From: Bilabrum cf. latius
Taxonomy: Eukaryota
NCBI GenBank assembly: GCA_965178125.1
Contig: OZ237745.1
Location: 558,001-622,000, forward strand
Direction of reading: 5' to 3'
DNA: 64,000 nucleotides
In this document: piece after piece, positions 1-64,000 of the stretch
Numbering within the stretch: the first letter of the stretch is position 1
Layout of the letters: each line of letters opens with the position of its first letter
The notes under the pieces: model-generated
The model's database searches: none
Told to the model about the DNA's origin: nothing
The model's input: the letters and a program-made list of their open reading frames with translations, nothing else
Program-made: the position numbers and the translations under genes

Positions 1-3000
1 CTGGCGGACCCGGGAGCAGGCGCGGGCGTGCTCGCTTTCCCGGCAGAGGTAGAGGCACCGCCATGATCCTGATCTTGATCCTGCTCCGCATCGTTGTCGG
101 CGTTGCTTGCACCCTGCATGCGGCCTAGCAGGTCCTGGAACGCGCCCAGGTCTGCCGTCTGCTCGTCGCCGTCCCCCTCGACTTCGTTGTCGATCTCGCT
201 GGCATCAAGGCCGCTGAGCGCCGCTGTGCGGTCGCCGTCATCTTCCAGTCCGGCGGTGGACTTGCTGGCCTTGGACTGCGCTGAGAGGCGGGCCGAGCGG
301 CGACGGCCGCTGCGGGTGCCTGCGCCACTGGATGCGGAGGCTGGTGCCTTTGCCTTGGTCCTGCCCGTGCTCTTGGCAGAGCTTGTTCCCTGGGTCTTAT
401 GCTTCTTTGCGCTGCTCCTGGCGCTGCGGGTGCTCCTGGCTGATGCGGGGGCAGCAGCAGGCTCGTCCTCCTCCTCCTCCTCATCCTCCTGACCTGCCGC
501 TGCCTCCTCCGCGGCTGCATCCAGCATTGCCTGCATGGACGATGATCCCGCACCGGCGCCGGCAAACGTCGCCCTGCGTGCCGCCGCCATGCGGCTCCGA
601 CGCACCACCGCCTGCTGGGCCGAACCCCCTGCGCCCGCGCCAGCACGAGCGCTGTTGGCCTTGCCGGCAGATCGACCCGGCGCTGCTGAGCCTCTCGGCG
701 TTCCGCTGCCTCGAGAAGCGGAGGCCGGACCACTGGCATGCGCAGCCTCCTCGTCCTCGTCCTCATCTTCCTCTTCGTCCATGTCGATGTCTCCTTCGTC
801 GTCCATGGGTGCTTGTTCCCCGGCCTCAGCAGCGGCCTACCTGGCGGCCTGCTGCATGGCGTCTTCGTCCTCATCCAGCGCAGAGTCGATCGAGGCGCTC
901 TCGAGGCTGGCCACGTCCTCATGCTCACCTACCATGGCCATCGCGCCGGAGTCGGTTCTTCCGGTTGCAGTGGCGGTTGTCTCCACCTCTGCCACCATTG
1001 GCGCGGCGCCAGCGGAACCGTCCGCCGCCATTTCCATCGAGGCAGACCTCTAGTGCCTCGGGGCCAGGGAAGCTCGCCTGCTGCTGCTGGCGGCAGATGA
1101 CCTCCTGGCCCTGCTCTTGCGGCCACTCCTGCTCTTTCGCCCGCTGCTTGGCAGCTGAACCTCCACGTCGGCGCCCTCCTCTTGGCCATCTCCCTGCCCC
1201 TGCCCCTGCTGCTGCTGCTGCTGCCCGTCCTCGCCATCGTCGCTGTCCTCCGTTTCATCCCCGTCCCCGTCTTCCTCCTGGATCCCCGTCCTGGACCTCC
1301 CGCTTGCGTCCTCCCAGTGAGACAGGATGGACGAGTTCACCGCGGTGGCCTTCGTCTGCTCCTCCTCCTCCTCCTCCTCTTGCCCCTGTTCCTGCTCCTC
1401 CCCCAGGTCGTCTTCAAAGGTGAGCCGCACCTGCCCATCCGGCCCGTCAGGGGCCGCTGCCCCCGGCCTCGTCTGCGAGCCAGCGGAGCGCGGGGCCTGA
1501 GAGGAGCGCGAGGACGATGCCGAGGAGGAGGAGGAAGAAGACGCTGCTGCTGCAGCAGCTGCAGCAGAACCCCCCGTGCTGGGCTCCGACCCAGCCATCG
1601 AAAAGAGATCTCTGGCCTCGTGGGACGGCAGTGGTGTCATGGATACCACGGGTGAGTGCTTGCGGAACTCTGCCGCGCGGGGTGACCCAAATGCGACTTT
1701 CCTTCTCTCCGATGTCCTCGCTCTCGTCTTGTGCCCGCGGAGAGCGCTCAAGATGCCGCGGGAGGGGGTCTGCATTCCAAAGGGGGGGAGATATAATAGA
1801 GACAAGAGAAAGGGATAGTGGATGGGGCTAAAGGAGGCTCAATGGGGGCTAGATGACTGCCGCAGAGAGTGGAGTAGCGTAGAGTCCACTGTGGGGCTGC
1901 TGCGGGAGCTGCTACCAACCACCGAGGAATACAAACGATAGGAACGTACGTCTCACCTTGCTCCTATGCATTGGCCCAACATGCGCGTCAGCGTCAACCT
2001 GCGCCTGAGCCCCGCCAGCTTCAGTCCCTGGCGGGGTGGAGACCTTTCGCTCCTGCTCTTGCTCGTCCTCGGCATCATCATCGCCACCGTCGTGGCCCGT
2101 CTCGACCGCAAACGAAACGTGATGCTACTACTGCTGTTGCTGCTCTTCCCCCTCAGCGGATGGTTTGCTGGAGGCGGAGGAAGCAGCAGATGATGACGAG
2201 TGGGACTCCTGGAGAGCTTTGGCAGCCGCGCCGATGGCTGCCTCGGCGGCGAGCACCTGAGTGTCGTCGTCCTCCTCCTCGTCCCCGTGCTCGCCGTCCT
2301 GGCCGCCTTGCATGTCGTTGAAGAAATTCATCAGCTCTGCCATTGCTGTGGGAGAGGCTGTTTGGCGCTCTTTGGTGGAGCGGTGCGGCCCCGGGGCACC
2401 GCTGGTGCTGCTTGCGGCAGGCTCGCCCATCGCCTCCAAACCGAGCACGTCGGCCTCCGACCCTTCGCTGATCGCGGCGCTCGCTACGCTACGGCGAGAA
2501 GAACGACTGGATCTACGACTGCGTCCGCCGACTGATTTCTTGCCGCTGCTTTTCGGTGGTGCTGGCTGGTTCTCGTTGTTGCCGGCTGCGAAGGTTGAAG
2601 CAAGACACTCGGTGCGACGCACGGCCCTCAATGAAACAGATTTTAACACGATATTTCCTCCGAGAGAAAACAACTCACCAGCTCCGAGTAGGTCTTGTAG
2701 CGTACCCATGTCGACCGTCTTGTCATCGCTAGCTGCAGAAGCGCGGGACCTCGTCTGCGCGTGGTCGAGAGTTGCCGCAGCACTTAGTATACCATGCCAT
2801 GAAGCCATAACACACATGAATACAATAAATACACGAAAAACTTACTGATGCAGCCAATCTAGGGCTCCGACGAAGCTTGCTTAGGCTTTCTGGACGGCGG
2901 GAGGACTGCGCACACAGGTGGATCAGGCCGACTGAGTTTCGTTGAGACTTCCTTTGAGAAAAAAGTTCTGTAGCCGCATGCAATCGGTAAACATACGTTT

Positions 3001-3026
3001 TGATGACGGCTAGGTGAAAGCGCCAT
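1..3026 (-). CDS. KNL1/Spc105-like kinetochore scaffold, N-terminal disordered part (runs off the left edge)
   Basis: ATG at 3026. Predicted GT-AG introns 2996-2906, 2845-2755, 2678-2586 and 1956-1770. Carries an SILK-like RGILS and an RVxF-like RKVAFGSP PP1-docking pair, plus repeated MELT-like motifs (DDKTVDMGTLQDLL, DEQTADLGAFQDLL). In-frame TAGs at 2128, 2125, 1050 and 837; the frame stays open to base 1. Confidence 0.55.
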
Positions 3027-3182
3027 TGTTGTGGTCTGAAGCGCTGCCGATGCTGGTGCTGCAAGCCGTTTGTTGGGCAACGGACGGCAACTTGCCGGCG
3101 CCGCGCAATTAAATGTTCCGCACACCGCAAGGAAAACCGCGTCGGGACATGAATGCATTCTTTTGCAATTCAAATACGAATA

Positions 3183-5103
3183 ATGGCCGCTGCCTCTGGA
3201 TCTGCCGACCTTACCTTTGAGAAGTATGATGTTAGTTTTTGTAGTCTTAGCGATGCGGTCACAAGGTTTCGCGGCTGTCACAGATCGCACAGCTCGGGAT
3301 GTGCTCATGATGTGTGATGCTCGACTTGTTGTTTCGTCCTTATAATTCGCAGTTCCTGAAAGAGTTGGGCATCACTGGTTCAAATGGTGGTGTGTATGAC
3401 GGTAAGACCTGCATGCGTAGTCGTTTAGTCGAAGTACTGCCTGCTGAGCTGGTTCCCTTCCGAGTGTTCCCGCGCTTTCCAACTGGATCGCGCGGGAACT
3501 GCATCGATTGCGGTCCCGGCGCGAGGATACTATGTCCATTCGCGCAGTTCAATGTGTTAATAAGCTTGCAACACTCCGCCATTCCTCCCACACTCCTCCC
3601 AATGCGCTCCCCGCAGGCGAGTGGAAGGGCTCCGGTGGCGCGGTCACCTCCATGAACCCCGCGACTGGCGAGGCCGTAGCCACGGTGGCGCAGGGTACTG
3701 CTGACGAGTACAAGTCGTGCCGCGCGGCCATGGACGCCGCGAAGAAGGACTGGGCCGAGATGCCGGCCCCCAAGCGCGGCGAGATCGTGCGCCAGATCTC
3801 GAACGCGATCCGCGACAAGATCGAGCCCCTGGGCAAGATCATCTCCCTGGAGATGGGCAAGATCCAGGCGGAAGGAATCGGCGAGGTGCAGGAGATCGTG
3901 GACATGTGCGACATGGCTGTCGGTCTCTCCCGGTCCATCAACGGGCAGGTGATCCCCAGCGAGCGCGAGGGGCACACCATCCTCGAGCAGTGGAACCCCC
4001 TCGGCCACGTGGCCGTCATCTCCGCCTTCAACTTTCCCATGGCCGTGCTGGGCTGGAACATGGCCCTGTCCATGATCTGCGGCAACTGCACGCTGTGGAA
4101 GGGTGCGCCCTCCACCTCGCTGTGCTCTGTGGCACTCACGAGGGTCATCGCCGACGTGCTCAAGAAGAACGACATCCACCCCGGCGTGTTTGTTCTCTGC
4201 CAGGGCGACGCTGACGTCGGCGAGATGATCACGGCGGACCCTGGGATCCCCCTGGTGTCCTTCACTGGGTCCTCGCAGGTGGGCCGCAGAGTCAGCGAGG
4301 TGGTGCACGGCCGATTCGGGCGCACCATCCTCGAGTGCTCCGGCAACGCCGCGGTGATCGTGATGCCCTCCGCCAACATGGACCTGGCTCTCAGGGCCGT
4401 TCTGTTCGGGTCCGTGGGCACTGCCGGCTAGCGGTGCACCACCTCGAGGCGGCTCCTCGTGCACGAGGCCGTGTACGACGAGTTCGTGAGCAAGCTGGCC
4501 AAGTCCTACGGGAGCGTGCCTGCGGGCAACCCCCTGGAGGAGGGCACCCTCCTGGGCCCCGTGCACTGCGAGCGGGCGGTGAAGGAGTACGAGGCCGCGG
4601 TCAAGGAGGCCACCGAGGAGGGCGGCAAGGTGCTCGTCGGCGGCAAGCGCATGGACAGGGCGGGGTACTACGTGGAGCCCACCATCGTGGAGATGTCCTC
4701 GTGCAAGGCCGAGAGCATGAAGGAGGAGGCCTTCGTGCCCGTGCTGTACGTGGCCAAGGTAAAGTCCCTGGAGGAGGCCATCGAGGCCAACAACTCGGTC
4801 AAGCAGGGCCTCAGCTCAGCCCTCTTCAGCACCGACATGAGGGAGGTGTTCAAGTGGGTGGGGCCCTCGGGGTCTGACTGCGGACTCGTCAACGTGAATG
4901 CGGGCTCCTCGGGCGCCGAGATCGGCGGGGCGTTCGGAGGAGAGAAGGAGACTGGCGGGGGGCGCGAGAGCGGCTCCAACGCCTGGCAGCAGTACATGCG
5001 CCGGTCCACCTGCACCATCAACTTCACAGACAACCTGCCGCTTGCGCAGGGCATCAAGTTCGGTGGAGGTGACGACGATGCGGCCGCTGGGGGAGGCAAG
5101 TGA
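3183..5103 (+). CDS. ALDH7A1: Aldehyde dehydrogenase family 7 (antiquitin / alpha-aminoadipic semialdehyde dehydrogenase)
   Basis: Exons 3183-3230, 3353-3401 and 3617-5103. Motifs LTFEKYDFLKELG, ISAFNFP, SFTGS, catalytic loop VGTAG[TAG 4429-4431]RCTT, and [22 protein letters not shown]. Ends TGA. Confidence 0.97.
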
Positions 5104-5354
5104 GACCGGTCCAATCTGATTTCTGGCACGTCCCGAGCGTGTCGGGCAGTGCACAACCAAAACGGACATTTTAGCCGACGATCGGCACGGTAGGCTAGAG
5201 CTCATTCTCACTAATCACTGTGACACCAACAATCCCACGTCAATCTGCCAGCGCGCGAGTACGACTAGACTACGCCGCGATCGGCTTCGTCTGATCCGGA
5301 GCCGTTGGGCAATAGCCCAGTGGATTGCCCATGTGCATGTGTGCAGACGCCGCC

Positions 5355-6052
5355 ATGCCAGTGCGTTTAGCAGAAGCATACCAACCAGGCCGAAGAAGTC
5401 AAGAAGGGAAAGTGAGGCGTGGTAGGCGTCGTGCGCTGCCGCTTAAGCCCCCACCGCTGCGTCTCTGGTCGCTGTGCCCAATTGTGTCTGCTGCATGCGA
5501 GGCATGCATATAGGGGACCTATCAACCGATCGCTTTCTTTCCCACCTCGAGTGCCTGCCTTGCACCCAGATGCAGAGGACCCCGTTTTACCCCACGCTCG
5601 ACAGTGGGGGTCTGGGCATGGTCGAGCTGATCCGCAGCTATCTGCCGGCAAGGAGAGTCAAAGCGCTTCTTTGGAGGACTACGTGCGAGGCCAGGGGATA
5701 TGCGAGCATGGTATCCACGGCTGTAGCGGAGTGCAGCCCCCTGGAGCTGGCCAGGAGGCTCAGGCTGGGCAAGCTGGTGGGCGGGCTCAGCCGCCGGGCT
5801 GTCCCGAAGAGGTAGAGTGGACTGCGGGGGCTCCAAGGTCAGCAAGAGCCTACTGGAAGCAGTAAGGCACGGGAGGCAACTGATGTGCGTGATATTGCCA
5901 CAAGAAGTAGCAGATTGATGCGCCTGTGCGCCTGTGGGGCCGACGGTGTGGCCCGGCGGCGCCGCGCGGACTCTGTTGCGGAACGCTTTGGCCGATCCGA
6001 TTGGTTAAATCTTCAAGAAGTACAAAGCATTCTAAACATATTAGTAGTTTGA
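5355..6052 (+). CDS. Hypothetical protein (probably spliced at the 5' end)
   Basis: The frame of ORF 5474-5815 continues through TAG 5813 to TGA 6050-6052. Kozak-like gccgccATG at 5355 is followed by a possible intron. No recognised domain. Confidence 0.4.
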
Positions 6053-6123
6053 ATACAGCGCTTTCATCCTGCAATCGACTTGTAGGCTGTATCATAACCA
6101 GTGGTATTGCGTAGACTAGTGGA

Positions 6124-7908
6124 ATGCGAACTAGAATCGGTGTTGCACTTGCAGTCTTTGCGGTGGGTTGTGGTGCTACCGAGCCGCAGGAAGCACCAAG
6201 TACCGAGTTTAGTTCCATTGAGCTTCCACCGCAAAGTTGCGATGTCAGTGTGGTTGACTTGCAAGGTATGGAGTTTCAGGACGTGTTGGCGGCGCAAACT
6301 TGCACCGGACTGATGAACCGCAACCCAGGCGTAATTGGCGCGGCTTTTACGATCCAAACTGGTCAGCAGGACTGGGACTGGCTCAGTACGATGCAGTCGC
6401 AGAGCTCGTGGATTCGTAGCGTTCGCAACGTCACGTATCCTGACTTCGTGCAACGGTGCATGGCTTCCAACGTAACTGCAGGTTACATAAGATACCAGTA
6501 CTCGACGCAGCACCTGATCATTCCACAGCTCGTAACTGTAGCAGGGGTGGTGTCTGCTGTCCCCCTCGAGGATGGCTCGCCGTACACCAAGAACGCCTCG
6601 ATCGCGTTCGACGCAAGGGCAGTTTTCGGGACCAACAGCACGCTTCGGGAGGCTACTCAGTACATTTATGATCACTTTGTGGATAACACCACCACCATGG
6701 CGATGATGGATCCCGGTTTCACTGGAGCAGACAAGAACCCGTTCGCGCCGAACCTGACGCACTCGCCAAACGCTCGGCTGATCGACTTTATCGTGCAGCA
6801 GCGGTTGTTCAACTTCTACATGGTCGAAGCTTGCATCCCTCTCACGGATGATCACGCGCTTATGGATACGATCGCCGCCAGCAACCCCTGGCCGCGCCCC
6901 ATCCCCGTGTGGGGGTACGATAACACCTTCCCCATCCTGGGGGGCGATTTCTTCGAGGCGGAGACCTTCTGTTCCTCCCAGCACAACATGGGCCAGATCG
7001 CTTCCGACTCGGTGGACAACCTCTCTTTCTTCACCCTGGACGCGCCCATCACGGAACCCATGCCGCAGAACCCCACCCACGTCCCCACGTACAACAGCAG
7101 CAAGACCTACCTGGCCATCACCGTGGGTGATGGGGACAACCTGTCATTTATGCAAGGCGGCAGGAGGACATGGATGCAGCAGCGAGTGGCCAAGTGCAAG
7201 CAAGACCCCTCCTACAACGGCTGCTTTCCGCTCCTGTGGTCGGCCTCCCCGCACATGCTGCAGCACGCGCCTGCCTGGGCCAAGTGGTACTACGGCGAGG
7301 CAAGGGCCACTGGGAACGACTACTTCGTCCTGCCTCCCAGCGGGCACCTGTATGCCTACCCATCAATCATGTCTCCTGAGGATTAGGCGAGTTTCGTAAA
7401 GCAGACGGAGGAGGACGCCAGGCTCATGTCAACCAACTCGGCGGTGGCGTGGGAATTCGCCCTGAGCTGGGGCAAGGCGATCGACGAGTACTTTCCGCAG
7501 TACGACGAGGGGCAGATCGTGCAGTCATTCTTTGCAGTGAATGTTCCTTTCATGCTGCCCGTGCTTCCCTTCTTGGGAGGGAAGGAGTTCTTCAAAGTGC
7601 TGGGCAACCACTCCCGGGTCGTGCTCTTCAAGCCAAGGGAGTGGCGGGGCACGGACAAGTCCAGGTCGCCCCCACTCGGGCAAGGCTCGTACCTAACGGC
7701 CCAGGAAATGGCTGCAGAGGTCAACGGGTACCCAGGCGGGACCGTGACGCAGATCTATGTGACGAGTGACGGGGGCGCTAACCTGGACACGATCTACTCT
7801 CTGGTGCCTCTGCTGGGCGAGCACGTGCAGCTGGTGGACCACGAGGCACTGGCGGTCATGGCGCTGGCAAGCCATGGGGAAAAGCGGGGCAGGGGCGGAG
7901 GAGGGTGA
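6124..7908 (+). CDS. Secreted GxGYxYP-family putative glycoside hydrolase
   Basis: Signal-peptide-like N-terminus. GDGDN and LPPSGHLYAYPS motifs are typical of the GxGYxYP C-terminal domain. ORFs 6124-7386 and 7426-7908 are one frame joined by TAG 7384-7386. Ends TGA. Confidence 0.75.
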
Positions 7909-8405
7909 CCGCCGGGTGCGCTCTCAGTCTGTGCCGCGCGCTATCTAGAGATGCTCCTACTGGCGGCACACGGGTGGGGCTGCTGTCGCGGACTGTGGCC
8001 ATCTCTTATCATACGGATATATGAGATTGCTGCGCGCGCGGAGAGGCTTTATTTATATCCCATGCCGCAGTCGTGGATCTGCAGCAGTGGTGCCCGCGCC
8101 AACACAAGTTTCGCGGATCGAGGGGCTTGCCTCTCTCAGTGGCACCTCTGTAGGCTTGAAATATAAACAAGGAAACTAGTTTGTACACTTGGAACGCCGT
8201 GTACGTGTCTGACAAGCGCGCGAATCTGCCGAACCTGTTGCACGGAACCTCGCGCCCGAGCCCTACGGGGATGTCGCTGTCCTCCCGTGCCGGACTTGTA
8301 AATTGCCAGGCTGCTGGTGAGAAGTGTCCGCATGCGCAGCAGTGCTTTCCTCCACGTGCAAGCAAAGTGAAACCCAAATGTGGCCTTCCCTCGATCGGGC
8401 GCTGC

Positions 8406-9756
8406 TTATTTCTTGAGCGGCACCACCAGCGTGAACGTGCGCCCGTCGTGCATCTCTGCTCCGTTGCTCATGTACTCGATGTCGCCAGAGGGCCCGAACA
8501 CGAGCTTGGGCCTTTCTCGCCTGCTTAAGTTCATGATCGTGCCATTGGCTAGTGGCACGTAGGTGCTATATGCCCGCGTGATGGTGCTGAAGTTGAGACC
8601 GTCGCGGGAGAAGGCGTGCCCTCCGGCCCAGCCAGGGGAGGGGATGGGGCTTGTGCTGTGCTCGCCGATGGGGTCGAACATACGGTGGTACAGCACGTGC
8701 CAATTGCCCCGCTTGTCCCGATACATGAAAGGGTCTTCCTCGCACTTCTCGCAGTAGTCGAGATTCCCGGTGATGAACGTGTAGGGGCCCCTCCAAGTAT
8801 CGGCGTGGGCGACCGACTCGCCGGCCCAGGGGGCAGTCAGTGTGTGCACCATCACGCGCACGGAGGAGTCGGGCATCAAGTACGGCGCTGGGTTCCAGTT
8901 TTTCATGGAGAATGACTGCTGGCCGATAGGGTTGTTCGTAAAGTTGGTGTAGTACGGCTTGAACGGGCCTTCGGGGCCATCCACGCTGTAGTGCAGGGTG
9001 AACGGCGTGACTCCATCAGAAGTCGACGAAGTACGGACCGGGGGCAGCTCATCTACACTAATCTTATTCGTTGGCGTGTGGCTCGCGGCATCCCCAGGCG
9101 TGCAGTTCTTGGACGGTTTCGTAGGAACGCCGTTCCCGAGCGTGAAGATCACCCACGCGTCCCTTGCCTCGCGGCCATCTGCAGCCACCTCTCCCATTCC
9201 GATCGCTCCGCCAGGGACATGAATAGCCTCTGGGTTGTGAGCCCATATCGGAACGACCATGGAAATCCGGTGAAATGGCCCAAGCGGTGTATCGCTAACT
9301 GCAACAGCAACTTGTGAATTTGATGTCCACTGCCCAAGTGAACAGTGCTCTGCCATCTCCGCAGCGTACATGTAATACTGCAGATCAATGGAAAATGTGA
9401 TGCAAATAAATCTAACTCTGCCAACTCATAATTGCCAGAAAGCATTGTACATCTTGAGCTGCACTCACCTTGCTGGTAGATGGGTCTTTAAGAATGGACC
9501 CGCCCCAGGTAGTAACAATGTTTGCTTTTTCGTCTCCTTCAAAACCGCAACCACCCTCTGGGTAGCACGATTGAACTGGCTAGAAAGCCAGAAGTGAGCA
9601 GTTCGATGCTCCCTGCCATGCTGCGTCGCATGCGCACTTTCCATCCGAGCATACGCCATTCAAGAAACAGTCCTCATCCGTCCCACACGATCCATCTGAA
9701 GCAGCCCTAACAGCCACAAATGATCCAACGACTGCAGCTGCAAACGCCCTCAGCAT
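8406..9756 (-). CDS. Secreted GH43-like beta-propeller glycoside hydrolase with an N-terminal EGF-like Cys module
   Basis: MLRAFAAAVVGSFVAVRA signal, then CGTDEDCFLNGVCSDGKCACDAAWQG. TAG at 9580-9582. Intron 9468-9378 joins TWGGSILKDPSTSK to YYMYAAEM. HNP, EDPF and RRERP motifs. Ends TAA at 8406. Confidence 0.75.
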
Positions 9757-10559
9757 CGATGTTTTTTGAAGTATGCCGCATGCGGCTGTGCGTCGAACGG
9801 ATGACTTTGGGTTACGTGCGAATTCTGTTAAAGAATAAGGCCAGATCCAAAGATTTTGACAGGATTAATCAACTTGCAATTTAAATTATTCGGGTCATAT
9901 CCGCCGTTGCGCTGTTGCAGCGCCCCCTTCCCCCTGCAATCACCCCTCACCCCCCGCGGGACAAGGTAGACCGCCTCCTCTGCTGCATTTGGGATCACAA
10001 AGCAAGCCTGCCCGACGACTGGTGATCTCGGGGAGCTCTGCCTGCCCCTCAGCACTGATGAACCAGCCGCCGCCACCAGCCGACCGCTGTTCCCTGCCCC
10101 ATAATCCACCCGCAAAGGTCACAGGGATTGACTTATCCACCTCTGTCCCGTACGCCTAGAGTGGAGGGCAGCGCGATTCTGCACACCAGCTCGGGTGCCG
10201 CCCCGCTGCTACTTGCCATCCACCCTCAGTCGGTACATGTACTCCCAGCCTTCGTCCACGAGGAAGCAGGGATAGCCCGCATCCCTCGCCCCCGTGTCTC
10301 GCCCCCCCCCCCCGGACGGGTAGCACCGGTCTACCCGTCGGGGGGGGACTCCGCTCATGGACCGGCTGGCCTTCTCTCGAATTGGTCCCTGCCGTCGCCC
10401 TCAACGGGGTCTAGCTGCCCCCCGCAAACCTGCCTTTAGTGAGCCAGTCTATACAGCGTTTTCGCTCACCCTAAAGTCAGAGTTCAACTTGTGGCGTTCT
10501 GGCGTCGCGCAGACCAACACCCCAAACCGCCAGAAGACGACGACAGCGAGTTTTGCGCA

Positions 10560-11396
10560 TTACGAATTACAAGAGCGTGTCTTGGAGCACTGCATAGGTG
10601 TCGCTCTTGGACATACACTCCCTTCAAAGACCACGAACTCGCTGTTCGGGATCCGGCCCGGAGCGTAGTGGGAGAACGACGTGTTGGTTTGGCTAACAAC
10701 CTGGCCACCGACAAACGTATCCACTGCCATCAGCACGGGCTAGGAATTCTCGCGGCTCCACGGGGCCCGAATATCACAATAATGCCTCTATCTCTCAACT
10801 TGAGGCCCTGAAGCTGCATGATGGGAGCTCGATACGGACATGTTGAACTGGATCAGCTCCAGCAGCCGCCCTCGGATTGACCGCTCTCCTTCGTCGACAG
10901 CATCCGATGGGAATGTAAGCTGGTGTAGGGGTGCTTCTGATGCATCGATTGGGCAATACCACCGCGATGATCAATGCGGCGGCAACGAGGGTCGGCATAT
11001 TTGAAAGTCTGCAGCGGGCAGCTCGGACCAAACTTTAAGCTGTAGACGACTGACCTGGCAAAACCGGGAGCTATTGAGCTTCATCAGCCGAAGCTGATTG
11101 AAATCAGACAGGAATAGCTCTCCTGACGAGAACACATCCATGGTTGCCTAATTTGCTACCGAGAAGTAGTAGCTGTACTCTAAAGAGCTTCCTGCGGCGC
11201 GCGTAAATCCATCAAACATGGTATTTTCATGGCAAGACACAATTTGCATGATTGTCGTGGTTCCTACTGAGATCTCACGACGTGATGGCGTTCCCGACAC
11301 AACAGCTAGTTTTGCCTTGAAATCAGGGGCCAACACTGGCAGCGAATTAGGCATTGCAAATGTTGTGCCAATCATGGACAACGTAAGTAGCATCAT
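10560..11396 (-). CDS. Small secreted protein, possibly ependymin-related / lysosomal type
   Basis: Signal-like MMLLTLSMIGTTFA. TAGs at 11148, 10788 and 10740. Intron donor at 11054. C-terminal FSHYAPGRIPNSEFVVFEGSVCP. Ends TAA at 10560. Mostly invisible in the standard-code ORF track. Confidence 0.5.
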
Positions 11397-11598
11397 GTTG
11401 ATGCCGTCGAGCTTTTATATCTTCTGGTCTGGTGGCACTTATTCGTCGGTTGGTGAGTGAGAGCAGCTGCCGGAGCTATTTCTCCGGCACCGACGGCTGG
11501 CTGTTCCGGCATTGCCGTTACTGATGATGGACTCAGCACAGCTGGTGCTCGATCCGTTGACGGCAGATCACAGAATCTTTCAACTTGACGCCATGCAA

Positions 11599-13164
11599 TT
11601 ACATGAACATCCGCTGCATCCCAGCCGCGTACGCCATCGGACGGATAGGCGGATGGGACACGGCGCTGAACTGAGTAAACGTGGGCTTGCAGTCCTCGTC
11701 AAGGTGCACGATGGCCCCCTTGTTCCCCATCTGGTCGCAGTAGTTGGGCGCGCTGAACACCGTGATGCACTGGCCCCCGTGCTCCACCAGATACCCCTCG
11801 TCCTTCACCTCGTGGGATCGGATCAGCAGCTCCAGCCCGTTCGCCTCTAGGAAGGCCTTGGTGACGTCGGGCCCGAACTGCTTGCCAACCCCGCGCTTGG
11901 AAGGACCCCTTCCTGGGAACGGCTGCGGATCCGCCCACATGATGTCGCTCATGATGCCCCCGCCTTCCGGAGACTCCCTGAACCGATTGGTCTTCTCAAT
12001 GTCGGCTAAGGTCACGCCGTCCTCCGCAAAAATGCCCCCGTGCACCACCAGCACCTTGCCGCCGATGCATGCAGCCAGGGGCAGCTGCTGGAAGAGCGAC
12101 AGGAACAGCTCCATCACGTCCTTGTCGTACTTGTGCACCACCTCGCCCTGAAAGCCATACACCTGGGTCATCTGCTTCGACTCGTGGTTCCCCCGCAGCA
12201 TGTGGAAGTGCTCAGGGAGGGCCAGCTTGAAGCTGAGCAGAGCCAGGATGTTCTCCACGCTGAAGGAGCCTCTATCCACGTAGTCTCCGTTGAAGAGGTA
12301 GGGGTTGCCCGTGGAAGGCTTCCCGTTGATCTTGAACAGCTCGAGCAGGTCGTAGTACTGTCCGTGAGTGTCGCCGCACACGTTGAACCGCTTCTTGCCC
12401 TTGATCTTAGACTCGACCAGCGCCTCCTCGCCCTCCTCCCGCTTGCCCTCGCTGGCATCCCCGCCGCTGGCCGAGCTAGGGTGATCGATCCTGATCAGCG
12501 TGGGAAGGTCATGGAGCAATTTGTATGCCTGCTGCAAGATCTGCACCACGTAGCGCCTGTGCAGGTTCTTCTGCTTGCGCTGGTACTCCAGCAGCTCGTC
12601 CACGAATTCGAGGGTCACAGTCCCGTCGTCCGGAAGCCTTGGTCCATCGTAGGACGATGGGACCGCATCTGGTTCCTTCGAGGCCAATTTTTCAAACACA
12701 TCCATTGTGTGCTCCGTTCGGATGGCCTTCTCAAAGGCTGCGCGCTTAACTTGCTTGTCCGCCTCCGCCAGCCGTTCCTTGGCATCAGCATCCCCTGGAA
12801 TCCTCGCAACAACTGCACGGAAGCACTTGCGTGCATCCTTATACTTTGCAAGGGCCAAGTATGCAGAACCTTTGCGGTAATAAGCTTTCAAGTAGCCCGC
12901 GTCAAGGGCTAATGCGCAGTCTGCATCGGCTATCGCGCTCCCGAATGCCTCGAGCTTTAGGTTACACATGGATCGGTTCCCGTATACAGGGGCCGTTGGC
13001 TTAGCATCAATCGACTTGGAATAGCACTCAATTGCTTGCTGGAAATGGCCCTCTTTGTACAGCGAATTGCCTTTGCCCTTCCATTCCATCGCGAGGTCGC
13101 TACTAGTTTCGCTCACTGCTGCTGGTGCAGCAGGTGAGCCGCTAGACCCAGCTATAGATGCCAT
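11599..13164 (-). CDS. PPP5C: Serine/threonine protein phosphatase 5 (TPR + PPP catalytic domain)
   Basis: N-terminal TPRs; GDTHGQ, GDYVDRG, RGNHE and SAPNYC motifs; C-terminal HPPIRPMAYA. Ends TAA at the expected C-terminus. No in-frame TAG. Confidence 0.97.
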   Translation of the reverse strand: MASIAGSSGSPAAPAAVSETSSDLAMEWKGKGNSLYKEGHFQQAIECYSKSIDAKPTAPVYGNRSMCNLKLEAFGSAIADADCALALDAGYLKAYYRKGSAYLALAKYKDARKCFRAVVARIPGDADAKERLAEADKQVKRAAFEKAIRTEHTMDVFEKLASKEPDAVPSSYDGPRLPDDGTVTLEFVDELLEYQRKQKNLHRRYVVQILQQAYKLLHDLPTLIRIDHPSSASGGDASEGKREEGEEALVESKIKGKKRFNVCGDTHGQYYDLLELFKINGKPSTGNPYLFNGDYVDRGSFSVENILALLSFKLALPEHFHMLRGNHESKQMTQVYGFQGEVVHKYDKDVMELFLSLFQQLPLAACIGGKVLVVHGGIFAEDGVTLADIEKTNRFRESPEGGGIMSDIMWADPQPFPGRGPSKRGVGKQFGPDVTKAFLEANGLELLIRSHEVKDEGYLVEHGGQCITVFSAPNYCDQMGNKGAIVHLDEDCKPTFTQFSAVSHPPIRPMAYAAGMQRMFM

Positions 13165-13374
13165 AACAAGGTATTATATAATTGTGCGAATCGATGCAAT
13201 TCTTATGCAGCGTGTGCGGGTTATGCCACGAGCAGCGCTCTCCGTGGCAGCCGGCAAGTTCGCTGGTTTATGCGCGAAGGTTCGATCTGAGTCTGTAACG
13301 TGCAGTATGATTTGTGATCGGATCGAAAACCAACAGCAGTCAAACCGCCCTATATCTGGTGTATCGCGGTAACC
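13165..13374. promoter_or_regulatory. Probable bidirectional promoter between PP5 and RPS15
   Basis: 210-bp spacer between divergent start codons. No specific element identified. Confidence 0.5.
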
Positions 13375-14154
13375 ATGGTGAGCACAGTGCCAAATCACAA
13401 GCTATGTGTTTGAGTATATTTCAGTCATGTGTCAGCTTCTCGAATGGTTTCAACAGGCATCTGTGGCCAGTTGAAAGCCGACATGCCTCGGCTGGACGGT
13501 CGCAAAGCAGTACTGGACACGCCCATACCAGTCCGTTTTTGTTTTGGGAGATGCGTAGGCGTCAAATTGCGAGCATTATTGTAACTTGCTGCATCATGTC
13601 GTGATGCATGGTCCGCGAGACTCGTTGCACCCAGGAATAGCTGGTCCTAACCAATCGTCCACGGCATGATCCCTTCAATTTTATGAATTTCGCAGGCTGA
13701 GCAGGCTCGCCGCGTTCCTTTCAAGGTAGATACCTTCAAGGGTCTTGATATTGCGAAGTTGGAGGCGCTGCCCCCGGCCGACTTGCTGAAGATGCTTCCC
13801 TCTCGCCAGCAGCGCCGGTTCCGCCGCAACAACCGCCCCGAGAAGACTGAGTACGAGAACAGGTTCCACCGCAAGCTTTTGAACATGCTGACCAAGATCA
13901 GGAAGGCCAAGAAGGAGGCCCCCGAGGGTGAGAAGCCAGCTGTGGTGAAGACCCACCTGCGCAATGCGATCATCCTGCCCGAGATGGTGGGCAGCGTGAT
14001 CGGTGTGCACAACGGAAAGGTTTGGGGTATCGTGGAGGTGAAGCCCCAGATGATCGGCAAGTACCTTGGCGAGTTCTCGATCACTTACAAGCCGACCCTG
14101 CATGGCCGCCCCGGGCTTGTTGACAAGATGACGCGCTTCATCCCCCTGCACTGA
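13375..14154 (+). CDS. RPS15: 40S ribosomal protein S15 (uS19)
   Basis: ATG-only first exon 13375-13377, intron 13378-13695 (gtgagc...ttcgcag), exon 2 13696-14154. Motif VVKTHLRNAIILPEMVGSVIGVHNGK...MIGKYLGEFSITYKP. Ends TGA. Confidence 0.95.
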
Positions 14155-14388
14155 GTGCTTGGCTGCCTAGCTATGGCACCAAACGGTTGATAAATAGGAA
14201 TGGCGGCGGGCATCAGTATGGTGACTGGTGCTGACGAATTGGCTGGATTTTTTGGAAGGCTGCGGCATGGCTCGTAACCAACTCCGAAGTGACTTGAGAG
14301 TGTACGGACGAGCTTACAGCAGCTTGCATTTCATTTCTGTTCATGGGGATTCGCCAAACGCTGTGAAGCGCTAGACACTGGTCATGTT

Positions 14389-17300
14389 TCAGACCTGGTC
14401 GTCGTCGTCGTCCTCCTCCTCCTCTTCCTCCGCCTCGCCCGGTTCATCCACCTGGCCGCCAACAGCGACTTCCTTCTGCTCGCCCTGCGCCTGGCCCTCA
14501 TCCTGTGAGACCCCCGGCTAGGCTGGCTGCTCTCCTTGCCCTTGCCCTTGCTGCTGCGCAGCCCCTCCTTCCTCATCGCCGGCGGCTGGCTCTGCCGCCT
14601 AGGGCGCCGGCGGCACCGCTGGCCCGCTGTCTGCTCCAGCCCCTTCTCCTTCCCCTTCGTCTCCCCAGCGCTGCCCCACGGGATCCCCGCCCTCATCGAG
14701 CACCCCCAGCACCAGGTCATCCGGGATGGACCCGAACTCCTGCTCGTCCGTCCCCAGCGCCTCGAAGTGACCCGTCTCGTGCGCGAACTGCACTCCGCGC
14801 AGCCCTCGCACAACGTCGGCGCCCAGACCGCCAATCCTGCCACCGTCTGCGGCGTAAGGGGCCCACATCCCCTCGGGCAATTCCATCTCGAGGGGGTCCT
14901 TCCCGGCCTCGGCGGCCTCCTGGGCGAGCTTGCTGAACGCCTCGGTGGCTTCGGCCACGCTCTGCCCTTCGGGGGGCAGCACCGGGGATGTGTTGAACTG
15001 CTCCACCAGCACCTTGCCAAGAGCCTCTACAAGGCCGCGGGCATGCATGGCGCGGTGCCTAACGGCCTCCCGCCGCGCAGCCGAGCTGGACGGATTGGCC
15101 AGGAGCAGCCTCTGCATGAGAGAGACAACCTTGAAGGACAGCTCGGGTGGGGGCATCCCATCGTCGCCCCCGTCCTGACCGCCACCCATCAGCACGGCCA
15201 GGGCGGCATCTAGAGCCCCGTCCCTCACCAGCATCATGGTGCGGGCCTCGGTGACATCGTGGTGGCCCCCGATGCAGAGGAAGGCGAGGTACTGCAGCGA
15301 GAGGCTGCGGATCGAAGCGTGTGGGCTCTCCACAGCCATCTTGATCGCGGCCTTGTGCGAGCCCGCAAGGAGCTGCCTCCCTGCCGCCTCGCTGGGCGCG
15401 TTGCTGGAGCCCAGAAGGGCCCTGCACAGGACAGTCATGCCCCTGTCAGCCACCTCAGGGATGCGGTCGCCCATGGTGGCTATCAACCTGCCCAGGTGCT
15501 CGATCCCGGGAGCCCGCGTGATGGCGTTCCTGGCTTTGATCTTCTCGGACTCCTCGGCCCCCTCCTCTTCCTCCTCCTCCGCCTCTGCATCGTCGATGTT
15601 GGACGCGAAGTTCAGGAGGGTCACCAGCAGGTAGGACAGCCGGTCGTCGGACACGATCTGGGGACACTGCACCAGCTTGCCGGCTGCCTCGGGCATGCCG
15701 CCTTCGATCAGCTGCTGGATGCGGAGCAGCACCTGGGGGTCGCTTGTGTCTCCGAGGAGGGTGGCAGCTGACTGCCGCATGAGGGCCTCGATGGTGGCGC
15801 CCTGCACGATCAGCTGCACGGGCCTGGGCTCCTTGAAGGAGGCAGAGGCAGCGGCGGTCTTGTTGCTCCCGCTGGCCGCCGCCTCTCCTGCCGCCGCAGC
15901 GGCCTTGTTGTCCTTGGGCTCCGCCACTTCTCCTTTCTGTATGGCATCCGCTGCTTCGGCCTCCTTCTGCTCCTGCTCTTGCCCCTCTGCGTCAAGGTAC
16001 CTGGAAGCTCTCAGCATGGCGCGAGCCATCGCGGTGCCGCCGCCCATCTCGGCCAGCTTCACGCGGAGCCCCTCGGAGGCCTCCTCGCTCTCGCTCGCCA
16101 GGAAGCGCTGCACCATCGTGGCACCGTAGAAGTAGGCCGCGTCCTTGTCCGGCGGGTACGTGTTGAGGGCACGCACGCACAGGTCCATGGCTCCCAGGTC
16201 GGACACCCGAGCGCACTGCTCCTGCATGCGGGCGGAGTCGGGGCCGATCATCAGGAAGCCCAGGGCCTGCAGGGCCGCGCCCATGCCGCCCCCGCCCATA
16301 TCGAACTGGTGGTCGAGCTTGTTGGCCACCCGGATGAGTGAGGGCACGAGCTGCTCGATGCCCATGATGGTCTGCACCCGCCTGTCGAGCTCCTCGCCCC
16401 CGCCCTCCAGGCTGTTCGAGATGGCCTTGCCCTGCAGCTGGCAAGCCATTGGGATGAGCTTCTGCTTGAGAGACATGCGCAGCTGCAGCGACTCGATGAT
16501 GCCATCGTCGGGCACGGGCTTGTCATCGGGCGCGCTCTTCGGTCCGCCGCTCTTCACCCACCGGTCCACGGCGTCTCTGAACTCGCCCGTGGCTGCCTCT
16601 GCGTCCGCCAACAGCTCCACGAACAGCTGGGAGAGCTTGGGAAGGGCGCGCAGCAGGCGTCCGTTCACGAACGACTCCGAGTCCTCCTTGCAGAAGATGC
16701 TCGAGATCCTCGACACCAGCGTGCAGATGGCACCCATCACGATGGGATCGGTGAAGAACTCCTCCCGCTCGCACTCGAGAAGGTCCGCCACAGTCTCGTC
16801 CGCCTTGCACGCAACCAGAGCATCTGCGGCGGGGCCCCGTGCATCGGGAGTGAACACGCTCATGAATGCCAGCCCCTGGGCCAACGCGTACACTGCCCTC
16901 ACGTCGTTGTCCTTGCCGCCCTCCCTCTCCTCCGATGTGCCCTGGATCACCTTGTGGAGGCATCTGGAAAGGATCGGCACCCAGCCGGCCTTGCACGCCG
17001 CATCGATCCGCCTCGAGAGCTTGGGCCCGCCGCCCAGCAGCATGATGCTGGCGCTGTGTCCGACCCTCTGCCAGATGCGCTCGCTGAACTTGGCCTTGGG
17101 CTTGTTCTCGCCCTGCCCGTCCTCGCCCTCTTGCTCCTCCTCGTCCTTGCCGAGGTCCCTCGCAGTCGTGCCCAGGGCCTCGATGAACCCCGCCGCCTCC
17201 AGTCGATCCAGGATGGCCTCATCGGCCTCCTTGGGCAGGTTTAGCCGCTCCAGGATCCTCTGAATCCCCGCGATGGCGTTGTTGAGCGCCTGCCAGTTGT

Positions 17301-19158
17301 TCCCCGACGCTCTCATGAGCTCGATCCCCAGCTCCAAGAAGCCAAGCTCCACCATCTTGTCCCTCCTCGGGAGCACCTTGTCGTCGGGGCCCAGGGTCAT
17401 CTTGGCGCTGAACATCGCGAAGGGGTACGTGGCGCGCTGCTCCGCGGCGTGGTGCCGGATGACCTTGGCCACATGCTCGCCGGCCACCTCGAGAGCCTGG
17501 CTCCGCCTCTCATCCCCGGAGCCCTCCCCCTTGCTGTCGGCCTCTGGCATGTCAGCGGTGCAGTACGACAGCAGCAGGATCGCGTCACCCGCCGTGGAGG
17601 GCTCAGCAAAGGACAGAGACTCGTCCGCCAGCACGTCGGCCGCCAGCTCGATCCCTCCCTGGGCCGAGGCCTTCTCGCACCGCGCGATGAGGGGAGGCGA
17701 GAGAGTGCCGGTCAAGATCTCAAGCACCACGCGGACCACTCCGCCGGCCGCCTCTGGCCGCCTGCTGAGGCGCTTGATCTGCGGCCTCATCTTCTCGATG
17801 ATGGCGTACTTGTCGAGGAAATCGTCCCTCCTGCGGCCCTTGGTCTCATCGTCGCCCCACTGCAGCCAGCGAGTGCAGAACTCGCTCGTGCCCATGATCA
17901 CCCCCGGCTCCGCCTCGGGGTTCTCCAGCTGCTCCACGACCATGTCCAGCAGGCCGCTGTCTTCGAACACGGCAGTTTCGGCAAGCACAGTGTGCTCGCT
18001 GTCCGAGAACCCCGTGCAGATGGACATGACGTGCATGCTGTCTCCGAAGATCCGCACCTTCCTGAACTCCTCCGACTCGTCTACCTTGCCATCCACACCC
18101 TCGGCAGATGCGGCCGCGGCCACCCTGGTTCCATCAGACTCGTCCGCGGACTGCAGCATGCGAAGGCTAGAGTAGAAGCACGCCTGGGACACATCCAGGG
18201 CGCCCCAGGTGCGGAGGCGCTTGGACACGGCGTCGGCGGGAGCCATCCCCCCGTTGTCTTTCTCAGTCTCGTCCCTCCTCGTCCTGAGGGAGAGCTCGCA
18301 GAGGGACGCGAAGGCCCCCGCCAGCATCTCCTCGGTGTGGATCACGGACCGGAAGGCGCCGACGAAGCCCTCCGTTAGGTCGTCCACGCCGGCGTCCGCC
18401 ATCTCGGCCGCCTCTTTCTTCCCCTTTGCCATGTTGAAGCAGACGTGCACCAGCGGCCGCATGGTGGCGAGCAGCTCGCGGGCCCCTTCGGCGAGGCCAG
18501 CGGCCTCCCCCTCCCCCTCGCCCGTCTTGCTGGCCTCCTCGTGGGCCTGCTGCGCCTCGATCGCGAGATCCAGCAGCTGCTGCTGCGTGCTGATCGCCAG
18601 CAGATGTACCTGCGATTCCGAAAAGGTCTTGTACGACTCTGTTTCGTCCGGGATGCGGCTAAGGGCCCACAAGCAGAGGCCCAGGCCCTTCACAAGCTTG
18701 CGATAGTGTGACCGCAAGGTAATCGCGGCTTCCTTCTCGCTGCTCTCCTCGTCAATGACATCGCACGCAGGAGCCATGGCCTAGTTTAGTGCAGCCATCA
18801 GTGGCGGGACGACATTCTCATCCCCTGCAGTGAACGTCCGGTACATACCGTCAATGTCGCCCCACTGGCCAGCCTGCACCCTCTGAAGCGCACCGCCGAG
18901 CTTAATCAGCTGTGTTGCGGTCTCGCCCACGGTCTCAACGGTACACTCTGTCTCTCCCGAAGCAAGCTTATTGATAGACTCAATGAGGGCGTCTTCGAAG
19001 CAAACCTTCCTCATCATATCCACGGTTGGGTCCAGCTCGCGTTCCTCCTCGGTTGTGGTGTACGGGCGCATGGCCTCAATGCCATCTCCCTTGATGATTG
19101 TGATTGTCTCATCTCCAATTTCCATTACGGTGCTGTCGGATCCAGCAACACCTGCCAT
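14389..19158 (-). CDS. Large ARM/HEAT-like helical-repeat protein (~1,589 aa) with an acidic tail
   Basis: One frame from ATG 19158 to TGA 14389, joined through TAGs at 18781, 14599 and 14518. Amphipathic-helix repeats such as ELGFLELGIELMR and DLGAMDLCVRAL. Confidence 0.75.
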
Positions 19159-19352
19159 CTCGCACTGCTGCGCGAATCTTTGTGCCGGATCTTGAGTTTC
19201 GTGCCGCCGGGCAACTTGTGGACAGTTCTGCAAATTGAAACCGGAACTGGTACTTCGACGAAAGAACAGTGCCCACATATTTTTGGGCCAAATTGGTGAC
19301 AAAATGCGAAGCAAATAAGCTGCTGACTGCCCACACGGGCACACCGAGACAC

Positions 19353-22300
19353 TCAACCAACAACCACCCCATCTAGCACGAACTTGGGCACGAAGCAGTG
19401 CAGCACCTCGCTCGGAAGGGCGAGCACCTCGCAGATGTGCACGAGCAGCATCGCGAGGACGCCCACCTCGTCCGGCAGCTGCCCAGGGTTGCGACCGGTA
19501 AGACTCGCGTGCGTGATGGAGCGCAAGTGCTGCCCCAAGTACCCAAGAAACTTCGACGTGTTCCGGGGGTGCAGCTGCCGCAGCACCGTGGCAAGCCCCA
19601 CGGCCATCGCATACCCGTCCGTGCCCCCCGCCGGGGACTGGGCCGCCAGCGAGCCGAAGTCAGGGTCGTGCCGCAGTGCGGGCGCCTCCCGAATGGTCAG
19701 CACGGCAAGGAACAGAGGGAAGAGGGGCTGCGGCTCCACCAGCAGGTAGATCTTCTCGCAGGGGTCCGCCAGCCCAGAGGCCTGCAGGTGCCTCGAGAGC
19801 TCGGGCAGAAGCGGGGAGGACGGGTCCGGGTACGGCTTCTCCTCGCTTCTGTGGTAGTGCTGCCTCACGTCGCTGATTACCGCACCGCTGAGGGCAGAGA
19901 GGGATCCGTGGAGCAGCTTGGAATCCAGCCGTGCAGCGAACCTCAGCTCGTGAGCCAGCCTCCTCCGTACCAGCTGCAGCTGGCCCACCTCTAGAAGATA
20001 CTGCCGCATGGGCTGCAACCAGCCCCCCAGCTCGCCCCCTAGTTGGTCGAACGCCGAGTGCCCCGCGGGCACCAGCTTGCTCAGCGGCTCCAGCTCCTTG
20101 GCCACCTACCTGAGCATCGCCCTGCCACGGGCAGGCACCGCCCCACGCATGGCCAGGCTCCCGTCACCGGCGTACGTCTGCACGGCCATGGAAAGCACCC
20201 GTGCCACGCGGAAAGCCACCACCCTGTCGACCGCAGCCACCCCCGCCACGCCCAGGCCCTCCCGCAAGGAGGCGAAGGCCCTCAGGCCCGCCCTCTCCGT
20301 GCCGTCTCGCAGGAACCAGCCAGCGTGGTTTGGGGAGAAGGTCGTCCGGTCGTACCGAGTCATGTCCATGAGCGTCGTCACCACGCGGCCCAGGAAATTG
20401 GTCCCGCCAACCGGTCCCCTCGGGCTGCCTGCCCCCGCGGCGGCTCCCTTCTTCGGGTCGGCTGCGGGTGCGACGGCTCTGGAGACCAAGAAGGGGATCG
20501 GCACTGCCTCCGACTGGAACCGGCTGTCCCTGGGAGCCACCTTCTTCCGCAAGTATCGGTTGGCTTCCTGTTCCGCGTAGTACGACATGATTCTGGCGAA
20601 CTCCTGCTGCCACAGGTGCAGCCCCTTGATCCCGATAAAGTCCTAAATGTACTCGAAAGAGGACCGAAGCCCATCCAGCCGCTGCTTGGCCTGTGCGAGG
20701 CACTCCATCAGCGGCGGCGCCGGCGGAACCGGGTCTGCTTCCCCGGCACCCGAGGAGGCCCCCCGCTTGCTCTTGATGGGCTTGCCGTCAGGGCCCAGTG
20801 GCGGTCCCACCGGGATGGCCAGCGGCAGCAGCGCCGCATCCAAGGCCTTGCACACGTGGATGACCAGCTGCTTGCGCACGCCGTCGTTGAGGATGCGCCT
20901 CGGCTTCACGCGGATGATCCCGAGGAGGGTCTCCTCCTGCGCCAGCACGCCCTGCGTGAACACGCTGATCTCGTGCGTGAGCAGGGCCAGGTTGTACCTG
21001 AGCCTCGGCTGGGCCACCTTGGGCAGGTCATCCAGCTCCAGCCGCGCCGGCAACACCTTCATGTGCTCCGTCTGCAGGGCCACCACCCGCCTGAGCTTCT
21101 CAAACACGGTGATGGGGACGATGTCCATGACCTTGCGCAGGAACACCACCAGCTTGGTGCTGTAGTGCTGCGCCACGGAAGGCGCATCAGGCGAGTCAGA
21201 CTCGGTGACCCTCACCAGCGGCACGTCCAGCACGCTAGCCAGCTTGAGGAACGTGGCCCTGAGCTTGTCCACCGCTCCGGGATCCTTCTAGATGCGCCTG
21301 TGCATGAGGGGGATGAATTCGCCCATGACCCCCCACGCGTAGGCAAGGTCGGCCACCACCATGAGGTGCTGCATCTGGTGCTCCTTCACGTTGAGCAGCC
21401 GGATCAGCTGCTCCAACTCTGCCCGGATGACCCTCAGGTACTCCATGCAGGTGGTGGACGTTTCCACCGCCTCCATCTCCTCCACGTCGGTCAGGCCCCG
21501 GATCAGCCTCTGGATCTTGCGGCCCGCCAGGGTAGGATCGTCGAAGTTGAGCGCCGCCACGCGAGCCGCCTGCTCCGAGAAATGCTCCTGCAGCTCCTCG
21601 TCCTCCTCCACACGCCGCAGCCCGGACGTGCCACTGAAGTGCAGCGACAAGTCATTCAGCATGTCCTCGCAACGGGCTTGCCCAGCCGCCCACCGTTCCT
21701 GCCTCGAGTCCAGCAGCTGCCTCATCAAACCCTTGAGCCTGAATTCCAGCGAGGCCGTGCGCAGCAGGAAGTCCAGCAGCTGCGGGGCCGTCGGACTGCT
21801 CTTGCGCACCACGTCCCGCAGCCCAGCAGAGGCCGTGTTGCGGTGCAGCAGGAACCACCGCAGCGACGTGTTGCACTTGCGGAGCGTCGTCATGATGACC
21901 GGGAGCTTCGCCGCGACAGTGGCCTCCGACAGCTCTCCCTCCGCCAAGAGTCCATCCAGCTCGGCGCTGCCTGCTAGTGCCTCCCCATGGTGAAGCCGTG
22001 CGAGTGCAAGGGCCCGCTTGGGGCCAAGGTCGGCCCCTTTCAAAGCGGCTACAGCCGCTGGGTAGGCCGCCCATTCGATGGTGAGGTCGATCGTGAGTCC
22101 CATGTACACGGGAATGACCCAGTTGTCTGCGAAGAACCTGTCGACGAGGGCGCGCATGGTGGGGACCTCGCTGTGGAGGGTGCGGGGGGCCAGGTACAGG
22201 CAGGCCCACACCATGCCGGCCTGCTGAGCCAGTGCGAATGACTGGTGCTCCGGCAGAGGGTAGGCTCTCTGCAGCTGGTAGACGTCGTCAGACCTCAGGC

Positions 22301-23108
22301 GACCCATAAGCTTGGCAATGATGGGCTTGGGCATGTCAAAGCGGGCAAAGTATGCCTCGGGGTACTCGGGCGGGCGCTTCTGAGCTCCAGGGCGGTACCC
22401 CGTGTCTCGGCACAGGAGCATCACGTCCTCGATGCTAGTCACGCTGCCCTCCCCCTTGAGCCTGTAGTGGGCCACCACGATGCGCTCGCGCACGGGTCCC
22501 GGAACCCTCCTATCTAACAAGATGAGCATCACACACATCATGAAGAATGCCTCGCACAACAGCTGCTTGCCGTCAGCATGCAGAAACACGCCCTCCGTTG
22601 TGTGCGAAATGTAGAATCCCCGATCAAGGTTGTCCAAATACTCCTTGAACTCGTCAATCCACCTATGTACCGCCTCAAACAGAAGGTAAAACCGTTCAAG
22701 CAGCGGCCCGTGGCTCTCGTTGCACTCGTCGTCAAGATCGCTGAACGCAGGATTGCGACTGACCTTCGTATCGTACATATCTGGCTCCTAAAAATATCGA
22801 AAGTCAAAGAGGATCTCCTAGAACTTTTGCACCTGGACCCTGTCCTCAGGCCGGCTCGCAAATTGGGCCAAGAAGGGAGAAGGGATCGCGTCGGCCAGCC
22901 GCGAAATTTCAGCGATGATGCTGGACGCCTGAGATACGAGTTGCAGCAGGGTCATACCGCACTAATTGTTAGGGGCCATCAGATCGGCCTCAGCCTCCTC
23001 ATCAATAAGCTTCAGTCTTCGACGGGCACGCTTGCGCTTTTCATCCGCAGAGCTATGCACGATGATTGCCGTTGACGAAGGGCCAGTTCCTGCTCCGGAC
23101 GCCGCCAT
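19353..23108 (-). CDS. WASHC5: Strumpellin, WASH complex subunit 5
   Basis: Motifs NN.CGMTLLQLVS, ILFDFRYF, GKQLLCEA, RERIVVAHYR, GRLRSDDVY, VDRFFADNWVIPVYMG, KLRATFLKLAS and SFEYI[TAG]DF. One frame through TAGs at 22962, 22818, 22788, 21288, 20643 and 20106. Ends TGA. Confidence 0.95.
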
Positions 23109-23514
23109 TGTAGCAGCCGTTTGAATATTGGTACAATAGACCCGAGTGTCTCGGAATCTATAAATTAGGAGGGGTGGCCGAGCACAAGTTTCCGATACGC
23201 ACATGTCCAGGACATCAATCCAGATTCCTACAATGAACACGCTACAAATCGCAAATTTGGCGTTTGGGACGTCCACAGATGCTTATTTGGGGATTATTTG
23301 GGGTTTATTTGGGGATTCTGCGACACCGCAGCACCACGCAGCTGTTCGCCTGGCAACTCCACGTCGTCGAGAATGGCATTCACCTGTACCAGTGCTACAA
23401 AATTTCAATTTGTTGAGAAATTATTTTGCTCATCTGTCAGCTCGAGCGGCGTGAGTCCCACCCAGCAGTTCGTGCCCGCACAATAGGACACAGCACGGGC
23501 CACAGGCCACGCCC

Positions 23515-26500
23515 TCACAACATGCTATTAACGTGGTGGCGCATCGCTTCGATCGCATGATCTCTATCCTGCGTCGTTGCAAGCTGCCAATGCATTGTTT
23601 CCGAGCCCACGATGTACAAACACCTCGGAGCGTCGGCAGAGCTCCCAAACAGACGCCCAGAGTATACTGGCGGATTCCCTGCTCTAGCCTTGCTAGCTGC
23701 CCTCAGCCTTATCTTGTATGCTGCGGTAGCGTCAAGAAGGGCGGAGGCGGCGCGAACGGCTACAGTGCACGAGGCCCATGGCAGTTGACGGGAGCCGCTC
23801 TTGGCAACCAGTGGAGCAAGTGGGCAACACAGCAGCTTGTGATGGGGCAGGGCGCAGCAATAACACAGCTGGGGCAACAATACGATCAGTCTCACCTTGT
23901 TTTCCCTTCTTGCTTTCGTCAGGGGAGCACACAAGCTCGCTGCCGACGAGCTTGGCGATCCGCTTGTGGGGGGCACCGTCTGACGCCCACACAGTGACGT
24001 TGTGCCCGCCGCCTTTCAAATTCCTGAGCACAGCCTGCGCCCCCTTGGACAGCACGGTGCCTGCAACAGAGCCTCCACCCGCAGCAGCCATTGGGTTGGT
24101 GGCCTGCATCGTCTCGGCCGGCGCAGGCGACTCGGCAGCGCCGTTCGAAGCCTCTGCACCAGCGTCGCCGTCCTCAGCCGGCTCCACCCCAACGGCAGCC
24201 TTGATGGGCGGCACTGACGTCTGGGTCTTCCTGATTTCATCCACGATCTCTTTTGCTTTGTCGCACGTGCTGCGGTCGAAGAAGAACTCCCCGTTCTGGT
24301 GCACCTCCTCGTACCGCGTGTAGAGCAGCTGCATGGTCCCCGGGATTGAATCCGAGACCAGCTGGCTGCTGGCCTCGGGATCCTTAACAAGCACCTACAG
24401 GAGCCGCAGCAGCTGCTGCACCGCCTGCCGCCAGACGATCGGTTTGTCGAGGTCTTCTTTAGCGGCGTGCACGGCCTGCTCCGTGATCACTGCGGCGAGC
24501 CTGCGGGGCACCTTGGCGATGATAACGGCCTGCGGGTCCGTCTCGGCCATCGTGACCACGAACTGCGCCAGTGCAGCCACCATGTCCGTGTCCTCTGCAT
24601 TCACCTCCAGCAGCTGACCCACCAGTGGCGCGCAAAGCTCAGCAACCTGGTGCCCCAGCACCTGCCTGTCCATCTCAGACCAGCCGTTCAGTACGGAGAG
24701 AGCAATGGTCAGGAACTCGGGGTCTGCCATATGCTGCCTCGCCACGTCGATCAGGGTGTTGACGCTCTGCATCTCCTTGGCAGCCTCCACGATCTCGGGG
24801 CCCTGGCCCAGCATGAGCACGGACAGGCACGTGACGGCCAGCCGAGAGTTCTCCGCCCCTGCGCCTCGGTGGGCCTCCACCGCGGAGAGGAGCACTTGGG
24901 GCGCCCCCGAGCCCATCACGATCTGCCTGGCCCCCTCCACCTCAAGCGCCGCCCCCAGCACCCGGGCACCTCTCCGCAGCAGCTCGATGTTGTAGTCAAA
25001 TCCTCGCATGACCCGCAGCACATGCGGGATAGCTCCCAGATCCCTGACAAGCACGCCGATCAGCTCCCTCGATGCGCCAAGGTAGTGCAGCGCCTTGAGG
25101 CACGCGATGAGAAGATCCTCGTCTCGCGTGTCGCTCTGCATGACATCCAAGAGGCACCGGGCGGCCCCTCCCTTGACCAGCATCGTGTTGAGCGCCACCT
25201 GAAGGGACCCGGGTTTCTTGGGATCCACCTGGCTCGCGGCCGCCTTCATGCTCTCTAGGGTGGCCTTGCTGTCAGGGTCCATGCCAGCGCCCTTGGCCTT
25301 GGCCTTGGCCTCGATGGCAGCCACGCTGTCGTTGAGGATCCGGAGCCCCTCCGAGGCAGCGACGTTGCGCTCGTCTACTGTGGCCAGGTTGCTGATCACG
25401 TCGGCGCCCAGCTTGACGAGGTCTGCCCGCTCGAAGTTGGACCGGAGGCCCTTGATGATCCCCGATATGGACCCGGCCGCAACCACCCTGACGATGTTCT
25501 CGTCCAGCCTGGTCGTGTTCCCCAGCACACGCAGGGCCATGGAGAACAGGTGCGTGTCCAGGTAGAACCTCCTAAGGATGATCACGACTTCGGTGGAGCA
25601 CTACCGGCCCACCTCCAGCTGCACCTTCTCCGAGACGTACGCGAGGTTGGACAACAGGCAGAGCGAGTCCTCCAGCAGCCGGGGGTCCTTGTGGTGCCTG
25701 GCCATCAGTCGAGCCGTCACGCCAACCCCGTCCAGAGACAGGAACTCGCTCCCCGCGCTGCTGCCGGAACCCTGCTCCTCGTCACAGGCGATGTTGGCTA
25801 GGGCCTGCACGCAGCTCTTGGCTATCCTCGGCTCCATCTTGTTCTTCACAGAGGCCCCCGGCCCCGTGTGCCGCACCTCGAGCTGGTCCACCTCGGCTGG
25901 AAGGTGCTCAGGGAGCCAAGATAAGGTGGCACCAGCCGCGGTTGTGCGCACATCCCCGTGCGCCTTGACGATGCCGAGCAGGCACCCGGTCGCGCCGGCG
26001 TGGGCAGCCGCTCGCGTGTGCTCCTGCTCGAAGGAGAGAGGAAGCACCAGCTCAGCGATAGCTTCGCACGCACGCTGACTCTCGGGATGCATGTTGGCAA
26101 GGGTAATGACACGGGCGATGCCGTCGATCCTGTGCAATGCGTCCACATTCTCCGACTTGGCGCACAACCGAGCCAGCGCAGAGATTGCCATCTCGACCAC
26201 ACCAACATCGTCCCTTCGCACCTCGCCCATCGTGAGCAGCCCCTCGATCGCGTGTGCGGGGCACTCGGTCACTGCTTCGTCGTCCAGCATTCTGGTAATC
26301 TTGTGCATCTCCCACAGCTTGTCCAGCAGCGCGGCCAGCTCCTCAGGCGCGTCCCACTGCGCCTCATCCGAATCTGGCGTGCTGTAGTATGTGGCCCCCC
26401 ACGTATCTGGATCGTCGTCTTCTCGATCGCGGAAGCGACCCATGCCTTTGGCAGCTTCACCAGCCTCAAGCGCAGCCAGGATCTTCTCGATGAACCCAGT

Positions 26501-29500
26501 GCCGCTCTGCTCTGAGAACACCTCGCCCAGCTTGTTTAGCAGCAGCCCGCTCAGGCGACCTATGGTGGGATCTGCGCTGCCATGGCTCTTGGCGAGGCTC
26601 TGCAGCGCAAGCATGCTCATTCTGTCCAGCTTGAGGGTATCCACGCCGCCCTCTCCTGCGCGCTCCAGGCTCCTCCACAGCACCTCCAGGGCAGCCTTGG
26701 AGGCGCCGTGAGCCCCCGTGTTTGGCATGCGGGCGGCCGCCTGCGCCAGGGACCGGAACAGATCAAGGGCACCAAGCGCCTTGACCCGCTCGTCGATCAC
26801 CGACTGGGCACCATCCGAAGAGGCCTCGGGCGCGGCATCCACCGAAACCTCGCCGCTCTCGCCATCCACTGAGGTCTGCAATCCCACCATCTTGCCGATG
26901 GCAGACACGCAATCGGCCTTGAGGCTGGCCCCCTGCTGCTGCGCGCGCTTGGCTGCTGCAACAGCGGCGGCATCAATATCGTCCTCATCCTGCTGCTGCT
27001 GCTCCTCGACCCTCTACGTGCCGATGGCAGTGGCAGTGTCCACAGCCTGCAGCGAGCTTGGCGCAGCAAGCACCTCACTAAGAGCGTACACTGCCTGCGA
27101 GGAACACAGCAACTTCTGCCTGCGACCACCCTCACTGACCTCGATTGGAGCCCCCGCGGCGCCTTCCCCGTCGGACACTGCCCGGTACGAATCTCCGCAG
27201 ACGGCTTCTAGGCGCTCCTCCACATCGCCATCGTCTTCTTCGTCATCAGCGTCGCCGAGCGTATCGGTTTGCGCTAGGAGCCTGACGGCAAGGTTTCGCA
27301 CGGCACACGCGTTGCTGCGGACGGCGGGCTGCACGTTGAGGGCCTCCTGCTGCTTTGCAAGTCGCATTGCATTGCGCTGCACCTCGTCCTGGTCCCCCGA
27401 TACCTGCACTGCCGCTGACCAGTGTCCCTGCGATGGCTCTGCCTTCCCGCCAGCGTACACGATTGCCTCCGTCCGAGCCAGCGCACCAACCAGGGGAAGA
27501 AGCCTGGCGGACGAACCGACCGTGGACGTTCCGGCCTCTTCTAGCCCGCAGATGCTTTGCAGCACCGCATTGGTTGCAACTAGTCGGGCGCGCAGGCCCT
27601 CTCTGGTCTGGCTCTCGCCCATGTCGGCGGATCCCGCATCAGAAGGCGACTAGCACATCTTCTGCAGGCCAGCAAGCTTCACCCCGCCCTGCAGCTAGGC
27701 GCCCGTCGCCCTCTCTGCGTGCGACGATGCGGGGTCTAGCTCCCCAACACACGTCTCGATAGCTCGCCATGCCGCAATATTACCCTAATTCGCCTGTCCC
27801 GCTACCAGCCGAGCAGCTCGCGCCACTTCCTCGGGCACTTCAGCCACAGCCACGCCCTTCACGTCGGCCTCCGCAGGCTCTGCGGAGCCCCCGCCGTCGG
27901 ATGCCACCGCTGCACACACCACGATATCTGAGAGACACTTTGCGTTGCCTAGCACGCCCGCCTTCTCTTCCTCGTTGCCGTCACCCTCCACGATAGACAC
28001 GCCTGCTCTTGAGAACTGGCGCAGCGTGGCATTCACTGCCTTCTGAATGCGGAGCGCGGCGATGCGCGACAGCCCACTGCCGGCATCCCGAGTGCCGCGC
28101 CTGCCCTTGCCACCCGCGGCTCCACCTTCCCCGTCCTGAAGCGCGAATGCAGCCACCCTGGCGGTTCGTGCGAGGGTGCTGCCAACACTCTGCGACGAGA
28201 ACTGCTCGACCGCATCAAACTTTCTGGTCGAGTTGAGAGCTGCGTTCAGGCAGCCGCACGCACTCTCAACCACCGGGGCATCCAGCGTGCCCAGCGCGAC
28301 AATCTGCCGCGCCGTCTGCACAACCTGCTCCGGCTTGACGTCCTGCTCCTCGTCAAGCTCCCACGTCTCAGATTGGCCCTCGTAGTAGGCCGCCAGCTTG
28401 GCGTCGAACTGCGCCGACACGATGTCTGAGAGCCTGCCCATCACCTGCACAGCCACGCCCAGCACCTTGCGACGCAGGGCTCCACTCTGCTCAGTGTAGT
28501 ACTCCCGGTACTGCTCGTCGCCCGCCTCGAGGGCCTCGATGGCCGAGGGATCGGCTGCAGACGCCAAGGCCACCGCCTGCTCGACTGCCTGGAACACGCC
28601 CACGTTAGTCGCCCCCTCCAGCCCCTCGGCGGGGTCTGCAGTGGCAATGACGGCGGAGAGACCCCTTAGCGCCTGCTCAGCCGTCTCGAGGGCGGTGTGC
28701 ACCTCCTCCAGCGTGGAGGCATCCTCACCGTCCTCGCCTGCCACGACCCGGACGCCCTCAAGCGCGGATTCTACCTGCCCCACCAGCTCTGCAGATCGCG
28801 TGTCCTGGATCTCAAGCGCCTTGAGAGCCCCTCGCGCGGCCACCAGCACCCCGCTTGATGCGGTGGACGAAGTCAGCGCCAGCTAGATTGCCTCGGATGC
28901 ACCGGCCTCGTTTGCCACCTCCGCATTTCGGGCAGCCACCCATGTAGGGAGCACCTCGTTTTCGGCGCACACGTCGCCCAGGAGCTCAAGCACCGCCTGC
29001 GTGCACCTAGCTGTGTCGGTGTAGCCCGTGCTAGACTGCACCGTGGTCACCACGCGCCGCAGGACAGCCCTAGCCTCACCAACCTTTTCGCCCTCCGGCT
29101 TGTCAGCCGAGCTGTACGACTCGCCCACTACTGGATACGCCTGCATGAGCCTAGGGAGGATGCGGGCAGTGGCCGTGAGAACGGCCTCGTTCGGGTCGTA
29201 CGGGTCAGAGCAGCTCCTCTGCAGGGCCAGCCGGAGGTCGCCCAGAATGCTCCCACCGGAGACGGACGCAAGCGTGTCGTCGTCCGAAAGGGTAAGCCTG
29301 GCGAGCAGCTGGATTGCGAGGGGTAGCAGGGTCTATGCCACGGTGCTGCTGCCGCTCTCCTGCGCAAAGTCGCCCACGATTTGAGTAGCCAGACGAGCTG
29401 CCCCTGCTGCTGAGCACAGAGCTGCGCTCTCGTCGCCCCCTCTCGCCACATTTGACAGCGAGGCAACCGCCCCTGTCATCGTGTCCAGCTCAAGCGTGTC

Positions 29501-32500
29501 TGTGGCCTGCTGCAGCACCCCGCACACGATCTCCACGCCGCGACCGTCAGCCGCACTCGTCACAGCCTCGGCGGCCTTTGGTGCCTGCGACAGCTCTGCG
29601 AGGCACATGGCCGCTTGCTGGTTCGCGTCACTGGCGTGCTGCATGGTATTGACCACCTCGGCAGCAGCATGCACCACTACGTCCGGCAGCGGAATGGCCT
29701 GCGCGTCGTCCGACTCGACTTCGGCGTCCTCCGGCGGCAGCTCGTCCATGGGATCCGTGAAGGGCTGCCTGGCCGTGGGATTCTCGGCCGCCAAGGCGTT
29801 CTTGAGGCCCACGGTGCACGTCCTGAGTGCCTCCAGCGCGGGGCCGATTGAGGCCGCCAGCTCGCCAGCCACGCTGTCCGAGGGCGCTTCGACGCCCGCG
29901 AGCCCGGCGTGTGCTGCATTCGCGGTGCGCACTGCCGCCAGGAGGCCGTGCATGGCCTCTTCGAACGCGCTGGACCCCATCTGCGTGGCACGGATGGAAC
30001 CTTCGCTGAGCGCCAGCGTGATCTTTCTCAGCTGGTGGCGCAGCTCCCCGGGGCGGAATCCGTCCAGCGACAGGCCAAGCAGCGCCCCGGCTACGTCCCC
30101 GCCGGCAGCGACAGCAGCATCCACAGCCCTCTCCATGTCGGCTGCCACCATTGCCACGCTGCCGATCACGTTGCTGACCTCCTGCCGAGTCAGCAGGCGG
30201 GCCAACAGGTCGGACAGCGTGGCTCGAATCGAAGCGATGGTTTCATCCACGGGAATATACTTGACACCGGCAGTGGCCCCGGCAGCCCCTGCACCAGTGG
30301 CGTCGCCGTCGCCACCCGCCCCGCTGCCCTTCGACTTGCCCTTCTTCTTCTTCTTCTTGCCCTTGCCAGAGCTGCTGCCGCCGCCGCTGCCGCTAGACGG
30401 GTCGGATCCGCTGGAATGCTGCGCCACGGTGCCCCCGCCCGAGTTGGCAGCGAGCACCTTGGACTGCACAGCTGCGTCGCAGTCCACAGCGGTGTCGCTG
30501 AGTCCCTGCCTCCTCAGCACGCCGACTGCCTCCATGGACTGGTCAGCGCACTCCTAAAGGACCCCCAGGGCAGCGAGCAGCAGGTCGTCCGCTCGCTGCT
30601 GCGGGGCTCCTCCCAGCCTCTCCATCGTGCGCTGCAGCTGTCGGCCAGCGCCCCGGGTCGCCACAGCCAGCGCACCGCGCGGCGAGATGGATATTCGCAG
30701 CAGCGTCTCGATAGCAGCTTCGGACACGTGCACCGCCTGGTCCGTCAGCCCGCTGTGCAGCCGGAGGACCGTCGAGCACGCCTCCACCACCCCTCCGTTC
30801 ACGAGGGACTCCACCCTGGCGGCCTGCGTGTGGGGGTCAAACGCAAAAGCGAGCCACTGCAGGGCGCGAAGCGCAGCCTCCGCGAACGTGTCGATGGAGC
30901 CACGCCCCTGCAGCGCAGCGCACACCATGTGGCCGACGTGCTTGGAAAAGATCAAGTCGGCCGCCCCAGTCTCACGCAGCGCGTCCAACTCCTCCGCAGA
31001 AGCAGAGGACTCCTCCGGGTCACCGTAGGCCTCCATCACCACCCGAGCCAGCGTTGACACGCACTTGCACGTCCTGGCTAGTGCTTCGTCCCTGACGCCC
31101 ACAAGCACAGCTCGCTTGGACTCGGTCTGGGCCAGCAGTGCCTGCTTCGCCACCCTGCCCATGCCCTCGGTGGAGGGTCCTGAGTCCTGCACCGTGTCCA
31201 CCGCGCCCAGGGCACCCATGGCGTGTATCAGAGAGCCCACGGCACCCTCCACCAGGGCCACGCCTGCCAGCCAGGGAGAGACGCTGATGGCCTCGAGCAG
31301 CGACAGGCTGGCCAGCAACAGGTCGCTCGTCTCCGACAGGCCGCCATCCTGCAGCCTCTTCCGCAGCTTGGTACCGCCTTCAGATACCTCGTCCGATTCG
31401 CCCGCCAACTTGTCCAGCGCCGCGACCGATACGTCGCCCGATTCGTCCGTGCCCAACACATGCCGCATGGCCTCCAGCGCTCTGCGCTCGAGGTCGGGGG
31501 CTTGCAGGTCGGCCTGGCCCCTGAGCACAGCAGCACAAATGTTCACTTGTAGCACGGCAGCGATTACTTCGCTGTCCGAGATCTGGAGCGCCTCGATCAC
31601 CTCCCTAAATCGCTCGTACACAGCGCTGGAGCGAGGGAAGCGCGCAAAGGCCAGCAGCACGGCCCGGATGCACCCGCTGTGCTTGGCCTCTACGAGCGCC
31701 TCCTGCTTCTCGCACACGGTGGCCAGCAGAAACATGGCCAGCACAACCAGCTGCTCCCCCGACACCGTACCACCGGATGACCCGCCGGTGGATTTGGAGG
31801 AGGACCCTTTGCCTTTCGCCGCGGCCCTGCCCCCAGACCTGCCCTTCTCGCCAGCGCCGCTCAGATCGGCAATCAGGACGGGCAGCAGCCCGGCCCCCAG
31901 CGCTGCATCCAGCACGCCAGCAGATCCGATGGCGGCGTTCAGCAGGGCCAGCGCTTTGCAGTGCAGCGCTAGCACAGAGGGGTTGTGGCCCATGGCCTCT
32001 GCGGCCGTAGCGGCGGCCTGCTCCAGCCCCACCTCCGATACTGCGCCCCCGTGGACCAGGAGGTGCTCCAAGAGGGACAGCACGGCCCCGGCAGCATCGG
32101 AGGAGGAGGCATGCGTCTTGAGCGATAGCAGCAGCATGGCCTCCATGACCGTCTGCCCCTCCGAGGGCGAGACCTCCTCGATCTCGTAAGGAGGGTCTGC
32201 CCCAAGGAGGCCCACAGCGCCTGCCTGGTCGCCCACCAGCGCCTCGAGTGCACGTGCCGCCTCTCCCGCGTGCTTGGCCGACTCGAAGTCAACGGACATT
32301 TCGCCTAGGATGTGCGTGGGCGCGCCCTCTTCGAGACACCTGTCCTGCCCCGCCTGCGATGACGCAGCCACCCGGCGCACGACCTCCACAAGGGCCAGCC
32401 TGGCCCTGGCTTCGACGCACGTGGACACGAGCTGCATGAGCTGTGCCAGCATGCTGTCCATGCCCTCAGGGAGCGACGAGGCTCCTTTCGTGGCGGCCTT

Positions 32501-33782
32501 GTCCTCGTCATCGTCCGAGGGATCCACAGGGCCCGCACTCATCACACTGTCCACGGTCTCCGCGTCGCGACACAGGGAGGCCAGCAGCCTCGCGGATCGC
32601 GCGCAGGACTCTAGGCCCGCCTCACTCCCATTCGAGGCCCGACCCACGTCCAGCACGAGCCCACGCAGGTTGCCACGAAGCAGCCGGCTCAGCAGCCGCA
32701 CCACAACCGCCTCCAGCGTCTCATCCGCTGACACAGCGTCCAGCGAGCCGGACAGCAGCCCCACCACATCTGGGATGGCGTCCAGAAGCGCGAGCCCGGC
32801 TTCTGTCCGACTCACCCGGTCCAGCAACCTGAATGCCGGGGCCATGTGCCGCGCGCCAGGCGCGAGCAGCTCGCCACTCTGCTGCTGCTGGGTAGCGGCC
32901 CCACCTGCAACGAATGGATCCGCCGCGCCACCACCCCCACGACCCGCGCCTGACGCCGGCCCGGCAGATGCCTATGCGGCGGCAGCATCCGTCTCCAGCC
33001 AGGCGCCGGCTGCATGTGCGACCGTGTGGATGAAGTCGGTGCCGTCTGCCGTAAGCGTCTCCTGCCCCCGGCGAGAGCGACCGATGAGGTCCAAGAGACC
33101 CAGGGCAGCGGCAGCGGCGCGCGGCAGCGGCCTATCCCCCGCCGCCTCGCCGCACGAGCAGGCCCGGCTAGCGATCTCTGCGAGCATAGGGACAGTGTCC
33201 AGGGCCACAAATCGCTCCACGTCCTGCTTCGCGACGGCCTGCAGCATGGATAGGGCCGTGGCCATGCCGTCTTCCAGCTCCGCGGCGTCATCGGCTGATG
33301 GTACGCTGCTGGAGGCCGAAGCCCAGTGCTTCCGGACAGCCTTGACGAGCAGCTCGGCCGTGCCGCCAGCGGCGATCCGGCCGGGCATGCGTGGCAAGGT
33401 GACCAGCGCGGCGGACGATGACATGCACATTCCGAAAATGTCCACATCGGCCGGGTGCTTCTTCACAACGTCGGCCATCGCGTCGATGCCGCCCTTCTCG
33501 AAAGCTTCCCGCGCGTGCACTTCCCACCCAACACGAGGTGGGGTGATCACCTTCACCAAACACTGCGGCCAAAAAGTCCAAAATATCATGCGAAGTAACG
33601 ATGCAGTCCTGCTTTGTCGAGCTTCATGAGCGTAGTGCAGACGGTAGCAGACCCAAACGCCTCCTCACCTGGATGGAATAGCTGGCCAAGGCCTTGAATT
33701 TCACATTCTTCCTGACATCTTGCACCAAACGCGCTACATTAGACGAGCTTCTGCCTCCACGCGCCCCTCTTCTGCCAGACAT
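23515..33782 (-). CDS. Giant (~3,328 aa) ARM-repeat protein with a degenerate WW-like motif and a C-terminal PH-like domain
   Basis: Exons 33782-33669, 33562-23896 and 23720-23515 (total 9,987 nt, divisible by 3). The 9.7-kb exon has no in-frame TAA or TGA but 10 TAGs (32972, 30554, 29333, 28883, 27785, 27695, 27650, 27014, 25601, 24395). Ends TGA. Confidence 0.8.
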
Positions 33783-34124
33783 GGTGGATAACCCGGCTGA
33801 TTTCAGAGATCGGACGCTTGCGATGTGCCGTTTCCTCTCGTCCCAATCACGCTCTCAGTGGTCGACCAACTTGAGGAAAAGGCCCTGATACGGCTAGTCT
33901 ATCTCGAGACTGTAGTGTAAATAATCGGGAAACACGCAGTTCCCTCGCGTCACTCCCACAACTGTGCCTGGATCCGCGATACAAGGATGTAGAAATTGTA
34001 ATTGCCTTTCCACCTTGGCGCGGCGCCACGATCTGTTACAGGTTCCGCAACTGCAAGAGCTCAACGGTAGAGCGCTCGCTTCGGGTACACACACAGTGCA
34101 ATCCAGGTCGAACAAAATATCAAT

Positions 34125-36860
34125 ATGTCTGTGGCTTCCTCCCTTTCTGGGCACGTTCGTGCTGCGTACACTGCGGAGCAGGCGGTCGAAGGGTCATCCA
34201 AGCGGGTGCTCCATCGGAAGGAGTCGGAGCATGCGCTGCAGATTCCAGCTGGCGTGAAGCGTCAGCTGGCACGAAGAGGCAGTCGCATATCAATCAAGGG
34301 TCTCAACATTGAAGCAACACAAAGACGTCGGAAGTAGGGAAAGCTGCACTTGAAGCTGATCAACAGCCCGGCAATCGCAAAGGGATTCGGTGGCGCAGTT
34401 GCAGTCACGATGCGATCCAAGAGCCCGAAAGACTACCGCGACCGCCAGCGTAGAAAGGACGTTTTACCAAAGGAAGTGTCGCCCAGGGGAAGAGAGGAAA
34501 TCCTTAAAAAGGAGGAGCTTAGAAGAAAAGGCAGCATCCACCTGGCCTCGCAGCCCTCGTGGTGGCGTGGCCAGGGCAAGAAGCAGGCGTCGCCGTCTGG
34601 ATCGGCGGGCAGCTCTCGTTCATCCTCACCGAGAATCGCCCGAAGCGATAAAACGACTCGGTCGCTCGGCGGGTTTGCCAGCGGGGTCGCCAGCAGCCCG
34701 ATGAGCGGCTCAGTCCTGGGCGTGCCGCGCAAGTCGTCGGTGGTGAGCCTAGGCCTCGAGGAGGAGGTATTCGGCGTGCCTATCACGGAAGAAGAGTTCG
34801 AAGATGAGCCTGCAGATGCTGCCGATGCAGTTCGGATGGCGCTCGTGCAGCTCGCGACCGTGGGGCGCGCAGAGCGGCAGAGCTGGCTGTCATCGATGGA
34901 CGGCCGAGCGGCGCGGGGGAAGCCATCGGAGCGCATCAGGGTCGACCTGCCAAACGCGGCCAAAAACGTGGCGTACACTGTAGAAAACCGGCCCGGGCAA
35001 GGCATGAAGGTTAGTTCCGTGCTGGAAGAGTCATCCAAGAAGCTGCAGCAGCTCAAGCTGCAGGCCATGCGGATTCTGTCGCAGTCGGCTTCTCACGGGG
35101 AGCAGCTAGCAGGCGACCTCCAGCGCATGGGTGCCTCTCCCAAAACCGCTAATAGGGTCCGCGACATGTTTGCCAGCGCCGATGCCAGCATCACGCCCAG
35201 CGCAGCCAAGCAGGCCAGCGCGGCCATGGTGGGTGCCATGAAGCAGCAGTAGCAGCAGCGGTCTAAGCGAGCATAGGGTGGGGATGGGGGAGAGTCAGCA
35301 GAAGGGGGTGCAGGCGGAGGCAGTGGAGCGAAAGGGTCCTCCAGTGACCCTGATAGTGTGGGGGCTACTTCGGCCCGAGCAGGGGGCAGCAGCAGCAAGG
35401 ACCAGAGCAAGAGCACGCTAGCGCAGGAGATGCAGGACTTCCTCGAGGAATGGAGGCTGTTCCAGCTGCACCTGCCACTAGACTCGGAGGAAGGCAAGCT
35501 CGCGAACAGCCAGCTTTAGGCCTCTGGGAGAGGCTTCGGGAAAGGGGGCGAGCCGGAGGGGAAGGAGCAAGCGGGGCCAGATGGAGTTGCCAGTGGGAGT
35601 GGGAGTGGGAGCGGAGAGGACGCAGTCTGTGGCGCTGGTGCTGGTGCTGGTGCTGGTGCTGGTGCTGGTGCTGGTGCTAGCGCGCTGTTGCCAGCACTGG
35701 CAGCCCTAGAGAATGCCCGGGTGCCTAGACAGTCGATCGTGAGCCGTGGGCTGACCACCATCTTGAGGGAGCAGGCAGACGCAGCCATCAAGGCAAGCAG
35801 GCAAGATGCGGTTGACAGGGAGGTGGACAGGCAGCGGAGAAGGGCGGCACACGCAGACAGGCAACGGGAGGACGTGGCTGCGCGCATGCGGGGGGACCCC
35901 ATCGGAGCCGAGCTCATCCACGAGGTGCCCGGTGGGGATGAGCTCCGGCAGGTGGGCGGGGGGCTGGGACAGGCGCGGGCTGGGAGCGTGATGTTGCGGG
36001 CGGTGGGAGGCCCAGAGTAGCGCGAGTGGCAGAGCAACCCCATGCACCGAGGGTCTGTCGTCGCAAGGAGGAGCAGCAGCGCTTCGCCTGCGTCCGATGC
36101 AAGGGGGGAGGAGGGGAGCTCGCCTAGCAGAGCCTCGGGTGATGCGAAAGGTAGCAGTGCGTCACCTCAACAGGCCAAATCAGGCAGCCCGGGCGATCAG
36201 ATTGCGGCAGTCTATGGGGCGCAACCAGTAGCACCTGCGGACTTATCCATTGACGACGAAGGAGTCGTTTCCAATGACCATCCTGCGGGTCAGGGAATGG
36301 GGGAAGCGGGAGAGATCATGTCGAGTGATGATGCGCAGGCATCCGCACGTTGTAGTCCTGACGGAGATAGCTCTAATGAGCCAGCACAATCGTCAGAGGA
36401 AGTGCCAGAGGCTAGCTTGATCTCCGGTGTTGAGGGGGGCCCTATTGCCAGGAGTGACGCCGCCGAAGCAACTCGAGCATCGGGTCCCACGCTGGCCGAA
36501 CTAGCGGCCATGGACCATGAGGCGGATATACGACCGGCAGAAGACTCTGACAACGAGACGTCAAATGAAGCAGCCGCGCAAACGTGCTTCATTCCTGCAG
36601 ACGTAGAGTTCTCTAAGGAAGACCTAGAGGGATCGCAGGTTGGTGACCTTCTCGATGCCATGTCGGATATCTTCGGAATCGTTCCGATATCTTTGGTCTA
36701 CAACGGCCATCGGCTCACTGCTGATGATGAGAACCGGAGCTTGACTGATTTCGGTGGTATCTCGGACAAACCGACGCTGGAAGTTGAGCTCACAGAAGAT
36801 CAAGTCGCAAGCCTTGAGGATGGCGGGCAACGTACCGACGACGAGTCTGACGGCGATTGA
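34125..36860 (+). CDS. Low-complexity/coiled-coil protein (~911 aa) with a C-terminal ubiquitin-like domain
   Basis: One frame through TAGs at 34335, 35250, 35274, 35517 and 36018. C-terminal SQVGDLLDAMSDIFGIVPISLVYNGHRL...RSLTDFG resembles a Ubl fold. Ends TGA. Confidence 0.65.
35634..35678 (+). repeat. (GCTGGT)n hexamer microsatellite encoding an Ala-Gly repeat
   Basis: About 7.5 tandem copies inside the 34125-36860 CDS. Confidence 0.9.
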
Positions 36861-37960
36861 GATGTTAAATGCGCATTTCCACTTTACAATGAGTGAAATT
36901 TCTTGAGTTTGTGAACCTCAATAAATCATATAACAAAACGACAGTTCTGCCACTAAGAGTGATGGTACTATCAACATCACAACGCGTTTAACTTTAGAGT
37001 ATCGCTGTTCTGCATGCAAAAACAAGATCGAACACATATCGCGCAGGAGAAGCCAGCTTGCGATACGGTGCCGACTCTGGTGTAGCTAGAACCTTGGGGC
37101 TCGAAGGGCTTAAGACTAATGTTGGATCTCCATAGGTAAGCAGAAAGGCCCTCCCAACAGAATTCGCGTTTGTTCTAATGTGTATGTGTATACATTTTCT
37201 TGCTAGCTTTCATAAGTTTAAGTATACATGTATATCTGTGCGACCATATTAGCTATACTTAGTCCAACTAGAGTAGCACTTTGATTATTTAAGCAATTAA
37301 ACACTAACCGTATGTGTGAGAGCGAACGTCAGCTTCTGGTCGACGATGGCTGTGTAGAGCATATCCGGCAGAGCATCGGCGCGCGAGCGTACTGCGCTGT
37401 GCAGGGCTTGCGGCGCTACGGAGCCAGACAACCAGTCCGGGAGAAATATGATAAAGGCGTCTTTATTCCACGTCTTGAAAGTCGATGAGGCACTTAAGTG
37501 TGCTGTTGCAGGCGTCGTGAGTTGAACTGGGATTGGTCCACGTCGATATGAACGCCTGCTGCGCGCCTTCGAGGGAGGGAGCAGCACCGGTCATGGCAAA
37601 AGTTGCTGTACTAAACGAGTTTGGCGTCGGTACGAAGGCGCAGGTATGGACCCCGTGCAGTCGCCATAGCAGATCTAAACAGGAAATGGAAGTGAATCAG
37701 TACACAGCGTCTTGAAGAAACGAAATTTTTTGTTGATCTTTCGATCCAGGTATAAACTATTGAACTCAGGAGGTGTTTATCTCATCATCACGTTTTAAAA
37801 TACTACTTATGTTGTTTATGTCATATCGCTGACTCTCAAATAACGCTTTTGCTGATCCAGTCTTGAGACTTCTCTTGAAAATGGCTTGCAATTGGCTTTG
37901 TAAACACTGCCAAGAAATGCTGCACAAGTATACAATTATTAAACATTCCACCGATACTAT

Positions 37961-40899
37961 TTACCTAAAGTACGAACCCTGATAAAGTACATTCAGTTCC
38001 TCAATATGCTCCCGGAAACCTGGCATAATAAAAGAGCCTCTGGCGATCTCAAACGCAATTGAGACTGTAGGCTTGGAGTTGTATGTACTATGGCTCCACT
38101 GCTCTGGCACGAACATAATGTCACCCTGCTGTTGAGTGCATACTAGAGCATCGGCAGAGTCTGCATCTCTTGATCGAGCATTGACCATCCCAAAAGATGA
38201 TTCTGCCGGACGTGACAACAACCATTCCTTCGTTCCTTGAAACAAAACATTAAAGGCATCGGGATGAAAATGCATCTACGAGCCTGTACCATTCGGTGCT
38301 ACGAATAAATGGGACTCAACAACTTCCATCCAAGTCGCATTGTATAGGTCTGATGGCAGGACATCCTGTGCAAGAATGTCGAGCTTCGGTACATGGCCTT
38401 GGCTGTATGACGAGAAAAAGGGGAAATCTGCGAACAACTTGCCAAGTAGGTCTGAGAGCGGCAGCTCTTGCGCGTGAATCCCGTAGTTCGCTCCATATGC
38501 AAGGGCAGAAACCGTGACCAACCGTTGCCCGTACGTTGCATTGAGTCCTTGAATCTCAGTTTGCTATGCCAGAGCTGATCGTTGCCATAGGGTATTGGTG
38601 ATACCATCTCGCAGCACGAAGGGTCGAGACACTCTCATGTACATCTCCATGACTTGCTGACTCATCTAGGATAGATTGAGCTCGTCAATATCGCATCGTG
38701 CAGGCAACTCATTGGCGCCTCCTGATACGGCGAAATCTGAGGCGGCAAAGGTCCCAGACACCCCAGATATTGCCGCTAGCCTGGGACACCGTGGGCTGCT
38801 TGACATCACACCCCCATGTTGTTCAAGGGTATCGACAATGTCATCGAAACCATTTGCCGCTGCGACGTCAAGTGCTGTGAAGCCACACTCATCTTTTATG
38901 TTAATCTGGTCGCTGCATCCCTCAAGCAGCGCATCAACAAATGCAGTGAAGCCCCTGCCGCTAGCTACGTGTAGCGCAGTTGTGCCTCTGTTTAGCTAAA
39001 GCGTGGCCCCTGCTTTCACTAAAATTGAAGCAAACTTCGGCACGCCGGTGCGTGCCGCCATCACGAGCAGCGACTAGCCGTTATGATCGACTGCGTTTGC
39101 CAGGTGCCGCTCATCGGAACGAGTGCCGCACCCTGCGGTGAATAGGTCCGACTCGGTGGCATCGGCGTCCTGCGCCTTCGAGTACAGTTGGCCCATAAGC
39201 TCGAGTTGAATCCCAACGGAGTTCAAATGGGGCCACAGCTTGCCGGTGTTTTCTGCTTGCAGCAGCATCTGTGCGTCACTCAGCGTCATACCAACGACAT
39301 CCTGATCAGATTCGCCGGTAGCTGCATCCTTCACGGCCGAGGTCAAAGCACTCATAGCCTGAATAAATGCATGCTAGATTGGGTACAGCCCCAGATTGTC
39401 CTGCCACATGACTGGAATATCTCGGACGCGGAACGGCTGCATTGGAATGTCCTCCTCACTCTCGTAGTGAGCGAGCACATCCTCCTCTACGGTCGGGTCC
39501 TGCCCCCGCATGATGCCGATCCAAGTGTTCATGAAAGTCGCGATCGCCTCTGTGTCGCCGTGCGCGCTCGCGTAGTGCATCAGTGACTACCCTGCCCGGT
39601 CGCGTGCGTCGATCGGCAGGCCGTTTTCGAGCAAAAACCAGAGAAAGTTGGCCGAAGTCATGGTCAGCCCGGAGTCCTCGAATACAACGGGCTCGCCCTT
39701 CTGGTCGAGCTCGTAGGGCACCATCAAGTGACCGTCCAGCAGAACGTGACCCGCAGTGCGGCCCAGCCAGTCGGTGGCCGACATGTTGACGGCCGGGTTG
39801 CACGTGTCGACGAGCAGCCCGGCCACGCGAGCAAGTGCTTTGGGTCGCATGCTCCTCTCCCGCTGCCCCGGCTTGCGCGCTGTTCCCTAGTCCATCGTGG
39901 CGGGCTACTTCCAGATCCTGAGCTGTGCCAGCGTCATCAGCGGCGTCATGCCGGTGTTGAGATCAGGCAGGTTGCAATGCGCCGCACCCTCAATGGTAGA
40001 CAGCAGCCTCCGGATGACTGGAATCCGTGCCGCCTCAGCCGCTTTCTGCAGCTCCGTGCGAAAGCCAAGGCCATACGCCTCAATCGAAGGCACGCCTCCT
40101 CCCGCTGTCGGCGAGTAGTCGGCGTTATCGAGCGCCTCTTGCACATCGTGCGGGCTTACGGCCGGGACAAGCCAGCCGCGCGCCTTTGCGGTTCGTGTCA
40201 GCTTGTCTGCTGCAATCATTGGACAGAAGTGCACAAGCTCCCGCAGGTATGTCACCGGGTGGTCGAGATAGATGGTAGACTGCAATGCCATTCCAAGCAC
40301 CGCGCTTGCGGAGCCGTCGCTGTGAGCGACTGAGAAGTCATACCGCAGCTGTGATTGGCGCTGCACGCTTGGAAATAAGCGAACAATCGGCCACGGGCCT
40401 GAACCCACAGGAGATGGTCCCAGCAAGTGCCTAGCTTGCACCTGCTAGCGCAGCTGTGGAGACAGCGCTTCATCGTCTGGATCAAGATCATCGAGATTCG
40501 GGGCAGGAACGCCCGCCCCATTGCGATAAAGGTTCTGCGAAAATTAATGTGTCCAGTAGAGAAGCTTGAGCTTCATACCGTCGGCCAGTAAGGCACTTGT
40601 CCTCTCAAGTATTTGCTCGGACTCACGATAAGAGCTTCCGGTTCGCTCTTGATGTCAATCAGATAGAAATGGACTTGCTGGCCATCAGTAGATCCTTCGA
40701 TCGCATCTGATATGGCATTGCACGCCGATACGAAGGCCTGATACTCCCGCGCTGTGGTCCCGTTGTGAAACATAACGACCGCACCGCAGCCAGTTCCTAA
40801 GTCTAACACAATGGCCTCCAAGTCTGTGATTGTCGTATGTCTGCAAGCAAAACATGCGGATATAAGTATGGATACAGTAATGACTGCTAGAGTTGTCAT
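37961..40899 (-). CDS. Secreted thioredoxin-like + ankyrin-repeat + JmjC (JMJD8-like) protein
   Basis: Signal-like MTTLAVITVSILISACFA. Short intron about 40578-40535, and possibly another near 40440. Ankyrin repeats (GMTPLMTLA, G[TAG]SLMHYA, GTTALHVA, GFTALDVA). JmjC motifs GTGS[TAG]MHFH...GTKEW...GDIMFVPEQWSHSTYN. Ten TAGs. Ends TAA. Confidence 0.8.
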
Positions 40900-41041
40900 C
40901 AGTGGCTGGGTGTGTGCAAGCTCGTTCTCTTGCTGCCACATTCGGTGGTGTGGGCGCAGGGTTCCGGGTTAGCCAACTCCGATTCACGGGGGGTGACAGC
41001 GGGAACAAGTCCTAGTAAAATACTCATGCTCAACAAGACTT

Positions 41042-42426
41042 TTATGCGTCCGGCGATGCTGGCGTTGCTGGAGCCACCTCGCCGGAGCCCTCACGCTGGG
41101 AATTGAACACAGAGTTCATGCCAGCCGGCAGCGTACCATCTGCTCCTGTCGCTGTCGCAGACGCCCACAAGCTGAGGCCAGAGCTCGCCCCGTACCCCAG
41201 CCACAGCATCAGTGGGATCTGCAGCACTCCCAACCCGAGCACCACCAGGTTTGCTCTCCCCTGCACCGACAGCGTGGACCCCTGAGGCATGCACGCGCCC
41301 AGTGCTGCAGACACAAACCGAACCGTGCACGCCCCGGTGTACGCCAGAGCGACGTAATACCCGACATCCCCGAACCCAAACAGCCCCGCCAGGATCTGCG
41401 CCACGAAGTTCACAATCAGTCCCAGGTACTTGCACCCGCACAGTGCCAAAAGGTCAAGCACCTGAAGCTTCCTCAGCCCATCCACTGCCGAAAGCGCCAC
41501 ATACAGAAGACCCACCTCCAGGATGGTCGCAACCACACACGTGGTCGCAACCTCGCTGAGCATCTCCGGCGTGAACTCCATCTGCGTCCCCTTGAGCAGC
41601 CCGAAGAGGAGCACGTACGTGACCAGGCTCATGGCTGGGAGGTACAGGTCCAGCTGGTTGGGGTCCTCCACCGGGGGGAACACGGAGAGCTCCTGGGAAC
41701 CAGGGGGGGTGTGGTGGTGCTAGTGCTAGCCGTGGGGCTGGTGTATCTGCCCGAAGGCATGCCCTGGTTCCGCTGCTCCCCCCTGCCCGTGCGCCTGCTC
41801 AGCCCCGGCCACCTCTTTTCGCTTCCAGTCTTTCTTCGTGAAAGGGAACAAGAGCGTGCGCATGCGCTGCACTACAAACGATGTATCTACCTAAAATCGC
41901 AACCGGAGAGCCTGCCAAATCATGTGCATGCCTGGGACGTATGCCGCGAGACCCGATTGCACCGCCTGCTTGCCAGCACTCATTGCCATAGACGCCATCA
42001 TTTGGCTGCGAAATTCCACGAAAATTGATGTTCTTGCCTCACTATTTGACGTAATAAAAGATTTTTCAACAAATATAGCGAAATTCTGGCAAGCACTCAC
42101 GTGGCTGGATCGCCCAAGGCCTGGAACGGCTGGGCAAACGGCTGGCTGGGTGCTGCGGAAAACTGCGACGGCCCGTTGCCACGTGCAGCCCCCGGCCCTG
42201 TCTATGGAGTGACAGTTGATCCACTAGGAGCTGATTGTGCCCCCGCGGCACCCTAACCTTGGAACCCTTGAAAGGGTTGCTGCGTTGCGCCGAACCCTTG
42301 GCTGCCAGCTGGCTGCTGCGTTGACTGCACACCTCGCATGAAAGGGTTAGCCGTCCCACCTGATTCATGTGTAGTGCTACTATGTGATCCAAATGGCGGT
42401 GCTCCCTAGCCTCCAAACTGCGCCAT
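41042..42426 (-). CDS. YIF1: YIF1-family ER-Golgi transport membrane protein
   Basis: Exons 42426-42101 and 42005-41042. Motifs LRF[TAG]VDTSFVVQRMRTLLFPF and DPNQLDLYLPAMSLVTYVLL; DLLALCGCKY; several TM helices. TAGs at 42406, 42253, 42202, 41891, 41726 and 41720. Ends TAA. Confidence 0.9.
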
Positions 42427-42562
42427 CGTTGCAGAATCTGCGCCATATACCTCAACCTTCTCCTCGCAAACAAAACCCGGAACTACCGGCAGCCGAACTC
42501 TAGTTTGGCCTACTTTGCTTCGGCACATCACCGCCAACAAATGTTTCTGTTGAGCGTTTCTT

Positions 42563-43237
42563 ATGTATGACCCTGACACTCCCACGGACTATGTGGCGGA
42601 GCTTCGGGTCCGAGTATAGGCGCACCGCGAATTGAATGCTCGGCGTCGAGCTGCCGAAGAGCAGGAGAAACGTCGCGAAGTCGAAGTTAGAGGACTGCGT
42701 GCAGCCCAGAGACAAGAAACGCTGGAATCTATTCGTGCTGACATGATGGACGATGGAAGCAACCTGACTCGGGCGAGCGATGGCAAAGACCCAGTCTAGC
42801 CGCGAAGGATATCTGTCCCCGTGCCGGCCTGGATGCAGGAAAAGAAGCGAAGGATGGAAGAATCAGGGTTCGCCAGGGGACGTGAAGCGGCCCAGAATGC
42901 TATTTTTGAGCTTGGGATAGGTGCTGCAGTCCCCTATGCCGCCGCAAAGTGCGCTAGTCGGGAATCGAGCTCCGCTGCAGAGCAGGCCACAGTGGAAGCC
43001 AGGGCAACCGAAATTGCGCGCTAGTCAGGCATTGCCGGCCCTGCAGCTCGCATGATGGCCAGGATGGGCTACACTCCAGGGGCGGGCCTGGGCCCCCGCG
43101 GGGCAGGGATGAGGGCAGCTCTCGCCCACAAAAAAGTCGGCAAGCGCCACGGTCGGATCGTGGAGCAGTCGCCGGCGGTCCCGCCCGCAGGCAGCAGTGC
43201 CAAGAATACACCGGGTGCCGGCGATGATGGCCGGTAA
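42563..43237 (+). CDS. SPF45/RBM17-like G-patch protein (no UHM/RRM visible)
   Basis: MYDPDTPTDY resembles the SPF45 YDPxxPNDY motif. G-patch RMMARMGYTPGAGLGPRGAGM. TAGs at 42617, 42797 and 43022. Ends TAA. Confidence 0.7.
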
Positions 43238-43683
43238 ATGAATACATGCGTTGCATGTGCTCCATCGAACTTCGAACATCACAAGCATGCAGGACTAGCG
43301 TACCACCGGAACCCTCCGCCCTCCCTTCCCCCTCCCCCCCCCAGACTTCACCGTGCGTCACTGTCGTCGTGTTCTGTAGATACATAGTACATCTCCGTCC
43401 GTGCCCTGAGAGTGGTGCTTTGTGAGCCTCCCCGTCCATCCGGATGCCGGATCCCACGTTTCTCGGCCCGCCGTGCTGCGTGCCTCGTCGCTGTTGCTCG
43501 AACCAAATAGACTAGAGCATCAGCATCCACAGCGGGCACTCACTTGTTCACCTCGGGACCAGGTCCTCCATGCTGCTGGTTTTCTGGATCAATGGTGACA
43601 TTGTCTAAGCTGAGATGAGAAATGTTCTAGAAGCGATTCAAATATAGGCAGAAGCTCGGCAGCACTACAAAGTCGATCCCACA

Positions 43684-43779
43684 TCAGCTCCGTCTCCGTC
43701 GCCTGCCCCCACCCCGTCTCCAGTCACCCGCCGGACCTCCCCGGCCACCCCTGCCTCTGCCGCTGCCACCGCCTCGCTC

Positions 43780-43835
<56 letters not shown>

Positions 43836-43863
43836 TGCCTGGCTGCCACCCACCCCCTTCTCC

Positions 43864-43909
<46 letters not shown>

Positions 43910-46900
43910 CCCACCTCCTCCATGCTCCCCCAGCCCTGAGGGGGCCCCAGCCCGCCCTGCACCCCCGCGCTCAAGGCTCCCCAGCTCGGTATCCCGCCAT
44001 CCATCGCGTCTTGCTGGCCTACTTGCAACTCTGCTTCCATTCTACCACCGGCGCCGTCCCCCCAAGGCATGCCGCCTGCCGGGGACCTACCGCCACCGTC
44101 ACTGCTTTCCTCCTCCTCTTCCTCTGCTGTAGCTCTCAGCTCCATTTGGCGCACCAGCTCATCACCAAGCAGATCACCGGTCAGGTTGCTACCTCCGCTG
44201 TCACTCGACGAGCCATCCACGGCAATGGCTTGCGCTCCCCCCTCTACTTGTGGTGCATCACTTCCCACGTGTCTACCCGCGCCTGTCCTGCTTGACCCCG
44301 CCATCGCAGCCATCATGTCGGCCATCAACCCGCCCCTGTCTGCGCTGAACCTCCTCGCCCTGCCCCTGTCCCTGTCCCTGTCCCTGTCACTCGAGGCCTG
44401 AGGTGGTGACAACCAGGGATCACTCTCCTGGAAACTGCCCGATCGGGCACTAACGTACCCACCGGGCCGGCCGCCGCCGAGCGTGCGCCCCGCTTCAATC
44501 TGAGGGCCCCTCTCGGCTGCAGCAGCCTCGCGCTGCCTGGCCTCCTCCTCCGCCCTCTCCCTCTACAGGGCTACCAGCTCGTCCCTCCTCTCCATCAGTG
44601 ATGCACGGCGCTCCTCAACAGCGCGCATCTGCTCCGCTTGGGCTTGTCTTTGGCCCAGCAACGCCTCCGCAAGGCTCGCCCGCAATTGATGAATGCGCTG
44701 GTCAGCCGCCATGATTGCTGCCTAGTCTGCAGGCTCACCTCGACGTACCCTAGCAGCCATCCGCCCTTCAAGCTCAACAAGCTACGCCTGAAGCTGATCC
44801 ACGCGCCTAGATACATCGCCCGATCCACTGCGAGTGGAACCAAACAACATTCCAATACCACTGCCACTGCGACTACCACCTTCACTCGTACCGGCACCAG
44901 CCCGCTAGGCAGCACGAGCCTCGGCCTCCCGCTGCTCCCGCTACGCGCGCAGCCCAGCCGCATTCCGCAGCTCCTTCTCGCAAAGCACCTGCACGCCCCG
45001 ACCCAAATCATGCACACGGCCATGTGCCCCGCCACTGCCCCAATGCGAACCAGCGCTGCGACACAGCTCGTACCCCTTGCCCCCCACCAGTCGCTCCCGC
45101 ACCCCCTGACGGAAGCACGCGAAGTACAGACTCTCCAGCACCATCTCTGCGATGGGACCGTCTGATGTACCGAACGCCTCCAGCGCCGCCTCCGCGAAGT
45201 CCACGACGCCAGTAAGTGACCCGCCAGCGCGACCAGACGTCGTCATGGACAGCACATGCTCCGCCGCCCGCAGCACCAGCGACCGCTGCCCCATGCCCTG
45301 CGACCGCACCACGGCGAGCACGCCATCCACCCCTACCAAGCTCCCAGCCAGTTCCACTAGCTCCCCCGCAGCTTCCTCGGTCTTGCTGTCCCACGATGCA
45401 CCCTCCCCGTCACCGGTGCCTCCCACACTAGGGCCTCCTTTCTCCTCCCAAACGCCCCGCATCGCCGCCGCAAGCACCTCCCGACGACCCACAACCTGAC
45501 CACCATCGACCCCACCACGTGCCCGCGAGGCCCCCGCAGCCTCTGCGCCAGCACCTGACGCACCTGACTCACCTGACGCAGACACCGTTGCAGCTTTATC
45601 TCCATCAACATCCCCACACATCGCCGCCTGCATGTCTGACACGCTCACACGGCCCACCAGATCCAGCACCACAGCCCCCGCTCCCTGACTCCCATCCCGG
45701 CAGCCCACTCCCACACGTCGACACACCGTGCTCAGGCGCACCGCCCCCTCCATCGCCCCCCCGAGACCAGACAGGCCAGACACAAGACGACCCTGCAGCT
45801 GCTGGCCCCGCGCCCCGCCCCGCTGGCACACAGACTGCAGCATTCGCTGTGCGTCATCCCGCAGCCCAGCGTGCTCCCCCGACGACAGCGCCCCTGATCC
45901 GGACACTGGCCCAACTGCCGCCAGCCGCTCCACACACGGCGCCAGCTCACTCACTAGCAGAGCTGGCAAGCAGCACGGATGGATCGCAGACTCAGCACCC
46001 GACCCCGCCTCATCCCTGCCCTTGCCCTGGCCCTTGCCCTTGCCTGTCATGCCTGACCCAGCCCCCACCACCAGCTCAGAAGGACTCCACGACTGGTCCA
46101 TGCCAGGTGCACCTTCAGATCCAAGCACCGTGCCCAGCCAGCCCACACGACCGCCACCACCAGACACGGACCCACACACAATGCGCATGCACTCCCTGGC
46201 GATGTCGAACGATCCCTGGTGCTGCCGATCCACGCCCCCCTGACGCAAGCACACGGAGCACAGCCACACCAAGTGCTTCGCGAACTCAACGTGCACCCGT
46301 TCGTCTCCAAACTCGCCCTCCCTCATCTTGGGCAACATGCGTGCCACCAGGCCCAGCATGTTGCTGCACACAAAGTCGCTGTCCATGTGCCTCCGCCACG
46401 CACGACCCGACCATTCCATACCCTTGGCCTCAACGAACTCCTTCCCGATCGAGGTATTGTTCATGACGTTGAACAGCAGGGCAGTCACCGGCACCACCAG
46501 CGCCGTAATGTCCCCATGCTCACGCAGCAGCATTGCCGCGCTCAATCCGACACCACATCCCGAAAAGTGGCGCGATGACGAATTCGGACGAGAAAGCGAG
46601 TGTGCAAGCTTCGCAGCCTCTGCCTGCAGCGTCGCCGGCAGACCGGGACACCCCAATACCTGACATACCTCCTTCACAATACTGCTACTCTTCTCCCCAT
46701 TGCTTACGTTCGACAGCATCCGGGAGCTATTCCACGCTGACCGTGGCAACTGGTAGAGAGTGTCAGCCACGAACTTCAGGTGTTGCTCCAGCTGCTTGGT
46801 GCGCTTGCCGAGCGGATCGGCGCGGAGGGCATCGAGCCTGGGTCCAGATATCCCTTTGATGGCTGTCACCGCAGCCGTATATTGCTTGGTGTTTGCGATG

Positions 46901-47013
46901 GCTTCAATGGAAGCCACATCGCTGCCGGTTGGATCCTGGCTCACTGAATCACCGGCTGCTCGCCTTTCAATAAAGTAAGGCACGCCCGTGCGGATCCGTC
47001 CAAACCTACTCAT
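43684..47013 (-). CDS. Hypothetical ~1,109-aa protein: ARM-like N-terminus, coiled coil, polyQ and RS-repeat tail
   Basis: ORFs 44941-47013 and 43684-44412 are one frame joined by TAGs at 44941, 44905, 44782, 44722 and 44563 within an E/Q/R-rich coiled coil. Ends TGA. Confidence 0.7.
43781..43906 (-). repeat. (AGCCGG)n and (CAG)13 microsatellites encoding RS and polyQ tracts
   Basis: About 9 hexamer copies at 43781-43835 and 13 CAG at about 43867-43906. Confidence 0.9.
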
Positions 47014-47191
47014 TGCGAATCTAGCTTTAGATTATTTTTCTGCCAATACTTACAGAGCACTGCCTGCTGTTCTTGCAAAACTCTTTTTCGCAATAGTAAC
47101 GCGCCAATCCTAATTTTATCTCACTTTTTTGCTCGGGATCAGTGACGCGTATTACCCCTTGTCAATCAGGTGGTGGATTTCTCTGCACAGG

Positions 47192-48959
47192 ATGTTGTCC
47201 CTTGCAGGTGTTATTGGTTTCCTTGTTGTAGTATCTGGGGCTCGTGCTGATCCCGACCAGTGTGACCCTGGTAAGTCGAACTGCAAGCCCAGGGCTTTCA
47301 GTGACGATGCCAGCCTTGCGATGATTGCAGCCGATTTTTATTAGGGCAGCATCGTCGATTGCGCGTTTGAGATCCACACTGCAACGCGGACTATTCGTTG
47401 CCCACGGTTGAATTTTGGTTTTATCAATGTACCTCCCATCGCAGATTATGAGGTTAGTAGCGCACACACCAGGTGCTAGTGAACAAGTTTATAGATATGC
47501 AACAGCCCTGAAATTTCTTGTAAATGTTAATCGCATGGCGCAACTGCATCTGGCCGGCCATGGAGAACTGCAGTGCCAACCCCTTCAGATATCTTCTATA
47601 TTGAATCTTCCTATTGCGCAGTGCCGCTTCGATGTCGTTGGCCCCGATTACAACACATACAATTTCGATTTTACTCATATCTGTGGTGATTACGGCGAGG
47701 AGCAACGCGTCACGGACACTTTGAACCATACCTACATTTATTCGCTTTGTGGCACTGTCACGAACGAGCCTGGGTTTGGAGACGGCTGCGTTCCTACTTG
47801 GGGCGAGATCTACCAGTTCGGTGCGGTCGTGCAGTACTGGGACGATCAGCCTACCTGCAACCAGACTGCCCCTGAGTGCACCAACCCCCTTGGCGAGAAG
47901 GTGTGCTGCTCGGCCAACTGCGAGGTCCTGGGTGTGGGACAGCCAATCTTCTCTTTGATGGACCCCAACAACCCCACTTCCGGCGGTGTGCAGATCACGT
48001 ACAGGGCAGCTCCCTCCAAACAGGGGGACGCCAATGAGTGCCCCGTCAACCCCAAGACAGGGGCGCCGCTGGAGAGGAGCGCCACCATCCAGCTCTCGTG
48101 CGACCCCGACGTGCCCGGCAGTGAGAATGCGCCATTTCGTACCCCTGTGTCACATAAACGCGCCTTTCCTAGTCTCTCTGCGTCCTCCTCGACCTGAATC
48201 TTCATGCCCCCAACCGACCACATCCACAGCCCCTCTCCCCCACCTTACCCCCACTACCCCACTTCCGCAGTCACGACTGACGGTGCCAGGGAGAACACGA
48301 CCTGCCAGTACGTCATTTAGGCCAGATCCGCAGCTGCCTGCGGGTGCGCGCCCAATTGTGCCGGCAAGAACTGCGGGAGCGACGGCTGCGGCGGCATGTG
48401 CGGCACCTGCCCCGGCTCCTACCAGTGTGACGCATCGGGGGTGTGCTGCCTCCCCGATTGCACGGGGCGCGGGTGCGGCACGGTCTGCGGTAAGAAGTGC
48501 GGGCAGTGCGCGGACGGCTACTCGTGCAAGAACCTCGACTGCGTGCCCAACGGCGGGTGCACACCCTCGTGCGACGGCAAGGGATGCGGGAGCGACGGGT
48601 GCGGCGGCTCCTGTGGGTCCTGCCCCAAGGGCCACAAGTGCTCCAGCGGGCAGTGCGCCAAGAAGAGGAGCTACACGGGCTTCTTCTTCGGTGGCATGAT
48701 CCTGGCCGTGGGCCTCGGTGTGATCGGCCTAGCCGTGCTGGACTACACTCGCACTGGGGATGCTTTCCACAGCTACCGCAGCCTGACCGGCGGCTCGTTC
48801 GGCGGGGGCAGCAGCGGTGCCAGCAGTGCCGGCATGGTGGGTGCCTCGGGCGGCAGCTACGGCTCGTCCACCTCCACCGGGGGAGGGGAGGCCCCTTCTT
48901 CCTCGGGGACGGGGTCTGCTGCGACCGCAGGCACCTCGGGAGGGTACAACTCCCTGTGA
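47192..48959 (+). CDS. MRH-domain (mannose-6-phosphate receptor / ATG27-like) type I membrane protein with Cys-rich repeats
   Basis: Signal peptide. Intron donor at 47271 (5' exon structure uncertain) and intron 48121-48270. Motifs YIYSLCG, GGVQITY, RSATIQLSCDP and CQYVI[TAG 48318]ARSAAAC. CGSDGCGG repeats, a TM helix, and YRSL and YNSL tail motifs. Ends TGA. Confidence 0.7.
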
Positions 48960-49414
48960 TGAGTGCGAGTGGAGGCAACGTGGCCTTGCATTAGCACCAG
49001 GCGCCGGATCGAGTTCCTTCTAGGGCCAGTCGGAGTATGGATGGGGTGCTGCTGCTTGTACCAATCAGCGGCCCGCATCTGAACGGCTGAGCATGCAGGG
49101 TGTGTGGCTGCTGCCCCTTGGCGGCTCAAGTTCCTTGTCTAGGAATTGCACGGTATCCCTTATGTGCGCTTGATTCTATGTTTATCGTTCTTGGTGTGGT
49201 GCCCGAAGTGCAAAGCAGTGCCCCCACCACACCGGCCCAGCCCAGTCGAGGTGCCAGTTGCACCGCATTCATGAAGGTTCCGCGTGGAAAGGGAACACTC
49301 CGGTCTAGCCGCACTCCTTCGATCACCGTCCCAAGGTTCTTTCCTGGATTTCCTCTGCCTGACGGCGGACGAGTTGTTTGTTTAGCTTATTTTCTTCCCT
49401 CTGAAAGGGATTAA

Positions 49415-52400
49415 ATGGCTACTTCGTTGGCGCGCCAAGTTGCATAGCTGCGAGATGGCAGGAGGCGCAAAGGCGAGGCATCTGTCCTGTTCACTCGTCA
49501 AGAGGCAGAGAATTACAATCTTACCTCGATACACGAAATTGGACTTAATGGACTCTCAGAGCTGTGTGGACTCAACCCAGCATTCTATGAATTTCAGTCC
49601 ACCTTGTTCGGCAGGAGCCTACTCGACAAAGACAGGGAACTCCTTGATTCGGCAGAGATTAGCAAGATCTCTGCCATAATCGACAAGTTTCTTCATTTGT
49701 TGTCTCCTTATTTTGCAACAAGGCCCGCCCAGAAGGCATTAGAATTCCTAGTCAGGCATTTCAAGTGAGTTCCATGTTGAAGGTCTGGGCGCTGCTCCCG
49801 CCGTGCCATCGAATGCCTCTTGATGCCCATGCTCAGTAACGAAGCACGCCACAACGTCTTTTGTTCCACTTTCGTATTGCAGGGTGCAAGAGTTCCATGT
49901 AGACTCGCTGTTGTCATGCGCCTTACCAGCTCACGACACGAGGTTTTTTGCAAGGATTGCAAACCTTGCCCCCTTGAAGAATACGCGGTGGCAGTTCCTG
50001 GCTAGAATATCTCGGACCGGAAGCCCTCTCCCAAGAGCGGTGCTTGCGCTACAGTGCGTTAAGGACCCTTCAGTGTTGCAATTTGTGCTAGATTTGGCTA
50101 CCAACTAGGAGCGGAAGCCTCACCGAACAACCGTCTCCTTCGTGGCTGCCACTGCGCGAGATGCTCTAGCGAGGGCTTCACCAGAGCAGATGGAGCCAGT
50201 GCTAGCATCCGTGTCTCGCTGCATCGCGAAGACAAGCACCTCAGAGTCCGCAGAGGTCCGCGCTCTGTGCCTCGTTCTCATCGCCAGTGCGTCCTCTGCC
50301 GCGCGACTCTCCGAAGACACGATGGGCGCCCTCCTGAGGGCATGGACAGAGGTGGCTGCCAGGGCGACAGCAGCATCCTCCGCGGAGAAGTAGATGGAAT
50401 GCGCCGCGGCTCTGGCCAGCGCCCTGGCCTCGCAAGACGCGCTGGCGCTCAGGTCCAGGAGCAAGCGGGCTGCAAGGGCCGAGCCAGTGGGGCAGGCTGC
50501 GCTAGAGGGATTCGCGGCGGGGCAGCAGCACGCCGCTGCCCTGCCTAGTCTTCCGAAAAAGGCGGCTTCCAGCGGATCAGGAGCGAGCTCTGCATCCATG
50601 TCAGCCTCGTCCAATCGATTGAGGGCCACCGATGCGGCCGAGTACAGCGGTGCCATGGGGCGGTTTGCCTCCAGGGTGAGCAGCTTTACCTGGATAGGAG
50701 GCGCACTGCAGCACCTATCAAGAACCTCGGACGTGTCTGCTGTCGTGAGGCATGCGCTCGGGGACGCCGTTCAGGGCTTGGGCCACCGACCTGGCTAGGA
50801 AGAGGTGCTGGCCGGGCTCGTGAAGATGCTAGCCGGCGTGTCTGTATCCGATGCTATAGTTGCTGAGCTTATTGGTCTCGTAGTTGGTATGGCGAGCAGT
50901 CTGCTGCGTGGTAGTTCATCCGGCATCGCGCCTTCCTCTTCTGTGGGTGAGGATCTCGCCGCGCTTGGAGCCACTCTGCCGATGCTAGCTCTCCTGTCGC
51001 AAGCAGGGGCGCAGGTGTCGCTGCAGCTGTGCATGCGGCTTGTGCATCGCCAGGAAGAGGGCGTGCCAAAGGCGTTGCTCGACTGGATGCAAAATTATCT
51101 GAAGGCGAGTCCGTTGGCCCCCTTGCGAGCCGGCGTGCAGTCCGCGTCTGGCTCAGAATCGTCGACAAGCTACCTTGATGTCACCACGCTTCCATACGCG
51201 CTGACGAGCAGCGATGTACAGGTGCGTCTTGATGCTATCAAGAAGCTTGCCGAGCTGGTCGACGAGACGGTACAGCGCAGCGAAATAGCTGCAGCCGGCT
51301 CGGCTGCGATGACTGACAGTGAGGATGAGGAGGACAGCAAGAGAGGCGGCCCACATGGTAGCAGTGCCCGCACCCAGAGCAATTCATTCATGCGTAGCGC
51401 CGTGGCTTTGAGACAGTTTGACGAAGATGCTTCCGTTGCACGACAGGCGCTTGACCTTGAGACCAAGATGATCCTAGCTGGGGCGGGGCATGCGGCCGAT
51501 GTGCACGAGGCTGGAGTATCCATTGGGCAGCACGATATCGTGCTCGATGGCACGCCAGGCGTGGCTGTGTCAAGGTTCTCCAAGGTTGAGCAGTATTGGC
51601 AGAGAGTTGCAACATCGCAGGCCAGCAGTAGCGAGGAAGTTATTGCCGCCAATGAAGCGGTGTAGGCAAGCTTGCGTGCGTGCGGGGCAGTTGCTCGTTC
51701 CGCTGCAGATGCTGCCTCCAAGTCGATGGCAGTCATGGTCTTGCTGAATCACGTCCCCGTTGGCACAGAAACTCCATCTGTTGTTGATGCGGAGGCCCTA
51801 AAGCAGCTGGTTGCCGCCTCCTCGAGGTTCCCACCTCTGCGGTATCTCGCAGGTATTCCATCTGAATCCAGCTCAGACCTACCGAAGGTAAGATAGCGCA
51901 TACATTCCGTTTGCGTGGTTAAGTTGGCCTCGTGGTTGACAGCCTGGTTTCTGATGATTACACCCTAGTCTCGTTCGTCTGAGTTGGGGGCACAGACCCT
52001 CACGCCGAAGACAAACCCTAATATCGGAAATACTTTATGAAGAAAGCAGGCGGTCCATATTTGTTGCAAGATTGGAGCCAGTGCGTTATCTTGATGCTGT
52101 TACTACCACCAACGACTTTGTTGCCATCGTTCGAACATATCTCGCAGGATGTGGCAAAGCAGCTCGTGCGAGCGTGCTCGCGGGCAGCTTCGGAGCCAGC
52201 CGAACAGGGCCAGACTCTAGCCCTGCTCAAGGCAATGGGAGCCTCACCCTCGCCTCGCCTGCGCTGGATCAGCGCGCTCGTGTTTGTGGAGGGTATCCGA
52301 ATGGCTGGTGCGGCAGCAAACGCGCTGGCAGGATCGGCTGCGTCTATCATGTGGCCGCGCCCTATCGACGGTGAGGCGTCCTCCCGCAAGGCTGCCAGGA

Positions 52401-55400
52401 GAAGGAGCCGCTCTGCCTCCATGTCCTCGGTGGGGAGTGCGGGTGCACTGGAGTCAGCGGAAGCTACCGCTGACGCCAGGTCTGCTGAAGGTCGCAGCGC
52501 CGTAGAAGCTGCGGCCAAGCTAGCCCTCACATCGGCGCCTGTATTTGCTCGGCTTGTGTCGCAAAGAACCAACCACAGGGTCAGCTCTGTAATCGACTTG
52601 CTCGCTATAGCAGAGCATGACCTGGCCCTCAGCCCGCACGATGCGCCTGATGTGGAGTCCAAGCAGGAGCGGGCGTCAGGTGTCACTGCAAGGGCCCAGC
52701 TGGCTGTGCAAGGTGTCGTGCTGACGTCACGCCTGCTCGAGAGCTGCGTGAGATGGGCGGCAGCCCAGACGACATCTTCAAAGGGAGATATTGCGGTCGA
52801 AGTCACCCGGCGCGTCGTGCATGCGATGCAGGGCGAGCTCAGCCCTGAGGCAAATGTGCTCGATACCGCCACCCTGGCCTACTGCAAGACCATCAGTTTC
52901 GGTCTTCGGTGCATCGGAATGGGTATGGACGGGTCTGTTGCAGGTAAAAACACAGAGCTTACGAGTGTAGCTAGCTATGTGGGTGCATCATTGTGCCTCA
53001 AGTCGTCATCAACAGCCCTAGCAAATGGCAGCCTCACGGCCACGCCGCCATTTGCAGCCCTGTTGGCCACTCTGGTAGCGCCTTTAAGCCGGAGTTCGGG
53101 TGCAACCGAAGCAGCCCTGCAGGTGCTGTGCGTCCATGCCGTTGATGCCGTTGGGCACGTGCGAACAGCAAGCCAGCATGCAGAAGGAAAGAAGTGCCTG
53201 CTTGAATTCGCCGACAGGTACCGTGCGTGCTTGGCGCCATGCTTGCTGATGGGATTCGTGTGCCTCTAGCATGCAAGCTCTGGGGTGCGATCTGCGGCGT
53301 TGCGCTTGCTTGGGGCCAGCTCAAAGCTGCACAAAGCTGTACTGAAGGCAAGCTCAGACGGGAGCAGCAAATCAGATGGAGTCGAAGGGCACGTTGCGGT
53401 TGCATCTGCCCATCAGCTAGAGGCTTCTGTCCCTGCGTTGGAGGCTCAGGTCATCACGCTGTTTTGTGGGAGATCATCAGCCGCCAGCGAAGACGCTGAA
53501 TCACGGAGAGCTGCTGTGGCACGAGCTGGCGGATACTCAACCCATCTGGCCTGGCTAGGTAAGAGCCTAGCGCAGAAGTACGCGTCGTAGATTGTTGCCG
53601 CGGCCTCAGCATCATCTGCCTGTGTGGCCGACCTGTGCTCAAGCGTGCAGATCCAGTAGCGGGCCAGGTGTGCTGTGACTTTGATGCACGCGGCGCATGG
53701 GGCCCTGCACAGCGCGCCCATGGCCGCAGTCTCCTTGATTAGGGTAGCACTTTCCAGCGCCGCCCCCATGGGCTACGGTAGCCCGACCTACGAGAGATCG
53801 TACGCCAGTGATGCAATCGGCACGTGCGGGGTAGCCCTGCTCCGACCTGCCGCTGCCATTGTCGCCGAGCTTGTTGGAGACGCATCGGTGCACGGCTCTC
53901 TGTCAGAGCCTGCTGTCCTGTTGCTGCATAGGTCCCTTGCTGTCGTGCGAGCTGCCGCAAGCCGGGCTGATGACAGCGACGTCTCCAAGCATTTGAGGTC
54001 GTTCGGGGTGCGAGTGCTCATGCACGCTGCTACGGTTGCTCCGTTTGAGATCGTCTCGTTTTCATCCGTTGCTGACTTTGCCAAGGCTCGTGACTTTGGC
54101 AAGATTGCTGCCGAAGGTCGGGTGGCCGCGATCGAGGTACGCGCAATGTTTGCCAAGCATGGTGTGCTCAGCAACTTGGCTCAGCCGGCGGCCTTCAATG
54201 CCCTAGCCAAAGCAAGGCACTTCGCGTCCCATGGTGCGCGAGCCGTGCACGCTTTATCGGAAGCCAATATAGGCCCAGGCCGCCGCGCGCCCCTGTTGCC
54301 TAGTGTGGTTGCCAGCCTACCAGACCAAAGCAAAGGATCAGAAAGCGAATCCCTGGCCGGGCCCGCCGTATCCGGCTCGAGCTCCAGCGAGGATGAGCTA
54401 CAGGCAAGCATGGCTGCTGATGAAGCGACCTATAGCTACCCTTTGGTCATGCCAATCAATACTGAAGCTTACAACAAAGGAATGCCACCGACGTGCCGTG
54501 ACGAGATGGTGCAGCGCCTCGTCTTCGTTGCAATGCGAGGCCCCGACAAGAGCACGAGAGCTGCCATCGCTGGCCTGCGACGGCTTGGGGCGGGAGCGGC
54601 CTCTCTGAGCTTGGCCCTCTCTGCCTTGGGGTTAGCCAGAGTGGGTGATGGCCACTCCGCAGTACTAGCTAGTCCTGAACTTGCCGGCGAAGGTTCCGAT
54701 GTCTTGCAAATGTACCTGCAGTCGGTATCCAGCCTTCTCTCTGTTGTTGTGGCTTGCCTTGATGCTGACGAGTGCGACGAGAGCGAAGGCGAATGGGACA
54801 CGCTGCTGCCCCAGGTCCAAGGGCTATTGGCAAGGTGCCTCTTCCATAGCTGGGCGTCCTCGGATCGAGAGGCGAAGCTGGAAAGCCTGTCTCCAACTGT
54901 GGACCCAGCCGAGAGGGCTACTCTAACGAGCAGGAGTGGAAGAACTGCCCAATCAGTGGGTGATGCGCAGCACGTTGCGCTGCTTGCGCTGACTGTTCTA
55001 TACCGAATCAGCCAGCAAATGGAGTCGGACAGAGATGCGTGCTCAGTCATCGACGTTGCCTTGGTCGAGGCTTGGGCGCATGACACCAACCCCTCATTGC
55101 AACGGGCTGCCCTCCTGCTGCTCAGTGCATACGCTAGACTGAAGCCAGTCGAGGTGCTCAACCGCCTGATGGCAGTCTTCGCCGAGCTTGCGATCCGCAA
55201 CATGGGTAGCGACGATCCGTTAGGCTTTGCCATGGCGCAGAAGATGCTCTCACACGTGCTGCCTACGGTTGTGGCTCACGGTGAATTGGTCGGGATCAGT
55301 GCCTCGCATGTGGTGAGGCTCTTCTCATCTCTGATAGGTATCGTCCCGGTGCACCGCAGGCAGCCTCTCTTTGCAGCCCTGCTAGAATCCCTGGGAGTCG

Positions 55401-58400
55401 CAGAAAAGGAGAAGAAGTCGGTAGGATTGGTCTCTGATGGTTCGGAGGCTGAGAAAGGAAGCCTGTCTCCTGCCGACGGTGAAGATGCGCGCGTGGATCT
55501 CGATGGCATGCTGGATGGCAAGGCCAAGTACGCCAGCGTGGCTGCTGCCCTGCTCCTGTCGGGCTATGTGACGCGCCAGGACTCCTCGACCGAAGTGAGG
55601 AGAACTGGCTGGCGGCAGCTCTCCCTGGAGGACGCGGGGCGAGAGGCCCTCAGCTATGTTGAAGACGACACGTTCGAAGCCGATGAACACATGCTATTTG
55701 GGGCTGTGCAGCAGGCTGTTTAGCCCTCTGATGGCAAGCCGATTCCGGTGCAGGCGTTCACAGGACCCCCCAGGCTGGTGCCCAGGACACTGGCTGCCCT
55801 TGGCTCTGATCTATACGACGAAGAGGGCACGCTGGCGCAGGCTGTGTTCCTTGCTGGCGCTGATGCCGCCATCAACGCTAGGCTGCCGTCAACGCTTGAG
55901 CTGTGTCGCTCCTTGCTTGGTCGCAGCAGTGCCGAGAGGCAGGTCCTGCAGCTGGCGCAGCTCACAGGCATTGCATCTGCCGTGCTCGATGCGTCCTCTT
56001 CAACAGTATCGGATGGGGTGGCTAAGGAAGGCAAAGATGCCGGGGGCGATGATGATGATGATGAGAGCAGCGAGAAGCTGGGCCCGGTATCCCAGGACTG
56101 CGTGGATGTATTGCAGGCGTGCGTGCCGACAGGGGCCTTCGCCGCGAGTCTTGTGGGCCAAGGACCGGTAGCAGGCGGCCCGGCGGACATGGAGGCCGAC
56201 GACGAGAAGGTCGGCGGCTCTGGCATGTATGCCGCTGCCTCGGAGCCGCAGATGCTCGCGGTGGGGCTTAGCCTGGCTCGGTTTGCCGCCGCCCATCTGT
56301 CTACCCCGCAGTTCCTGGCTCAGTGCGCCGCCAAGGGCAGAGCTGGGGGGCGATAGGGCGAGGCGCTTCAGGAGGCCTTCCTGCTGCTCTGCCAGGCAAC
56401 CTTCCGCTTGCTGCGGAGGCAGGCGGTGGGGCAGGAGGAGGCTGAGCGAGGCCTAAGGTTCGCTCGCAGTCGCGCGAAATCCGCTTCTGGCGATGCCTCC
56501 CTGGCCGGGGTGGGGAAATCAATCAGCGAGGAACTGGGCGAGAGGTATGAGCTGACTGGGGCCGTCAGGAGCTGCCGCAGCGCCGAGGAGGCCGTGGCAT
56601 TCGCACGAGTGCATGCGTGGCGGGAGGCGGGGGAGGCTGCGTTTGCAGCCCTTAGCAAGATCGGCCAGCTGCTCAGCGTGGGAGCCTTCGCTGCTGTGGT
56701 TTCTGAGCTGCTGCAGCACGAGGACCCGGTGGTGCGCAGGAGGTCCATTTCCATGTTCAATGCGCACGTGTCTGCTAGGGCAGACAAACTGACCCGGGCA
56801 GAGGCCCAGCTGTACCTGCACCTGCTGGAGGACCTGCTGCCTATGGTCCGCAGCCGGGAGGAGTCCCAGGAGACGAGGCAGACGGCCTTGCTGGCAGTAG
56901 AAGTGCTCGCCAGGAACTTCGCGAGCGAGTTTCCAGTGGCGTTCAGGCCTGCCCTCGAGGCGACTGCAGAGATGATCGACGCTTCTGCTGCGCGGGTCGG
57001 CGATGAGCTGCGTGCTGCTGCGTGCGTGTGTGTGCAGGCGATGGCAGGCCACATGGGTACCTTGGTGATCAGCCACCTGTCCAGAGTCGTGCCGGCGCTG
57101 TTGAGCGCCGCGGAGCGGTCGCTTCCTTCTGCCACCGCCGGTGCTGCAGCAGCGAGTGGTTCCGGTGACGAGGGCAAGGGCGGCGATGACGCTGCTCGTG
57201 CCCTGCTCCTGCGATGCTCTCTCGGTGCGGTGGCTGTCTTCATGGACAAGTTTCCCTAGTTTATGCCTGGATTCCTGGTGCGTGTGCTGGCTACGACGTG
57301 CCACCCCGGGGTGGTGTCCCCGCCCGACGGTGCTATGGACATTGCATTCGGTGAGGAGCTCGTGGGTGCCATGTCGCAGGGGAGCTCGGGATCTGGACTT
57401 CAGGGCAGGATCCTCAAGGCGGTGCGGGCGCGCCGCGCCCTGGCAGGGACCCAGCAGCGGCTGCAGGAGAGCATGGCCAGGCTGGTGCCCTCGAGGGCGC
57501 TGTTGCCTCAGCTGCTCAAAGCACTCAAGAACAGCCGTGGGGGGGCAGTGGCCACGGTGTGCGGTTGCCTGTCTGCTATCCAGGGAGCCCTCGAAAACGG
57601 TCGCCGCGTGGAAGTGAGCGGACTGGCCCCTAGAATTTCAGAAGGCCTGCTAGATATGCTTGACTACAGGTGGCAGGCAGCGACGGCCGGAGCCTCGCGG
57701 CACAGCACCATCGTGGACCGTCAGGTGGGACGTACACTGGGCGCCCTTATCCTTCGCGTGAGCGGGGACGCTGCAAGGTCGCTTGTTGGGCTGCTGCTGG
57801 AGTGGGGCACCGCGGGCTTCGAGGAGCTCAAGGAGCTGGCCAAAGATGATGAAAAGGCTTTGATCGCTGGAATCGGCCGCCGGACATCAATGTACACGGT
57901 GCTGGGTGCCGTTATGCGTGCGGGGCAGGAGGCCCTCGTCGATGTCATGGGTGATGCGTTCGAGGCTGTCTGCGCGGATCTCCGGGGCTGCTTCGTGCCA
58001 GTTCCGCTTGCAGCGCTTGCAAGCGATGAGGGTGCTGAGGAGGCACGAGCGGGCCAAAAGCGCGGGCGCAGTTCGGATTCGGACGAGGTCGGAAGCCCTC
58101 CGGCCAAGAAGCTGAGAGCGGACGACTCGTCAGGCAGCGACGCAGACTCGTCAGATGACAGCGACTCAGATAGCGACAGTGACAGCGATGATGACGAGGC
58201 GGAGGAGGTGGCTTCCGAGTCTCGGCACGCAGACGCGATCACTGACGCGCAGAGCCGCTTTGTAGGCTTCCATGTGGTTGCCCGAAGCGCACCAAGGGGT
58301 GTTCGGGCTGCTGCAGCAGCATCAGAGACCAAGAGCACTGTGGATGATGCCGCCTGCCACGACATGGACGGCGGTGTGCTAGTCCCTGCCGTTTCAGCCG

Positions 58401-58987
58401 GAACGGTCGGAGTGCCGACGTCCAGGCACGGGCTTCGCTGCGCTGCGCTGGCCTTCTTGCAGCACCTGCTTGCCTTTGACTCCATGGGCTGGGTGGCGGG
58501 CGACAAGATGCGTCTAAGGATGATTGTGCGCAGCATTGCCGGCGCTTGGGCCCCGCCGTCATCGCGCAAGCGCGGTCTCGAGGATATCCTGGAGTCGTGT
58601 GCTTCCGACGCTGCCCAGCCCGCCGCGATGGCCGGTGGCCGGCGCGGACTGGCCTCGTACGGCGACCGGTATCTGCTCCCGGTTACCACAGCTATGGTCA
58701 AGTGCCTCTCAGGAGACTTGCAGTGGAAGCAAGTCAACCTCATGGTGCTCGAACACTCACATGACGAGCGGCCGGAGGTGCGCGAGCTGGCGATCAGATG
58801 CTCTCAGGTGGTGTTCGACGAGGCCGGGACGGATGACGTCATGGTTCTCATCCCGGAGACGTTGCCGTTTGTGGCCGAGGCCTTGGAGGATGAAGACGAA
58901 GCCGTAGAGGACTCGGCCAGGTCTCTGTTCAAGCGGCTTGAGGACCTCAGCGATGAGGATCTTGAGGACTTCATCAAGGGGAACTAA
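49415..58987 (+). CDS. UTP10: U3 snoRNA-associated protein 10 (HEATR1/BAP28), about 3,080 aa
   Basis: N-terminus MATSLARQVA[TAG]L...ASVLF...LSPYFATRPAQKALEFLVRHFK; C-terminus LIPETLPFVAEALEDEDEAVE. Intron 49765-49882 and a second about 51853-52049 (boundaries uncertain). Eleven TAGs (49445, 50106, 50391, 50796, 51663, 53267, 53588, 53657, 55721, 56354, 57257). Ends TAA. Confidence 0.92.
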
Positions 58988-59148
58988 GTTTCGTGGGTGG
59001 TTTGAGTTGAAGTTGACGAATTCTGAAACGATCTTTCAAGGCATTCTTGGATTGTATTTCAGATTCTGGATTCCAGATCCAGGATCCATGATCATTCAAA
59101 ACAAGCAATGGTGATACCCATAATGATTGACTGCTTCCAAGCAGCATT

Positions 59149-61179
59149 TTACGCACCTTCAAAAGAAGTCACCGTGGACAACATCGGCTCTGCAGTCTCC
59201 ACAGGTGACACTTTGGCGAGCACAGCCTGCAACAGGCCGTTGCGAGAGTGCACAAGCTCTGGCGTAGAGCTGTTGGTGATCATGTCGATCGTGTGCCCAG
59301 AGCCCACCCCAGGCACCTCGAAAGACACGCGGCCCATACCAGGCGCCGACACGACTGCCGACCCGCCACCTTGCCCATCCGGCCCGACAGCGATGGAGGT
59401 GTTCTGGTTGCCGTCGAAGGCGAGCAGGGGGATGCTCACCCCGAACCCGATGATGGGAGACCCGTCCAGGGCACCGGCTGCCTGAGGCTTAACGACGGAG
59501 TGGTCGATCTTGACGCGCCCATCGGTGATCGTGACGGTCTGCTTGGCCGCCACGCCGTCGTCCAGCAGCACGTACGTCACGTCATACTGCACGAAGCTCG
59601 CGTTGTTGACGTTGCCGGGCAGCATGGTCACGGCGTACACGTCGGTGGCGAGCTTGTCGCCGAGGCACTCGAACCCGGCCAAGGGGCCCTCGGTCCTGCG
59701 CGGCGCATCTGCCGACGTCTCTGACGAGTTGAGCTGCCAGCAGGGGCCAACGGCCAGCCCACCATACTCCTGCTCCGACCCCGCGGTGGGCCCAAGCAGT
59801 CCGCTCCCCGCCGGCCCGCTGGCCATCCTCTTTGAGTGCATCCTGGTGACGCCCGTCGAGTCGTAGTGCGGGTCTGCGCCGGTCTCATGCTCGACGTACG
59901 TGCCTGCAGCGTTCGCGAACACCTTGTGGAACCGCGGCAGGTAGAACACGTATCCCCCGACATCTGCCGGCGCCGCGCACTCAGGGATGCTGTCGTCCGC
60001 AAAGAGGAATGCCGTGCTGACCATGGAGGCAGGCAGCAGGTTGTACTGGGCCTAGTACGAGTAGCTCTGGTAGCCCCACCTGAGGGCAGGATCGAACCGG
60101 TTCTTCACGATCTCCATCTCCCCGGCGGGCATGACCCACCTCCGGAGGCTCTCAAGGGACAGCTAGGAGCCGCGCTTGAACATGCAGGCCAGCTCTGGGT
60201 GAGGCTTACCGTCGGGGCTGCCGGAGCCATCCTGCAGCCGAGTGGCCCACATCTCGTACAAGGCCACCGACACCGCTTCGTTCCACTGGTGCTGGGAGGA
60301 GCGCCCCCCTGTGGGAACCTCTCCCAGCGGAGACTGCATCAGGAGCGACATCCATGCGCCCCTCCTGCTGAGCTCGGAGAGGTATGCGGCGTGGGACTCG
60401 TTGTAGCCGCGGGCAATCATGACGCTGTAGTACTTCCGGGGGAACACGTCGTATGGCATGGGGTTGAGTCCGCCGGTGCCGGTGTGGTCCTCGTACATGC
60501 CATCTGGGGTAAAGCTCCCTTCGCTGATCTGCTTGTCGAGCTCGGAGCGCCACCAGGATCCGTTCGAGCTGAGGCCGGCTTGCTCCCTCAGGTATTCGCC
60601 CGTAAGTGCGACGATGCCCCAATTGTTGGACTGGTACCCGTGATACGCTTCGAACGGCTGAATCTCGCGAAGAAGCGATTCCCACAAGTTCATCGTGGTT
60701 TGATTGACGACAGGGCGCAACGCCTCGAGTCCAAGCATTAAAGGCATAACATAAAAATTGCAATGACCTTGGGCACATCGAATCTGTGCAAGTGCTGAGA
60801 CTGCGGCAGTGTACGCTCGAATTGAGCTGTCTAAGAGACCTGTACCGTCTGCACAAGCCGAGTGCTTGGCCTTGCACAGGGTAGCGCTAGCGAAAGCGTA
60901 GCACGGTGTTGAATACTGGATCTCTTCGTGAGCGTACCGGTCAATGATGGTACCGTTCTCTGCCTAGTATTGCCGAAAGTAATCGACGATTCCAGCGATC
61001 CAGTCCAGAGCATCCGATTTGGTCAAGTTTGTGCGGCGGAATGCATCCGGTGTTGCTGCTGCTAGCTACTGAGCTTGAGCTACAGTGCTCTCATGCGGCC
61101 ACGCCGGAATAGACTGCCCCACAGCAGATCCAGCGCACAAAGCAGTAAACACCACTAGAACTTGAAGAAGCGCCATCAT
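59149..61179 (-). CDS. Secreted uncharacterised bacterial-like enzyme (676 aa), possibly an alpha/alpha-toroid carbohydrate-active fold
   Basis: Signal MMALLQVLVVFTALCAGSAVG. Intronless single frame through TAGs at 61066, 60964, 60163 and 60052. Motifs IQYSTPCYA, SNNWGIVA, PTGGRSSQHQWNE and KNRFDP...GYQSYSY.AQYNLL. Ends TAA. Confidence 0.7.
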
Positions 61180-61558
61180 TCGATTTACACTCAGCTAAGC
61201 AGGTACACTTCGACGGCCCTAAAGCTGATTCAGCGCAAATTGCACCGGCAGTGAACACTTCTTCGACTGTCCTGGAGCTGATCCAGCGCAAATTGCAGTG
61301 AGCGGCACGGAGCACGGTAACGAAGTACACGGTACTGGTCATCTTCAATGAATCGGATTTCTTCTTCTTTTTTGCTAGATATGCACTGAATTTGTCGCAT
61401 TCTTAGAAAGATACTACAATCGTGAAGTCATTTAGGGGTGTGACACATACTGAAAGCGCAGCCCGAGGGCCAGTGACGCTCTCAACCCCGACACATACCT
61501 GTCTGGTCTTGGCTGGGCGAGTGCCCCTTGCAGTCAGACCCACACAAGGTGAATTTTA

Positions 61559-64000
61559 TCATACCTCCTCTGCATTACTCATGCCAGCTGATACGCTGCC
61601 CGCATTGCTCGTCCTGGATGCAGCCGCACCACCCTTCTTGGCAGCTGCCGCTGGGCTCTGCGTGGAGCGGGCGCAAGAGATCCTGTAGACCAGGAAGGCG
61701 ACCACAGCGAGCACCACCAACCCGCCGAGCACGCCGACGGCGATGATGCCCGGCGACACGCCATCGTTATCCTCGTCACCGTCCACATCACCTCCACCAT
61801 CGCTCGGCTGCGCCTCCGCTATGCGCACTTCCGTGTCGACCTGCTCCGCCTCGATCTGCACCGAGGAGACGTCTACCTGCAGACGAGATGCCACCGCGGG
61901 AACCTACGCGATGAGGTCGTCCAGCAGCCCGTTGCCCCCACTGGCGGGAGTGCCGGACACGTAGCCGGTCACGGCCGTGCGAGTCTCCTCCGCCGATGCG
62001 GTGACAGGGAAGCGGACGGAGGAGTCCACCTCGATTCCCGACCCACTGCCGGACTGGAGCACGCGAGCCCCCGTCGCGGCCTGATCCTCCACGCGGGTGA
62101 TGGTCACCTCCGATGCCCCTGTCGCTGCCGCTATACTGGCCTTGTATGGCTCGGCCAGGCTCTCGAGGAACTGCTTCTTGTTGACACCCTGCAGCTTCAC
62201 GCCCGCCATCTCGACGTACACGCCGATCTGCCGCACCGGCGCGGTACACGTGTTCGTGCCTGCCGAGCACACGAGTTCGCCATCGCAATTCTCACTGGTC
62301 TCGCACGCCAGCCCCTGCGCGCAAAGCCCGCAGCCGATTTCAAGGTCCTCGATGCCGCAGTCGATGTCCGTCTCGAAGCCGTTGACAATACCGTCGCTGC
62401 AGGTGGGCTCGGCGTCCTGCTCGAGCTCCTCGGAGCACACGCCCTGGTCGTCCTCGAGCCAGCCAGCGTCGCACGAACAGGTAAATACCGCGGGGTCGGA
62501 CGAGTCGGCTTGGCACACGCCGTTGCCGCACGGCTCGTCAGCACACGGACCTTCAACCCGGACCTGCCCGCAAAAGTCGCCAAAGAATCTGGACTCTGAG
62601 CATGAGCAGACCACGCTCCCGGCATCGCTGACTGCACACTGGGCCCCGTTTTTGCACGGATTGGGGCTGCAGGGATCCGCTGGTGCTGCTGTCGGGGACG
62701 GAGTGGGCGTGGCCTGGGATCCAGCTGGCGAAGGCGAGGGGCTCGCAGCAGCTGGCGAGCTGGAGCTGGCCGATGGGCTTGGGCTCGCGGAGGGGCTGCT
62801 ACTCATGGATGGTGAAGACGACGGGCTCGGGTTCAAGCTTGTGCTAGGACTTGGGCTGGTACTAGGAGTCGGAGAAGTCGACGGGCTCGGGCTCGGGAAT
62901 GCGGCTCCCACCATCTTGGCAAAAGGCGCCTACCCCGGGTCGGTCATCGAGTAGACCAGCTCGACGCACTCCTCCTGGGCCAGTTTTTCGTCACCGACGA
63001 TTAGGTCACCGTTGTCCAGCCGATGCTGGGACACGTTCAGCTGCAACGTTGCTGGATTCAGCTTTGAATCCAGTCCAATGCACGAATAGAGACTGATGTT
63101 GTAGTCGGTTCGGCCGAGGTCAGCTGCGACCAGTGCGACAAGGCCAGATGCTCCAGGCACCATCACCGTCTCGAGCACGTCGAACGACAGGTAATTCGAG
63201 CTCGTGTCCAAGTTGATCGAGTCCCTCTGGATCTGCGCTTCCTGCCTTCCCAGCGAGCTCTCGACATACTGCAGGCCGTTGGTGTCGCCCTCCAGGTCGA
63301 TCGTGTTGGATCGGACCAGCTCTGGCGAGATACAGTCAGCCACGGGTTCCTAGGTGATCGTCATAGTGTCATTCAAGGTATAGGAGTCGTCACCCGCCTG
63401 CGCTTCGCACATATCTCGCACCTATATCCGAGACGTGGACGAGTCGTCCTAGACCAAACCGACATGGAACGATGCAGATGATGTGCTGCTATCAGCTGAA
63501 ACAACGAGGCACATGTAATGCTCCGGATCCCCGAACGAGTGCACCACGAGCATCATGTCACTAGTCGCCTCGTACACCGCTGAGTCAACCACGACCAAGT
63601 CCAAGGGGGCGGCATAGCTTTGTACGATGTGGATCGTGTCGTTGAAGAAACAAGCAGACTCAATGGCACTGGTATCATCGGAGACGCCCTCGTACTGCAA
63701 GCTGGCAGCATCCAACGCTGGGGCTGCCTGCAGTCCAACCATCCAGTCGCTCTTGCTGTTGCCCCTGCACTCGGCATCTTGCGAGCTCGTCAGATTGTAC
63801 GTCTTGAGCGGGACTGCATCAGAGTCTTCAAACACGTTCGTGCATGCATAGTTGGCCTGCATGCCGTTTGAGCGATGCGGCCCAACGCCATCGATGTCGT
63901 ACAGCTCTAGTGTGGTCTTTCCATTCGTCATGTCGAAGACCCCTTTGGCGCACACCCAGGATTCCTAGCCCAGGGACCCATCGCCAACATCCGTTACATA
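61559..64000 (-). CDS. Cell-surface type I membrane protein with a Ser/Pro-rich stalk, EGF-like and Cys-rich modules (5' end beyond the window)
   Basis: EGF motifs CSPNPCKNGAQC and CADEPCGNGVC; CSDGIVNGFETDIDCG repeat; TM IIAVGVLGGLVVLAVVAFLVY. One frame through TAGs at 63965, 63449, 63422, 63350, 62930 and 61904. The 3' end may splice (gtatga near 61564). Confidence 0.75.

Follow-up and report, generated by a model that had tools for sequence, protein, structure and literature searches.

A eukaryotic nuclear locus in which UAG very probably encodes glutamine while UAA and UGA terminate

Described UAG codes and the analysed locus

Table 6 codes, in which UAA and UAG are both read as glutamine, occur in many ciliates, hexamitid diplomonads, some ulvophycean green algae and aphelids. 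Reassignment of UAG to glutamine with UAA and UGA kept as stops is described for Iotanema spirale (Fornicata, Metamonada) by Panek et al. 2017 (PMC5304391), an organism that belongs to the caviomonads, an endobiotic fornicate family (PMC9161772); the description of Metamonada in the 2017 abstract implies an anaerobic lifestyle. Among ciliates, UAG alone is reported as glutamine in Protocruzia tuzeti and twice within the phyllopharyngeans, together with the rationale that a CUA anticodon reads only UAG (PMC11687900). The same source gives UAG as serine in Scotinosphaera, UAG as leucine in an uncultured rhizarian, and UAA as lysine with UAG as glutamate in an oligohymenophorean ciliate (PMC11687900). 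A list of such uncoupled codes given in an earlier, sequence-only reading of our locus was incomplete, as it did not name Protocruzia tuzeti, the phyllopharyngeans or Scotinosphaera. TAG is also reported as glutamine in code-15 bacteriophages of the crAss-like and Lak groups (PMC9523058).

We analysed one 64-kb stretch of DNA (the window), in which about 16 genes were resolved, together with a single ortholog contig (L001). The window is very likely nuclear DNA of an intron-containing, GC-rich (~61%) eukaryote in which UAG stands for glutamine in cytosolic translation and UAA and UGA are the sole terminators, a mapping equal to NCBI translation table 15. As described for Iotanema, the codon mapping is identical, the organism lies outside the ciliates and UAA is still a terminator; unlike the endobiotic Iotanema, the window organism has 61% GC and adjoins a stramenopile in its one gene tree. 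The reported ciliate cases share with it the mapping and the CUA-anticodon rationale, but the window is GC-rich and multi-gene over at least 64 kb, a DNA run has a 212-kb contig, and the window genes have GT-AG introns of 87-260 nt. Ciliate macronuclei are mostly AT-rich, and phyllopharyngean chromosomes are gene-sized. As in table 6 codes, a stop codon is read as glutamine, probably through a mutated tRNA-Gln, whereas TAA terminates here. The rhizarian, Scotinosphaera and oligohymenophorean codes, as reported, use other amino acids, and leucine, serine and glutamate score far below glutamine here. The code-15 phages share TAG as glutamine; they replicate in bacterial hosts, in contrast to the present locus, which is eukaryotic and nuclear, carries housekeeping genes and is interrupted by spliceosomal introns.

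In the strumpellin tree, the organism adjoins the single named stramenopile and is apart from Holozoa, which weakly suggests the stramenopile-like affinity proposed earlier; the top named matches of a 729-aa protein are sponges and choanoflagellates. No ciliate affinity was found among the named matches, save one ciliate ALDH7 (58%) among many other eukaryotes. Sequences of the organism or its close relatives appear to be present in runs labelled marine, algae and protist metagenome, only as small shares of the sampled words.

Open frames and in-frame TAG codons

The longest frames between stops measured 3310, 2321, 1756, 1309 and 1115 codons when TAG was treated as sense, compared to 1393, 805 and 696 codons under the standard code. 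Reading TAA instead of TAG as sense brought no comparable gain (1393, 866 and 805 codons). The three longest frames are reached only when TAG is sense. UAG is a sense codon in the window genes. In 16 long frames (17,174 codons), free of internal TAA and TGA by construction, we counted 79 in-frame TAGs, matching the earlier estimate of about 80; 70 of them lie downstream of the first in-frame ATG, and 53 have coding-like codon usage on either side. Codon usage over the 40 codons past TAG was coding-like (mean +0.209, n=78), compared to a mean of -0.065 (n=17) past terminal TAA or TGA (Mann-Whitney p = 6e-7). Non-coding TAGs among the 79 include two in the intron of the UTP10-like gene (51888-52147) and several in 5' leaders or in what is probably an intron of the gene at 3-2841, and one further TAG outside the 79 is located at 9580-9582. 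TAG had been claimed for 18 of about 20 genes. Most genes do carry it, and our count is 14 of 16 resolved genes; this tally does not extend to the small genes, three or four in number, at about 9.9-11.4, 42.4-43.6 and 47.4-49.2 kb. TAG accounts for ~9% of all glutamine codons in the window genes.

Pfam searches upheld the earlier names ALDH, PP5, strumpellin, YIF1, JmjC with ankyrin, GxGYxYP and S19/uS19, while the frames tried for 'GH43-like', 'ependymin-like', 'G-patch' and 'UTP10' gave no Pfam match at E <= 0.01. On the forward strand, the last exon of ALDH7 (antiquitin; 3448..5103; Pfam Aldedh 9.7e-127, PDB ALDH7 ~1e-183) has one TAG and ends at TGA, with a GT..AG intron at 3402..3616. It is followed by a GxGYxYP-domain secreted protein (5893..7908; GxGYxYP_C 1.5e-18; TGA end), with three TAGs in frame and one of them past the start (7384), by ribosomal protein S15 (uS19; 13687..14154; Ribosomal_S19 2.1e-27), which has no TAG and ends at TGA, and by a 952-codon frame without family assignment (34002..36860), with six TAGs, five past the first ATG, and a TGA end. 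The large HEAT-like ('UTP10') gene (49824..58987) has two exons joined in phase 0 (AAG|GTAAGA ... CGCAG|GAT), about 10 coding TAGs and a TAA end.

On the reverse strand, a two-exon gene with an EGF-like N-terminus (8406..9709; intron 9378-9468) carries the extra TAG in exon 1 and ends at TAA. Protein phosphatase 5 (PP5; 11599..13173; Pfam Metallophos, PPP5 and TPR) has no TAG and also ends at TAA. A 1756-codon frame without family assignment (14389..19659) has three TAGs, strumpellin (WASH complex subunit 5; 19353..23282; Pfam Strumpellin, 1044 bits) has six, and a 3310-codon armadillo-like frame (23732..33664) has 10, all coding-flanked; these three end at TGA. TAA ends were found for the ankyrin and JmjC protein (37961..40543; Ank_2, JmjC_2; 10 TAGs, nine past the first ATG), YIF1 (41042..42346; 1.8e-42; four TAGs, three past the first ATG) and the 729-codon frame of a secreted protein whose family has no name (59149..61338; 123 homologs; four TAGs past the start). 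A 1115-codon frame with a coiled coil and an RS-rich tail (43684..47031; five TAGs) and a membrane protein with EGF domains whose gene continues beyond the window (61559..64000; Pfam EGF; six TAGs) end at TGA.

The residue encoded by UAG

We aligned homologs at the TAG positions. The ALDH7 TAG at 4429..4431 (+), reading ggc act gcc ggc TAG cgg tgc within the motif G-T-A-G-Q-R-C, falls in a column with Q in 120 of 120 listed homologs, including the organism's own protein P0400, and in the 3 of 3 PDB alignments printed. The strumpellin TAG at 20643..20645 (-), reading ttc gag tac att TAG gac ttt (F-E-Y-I-Q-D-F-I), lies in the nearly invariant Gln column 780 (Q in 97 of 108 homologs; CAG in L001), and in column 72 of the 729-aa protein (TAG 60964-60966), 97 of the 101 homologs without a gap have Q. 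The share of Q in TAG columns was close to that in CAG/CAA columns, both in strumpellin (0.248 vs 0.247) and in the 729-aa protein (0.315 vs 0.312). Summed log-odds over 11 TAG columns favoured Q (+9.27), with H next (-6.87) and then R (-9.58). Another residue for UAG (Glu, Lys, Leu, Tyr, Ser or pyrrolysine), or low-level readthrough, draws on columns such as strumpellin 565, mostly K or R, and 729-aa protein 339, with H in 78 of 120 aligned homologs; true CAG/CAA columns vary likewise. Against these log-odds, the three columns with Q in all or nearly all homologs and the ortholog pairs below, another residue is hardly credible, and about 66 sites over 15 gene stretches, up to 10 per gene, exceed what leaky readthrough could account for.

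L001 is a metagenome contig from an independent assembly, and its strumpellin ortholog is 87.7% identical in protein to that of the window. Its frame of 1248 codons has 11 in-frame TAGs and terminates with TGA at the same C-terminal residue. The differences are mostly synonymous, with a different codon at 53% of conserved residues. Of 16 codon pairs involving TAG, 13 were TAG/CAG, and TAG/TAG, TAG/GAT and TAG/CGG occurred once each. TAG stayed in the Gln class in 15 of 17 cases, compared to 37 of 42 and 27 of 30 for CAG. The code is common to this second, related organism, and TAG and CAG interchange freely between the two like synonymous codons. Taken from the homolog columns and these codon pairs, the meaning of UAG is glutamine. 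The public protein calls of a relative are also broken where TAG is expected: P0148 stops just upstream of the position of window TAG 565, and P0122 begins at the first Met past window TAG 65.

Transcripts, terminators and decoding

The contigs of runs X5, X6 and X7 cover genes and not spacers, their depth varies, and they lack two GT-AG introns still present in the DNA run X1. Before 3616, their 5' end in ALDH7 corresponds to window 3371-3400, and in the gene at 8406 they carry the joint 9377/9469 (CT..AC on the forward strand). Judged from splicing and coverage, we infer that they are RNA, although the runs are labelled just 'RNA?' and X5 'probably DNA'. Over the 20 kb compared, which spans at least 11 TAGs (ALDH7, all six of strumpellin, three of the 1756-aa gene, and GxGYxYP), they showed no listed difference from window DNA. 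The ALDH7 contigs (3616-5188 and 3616-5266), the contig of the 1756-aa gene (14442-19184) and the colinear strumpellin contigs (19297-23180 in X5, 19637-23162 in X6) had 0 differences. UAG is present in transcripts; since rare variants are lost when contigs are built, some partial editing would be compatible with zero listed differences. That the TAGs are artefacts of pseudogenes, assembly errors, introns or RNA-edited sites agrees with the minority that fall in introns or leaders. It is nevertheless exceedingly improbable, given that DNA runs and three RNA-like runs carry the same sequence, that the genes are conserved with mostly synonymous change, and that the independent assembly L001 has the same feature.

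The 15 resolved gene ends comprise six TAA, nine TGA and no TAG. The earlier claim that ends are never TAG stood; its tally had been eight TAA and ten TGA. TAA ends belong to the gene at 8406, PP5, the ankyrin and JmjC gene, YIF1, the UTP10-like gene and the 729-aa gene. If UAA and UAG both encoded glutamine, sense TAAs would be few in this GC-rich genome, where CAA is minor (105 vs 541 CAG). Even so, no in-frame TAA was found in the coding frames vs ~12.8 expected if TAA:TAG tracked CAA:CAG, with P(0) about 3e-6. In addition, the sequence beyond the six terminal TAAs is non-coding-like, PP5 transcript contigs end 1-38 nt past TAA (11561, 11568 and 11598), and frames are not lengthened by TAA as sense, leaving this explanation highly improbable.

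A context-dependent code, with UAG as glutamine internally and as a stop near the 3' end (cf. Condylostoma and karyorelict ciliates), is very unlikely. Several 3' tails do have TAG shortly past TAA or TGA, and the 15 gene ends leave room for occasional TAG terminator use, which may occur. On the other side, none of these ends is TAG, in no gene does the stretch from the last TAG to TAA/TGA look non-coding in a way that would point to termination at TAG, and the last TAG sits 24-576 codons before the frame end. The 24-codon case is the UTP10-like intron, and the 43-codon case (1756-aa gene) has a coding-like acidic tail. TAA and TGA are the gene terminators here. The proposal of the sequence-only reading, UAG as glutamine with UAA and UGA as stops, was thus upheld by the homolog columns and TAG/CAG interchange with L001, by TAG retention in transcript-like contigs, by codon usage that is coding-like past TAG and not past TAA/TGA, and by the absence of in-frame TAA and of TAG ends.

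For the code with UAG as glutamine, we propose that a tRNA-Gln with a CUA anticodon would decode UAG, base pairing excluding UAA, and that eRF1 would have lost UAG recognition and kept that of UAA and UGA. TAG codons would arise mainly through C-to-T change of CAG. No tRNA genes were found within the 64-kb window. For Iotanema spirale eRF1, a Thr-to-Gly change in the GTS motif is proposed to explain the loss of UAG recognition (PMC9161772).

Our literature search found a UAG-only glutamine nuclear code only for Iotanema and some ciliates, and the reassignment in this organism is possibly undescribed, which fits the absence of such a report. A split of the UAR pair, with UAG alone read as glutamine, is rare and has been reported so far for few protist lineages.

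Reading frames, in-frame TAG codons and gene ends

The 64-kb window has a GC content of about 61%, and both of its strands encode housekeeping genes typical of eukaryotes. By Pfam searches we identified an ALDH, which PDB matches showed to be ALDH7, a GxGYxYP protein (5893-7908, plus strand), protein phosphatase 5 (PP5; 11599-13173), strumpellin (19353-23282, minus strand), an ankyrin and JmjC protein, YIF1, S15/uS19 and EGF-domain proteins, and several very long frames belonged to no known family. The names 'GH43-like', 'ependymin-like' and 'G-patch', which the sequence-only reading had given to frames in 9.4-10.8, 42.1-43.5 and 47.4-49.0 kb, found no support in Pfam, nor did its 'UTP10'. Only a small number of introns, short and with GT..AG ends, were located: one in ALDH7 (3402-3616), two on the minus strand (9378-9468 and 11191-11277), and a phase 0 intron (51888-52147) that connects both frames of a large HEAT-like gene. 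A further 3' splice site (ttataattcgcag/TTCCTGAAAGAG) was found at 3320-3352, upstream of the ALDH7 exon 3353-3401, indicating at least one additional 5' exon, and loose ends of 106-108 nt on transcript contigs are consistent with it.

When TAG was read as sense, the longest stop-to-stop frames reached 3310, 2321 and 1756 codons, compared to 1393, 805 and 696 codons when it was read as a stop; reading TAA as sense gave no comparable gain. At the end of the 3310-codon frame (23732-23920), about 40 codons have non-coding-like usage (score -0.18), an odd sequence and no TAG, and a 3' intron or another true end is likely there. The 16 long frames, 17,174 codons in all, contain 79 in-frame TAGs by our count, in agreement with the approximately 80 counted by hand before. 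Among them, 70 are located downstream of the first in-frame ATG, and at 53 the codon usage is coding-like over 40 codons in both directions, while two are non-coding, lying within the intron 51888-52147, and some occupy leaders or what is probably an intron of the gene at 3-2841. TAG is present in 14 of the 16 resolved genes, including Pfam-confirmed ones. After cleaning, 15 gene stretches contained 66 TAG, 541 CAG and 105 CAA codons, so that TAG makes up about 9% of the Gln-class codons. The two TAG-free genes, RPS15 (13687-14154) and PP5, are both housekeeping genes, and most other genes have 1-10 TAGs. RPS15 and PP5 are probably the most highly expressed genes, although contig depth is not usable to rank expression, and TAG may be avoided where translation demand is high, as judged from a small sample of two genes.

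The codons that follow TAG differ from those that follow gene ends. Over the 40 in-frame codons past TAG, usage was coding-like (mean +0.209, n = 78), whereas in the 40 codons past terminal TAA or TGA it was non-coding-like (-0.065, n = 17; p = 6e-7). The 15 resolved gene ends comprise six TAA, nine TGA and no TAG, a small sample from one window. PP5 ends in TAA, and transcript contigs terminate 1-38 nt downstream of it. No in-frame TAA occurred in the 15 cleaned gene stretches, against about 12.8 expected if TAA also encoded Gln and stood to TAG as CAA stands to CAG; thus the earlier statement that TAA, unlike TAG, is kept out of the genes held when its rate was determined. A code in which both UAA and UAG encode Gln (table 6) was rejected on this deficit and on the lack of frame gain with TAA as sense. 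A context-dependent code, in which the same codon serves as stop and sense as in Condylostoma and karyorelicts, was also rejected, since none of the 15 ends, a limited sample, is TAG.

The residue encoded by TAG

To read the residues of homologs at TAG columns, TAG was translated as X or masked. The ALDH7 TAG at 4429-4431 (ggc act gcc ggc TAG cgg tgc) takes the place of the invariant Gln in the G-T-A-G-Q-R-C motif, and its column was Q in three of three printed PDB alignments and in all 120 homologs listed, a number that includes the organism's own protein from a public set. This public protein (P0400, matching 3616-5100) is a 523-aa ALDH7 with 100% identity in which TAG is already read as Q; its contig was apparently called under a model with TAG as Q, and the entry is not independent evidence. 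For strumpellin, the alignment comprised those 108 of the 150 matches listed that reach 800 aa, and the TAG at 20643-20645 (F-E-Y-I-[TAG]-D-F-I) corresponds to Q in 97 of them. The remaining five TAG columns are variable, and the Q share over all six (0.248) equals that of the protein's own CAG/CAA columns (0.247). The third gene (59149-61338) encodes a 729-aa protein, for which the best 120 of 123 matches were aligned. Of the 101 non-gap rows at one of its TAG columns, 97 had Q; two other columns were mostly H, and the Q share was 0.315 at TAG columns versus 0.312 at CAG/CAA columns. The reading of TAG as Gln proposed before was thereby borne out in three genes: a Codetta-like log-odds sum over 11 columns gave +9.27 for Q. 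The assignment of another amino acid to UAG was rejected, the next-best H reaching -6.87, followed by R (-9.58), A (-9.71) and K (-10.23).

The 729-aa protein is secreted and belongs to an unnamed family without a Pfam match. The family is patchily distributed among choanoflagellates, homoscleromorph sponges, Monosiga, Terriglobia, Verrucomicrobia and other bacteria, for which gene transfer could account.

One metagenome scan yielded a contig of 4219 bp (L001) from a related organism, whose strumpellin is 87.7% identical to that of the window. Its frame of 1248 codons is open only with its 11 in-frame TAGs read as sense, and it stops at TGA after the same C-terminal residue as in the window. 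Among the 16 codon pairs of window and L001 that involve TAG, 13 were TAG/CAG, and one each was TAG/TAG, TAG/GAT and TAG/CGG. TAG was retained in the Gln class in 15 of 17 cases, compared to 37 of 42 and 27 of 30 for CAG, indicating that TAG behaves as a synonymous Gln codon. A different codon is used at 53% of the residues conserved between the two strumpellins, which indicates that the genes are under purifying selection. Judged by this reading frame, the same code is used in a second organism. GC3 of strumpellin was 0.68 in L001 versus 0.81 in the window, with 11 versus six TAGs, and within the lineage the frequency of TAG may follow base composition.

Public protein sets contain the relative's strumpellin as pieces of 145-216 aa that are 84-88% identical to parts of the window protein. 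Five of these entries (P0109, P0122, P0126, P0132 and P0148) each start with Met, and two of them share one 4389-bp contig. One public piece stops right before a window TAG and another starts at the first Met past another TAG, as standard-code gene calling would yield. From their boundaries, the pieces look like a standard-code mis-annotation of a TAG-containing gene.

Four sequencing runs (X1, X5, X6 and X7) were mapped over 3400-23399. X1 is DNA-like: its depth is uniform at about 16.7, and its long contigs cross introns and spacers. Its contigs are interrupted at 14389/14442, immediately beyond the end of the 1756-aa gene (14389-19659, minus strand); 14390-14441 and 15552-15595, repeats inside the mapped stretch, were skipped in the mapping. 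The contigs of X5, X6 and X7 end at gene borders, vary about 100-fold in depth between genes, and are spliced at the ALDH7 intron and at both GT-AG introns of the minus strand. From these borders, depths and splicing we infer that X5-X7 are RNA, the run label itself being a guess. Apart from this splicing, the X5-X7 contigs are colinear with the DNA: no differing letters, gaps or joints are listed, and the contigs cover the TAGs of ALDH7 and GxGYxYP, all six in strumpellin, three in the 1756-aa gene and the exon-1 TAG at 9580-9582. The strumpellin TAGs are spanned by contigs 19297-23180 in X5 and 19637-23162 in X6, and by three contigs in X7. Thus, UAG is retained in transcript-like contigs without any listed difference over at least 11 TAGs, as the earlier proposal implied. 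Splicing-out or full editing of TAG is excluded at the covered sites, and minor edited forms are compatible with the match, since contigs hide rare variants. The explanation of the in-frame TAGs by editing, pseudogenes or artefact was rejected, as the covered TAGs are kept in X5-X7 and the genes are under purifying selection.

The sequence of 3400-23399 also occurs in X5-X7 and in a further run, X8, filed under organism labels B, C and D in three studies; the listed contigs of X5-X7 (labels B and C) have no difference from the window. The organism seems to be present in otherwise-labelled material, for instance through co-culture, as prey, as a contaminant or under a synonym.

Placement of the organism and comparison with known codes

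We constructed a FastTree phylogeny of strumpellin from 59 rows, namely the window, L001, 17 labelled sequences and 40 top unnamed matches chosen from about 400. In this single-gene tree, whose sole named stramenopile is Platysulcus tardus, the window and L001 fell into a 25-row clade (support 100) with P. tardus and two MMETSP rows, and Holozoa, Euglena and a green alga were placed outside it. The best EukProt matches of ALDH7 had 60-62% identity and were spread across Amoebozoa, Heterolobosea, a glaucophyte and Rigifila, the best named matches of the 729-aa gene were sponges, choanoflagellates and bacteria, and a PP5 search of Atlas returned broad animal, fungal and plant clusters only. The EukProt matches with species names were Platysulcus, Chloroparvula, Oscarella, three choanoflagellates, two amoebozoans, a heterolobosean, Gloeochaete and Rigifila, all of them distant (at most 46% identity in strumpellin and 65% in ALDH7). 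None of the named matches suggested a ciliate affinity; fornicates were not among the sequences compared.

The code of the window has the same mapping as NCBI table 15, and this mapping, proposed by the sequence-only reading, stood with Q at conserved TAG columns and with TAA and TGA, never TAG, at the 15 ends. In the sections of PMC11687900 that treat such codes, nuclear codes splitting UAA and UAG are given for a few ciliate lineages and, besides these, for a single fornicate, a single rhizarian and a single genus of green algae; UAG alone encodes Gln in Iotanema spirale, in Protocruzia tuzeti and twice within phyllopharyngean ciliates, and the remaining uncoupled UAG codes specify Leu, Ser or Glu. 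The full-text literature searched, mostly non-subscription articles in their main text, reported UAG-only as Gln only in Iotanema and ciliates, with no report in stramenopiles or other non-ciliate, non-fornicate lineages; the accessible portions of PMC6733595 and PMC12152300 had no bearing on it. The reassignment of UAG to Gln is near certain, and its independence and priority are plausible. The combined claim, that this is an independent, unreported origin of UAG-only as Gln in a free-living, GC-rich, non-ciliate, non-fornicate and possibly stramenopile lineage of at least two species, is put forward tentatively, with a chance somewhat short of even. The two species would be the window organism and the relative represented by L001, and DNA and RNA data already exist.

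Possible mechanism and meaning of the reassignment

The codon mapping was read from the genes, and its molecular basis we infer from established knowledge. A tRNA-Gln with the anticodon CUA is predicted to decode UAG. According to the pertinent section of PMC11687900, the anticodon CUA pairs with UAG only, and so the gain of such a tRNA need not involve UAA. A predicted change in eRF1 would abolish UAG recognition, for example in the GTS motif as in Iotanema spirale, where, in the part of PMC9161772 on this protein, a Thr-to-Gly substitution is proposed to lose contact with the G of UAG. In the 64-kb window, a tRNA scan found no genes, Rfam at the gathering threshold gave no matches, and no eRF1 gene was present. 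TAG may be a minor codon that arises from CAG and reverts to it by a C/T change; the absence of TAG from RPS15 and PP5, and its presence in both window and L001 in only one of the 16 TAG-involving pairs, fit this.

Annotation with the standard code shatters TAG-containing genes, and table 15 has to be used for assemblies and metagenome bins from this lineage, as gene content and completeness are otherwise underestimated. Uncoupled UAA/UAG nuclear codes are rare, and they are particularly interesting since the release factor has to discriminate codons that differ in the third base only. A new GC-rich case outside the known groups would be an independent replicate for the recurring eRF1 and tRNA changes, and would also test the need for mutational pressure. 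If the independent origin is true, 'codon capture' under AT pressure would be hard to invoke, because the genome is GC-rich and TAA is still a stop. The favoured route would then be an altered eRF1 together with a newly gained tRNA-Gln(CUA), and the organism would be a tractable system for how eRF1 distinguishes UAA from UAG.

Follow-up and report, generated by a model that had tools for sequence, protein, structure and literature searches.

What does a TAG codon mean in the middle of an otherwise intact gene? The question is raised by a locus close to the beginning of the window (the whole stretch of 64,000 nucleotides analysed here), where positions 4414-4443 of the + strand read GTG GGC ACT GCC GGC TAG CGG TGC ACC ACC. 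A preliminary description had drawn attention to this string, which translates as VGTAG*RCTT in the active-site loop of an ALDH7 enzyme, and had proposed that the TAG is translated, as glutamine. The string is indeed there, within a gene of two exons:

3317..3401, + strand: ALDH7 exon 1, with ATG at 3317, encoding 28 residues and the first base of the next codon
3402..3616, + strand: ALDH7 intron of 215 nt, GT..AG, with donor GTAAGACC and acceptor CTCCCCGCAG
3617..5103, + strand: ALDH7 exon 2, including the TGA stop at 5101-5103; GC3 0.92
4429..4431, + strand: in-frame TAG, codon 300 of 523, at the Q of VGTAGQRCTT (from the homologue column and the contigs)
4435..4437, + strand: TGC, codon of the presumed catalytic Cys, two residues past the TAG; C in 120/120 homologues

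The TAG is the sole internal stop of the gene, and the part beyond it is intact, as the preliminary description had maintained, with 223 codons running on to the TGA. The gene model implied by that description did not survive, since its ATG at 3532 falls within the intron. The true start is at 3317, the only in-frame ATG downstream of an upstream TGA, and the peptide encoded by exon 1 resembles the N-termini of ALDH7 homologues. The intron is missing in three RNA contigs (X5, X6 and X10), whose loose ends before 3616 correspond to positions 3371-3400 of the window, and is kept in a DNA contig (X1). By coincidence, the TAG is codon 300 of 523 in the corrected model too.

The protein matches Pfam Aldedh (PF00171) with an E-value of 2.7e-128, residues 36-491 aligning with positions 7-458 of the 461 in the profile. 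Among solved structures it comes closest to maize ALDH7 (4pxn, E 3.9e-183), seabream antiquitin (2jg7, 5.5e-183) and human ALDH7A1 (4x0t, 2.2e-182), and ALDH7 structures give E-values of 1e-183 to 1e-176, as against about 1e-63 for the next ALDH classes (succinate-semialdehyde and lactaldehyde dehydrogenases). The general-base segment, E-x-x-G-N, appears as 'ilecsgn', aligned with 'llelsgn' of 4pxn. The Cys at 4435-4437 stands where ALDH enzymes have their catalytic Cys, and the Cys of the VGTAGQRCT loop and the general base of E-x-x-G-N presumably play their usual parts here. To judge from these matches, the product is a member of the ALDH7 (antiquitin, alpha-aminoadipic semialdehyde dehydrogenase) family, with that activity predicted.

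Named matches to the protein are at most 64% identical and are scattered over Amoebozoa, Holomycota, corals, plants, an oomycete and a ciliate; cluster look-ups brought in no other taxon. In a FastTree tree of 122 ALDH7 rows, the sequence of the window groups with proteins P0002/P0123 and P0122, the closest of the remaining rows being 0.86 away in path length. P0002 and P0123 are 100% or nearly 100% identical to it over the part encoded by exon 2 and have Q at residue 300. As protein-level records, they could reflect either a CAG codon or gene calling with TAG as Gln, and they have been kept out of the evidence.

In the best 120 homologues, the column under the TAG is Q in 120/120, and the flanking G, R and C are each present in 120/120. 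The near-invariant glutamine on which the preliminary description relied therefore holds in the orthologue alignment that it had called for. Under the standard code, one would nonetheless expect by default that an isolated in-frame stop is a defect or artefact of the gene concerned: a sequencing or assembly error, a nonsense allele, a pseudogene, RNA editing or gene-specific programmed readthrough. Several lines of evidence bear on this reading.

The first is the state of the site in other assemblies. Contig X1, rebuilt from a DNA run, is identical to the window over 3500-5150 and has T at 4429, which speaks against an assembly error. Contigs X5 (1,757 nt) and X6 (1,681 nt), from two other studies, show no differences over 3616-5150. 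Both skip the intron and go on into exon 1, which marks them as spliced mRNA that keeps the UAG. The sole splice is that of the upstream intron, and the message retains the T at 4429, contrary to what editing or splicing at the site would give. Three studies have thus each contributed a separately assembled run with this T, in two cases as spliced mRNA; the comparison is of contigs, and the runs carry differing organism labels and do not represent one strain. Four of the 24 public runs listed (X1, X5, X6 and X10) were compared in this way. Many others, labelled with assorted organisms and metagenomes, have word shares between 0.06 and 0.25; they are not taken as evidence of habitat, host or distribution.

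The second is the behaviour of the gene in relatives. Contig X10, with about 96% DNA identity, shows substitutions at 62 places. Among the 40 listed, 39 are synonymous, which implies strong purifying selection on ALDH7 and is not expected of a defective gene, and the 40th is TAG in the window versus CAG in X10. Metagenome contigs L001/L002, with 82.9% nucleotide identity, also have CAG at the ALDH7 site. By this comparison, the ALDH7 TAG arose recently, probably through a C-to-T transition from CAG after the split from the relative that is about 96% identical. L001 also carries a fragment of a PP5 gene, which aligns to human PP5 with an E-value of 1.6e-114 and contains two in-frame TAGs of its own. 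The relative that is about 17% diverged in DNA, as far as this fragment indicates, likewise reads TAG through, contrary to a defect limited to the ALDH7 gene of the window.

The third is the window itself. Fourteen gene segments, totalling 15,020 codons, contain 59 in-frame TAGs, or 3.9 per 1,000 codons and 8.7% of the sum of CAG, CAA and TAG. At least one TAG is present in 12 of the 14 segments; apart from that of ALDH7, there are 58, spread over 11 of the 13 other segments. The genes most useful to the argument are these:

11599..13164, - strand: PP5 phosphatase, no TAG; TAA at 11599-11601, at the conserved C-terminus
19356..23108, - strand: strumpellin (WASH complex subunit 5), 1,251 codons, 6 TAGs; Pfam Strumpellin 1-1083 of 1084, 1044 bits; TGA at 19353-19355
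23735..33664, - strand: ORF of an armadillo-like giant protein, 3,310 codons, 10 TAGs, no TAA/TGA
52022..58987, + strand: HEATR1/UTP10-like, C-terminal part, 6 TAGs; TAA at 58985-58987
59152..61179, - strand: secreted-type protein without Pfam family (g59152), 676 codons, 4 TAGs; TAA at 59149-59151

When TAA and TGA are taken as the sole stops, ORFs of 3,310, 2,321, 1,756 and 1,309 codons hold 10, 6, 3 and 6 TAGs, respectively; the ORFs were bounded by TAA and TGA, and the absence of those two codons inside them is partly by construction. ORFs of 1,251 to 3,310 codons stay open only if TAG is read, and ORFs of 300 codons or longer add up to 32,033 codons with TAG read, as against 17,446 otherwise. 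Long ORFs of this kind make it clear that the TAG in ALDH7 is not a matter of chance. Runs of poly-Q have TAG inside them (QQQQXX, QQXQQ), and a public fragment of the gene at 59152-61179 stops exactly one residue before a TAG. Against this background, a defect or artefact of one gene has a probability close to nil.

If TAG is a sense codon, which amino acid does it specify? The three TAGs that fall in strongly conserved columns all point to Q: besides that of ALDH7 (120/120), they are the TAG at 20643-20645 of strumpellin (residue 822; 14/14) and the TAG at 60964-60966 of g59152 (residue 72; 121/126). The exceptions in the last column include one S and one L, with no E, K or Y. Log-odds summed over 11 sites come to +10.3 for Q, -6.2 for Arg and -8.0 for His, so that Arg, the next best residue, lies 16.5 natural-log units below Q.

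The 11 sites include eight in variable columns, four of them with little or no Q: strumpellin 49 (L, P, I, V, E), strumpellin 107 (K, S, R, N), g59152 339 (R 63, H 61 and Q 2 of 145) and g59152 376 (H 74 and Q 6 of 144). It might be argued from such columns, led by R and H at g59152 339, by K and S at strumpellin 107 and by R at strumpellin 607, that UAG is a sense codon for some other residue (Glu, Lys, Arg, His, Leu, Ser or Tyr). At the ALDH7 site, moreover, either Q or E is permitted by the active-site pattern of the ALDH superfamily. Comparison with close relatives at 16 TAG sites puts Q opposite 7 of them, K opposite 3, and P, C, A, E, V and H opposite one each, the three instances of K being in favour of another residue. 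Several of the non-Q partners fall in poorly aligned or low-complexity stretches. The search with the 3,310-codon ORF gave 3 matches covering 4 of its 10 TAG sites, with Q at 2 of those 4; strumpellin had no matches among solved structures, and its best named matches were Paratrimastix (38%) and a pelagophyte (36%); and an ankyrin-JmjC protein matched solved structures in its ankyrin repeats only, at variable positions uninformative about the TAG residue.

There are also precedents. UAG is Glu in some ciliates, and UAG-only reassignments are described to Leu in the rhizarian exLh and to Ser in Scotinosphaera (PMC5304391; PMC11687900). The latter two resemble the present case in that UAG and UAA are decoupled, and differ from it in the amino acid, as the conserved TAG columns here contain next to no Leu or Ser. 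With all three conserved columns being Q, with Arg so far below it, and with TAG exchanged for CAG amid X10 differences that, among those listed, are otherwise purely synonymous, it is very improbable that UAG specifies a residue other than glutamine. The claim of the preliminary description, that the codon is translated and as Gln, is borne out by the ALDH7 column, by the two further conserved columns, by relatives with CAG and by the use of TAG as sense across the window.

What of the other two stop codons? In the 14 genes, the first stop other than TAG is TGA in 8 and TAA in 6. Past the TAA, the frame shuts within 3 to 64 codons and GC3 drops in five of the six TAA genes; in g8409 the frame stays open for 89 codons while GC3 goes from 0.80 to 0.60. 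The TAAs of PP5 and HEATR1 are at conserved C-termini, the latter 4 codons past the residue aligned to position 2143 of the 2144 in human HEATR1. No in-frame TAA or TGA was found in full-length ALDH7, PP5 and strumpellin. Judged by these gene ends, TAA and TGA still terminate within the 64-kb window.

UAG itself might retain a double meaning, Gln inside genes and a context-dependent stop for some of them, as in Condylostoma, karyorelict ciliates, Blastocrithidia and Amoebophrya sp. ex K. veneficum. Ambiguous stop/sense codes of this sort are documented in PMC12005148 and PMC5304391. Some ORFs have TAGs near their 3' ends, for example two in the last 90 codons of the ORF at 14392-19659, and GC3 falls to 0.56 in the last 50 codons of the 3,310-codon ORF, so its true end may be upstream. 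Yet TAG is needed as a terminator in none of the 14 genes, and where conserved C-termini can be placed (ALDH7, PP5, HEATR1) the next TGA or TAA is 0 to 13 codons away. Moreover, TAA is used in 6 of the 14 genes despite GC3 values of 0.62 to 0.92, as would be expected if TAG had been lost as a stop. An ambiguous UAG is accordingly unlikely, although it is the least improbable of the alternatives considered.

I conclude that the window very probably comes from the nuclear genome of a GC-rich eukaryote that reads UAG as a regular glutamine codon and ends translation at UAA and UGA. The TAG of ALDH7 would be an ordinary Gln codon, transcribed unchanged, and its translation would give a full-length enzyme with a normal G-Q-R-C active-site loop. 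Decoding would probably be by a tRNA-Gln with anticodon CUA, charged by glutaminyl-tRNA synthetase; this anticodon is the one proposed because CUA pairs with UAG and not with UAA. The release factor eRF1 would have lost, or weakened, its recognition of UAG. A tRNA-Gln(CUA) together with an altered eRF1 is the mechanism proposed for Iotanema spirale (PMC5304391). ARAGORN scans of the window and of L001, L002, L012 and L013 turned up no tRNA gene, Rfam at gathering thresholds gave no matches in the window, and eRF1 is not encoded there.

Several known codes invite comparison. The nuclear code of Iotanema spirale (Fornicata), with UAG as Gln and UAA and UGA as stops (Panek et al. 2017, PMC5304391), has the same codon table, and the logic of a CUA anticodon that spares UAA also applies to it. 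Iotanema, however, is an anaerobic metamonad known in this respect from a transcriptome, with T32G reported in its eRF1, whereas the window is genomic DNA of about 60% GC, whose genes are long and almost without introns and whose sequence shows no affinity to any named lineage. Among ciliates, UAG alone has become Gln in Protocruzia tuzeti and two phyllopharyngean lineages (PMC11687900), with UAA unchanged as it is here; the same change has arisen repeatedly. The window differs from these in being a 64-kb multi-gene contig of about 60% GC, with a best named ciliate ALDH7 match of 58%, and so shows no sign of coming from a ciliate.

More widespread is the code in which both UAR codons are Gln (NCBI table 6), found in many ciliates, hexamitid diplomonads, ulvophytes, Streblomastix and Amoeboaphelidium protococcarum, according to PMC5304391 and PMC11687900. 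There too a stop codon becomes Gln by a one-base change in the anticodon of tRNA-Gln, and new codons arise by CAG-to-TAG transition. Here, in contrast, TAA closes 6 of 14 genes, in two cases at a conserved C-terminus, and is absent in frame from ALDH7, PP5 and strumpellin. Amoeboaphelidium was set aside on this account, being reported to have both UAR codons as Gln (PMC5304391). Amoebophrya sp. ex K. veneficum, whose UAG is thought to be Gln, was rejected as a candidate, since it is presented as an AT-rich genome that translates all three stops (PMC12005148). Finally, NCBI table 15, as in TAG-recoded crAss-like phages, is formally the same table, with TAG as Q; by the account cited, those phages infect bacteria and carry their own suppressor tRNA, whereas the window is from a eukaryotic nuclear genome with spliceosomal introns (PMC9523058).

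Nuclear stop-codon reassignments are rare. The change of code seen here is of a known, rare kind, of which the ALDH7 TAG is a clear and recently arisen example. In the papers cited, the lineages in which UAG alone has become Gln number only four or five, namely Iotanema, Protocruzia and two phyllopharyngean groups (PMC5304391, PMC11687900). A literature search, mainly of openly accessible papers, turned up no GC-rich eukaryote outside the ciliates to which this reassignment is ascribed. I put forward, tentatively and as a possibility that falls somewhat short of probable, that the window represents an independent and so far unreported origin of a nuclear code with UAG as Gln and UAA and UGA as stops, in a GC-rich, intron-poor protist clade that is neither ciliate nor metamonad, and in which new TAGs are still being fixed at invariant catalytic positions. 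Since the relative represented by L001 reads TAG through too, such a clade would span at least about 17% DNA divergence.

If this is true, the case would be one in a GC-rich genome, unlike the AT-rich ciliates, and the reassignment would be efficient enough for new TAGs to be fixed at invariant catalytic positions, such as the Gln beside the nucleophile of ALDH7. A further lineage, GC-rich and with long multi-gene contigs, would be an independent datum on how often the change recurs and on whether it needs AT pressure, and its genome would allow the predicted tRNA-Gln(CUA) and changes in eRF1 to be located directly. Standard gene callers break genes at every TAG, leaving the public proteome fragmented, so that re-calling with TAG as Q is warranted. 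The ALDH7 site also serves as a natural control: a recent change of CAG to TAG, two residues before the catalytic Cys, in a gene under strong purifying selection.

The preliminary description had placed a TAG inside the active-site motif of an ALDH7 gene, at a position conserved as Gln, with the part of the gene downstream intact, and all three points are borne out. The motif string was found in the window, and 3532-5103, when translated, is 523 codons long, ends in TGA and is interrupted by one stop only, at codon 300. The features of the gene are these:

3317-3401 (+): ALDH7 exon 1, placed by the sole in-frame ATG after an upstream TGA and by the RNA-contig ends
3402-3616 (+): ALDH7 intron, 215 nt, GT..AG, from RNA contigs
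3617-5103 (+): ALDH7 exon 2, from RNA contigs
4414-4443 (+): codons of the motif string VGTAG-TAG-RCTT
4429-4431 (+): in-frame TAG, codon 300 of 523
4435-4437 (+): Cys codon TGC

The gene is modeled with two exons because the RNA contigs leave the genome just before 3616 and resume with 30 letters equal to window 3371-3400. The ATG at 3532 is intronic and not the start of ALDH7, and the TAG stays codon 300 of 523, since exon 1 has the same length (85 nt) as 3532-3616. The peptide of exon 1 (28 letters, not shown) is similar to the N-termini of homologues.

Judged by similarity, the TAG-bearing protein is ALDH7: it matches Pfam Aldedh with an E-value of 2.7e-128 over nearly the entire profile, and its closest solved structures are maize ALDH7 (4pxn, E 3.9e-183), seabream antiquitin (2jg7) and human ALDH7A1 (4x0t), while ALDH classes other than ALDH7 score only about 1e-63 in the same comparison. 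In both alignments printed, the query VGTAG-Q-RCTT lines up with the very same string in the sequence of the structure. Among the best 120 of 8,000 scored homologues, the TAG column is Q in all 120, and the adjoining G, R and C are invariant as well.

The T at 4429 might have been an assembly error, or the codon might be edited or spliced out of the mRNA. Assembled Logan contigs from four public sequencing runs were compared with the ALDH7 region. One run (X1), from which the window itself may derive, gives a contig without differences over 3500-5150, taken as DNA because the intron is present; the spliced form was not found in that run. Two others (X5, 1,757 nt, and X6, 1,681 nt), from two other studies and under other organism labels, each give one contig covering 3616-5150 with 0 differences, and are taken as spliced mRNA that keeps the UAG because both carry the exon-1 continuation. 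These contigs, which represent majority sequence only and DNA and RNA not from one documented strain, argue against assembly error, editing and splicing at the TAG.

The ALDH7 codon is one of many. Open reading frames closed only by TAA or TGA reach 3,310 codons (with 10 TAGs), 2,321 (6), 1,756 (3) and 1,309 (6), and those of at least 300 codons sum to 17,446 codons under the standard code, 32,033 if TAG is read and 18,328 if TAA alone is read. Pfam identifies a strumpellin over 1-1083 of 1084 with 6 TAGs within it, as well as PP5, YIF1, an ankyrin-JmjC protein, a GxGYxYP protein and an EGF protein, and a HEATR1/UTP10-like protein was recognized through solved structures. Fourteen gene segments, 15,020 codons in all, contain 59 TAG, 524 CAG and 94 CAA codons; TAG thus occurs 3.9 times per 1,000 codons and accounts for 8.7% of the codons presumed to specify Gln, and 12 of the 14 segments have at least one. 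Some lie within poly-Q runs (QQQQXX and QQXQQ, X being the residue at the TAG; window 1450-2841 (-) and 34002-36857 (+)), which is what mutation of CAG repeats to TAG would produce. Many proteins of the window also have long low-complexity stretches rich in Ala, Gly, Ser or Glu.

Homologue alignments cover 11 TAG sites, three in strongly conserved columns and eight in variable ones.

Residues in homologues at 11 TAG sites (g59152, the protein of 59152-61179)
ALDH7 codon 300: conserved, Q 120/120 (best 120 homologues)
Strumpellin 822: conserved, Q 14/14
g59152 residue 72: conserved, Q 121/126
Strumpellin 1001: variable, Q commonest, 4/14
Strumpellin 607: variable, Q 2/14
Strumpellin 97: variable, Q 1/13
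Strumpellin 49: variable, without Q (L, P, I, V, E)
Strumpellin 107: variable, without Q (K, S, R, N)
g59152 38: variable, Q 12/104
g59152 339: variable, Q 2/145, with R and H dominant
g59152 376: variable, Q 6/144, with Q in the two closest relatives

All three strongly conserved columns are Q. A simple log-odds score (column frequencies plus a pseudocount against background), summed over the 11 sites, is +10.3 for Q as compared to -6.2 for Arg and -8.0 for His. At 16 sites where close relatives (X10, the contig of the fourth run; L001, a metagenome contig; and three or four protein fragments of 54-96% identity) have a sense codon, that codon specifies Q in 7, K in 3, and P, C, A, E, V and H in one each, several of the non-Q partners lying in low-complexity or badly aligned stretches. 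If TAG encodes Gln, constrained columns should show Q and the others a scatter of residues, as is seen; both the observation and the Gln interpretation of the ALDH7 codon hold.

TAA and TGA remain stops in the window. The first stop other than TAG is TGA in 8 of the 14 genes and TAA in 6; in five of the six, the frame past the TAA shuts after 3 to 64 codons with a drop in GC3, and in the sixth, the gene at 8409-9425, 89 codons are open past it as GC3 goes from 0.80 to 0.60. Because the reading frames were themselves delimited by TAA and TGA, the case is made by conserved ends and full-length coverage, and the absence of the two codons within the frames is not part of it. The TAA of PP5 is at the C-terminus of the family, that of the HEATR1-like gene is four codons past the residue aligned to 2143 of 2144 in human HEATR1, and the ALDH7 of L001 stops at TAA. 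Full-length ALDH7, PP5 and strumpellin have no in-frame TAA or TGA.

The TAG in ALDH7 is probably young. X10, which bears another organism label, has 62 substitutions relative to the window over 3616-5122; of the 40 listed, 39 are synonymous (38 third positions and CGG to AGG), and the remaining one is 4429 T to C, TAG to CAG. L001 and a second metagenome contig, L002, identical in their overlap, carry an ALDH7 that is 82.9% identical in nucleotides to the window's and also has CAG. By parsimony, CAG is ancestral and TAG recent in the window's lineage. L001 has two in-frame TAGs in a PP5 fragment (aligned to human PP5 residues 6-264, E 1.6e-114) and two more in its homologue of 8409-9425, and therefore this relative reads TAG through too. 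The order in L001 (1-6227) is ALDH7, directly the 8409-9425 homologue, then PP5; the window (3317-13164) has an additional GxGYxYP-domain gene (6124-7905) after ALDH7.

The codon is transcribed and survives into spliced mRNA, and the genes in whose reading frames it stands are under purifying selection. For Iotanema spirale, a tRNA-Gln(CUA) and an eRF1 weakened for UAG are argued in PMC5304391 (section 9). A tRNA-Gln(CUA) would decode UAG here, CUA being the only anticodon that would read UAG and spare UAA, one mutation from tRNA-Gln(CUG), and eRF1 would have weakened UAG recognition. Neither tRNA genes nor Rfam matches were found in the window, nor tRNA genes in four related loci.

This kind of code is already known. 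The same codon table is described for Iotanema spirale (PMC5304391) and for Protocruzia tuzeti and two phyllopharyngean ciliate lineages (PMC11687900). Codes with UAR as Gln (many ciliates, hexamitids, ulvophytes, Streblomastix and Amoeboaphelidium; PMC5304391, PMC11687900) differ in that TAA terminates in the window; those with UAG as Leu (rhizarian exLh) or Ser (Scotinosphaera) differ in the amino acid (same sources); and Amoebophrya sp. ex K. veneficum has an ambiguous three-stop code in a genome described as AT-rich (PMC12005148). The lineage with the code may be new. Named protein matches to the window are distant and spread across the taxonomy, a quick ALDH7 tree sets it apart together with near-identical relatives, and full-text literature with few subscription journals holds no account of a GC-rich eukaryote outside the ciliates in which UAG alone is Gln.

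Several other features of the window bear on its genes. The HEATR1/UTP10-like gene (49824-58987, +) appears as two overlapping reading frames in different frames (49824-52037 and 52022-58984), likely joined across a GT..AG intron of about 260 nt (ccgaag|gtaaga near 51888 to tctcgcag|gatgtg near 52147); introns therefore exist in the window, few and short. In the 3,310-codon frame (23735-33664, -), GC3 is 0.56 in the last 50 codons versus 0.78 overall, and the real 3' end may be located upstream, either at an intron or at an earlier terminus. Stretches with minus-strand genes (about 14-34 kb and 43-47 kb) show a consistently negative GC skew, and the stretch with plus-strand genes (about 50-59 kb) a positive one, which suggests transcription-linked strand asymmetry.

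The g59152 protein (59152-61179, -; 676 residues, signal-peptide-like N-terminus) matches no Pfam family at E ≤0.01 and, with 803 homologues at E ≤0.001 and 263 at ≤1e-30 in a representative library, is by sequence a member of a large uncharacterized family. A public protein fragment (P0159) is 100% identical to its residues 136-338 and stops just one residue short of the TAG at 339; in public collections, the genes of this organism have been cut at TAG by standard gene calling. The practical consequence is that the genome must be annotated with TAG as Gln.

Follow-up and report, generated by a model that had tools for sequence, protein, structure and literature searches.

Nuclear stop-codon reassignments are rare, and a change of UAG without UAA is rarer still. 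Panek et al. (2017) reportedly described such a case in Iotanema spirale, whose nuclear code is said to read UAG as glutamine and to keep UAA as a stop. The portions of PMC9161772 and PMC11687900 available to us give the same nuclear code for this member of the Fornicata, and PMC9161772 also reports a changed GTS motif in its release factor eRF1. In the available text of PMC11687900, UAG=Gln is reported for I. spirale, Protocruzia tuzeti and two phyllopharyngean ciliate lineages only, and a non-exhaustive survey of the open-access literature returned no further UAG-only=Gln eukaryote beyond those in the text of that paper available to us. The same text assigns UAR=Gln (NCBI table 6) to many ciliates, ulvophycean green algae, Hexamita, Streblomastix and Amoeboaphelidium, and lists UAG-only reassignments to leucine in an uncultured rhizarian and a ciliate, and to serine in the green alga Scotinosphaera. 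Finally, code 15 is described in crAss-like phages, in which TAG is read as glutamine and the other two stops are kept (available text of PMC9523058).

In this study, we analysed a stretch of 64 kb of genomic DNA (the window) with about 60% G+C, about 16 large genes on both strands and a few introns of GT-AG appearance. This gene layout and base composition are, we presume, unlike those of ciliate macronuclear DNA. The window harbours in-frame TAG codons at glutamine positions, no in-frame TAA or TGA in 6398 confident codons, and genes that end in TAA. Altogether, these features lead us to conclude that the nuclear code is very probably of the NCBI table 15 type, with UAG encoding glutamine and UAA and UGA serving as stops.

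The gene for strumpellin (WASHC5), on which an earlier note on this DNA was centred, contains the focal TAG and several others. Column counts are those of the orthologue alignment.

19353..23108, minus strand: strumpellin/WASHC5 gene (CDS 19356-23108), ATG at 23106-23108, stop TGA at 19353-19355, six in-frame TAGs
22962..22964, minus strand: TAG at residue 107, variable column (L 18, I 11, V 11 and others, with Q 1 of 75)
22818..22820, minus strand: TAG at residue 155, variable column (A 26, G 17, S 15 and others, with Q 6 of 98)
22788..22790, minus strand: TAG at residue 165 (K 45, R 16, Q 7 of 101)
21288..21290, minus strand: TAG at residue 665 (K 49, R 35, Q 11, A 11 of 130)
20643-20645, minus strand: focal TAG, residue 880 of the ORF, SFEYI[TAG]DF, cta on the plus strand (codon rechecked)
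20106..20108, minus strand: TAG at residue 1059, Q commonest (15 of 87)

Reading of the minus-strand frame bore out both the TAG that the earlier note had placed in SFEYI[TAG]DF and the five further ones that it had counted in the same uninterrupted frame, which makes six TAGs with no TAA and no TGA. The stop-to-stop frame (19353-23282, minus strand) comprises 1309 codons, the likely ATG at 23106-23108 precedes all six TAGs, and no intron was detected within 19353..23108. Given the rate of TAA and TGA in the off-frames, a run of 1309 codons free of them has a probability of about 1e-12, so the frame is not a product of chance. It matches Pfam PF10266 in one stretch from profile position 1 to 1083 of 1084 (E=0, 1044 bits for a cut-off of 25). 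The PDB sequence search with strumpellin gave no match. Elsewhere, 2195 homologues were found at E<=1e-3, with 354 at E<=1e-30. The best full-length matches are 36-46% identical, and the only named organisms among them are Paratrimastix pyriformis (38%) and Pelagophyceae sp. CCMP2097 (36%).

The earlier note had also proposed that the focal TAG falls in a conserved-glutamine column of WASHC5 and is read accordingly, and this proposal held. Glutamine occupies the column in 108 of 116 orthologue representatives (S in 4; E, G, D and R in one each), and in 107 of 115 once the close relatives are removed. Leu, Glu and Tyr, named in that note as residues whose dominance would count against glutamine, are far from dominant (0, 1 and 0 of 116). 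Furthermore, a relative at 84% identity reads SFEYIQDFIGI at this site, and when the TAG was scored with Pfam as each of the 20 residues in turn, Gln came first with 80.9 bits, followed by Glu with 79.2. These results support the focal TAG as the probable glutamine of the conserved strumpellin motif; with UAG as an ordinary glutamine sense codon, it would simply be that residue. The value of the site is evidential: at only two sites in the window, this one included, does near-invariant conservation settle which residue is encoded.

Among the six TAG columns of strumpellin, conserved glutamine is confined to this one; in four, the commonest residue is L, A, K and K, respectively, with Gln at 1-8%. 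This brings in the alternative that UAG is a sense codon for another residue (Glu, Lys, Leu, Tyr, Ser or Trp, the remaining ones a single base away). Several of these are known reassignments elsewhere, and lysine is indeed the commonest residue in two strumpellin columns (45/101 and 49/130). Nonetheless, log-odds summed over the six columns against 145 orthologues give +5.8 bits for Q, with D at -3.1, K at -3.9 and E at -4.8. The same calculation named 51 of 52 ordinary codons correctly and, given six true-Gln positions drawn at random, returned Gln in 1821 of 2000 draws. By contrast, Gln was returned in 32 of 1000 draws for six random true-Glu positions and in 16 of 1000 for true-Arg positions, and for true-Lys positions it was outside the four commonest calls in 1000 draws. 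The mean share of Gln is 0.27 at true Gln codons versus 0.22 at the TAG columns. None of the 116 representatives has Lys, Leu, Tyr or Trp at the focal site, where Glu occurs once and Ser four times.

TAGs in other genes of the window were also examined.

4429..4431, plus strand: single TAG of ALDH7 (antiquitin-type aldehyde dehydrogenase), GTAG[TAG]RCTT, assessed with PDB alignments and Pfam Aldedh
7384..7386, plus strand: TAG of a GxGYxYP_C domain gene, SPED[TAG]ASF, Gln not favoured by the Pfam readings
41891..41893, minus strand: TAG of YIF1, RF[TAG]VD, in an ORF that matches Pfam YIF1 at 1.8e-42
49445..49447, plus strand: TAG in the first exon (49415-49765) of UTP10/HEATR1, QVA[TAG]L

The ALDH7 TAG corresponds to the glutamine two residues before a conserved Cys, which is Q in the three best PDB chains (4pxn, 2jg7 and 4x0t), and Pfam Aldedh ranks Q first of 20 readings (90.2 bits; Glu 87.1). 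The sites in YIF1 and UTP10 had been put forward in the earlier note as agreeing with glutamine. Both are present as described, but the agreement is less clear. For YIF1, Pfam gives N 48.6, Q 48.3 and K 47.7 bits, so that Gln is second of 20 and 0.3 below Asn, which is compatible with glutamine but not decisive. A word-indexed search for YIF1 homologues returned none at E<=1e-5 among 8000 scored candidates, and the PDB gave only two chance-level matches to an unrelated plant enzyme. As for UTP10, the match of exon 49415-49765 to HEATR1/Utp10 PDB chains begins at residue 18-22; the TAG lies within the unconserved first 17 residues, and the HMMER alignments to the human and Chaetomium chains begin after it. 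The proposed register with yeast QLAQV was not recovered, the yeast alignment placing Leu opposite the TAG at its low-confidence edge.

This yeast Leu is in line with UAG encoding a residue other than glutamine, as is the GxGYxYP site, where Leu scores best (L 74.6, F 74.5, M 73.4 bits) and Q, at 71.5, is 14th of 20 and 3.1 bits below Leu. Summed over the four segments, however, Q leads with 290.9 bits, before N 285.9, E 284.7, K 284.1, S 282.7, L 281.1, Y 279.3 and W 277.0; it is thus 5.0 to 13.9 bits above every other residue in this Pfam reading scan, which used 80 references and covered strumpellin without sites 155, 165, 665 and 1059. We also considered whether proximity of TAG to CAG or CAA codons could serve as evidence and discarded it, as there is no enrichment (7/75 versus a background of 7.8%, p=0.36). 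Two anecdotal cases of TAG inside poly-Gln runs were seen, EQQQQ[TAG][TAG]HH and KQQ[TAG]QQ.

Further information came from close relatives at 83-91% identity, represented by five strumpellin fragments and one fragment of an ankyrin-JmjC protein.

39374..39907, minus strand: four TAGs of an ankyrin+JmjC gene (39905-07, 39887-89, 39587-89 and 39374-76), Gln in a 91%-identical relative
39074-39076, minus strand: fifth TAG of the ankyrin+JmjC gene, where the predicted protein of a 91%-identical relative ends

Q stands in the relatives at six of the six window TAG sites that they span, that is, in seven of seven fragment-site cells; at strumpellin residue 1059, two fragments read RAMLRQVAKEL. In addition, the predicted proteins of two relatives end exactly at a window TAG position, one of them being strumpellin fragment P0151, which ends exactly before the TAG of residue 665; fragment P0125 begins four residues past that of residue 165. 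Since the relatives' predicted proteins break at two TAG positions, the codon appears to have been kept as TAG and not to be a transient lesion. We consider these comparisons to establish that the trait is common to the close relatives and, with the alignments and Pfam readings above, that the residue encoded by TAG is glutamine, as judged from homology. A different residue is accordingly extremely improbable.

TAG stands in frame within many real genes of the window. Eight confident coding regions, supported by Pfam or PDB matches, contain 27 TAG, 0 TAA and 0 TGA in 6398 codons. In the off-frames of the same genes, TAA and TGA together number 136 and 157 per 6390 triplets, and TGA, the most frequent stop triplet there, outnumbers TAG three- to fourfold. 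At 4.2 per 1000 codons, in-frame TAG is as frequent as a plain sense codon would be; across 16 long ORFs there are 75 in-frame TAGs, and about one Gln-reading codon in ten in the window is TAG. A 676-aa secreted ORF in the window also needs TAG to be read as a residue.

Two explanations would retain the standard code. In the first, U-to-C RNA editing would turn UAG back into CAG, or single TAGs would be bypassed by programmed readthrough; either would likewise yield Gln at conserved sites. To account for 75 TAGs in 16 ORFs free of TGA and TAA, such a process would have to be both pervasive and TAG-exclusive, and we know of no nuclear U-to-C editing on such a scale; the breaks in the relatives' proteins at two TAG positions also indicate a codon kept as TAG. 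We regard this explanation as very improbable. Damage, in the form of pseudogenes or of sequencing or assembly errors, would be suggested only by the stop codons themselves under the standard code. The in-frame stops are all TAG and never TAA or TGA, the frames are intact over thousands of codons with a strong codon-position GC bias, the Pfam matches are full length and the same genes are kept in relatives at 83-91% identity, which leaves damage with next to no probability. UAG as a glutamine codon remains our preferred reading.

The lengths of the ORFs point in the same direction when the longest are considered: from 1393, 805 and 696 aa under the standard code, they reach 3310, 2321, 1756 and 1309 aa once TAG is sense, and TAA as sense barely changes ORF lengths. 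The total length of ORFs of at least 300 aa was rejected as a means of detecting the code. The standard code gives 17,446 aa, TAG as sense 32,033 aa and TGA as sense 47,073 aa; since the total rises more with TGA, it does not single out TAG, and only the longest-ORF pattern is specific.

The ends of genes were assessed where a C-terminus could be placed.

11599..11601, minus strand: TAA stop of the PP5 phosphatase gene, which has no in-frame TAG
58985..58987, plus strand: TAA stop of UTP10/HEATR1, placed by the human HEATR1 alignment

The alignment of PP5 with human PP5 chains reaches residue 517 of 521 in the query and 472 of 477 in the chain, and that of UTP10 with human HEATR1 reaches 2317 of 2321 and 2143 of 2144, respectively. 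Both TAAs thus lie within 4-5 residues of the human C-termini. The stop of ALDH7 is a TGA 12 codons past the end of the PDB alignment. Fifteen long ORFs end in TGA (9) or TAA (6), a count from ORFs delimited by TAA and TGA, in which any terminal TAG is read through by construction. From the codon counts and the orthologue alignments, we consider it established that neither TAA nor TGA is read through and that they end genes at the orthologous C-termini.

Some ciliates, and Blastocrithidia in the case of UAA, have been described as using ambiguous codes. In such a code, UAG would be Gln within genes and also a context-dependent terminator at some gene ends. The delimitation of our ORFs leaves room for this, as a terminal TAG would be read through, and two TAGs fall within the last 80 codons of a 1756-aa ARM-repeat ORF, in an acidic C-terminal tail. 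However, in the four genes with a placeable C-terminus (ALDH7, PP5, UTP10 and strumpellin), the stop is TGA or TAA and no TAG is found there or close by (0/4 at TAG, in a small sample of ORFs that read through TAG, with weak power of detection in 64 kb), and the TAG density fits a plain sense codon. We hold a dual role of UAG to be unlikely.

Most likely, the TAGs would have arisen from the dominant CAG codon by C-to-T changes tolerated as synonymous. The window showed no tRNA gene with ARAGORN, no rRNA or other Rfam match, and no eRF1 gene among the ORFs scanned with Pfam. As it holds neither a tRNA nor an eRF1 gene, we infer the mechanism of decoding from the published UAG=Gln lineages: a tRNA-Gln with anticodon CUA would decode UAG but not UAA, and eRF1 may have lost recognition of UAG.

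The source of the window may be a GC-rich, intron-poor, non-ciliate lineage not yet known to deviate, with its own origin of UAG=Gln alongside a UAA stop and with at least two further members seen only as 83-91%-identical fragments in public assemblies. This proposal is tentative, and we rate it somewhat below an even chance. If true, UAG and UAA, which are rarely decoupled, would have become so independently once more. Gene callers that use the standard code break the genes of this lineage, which would explain why no close named protein was found (best full-length strumpellin 46%). In terms of annotation, the standard code cuts most large genes of the window into pieces, and public protein sets contain the relatives' proteins cut off at TAG. 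Genomic DNA from a further lineage would allow the tRNA-Gln(CUA) and the eRF1 changes that separate UAG from UAA to be found, and would allow testing whether the same solution arose repeatedly.

Among known systems, the crAss-like phages with code 15 (PMC9523058, available text) differ from the window by their viral or bacterial setting, the genes found here being those of a eukaryotic WASH complex component, YIF1, UTP10 and PP5. The UAR=Gln codes resemble the window in that a stop is read as Gln, presumably via a mutated tRNA-Gln. They differ in that TAA here is found in 0 of 6398 confident codons and is the stop of 6 of 15 ORFs, PP5 and UTP10 among them. NCBI table 6 was therefore rejected for the window, where TAA acts as a terminator, is absent in frame from these codons and, if made sense, barely lengthens ORFs. 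The UAG-only Leu and Ser codes share with the window a UAG decoupled from UAA, with UAA and UGA as stops, but the focal column holds Leu in 0/116, Ser in 4/116 and Gln in 108/116. The same codon table as in the window is given for Protocruzia tuzeti and the two phyllopharyngean lineages in the available text of PMC11687900, and these cases show that the UAG=Gln variant arose repeatedly. Finally, Iotanema spirale is like the window a non-ciliate eukaryote in which UAG is Gln and UAA terminates; as far as the available text of PMC9161772 indicates, it was described from a transcriptome only, whereas the window is genomic DNA.

In this DNA, TAG was shown to encode Gln, with TAA and TGA as the stops. 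The genes and ORFs concerned are the following:

3532-5100, plus strand, ALDH7-type aldehyde dehydrogenase, a single TAG (GTAG[TAG]RCTT)
5893-7905, plus strand, glycosidase-like gene
8409-9377, minus strand, glycosidase-like gene
14392-19659, minus strand, ORF of 1756 codons, 3 TAGs
19353-23282, minus strand, strumpellin/WASHC5, stop-to-stop frame
23735-33664, minus strand, ORF of 3310 codons, 10 TAGs
37964-40291, minus strand, ankyrin+JmjC gene, nine TAGs
41045-42001, minus strand, YIF1
49415-58987, plus strand, UTP10/HEATR1
59152-61179, minus strand, glycosidase-like gene

At 20643-20645 the plus strand reads cta, that is a minus-strand TAG in the frame SFEYI[TAG]DF (strumpellin ORF residue 880). 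The earlier note had described this TAG and five more in the same frame, the strand being left unstated, and this was borne out: the stop-to-stop frame comprises 1309 codons with six TAGs, no TAA and no TGA. The protein has 1251 residues, from ATG 23106-23108 to TGA 19353-19355 (minus strand), and is matched as a whole by Pfam PF10266 in a single stretch (profile positions 1-1083 of 1084, E=0, 1044 bits). Since TAA or TGA occurs about once per 40-47 codons in off-frame triplets of the confident genes, the length of this frame is not due to chance.

Strumpellin is flanked by the two very large ORFs of 1756 and 3310 codons, both rich in Ala, with low-complexity tracts and without a significant Pfam family; all that Pfam gives for the larger is an ARM-type match below threshold (ARMC5, 25 bits for a cut-off of 80). 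The smaller has two TAGs within its last 80 codons, which makes its true end uncertain.

Strumpellin ORF residues 101-1300, with TAG as X, were searched against 1.84 billion cluster representatives, giving 2195 matches at E<=1e-3. The best 150 of these were realigned to the query; column coverage varies, hence the unequal denominators.

Table. Residues at the strumpellin TAG columns (best 150 of 2195 matches)
880 (focal): Q 108/116; S 4; E, G, D, R 1 each
1059: Q most frequent, 15/87
665: K 49, R 35, Q 11, A 11 (n=130)
165: K 45, R 16, Q 7 (n=101)
155: A 26, G 17, S 15, Q 6 (n=98)
107: L 18, I 11, V 11, Q 1 (n=75)

The Gln that the earlier note attributed to WASHC5 orthologues at the focal site is thus found in 108 of 116 sequences, and this site, together with one other, gives the strongest single-site proof of TAG=Gln in the window. 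Only one of the six columns is a conserved-Gln column, and residues other than Gln dominate four. Codetta-style log-odds were summed over the six columns, five close relatives being omitted, and gave +5.8 bits for Q, followed by D (-3.1), K (-3.9) and E (-4.8). The method named 51 of 52 ordinary codons correctly. Six random true-Gln positions were called Gln in 1821 of 2000 draws, true-Glu positions in 32 of 1000 and true-Arg positions in 16 of 1000; for true-Lys positions the Gln call was too rare to enter the top four. With a mean Gln share of 0.22 in TAG columns vs 0.27 for true Gln codons, the strumpellin TAG columns resemble an ordinary set of Gln positions. A residue other than Gln was ruled out by the orthologue column counts.

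Closer relatives are present in public assemblies as fragments only (P0111, P0125, P0131, P0134, P0151 and P0164, 83-91% identity). Five short strumpellin relatives (83-88% identity) are among the cluster representatives. At the focal site P0111 has SFEYIQDFIGI; at residue 1059 both P0131 and P0134 have RAMLRQVAKEL. The ankyrin+JmjC search returned one relative (405 residues, 91% identity) with Gln at each of the four window TAG sites that it spans, ending immediately before the fifth. Over both genes, relatives have Gln at 6/6 spanned TAG sites (7/7 fragment-site cells). Sequence differences between P0111 and P0134 across their overlap indicate that at least two relatives exist. The predicted proteins of two relatives break at window TAG positions: P0151 ends immediately before the TAG at residue 665, and the ankyrin+JmjC relative before its fifth site. 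P0125 starts four residues past the TAG at residue 165. Breaks at TAG positions are the expected output of a standard-code gene caller if the relatives also have TAG there, which suggests that the genes of this clade are systematically mis-called under the standard code. Damage as the source of the TAGs was ruled out by TAG-only occurrence and by conservation in relatives.

The eight Pfam- or PDB-supported coding regions (6398 codons) contain 27 TAG, 197 CAG and 44 CAA, with neither TAA nor TGA, vs 118 and 138 TGA, 49 and 33 TAG, and 18 and 19 TAA in their two off-frames. TAG thus accounts for some 10% of the codons read as Gln. The 15 long ORFs end in TGA (nine) or TAA (six). In PP5, TAA lies four residues past the end of an alignment reaching residue 472 of the 477-residue human chain, and in UTP10/HEATR1 also four residues past an alignment reaching 2143/2144. 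The absence of both codons in frame, their use at ORF ends and these two gene ends show that TAA and TGA terminate. An ambiguous code, in which TAG would also terminate some genes, is compatible with 64 kb of sequence, and we consider it unlikely. RNA editing or site-specific readthrough at the TAGs is less likely still: it would need to affect 75 TAGs across 16 ORFs, and no TAA or TGA.

With TAG as sense, the longest ORFs go from 1393, 805 and 696 aa to 3310, 2321, 1756 and 1309 aa; TAA as sense has little effect on them. Total ORF length was rejected as a code indicator, being unspecific, since the largest rise comes with TGA as sense. Poly-Gln runs with TAG inside are seen near 2130 (EQQQQ[TAG][TAG]HH, minus strand) and 35250 (KQQ[TAG]QQ, plus strand). 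TAG adjacency to CAG or CAA is not enriched (7/75 TAGs, p=0.36).

For four short segments, the Pfam score was also computed for translations in which TAG was given each of the 20 residues in turn.

Table. Pfam readings of the TAG in four segments (bits)
Strumpellin: Q top 80.9; then E 79.2
Aldedh (ALDH7): Q top 90.2; then E 87.1
YIF1: N 48.6, Q 48.3, K 47.7
GxGYxYP_C: L 74.6, F 74.5 ... Q 71.5 (14th of 20)
Sums: Q 290.9, N 285.9, E 284.7, K 284.1, S 282.7, L 281.1, Y 279.3, W 277.0

The ALDH7 site is Q in the three best PDB chains (3/3). The GxGYxYP site is genuine evidence against Gln, though a lone variable site in a divergent family. The earlier note had also cited RF[TAG]VD of YIF1 and QVA[TAG]L of UTP10 in favour of Gln. 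Both sites exist (41891-41893 and 49445-49447); the YIF1 profile allows Gln without singling it out, and the yeast register claimed for UTP10 was not confirmed, Leu facing the TAG at a low-confidence alignment edge. A sequence search for YIF1 orthologues yielded none at E<=1e-5 among 8000 scored candidates. In the first UTP10 exon (49415-49765), HEATR1/Utp10 chain matches begin only at residue 18-22.

Around 41720-41730, YIF1 carries a His-rich insert in which two further TAGs lie (HQPHG[TAG]H[TAG]HHH); if TAG is read as Gln, this is low-complexity sequence rich in Q and H, for which the Pfam profile has no counterpart. UTP10/HEATR1 extends over three or more open frames (49415-49765, 49824-52037 and 52022-58984), presumably separated by small introns, given the short gaps or frame changes between them. 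Its two large pieces match PDB HEATR1/Utp10 chains and no Pfam family above threshold.

The window is about 60% G+C and gene-dense on both strands, with a few GT-AG-looking introns. G+C falls to about 0.53 at 36000-40000, vs 0.59-0.67 over most of the window; this region takes in the end of a 952-codon ORF, intergenic DNA and the ankyrin+JmjC gene. That gene has the top TAG density, 9 TAGs in 776 codons, together with a CAA share that is unusually high. The three glycosidase-like genes, which lie between core eukaryotic genes, are secreted-looking and of bacterial flavour. Pfam finds a GxGYxYP domain in one, another (676-aa ORF) has no Pfam match, and one exon resembles GH43 by protein-atlas features alone, at a high score and with all-bacterial clusters, a lead only. 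Two of the three contain in-frame TAGs and are therefore read by the host code.

As for mechanism, passages of PMC11687900 state that UAA should not be read by a tRNA whose anticodon is CUA, which leaves UAG free to evolve separately, and in Iotanema eRF1 a changed GTS motif is thought to abolish UAG recognition (PMC9161772). By analogy with such lineages, similar machinery would decode UAG as Gln here. The window contains no tRNA gene and no Rfam match, and no eRF1 gene was found among its scanned ORFs. As GC3 is near 0.8 and CAG is the dominant Gln codon, the TAG codons would most plausibly have arisen from CAG by C-to-T change.

The codon table of the window is that of NCBI table 15. The best full-length strumpellin matches are just 36-46% identical, the named ones being Paratrimastix pyriformis and a pelagophyte. 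Passages of PMC11687900 report UAG-only=Gln in Iotanema spirale, Protocruzia tuzeti and two phyllopharyngean ciliate lineages, UAG=Leu in a rhizarian, UAG=Ser in Scotinosphaera and UAR=Gln in many other lineages; no further UAG-only=Gln lineage was found in open-access literature text. UAR=Gln codes read TAA as sense, whereas TAA is a terminator in the window, which excludes that class. The type of code is already known, and the lineage with UAG=Gln may be new.
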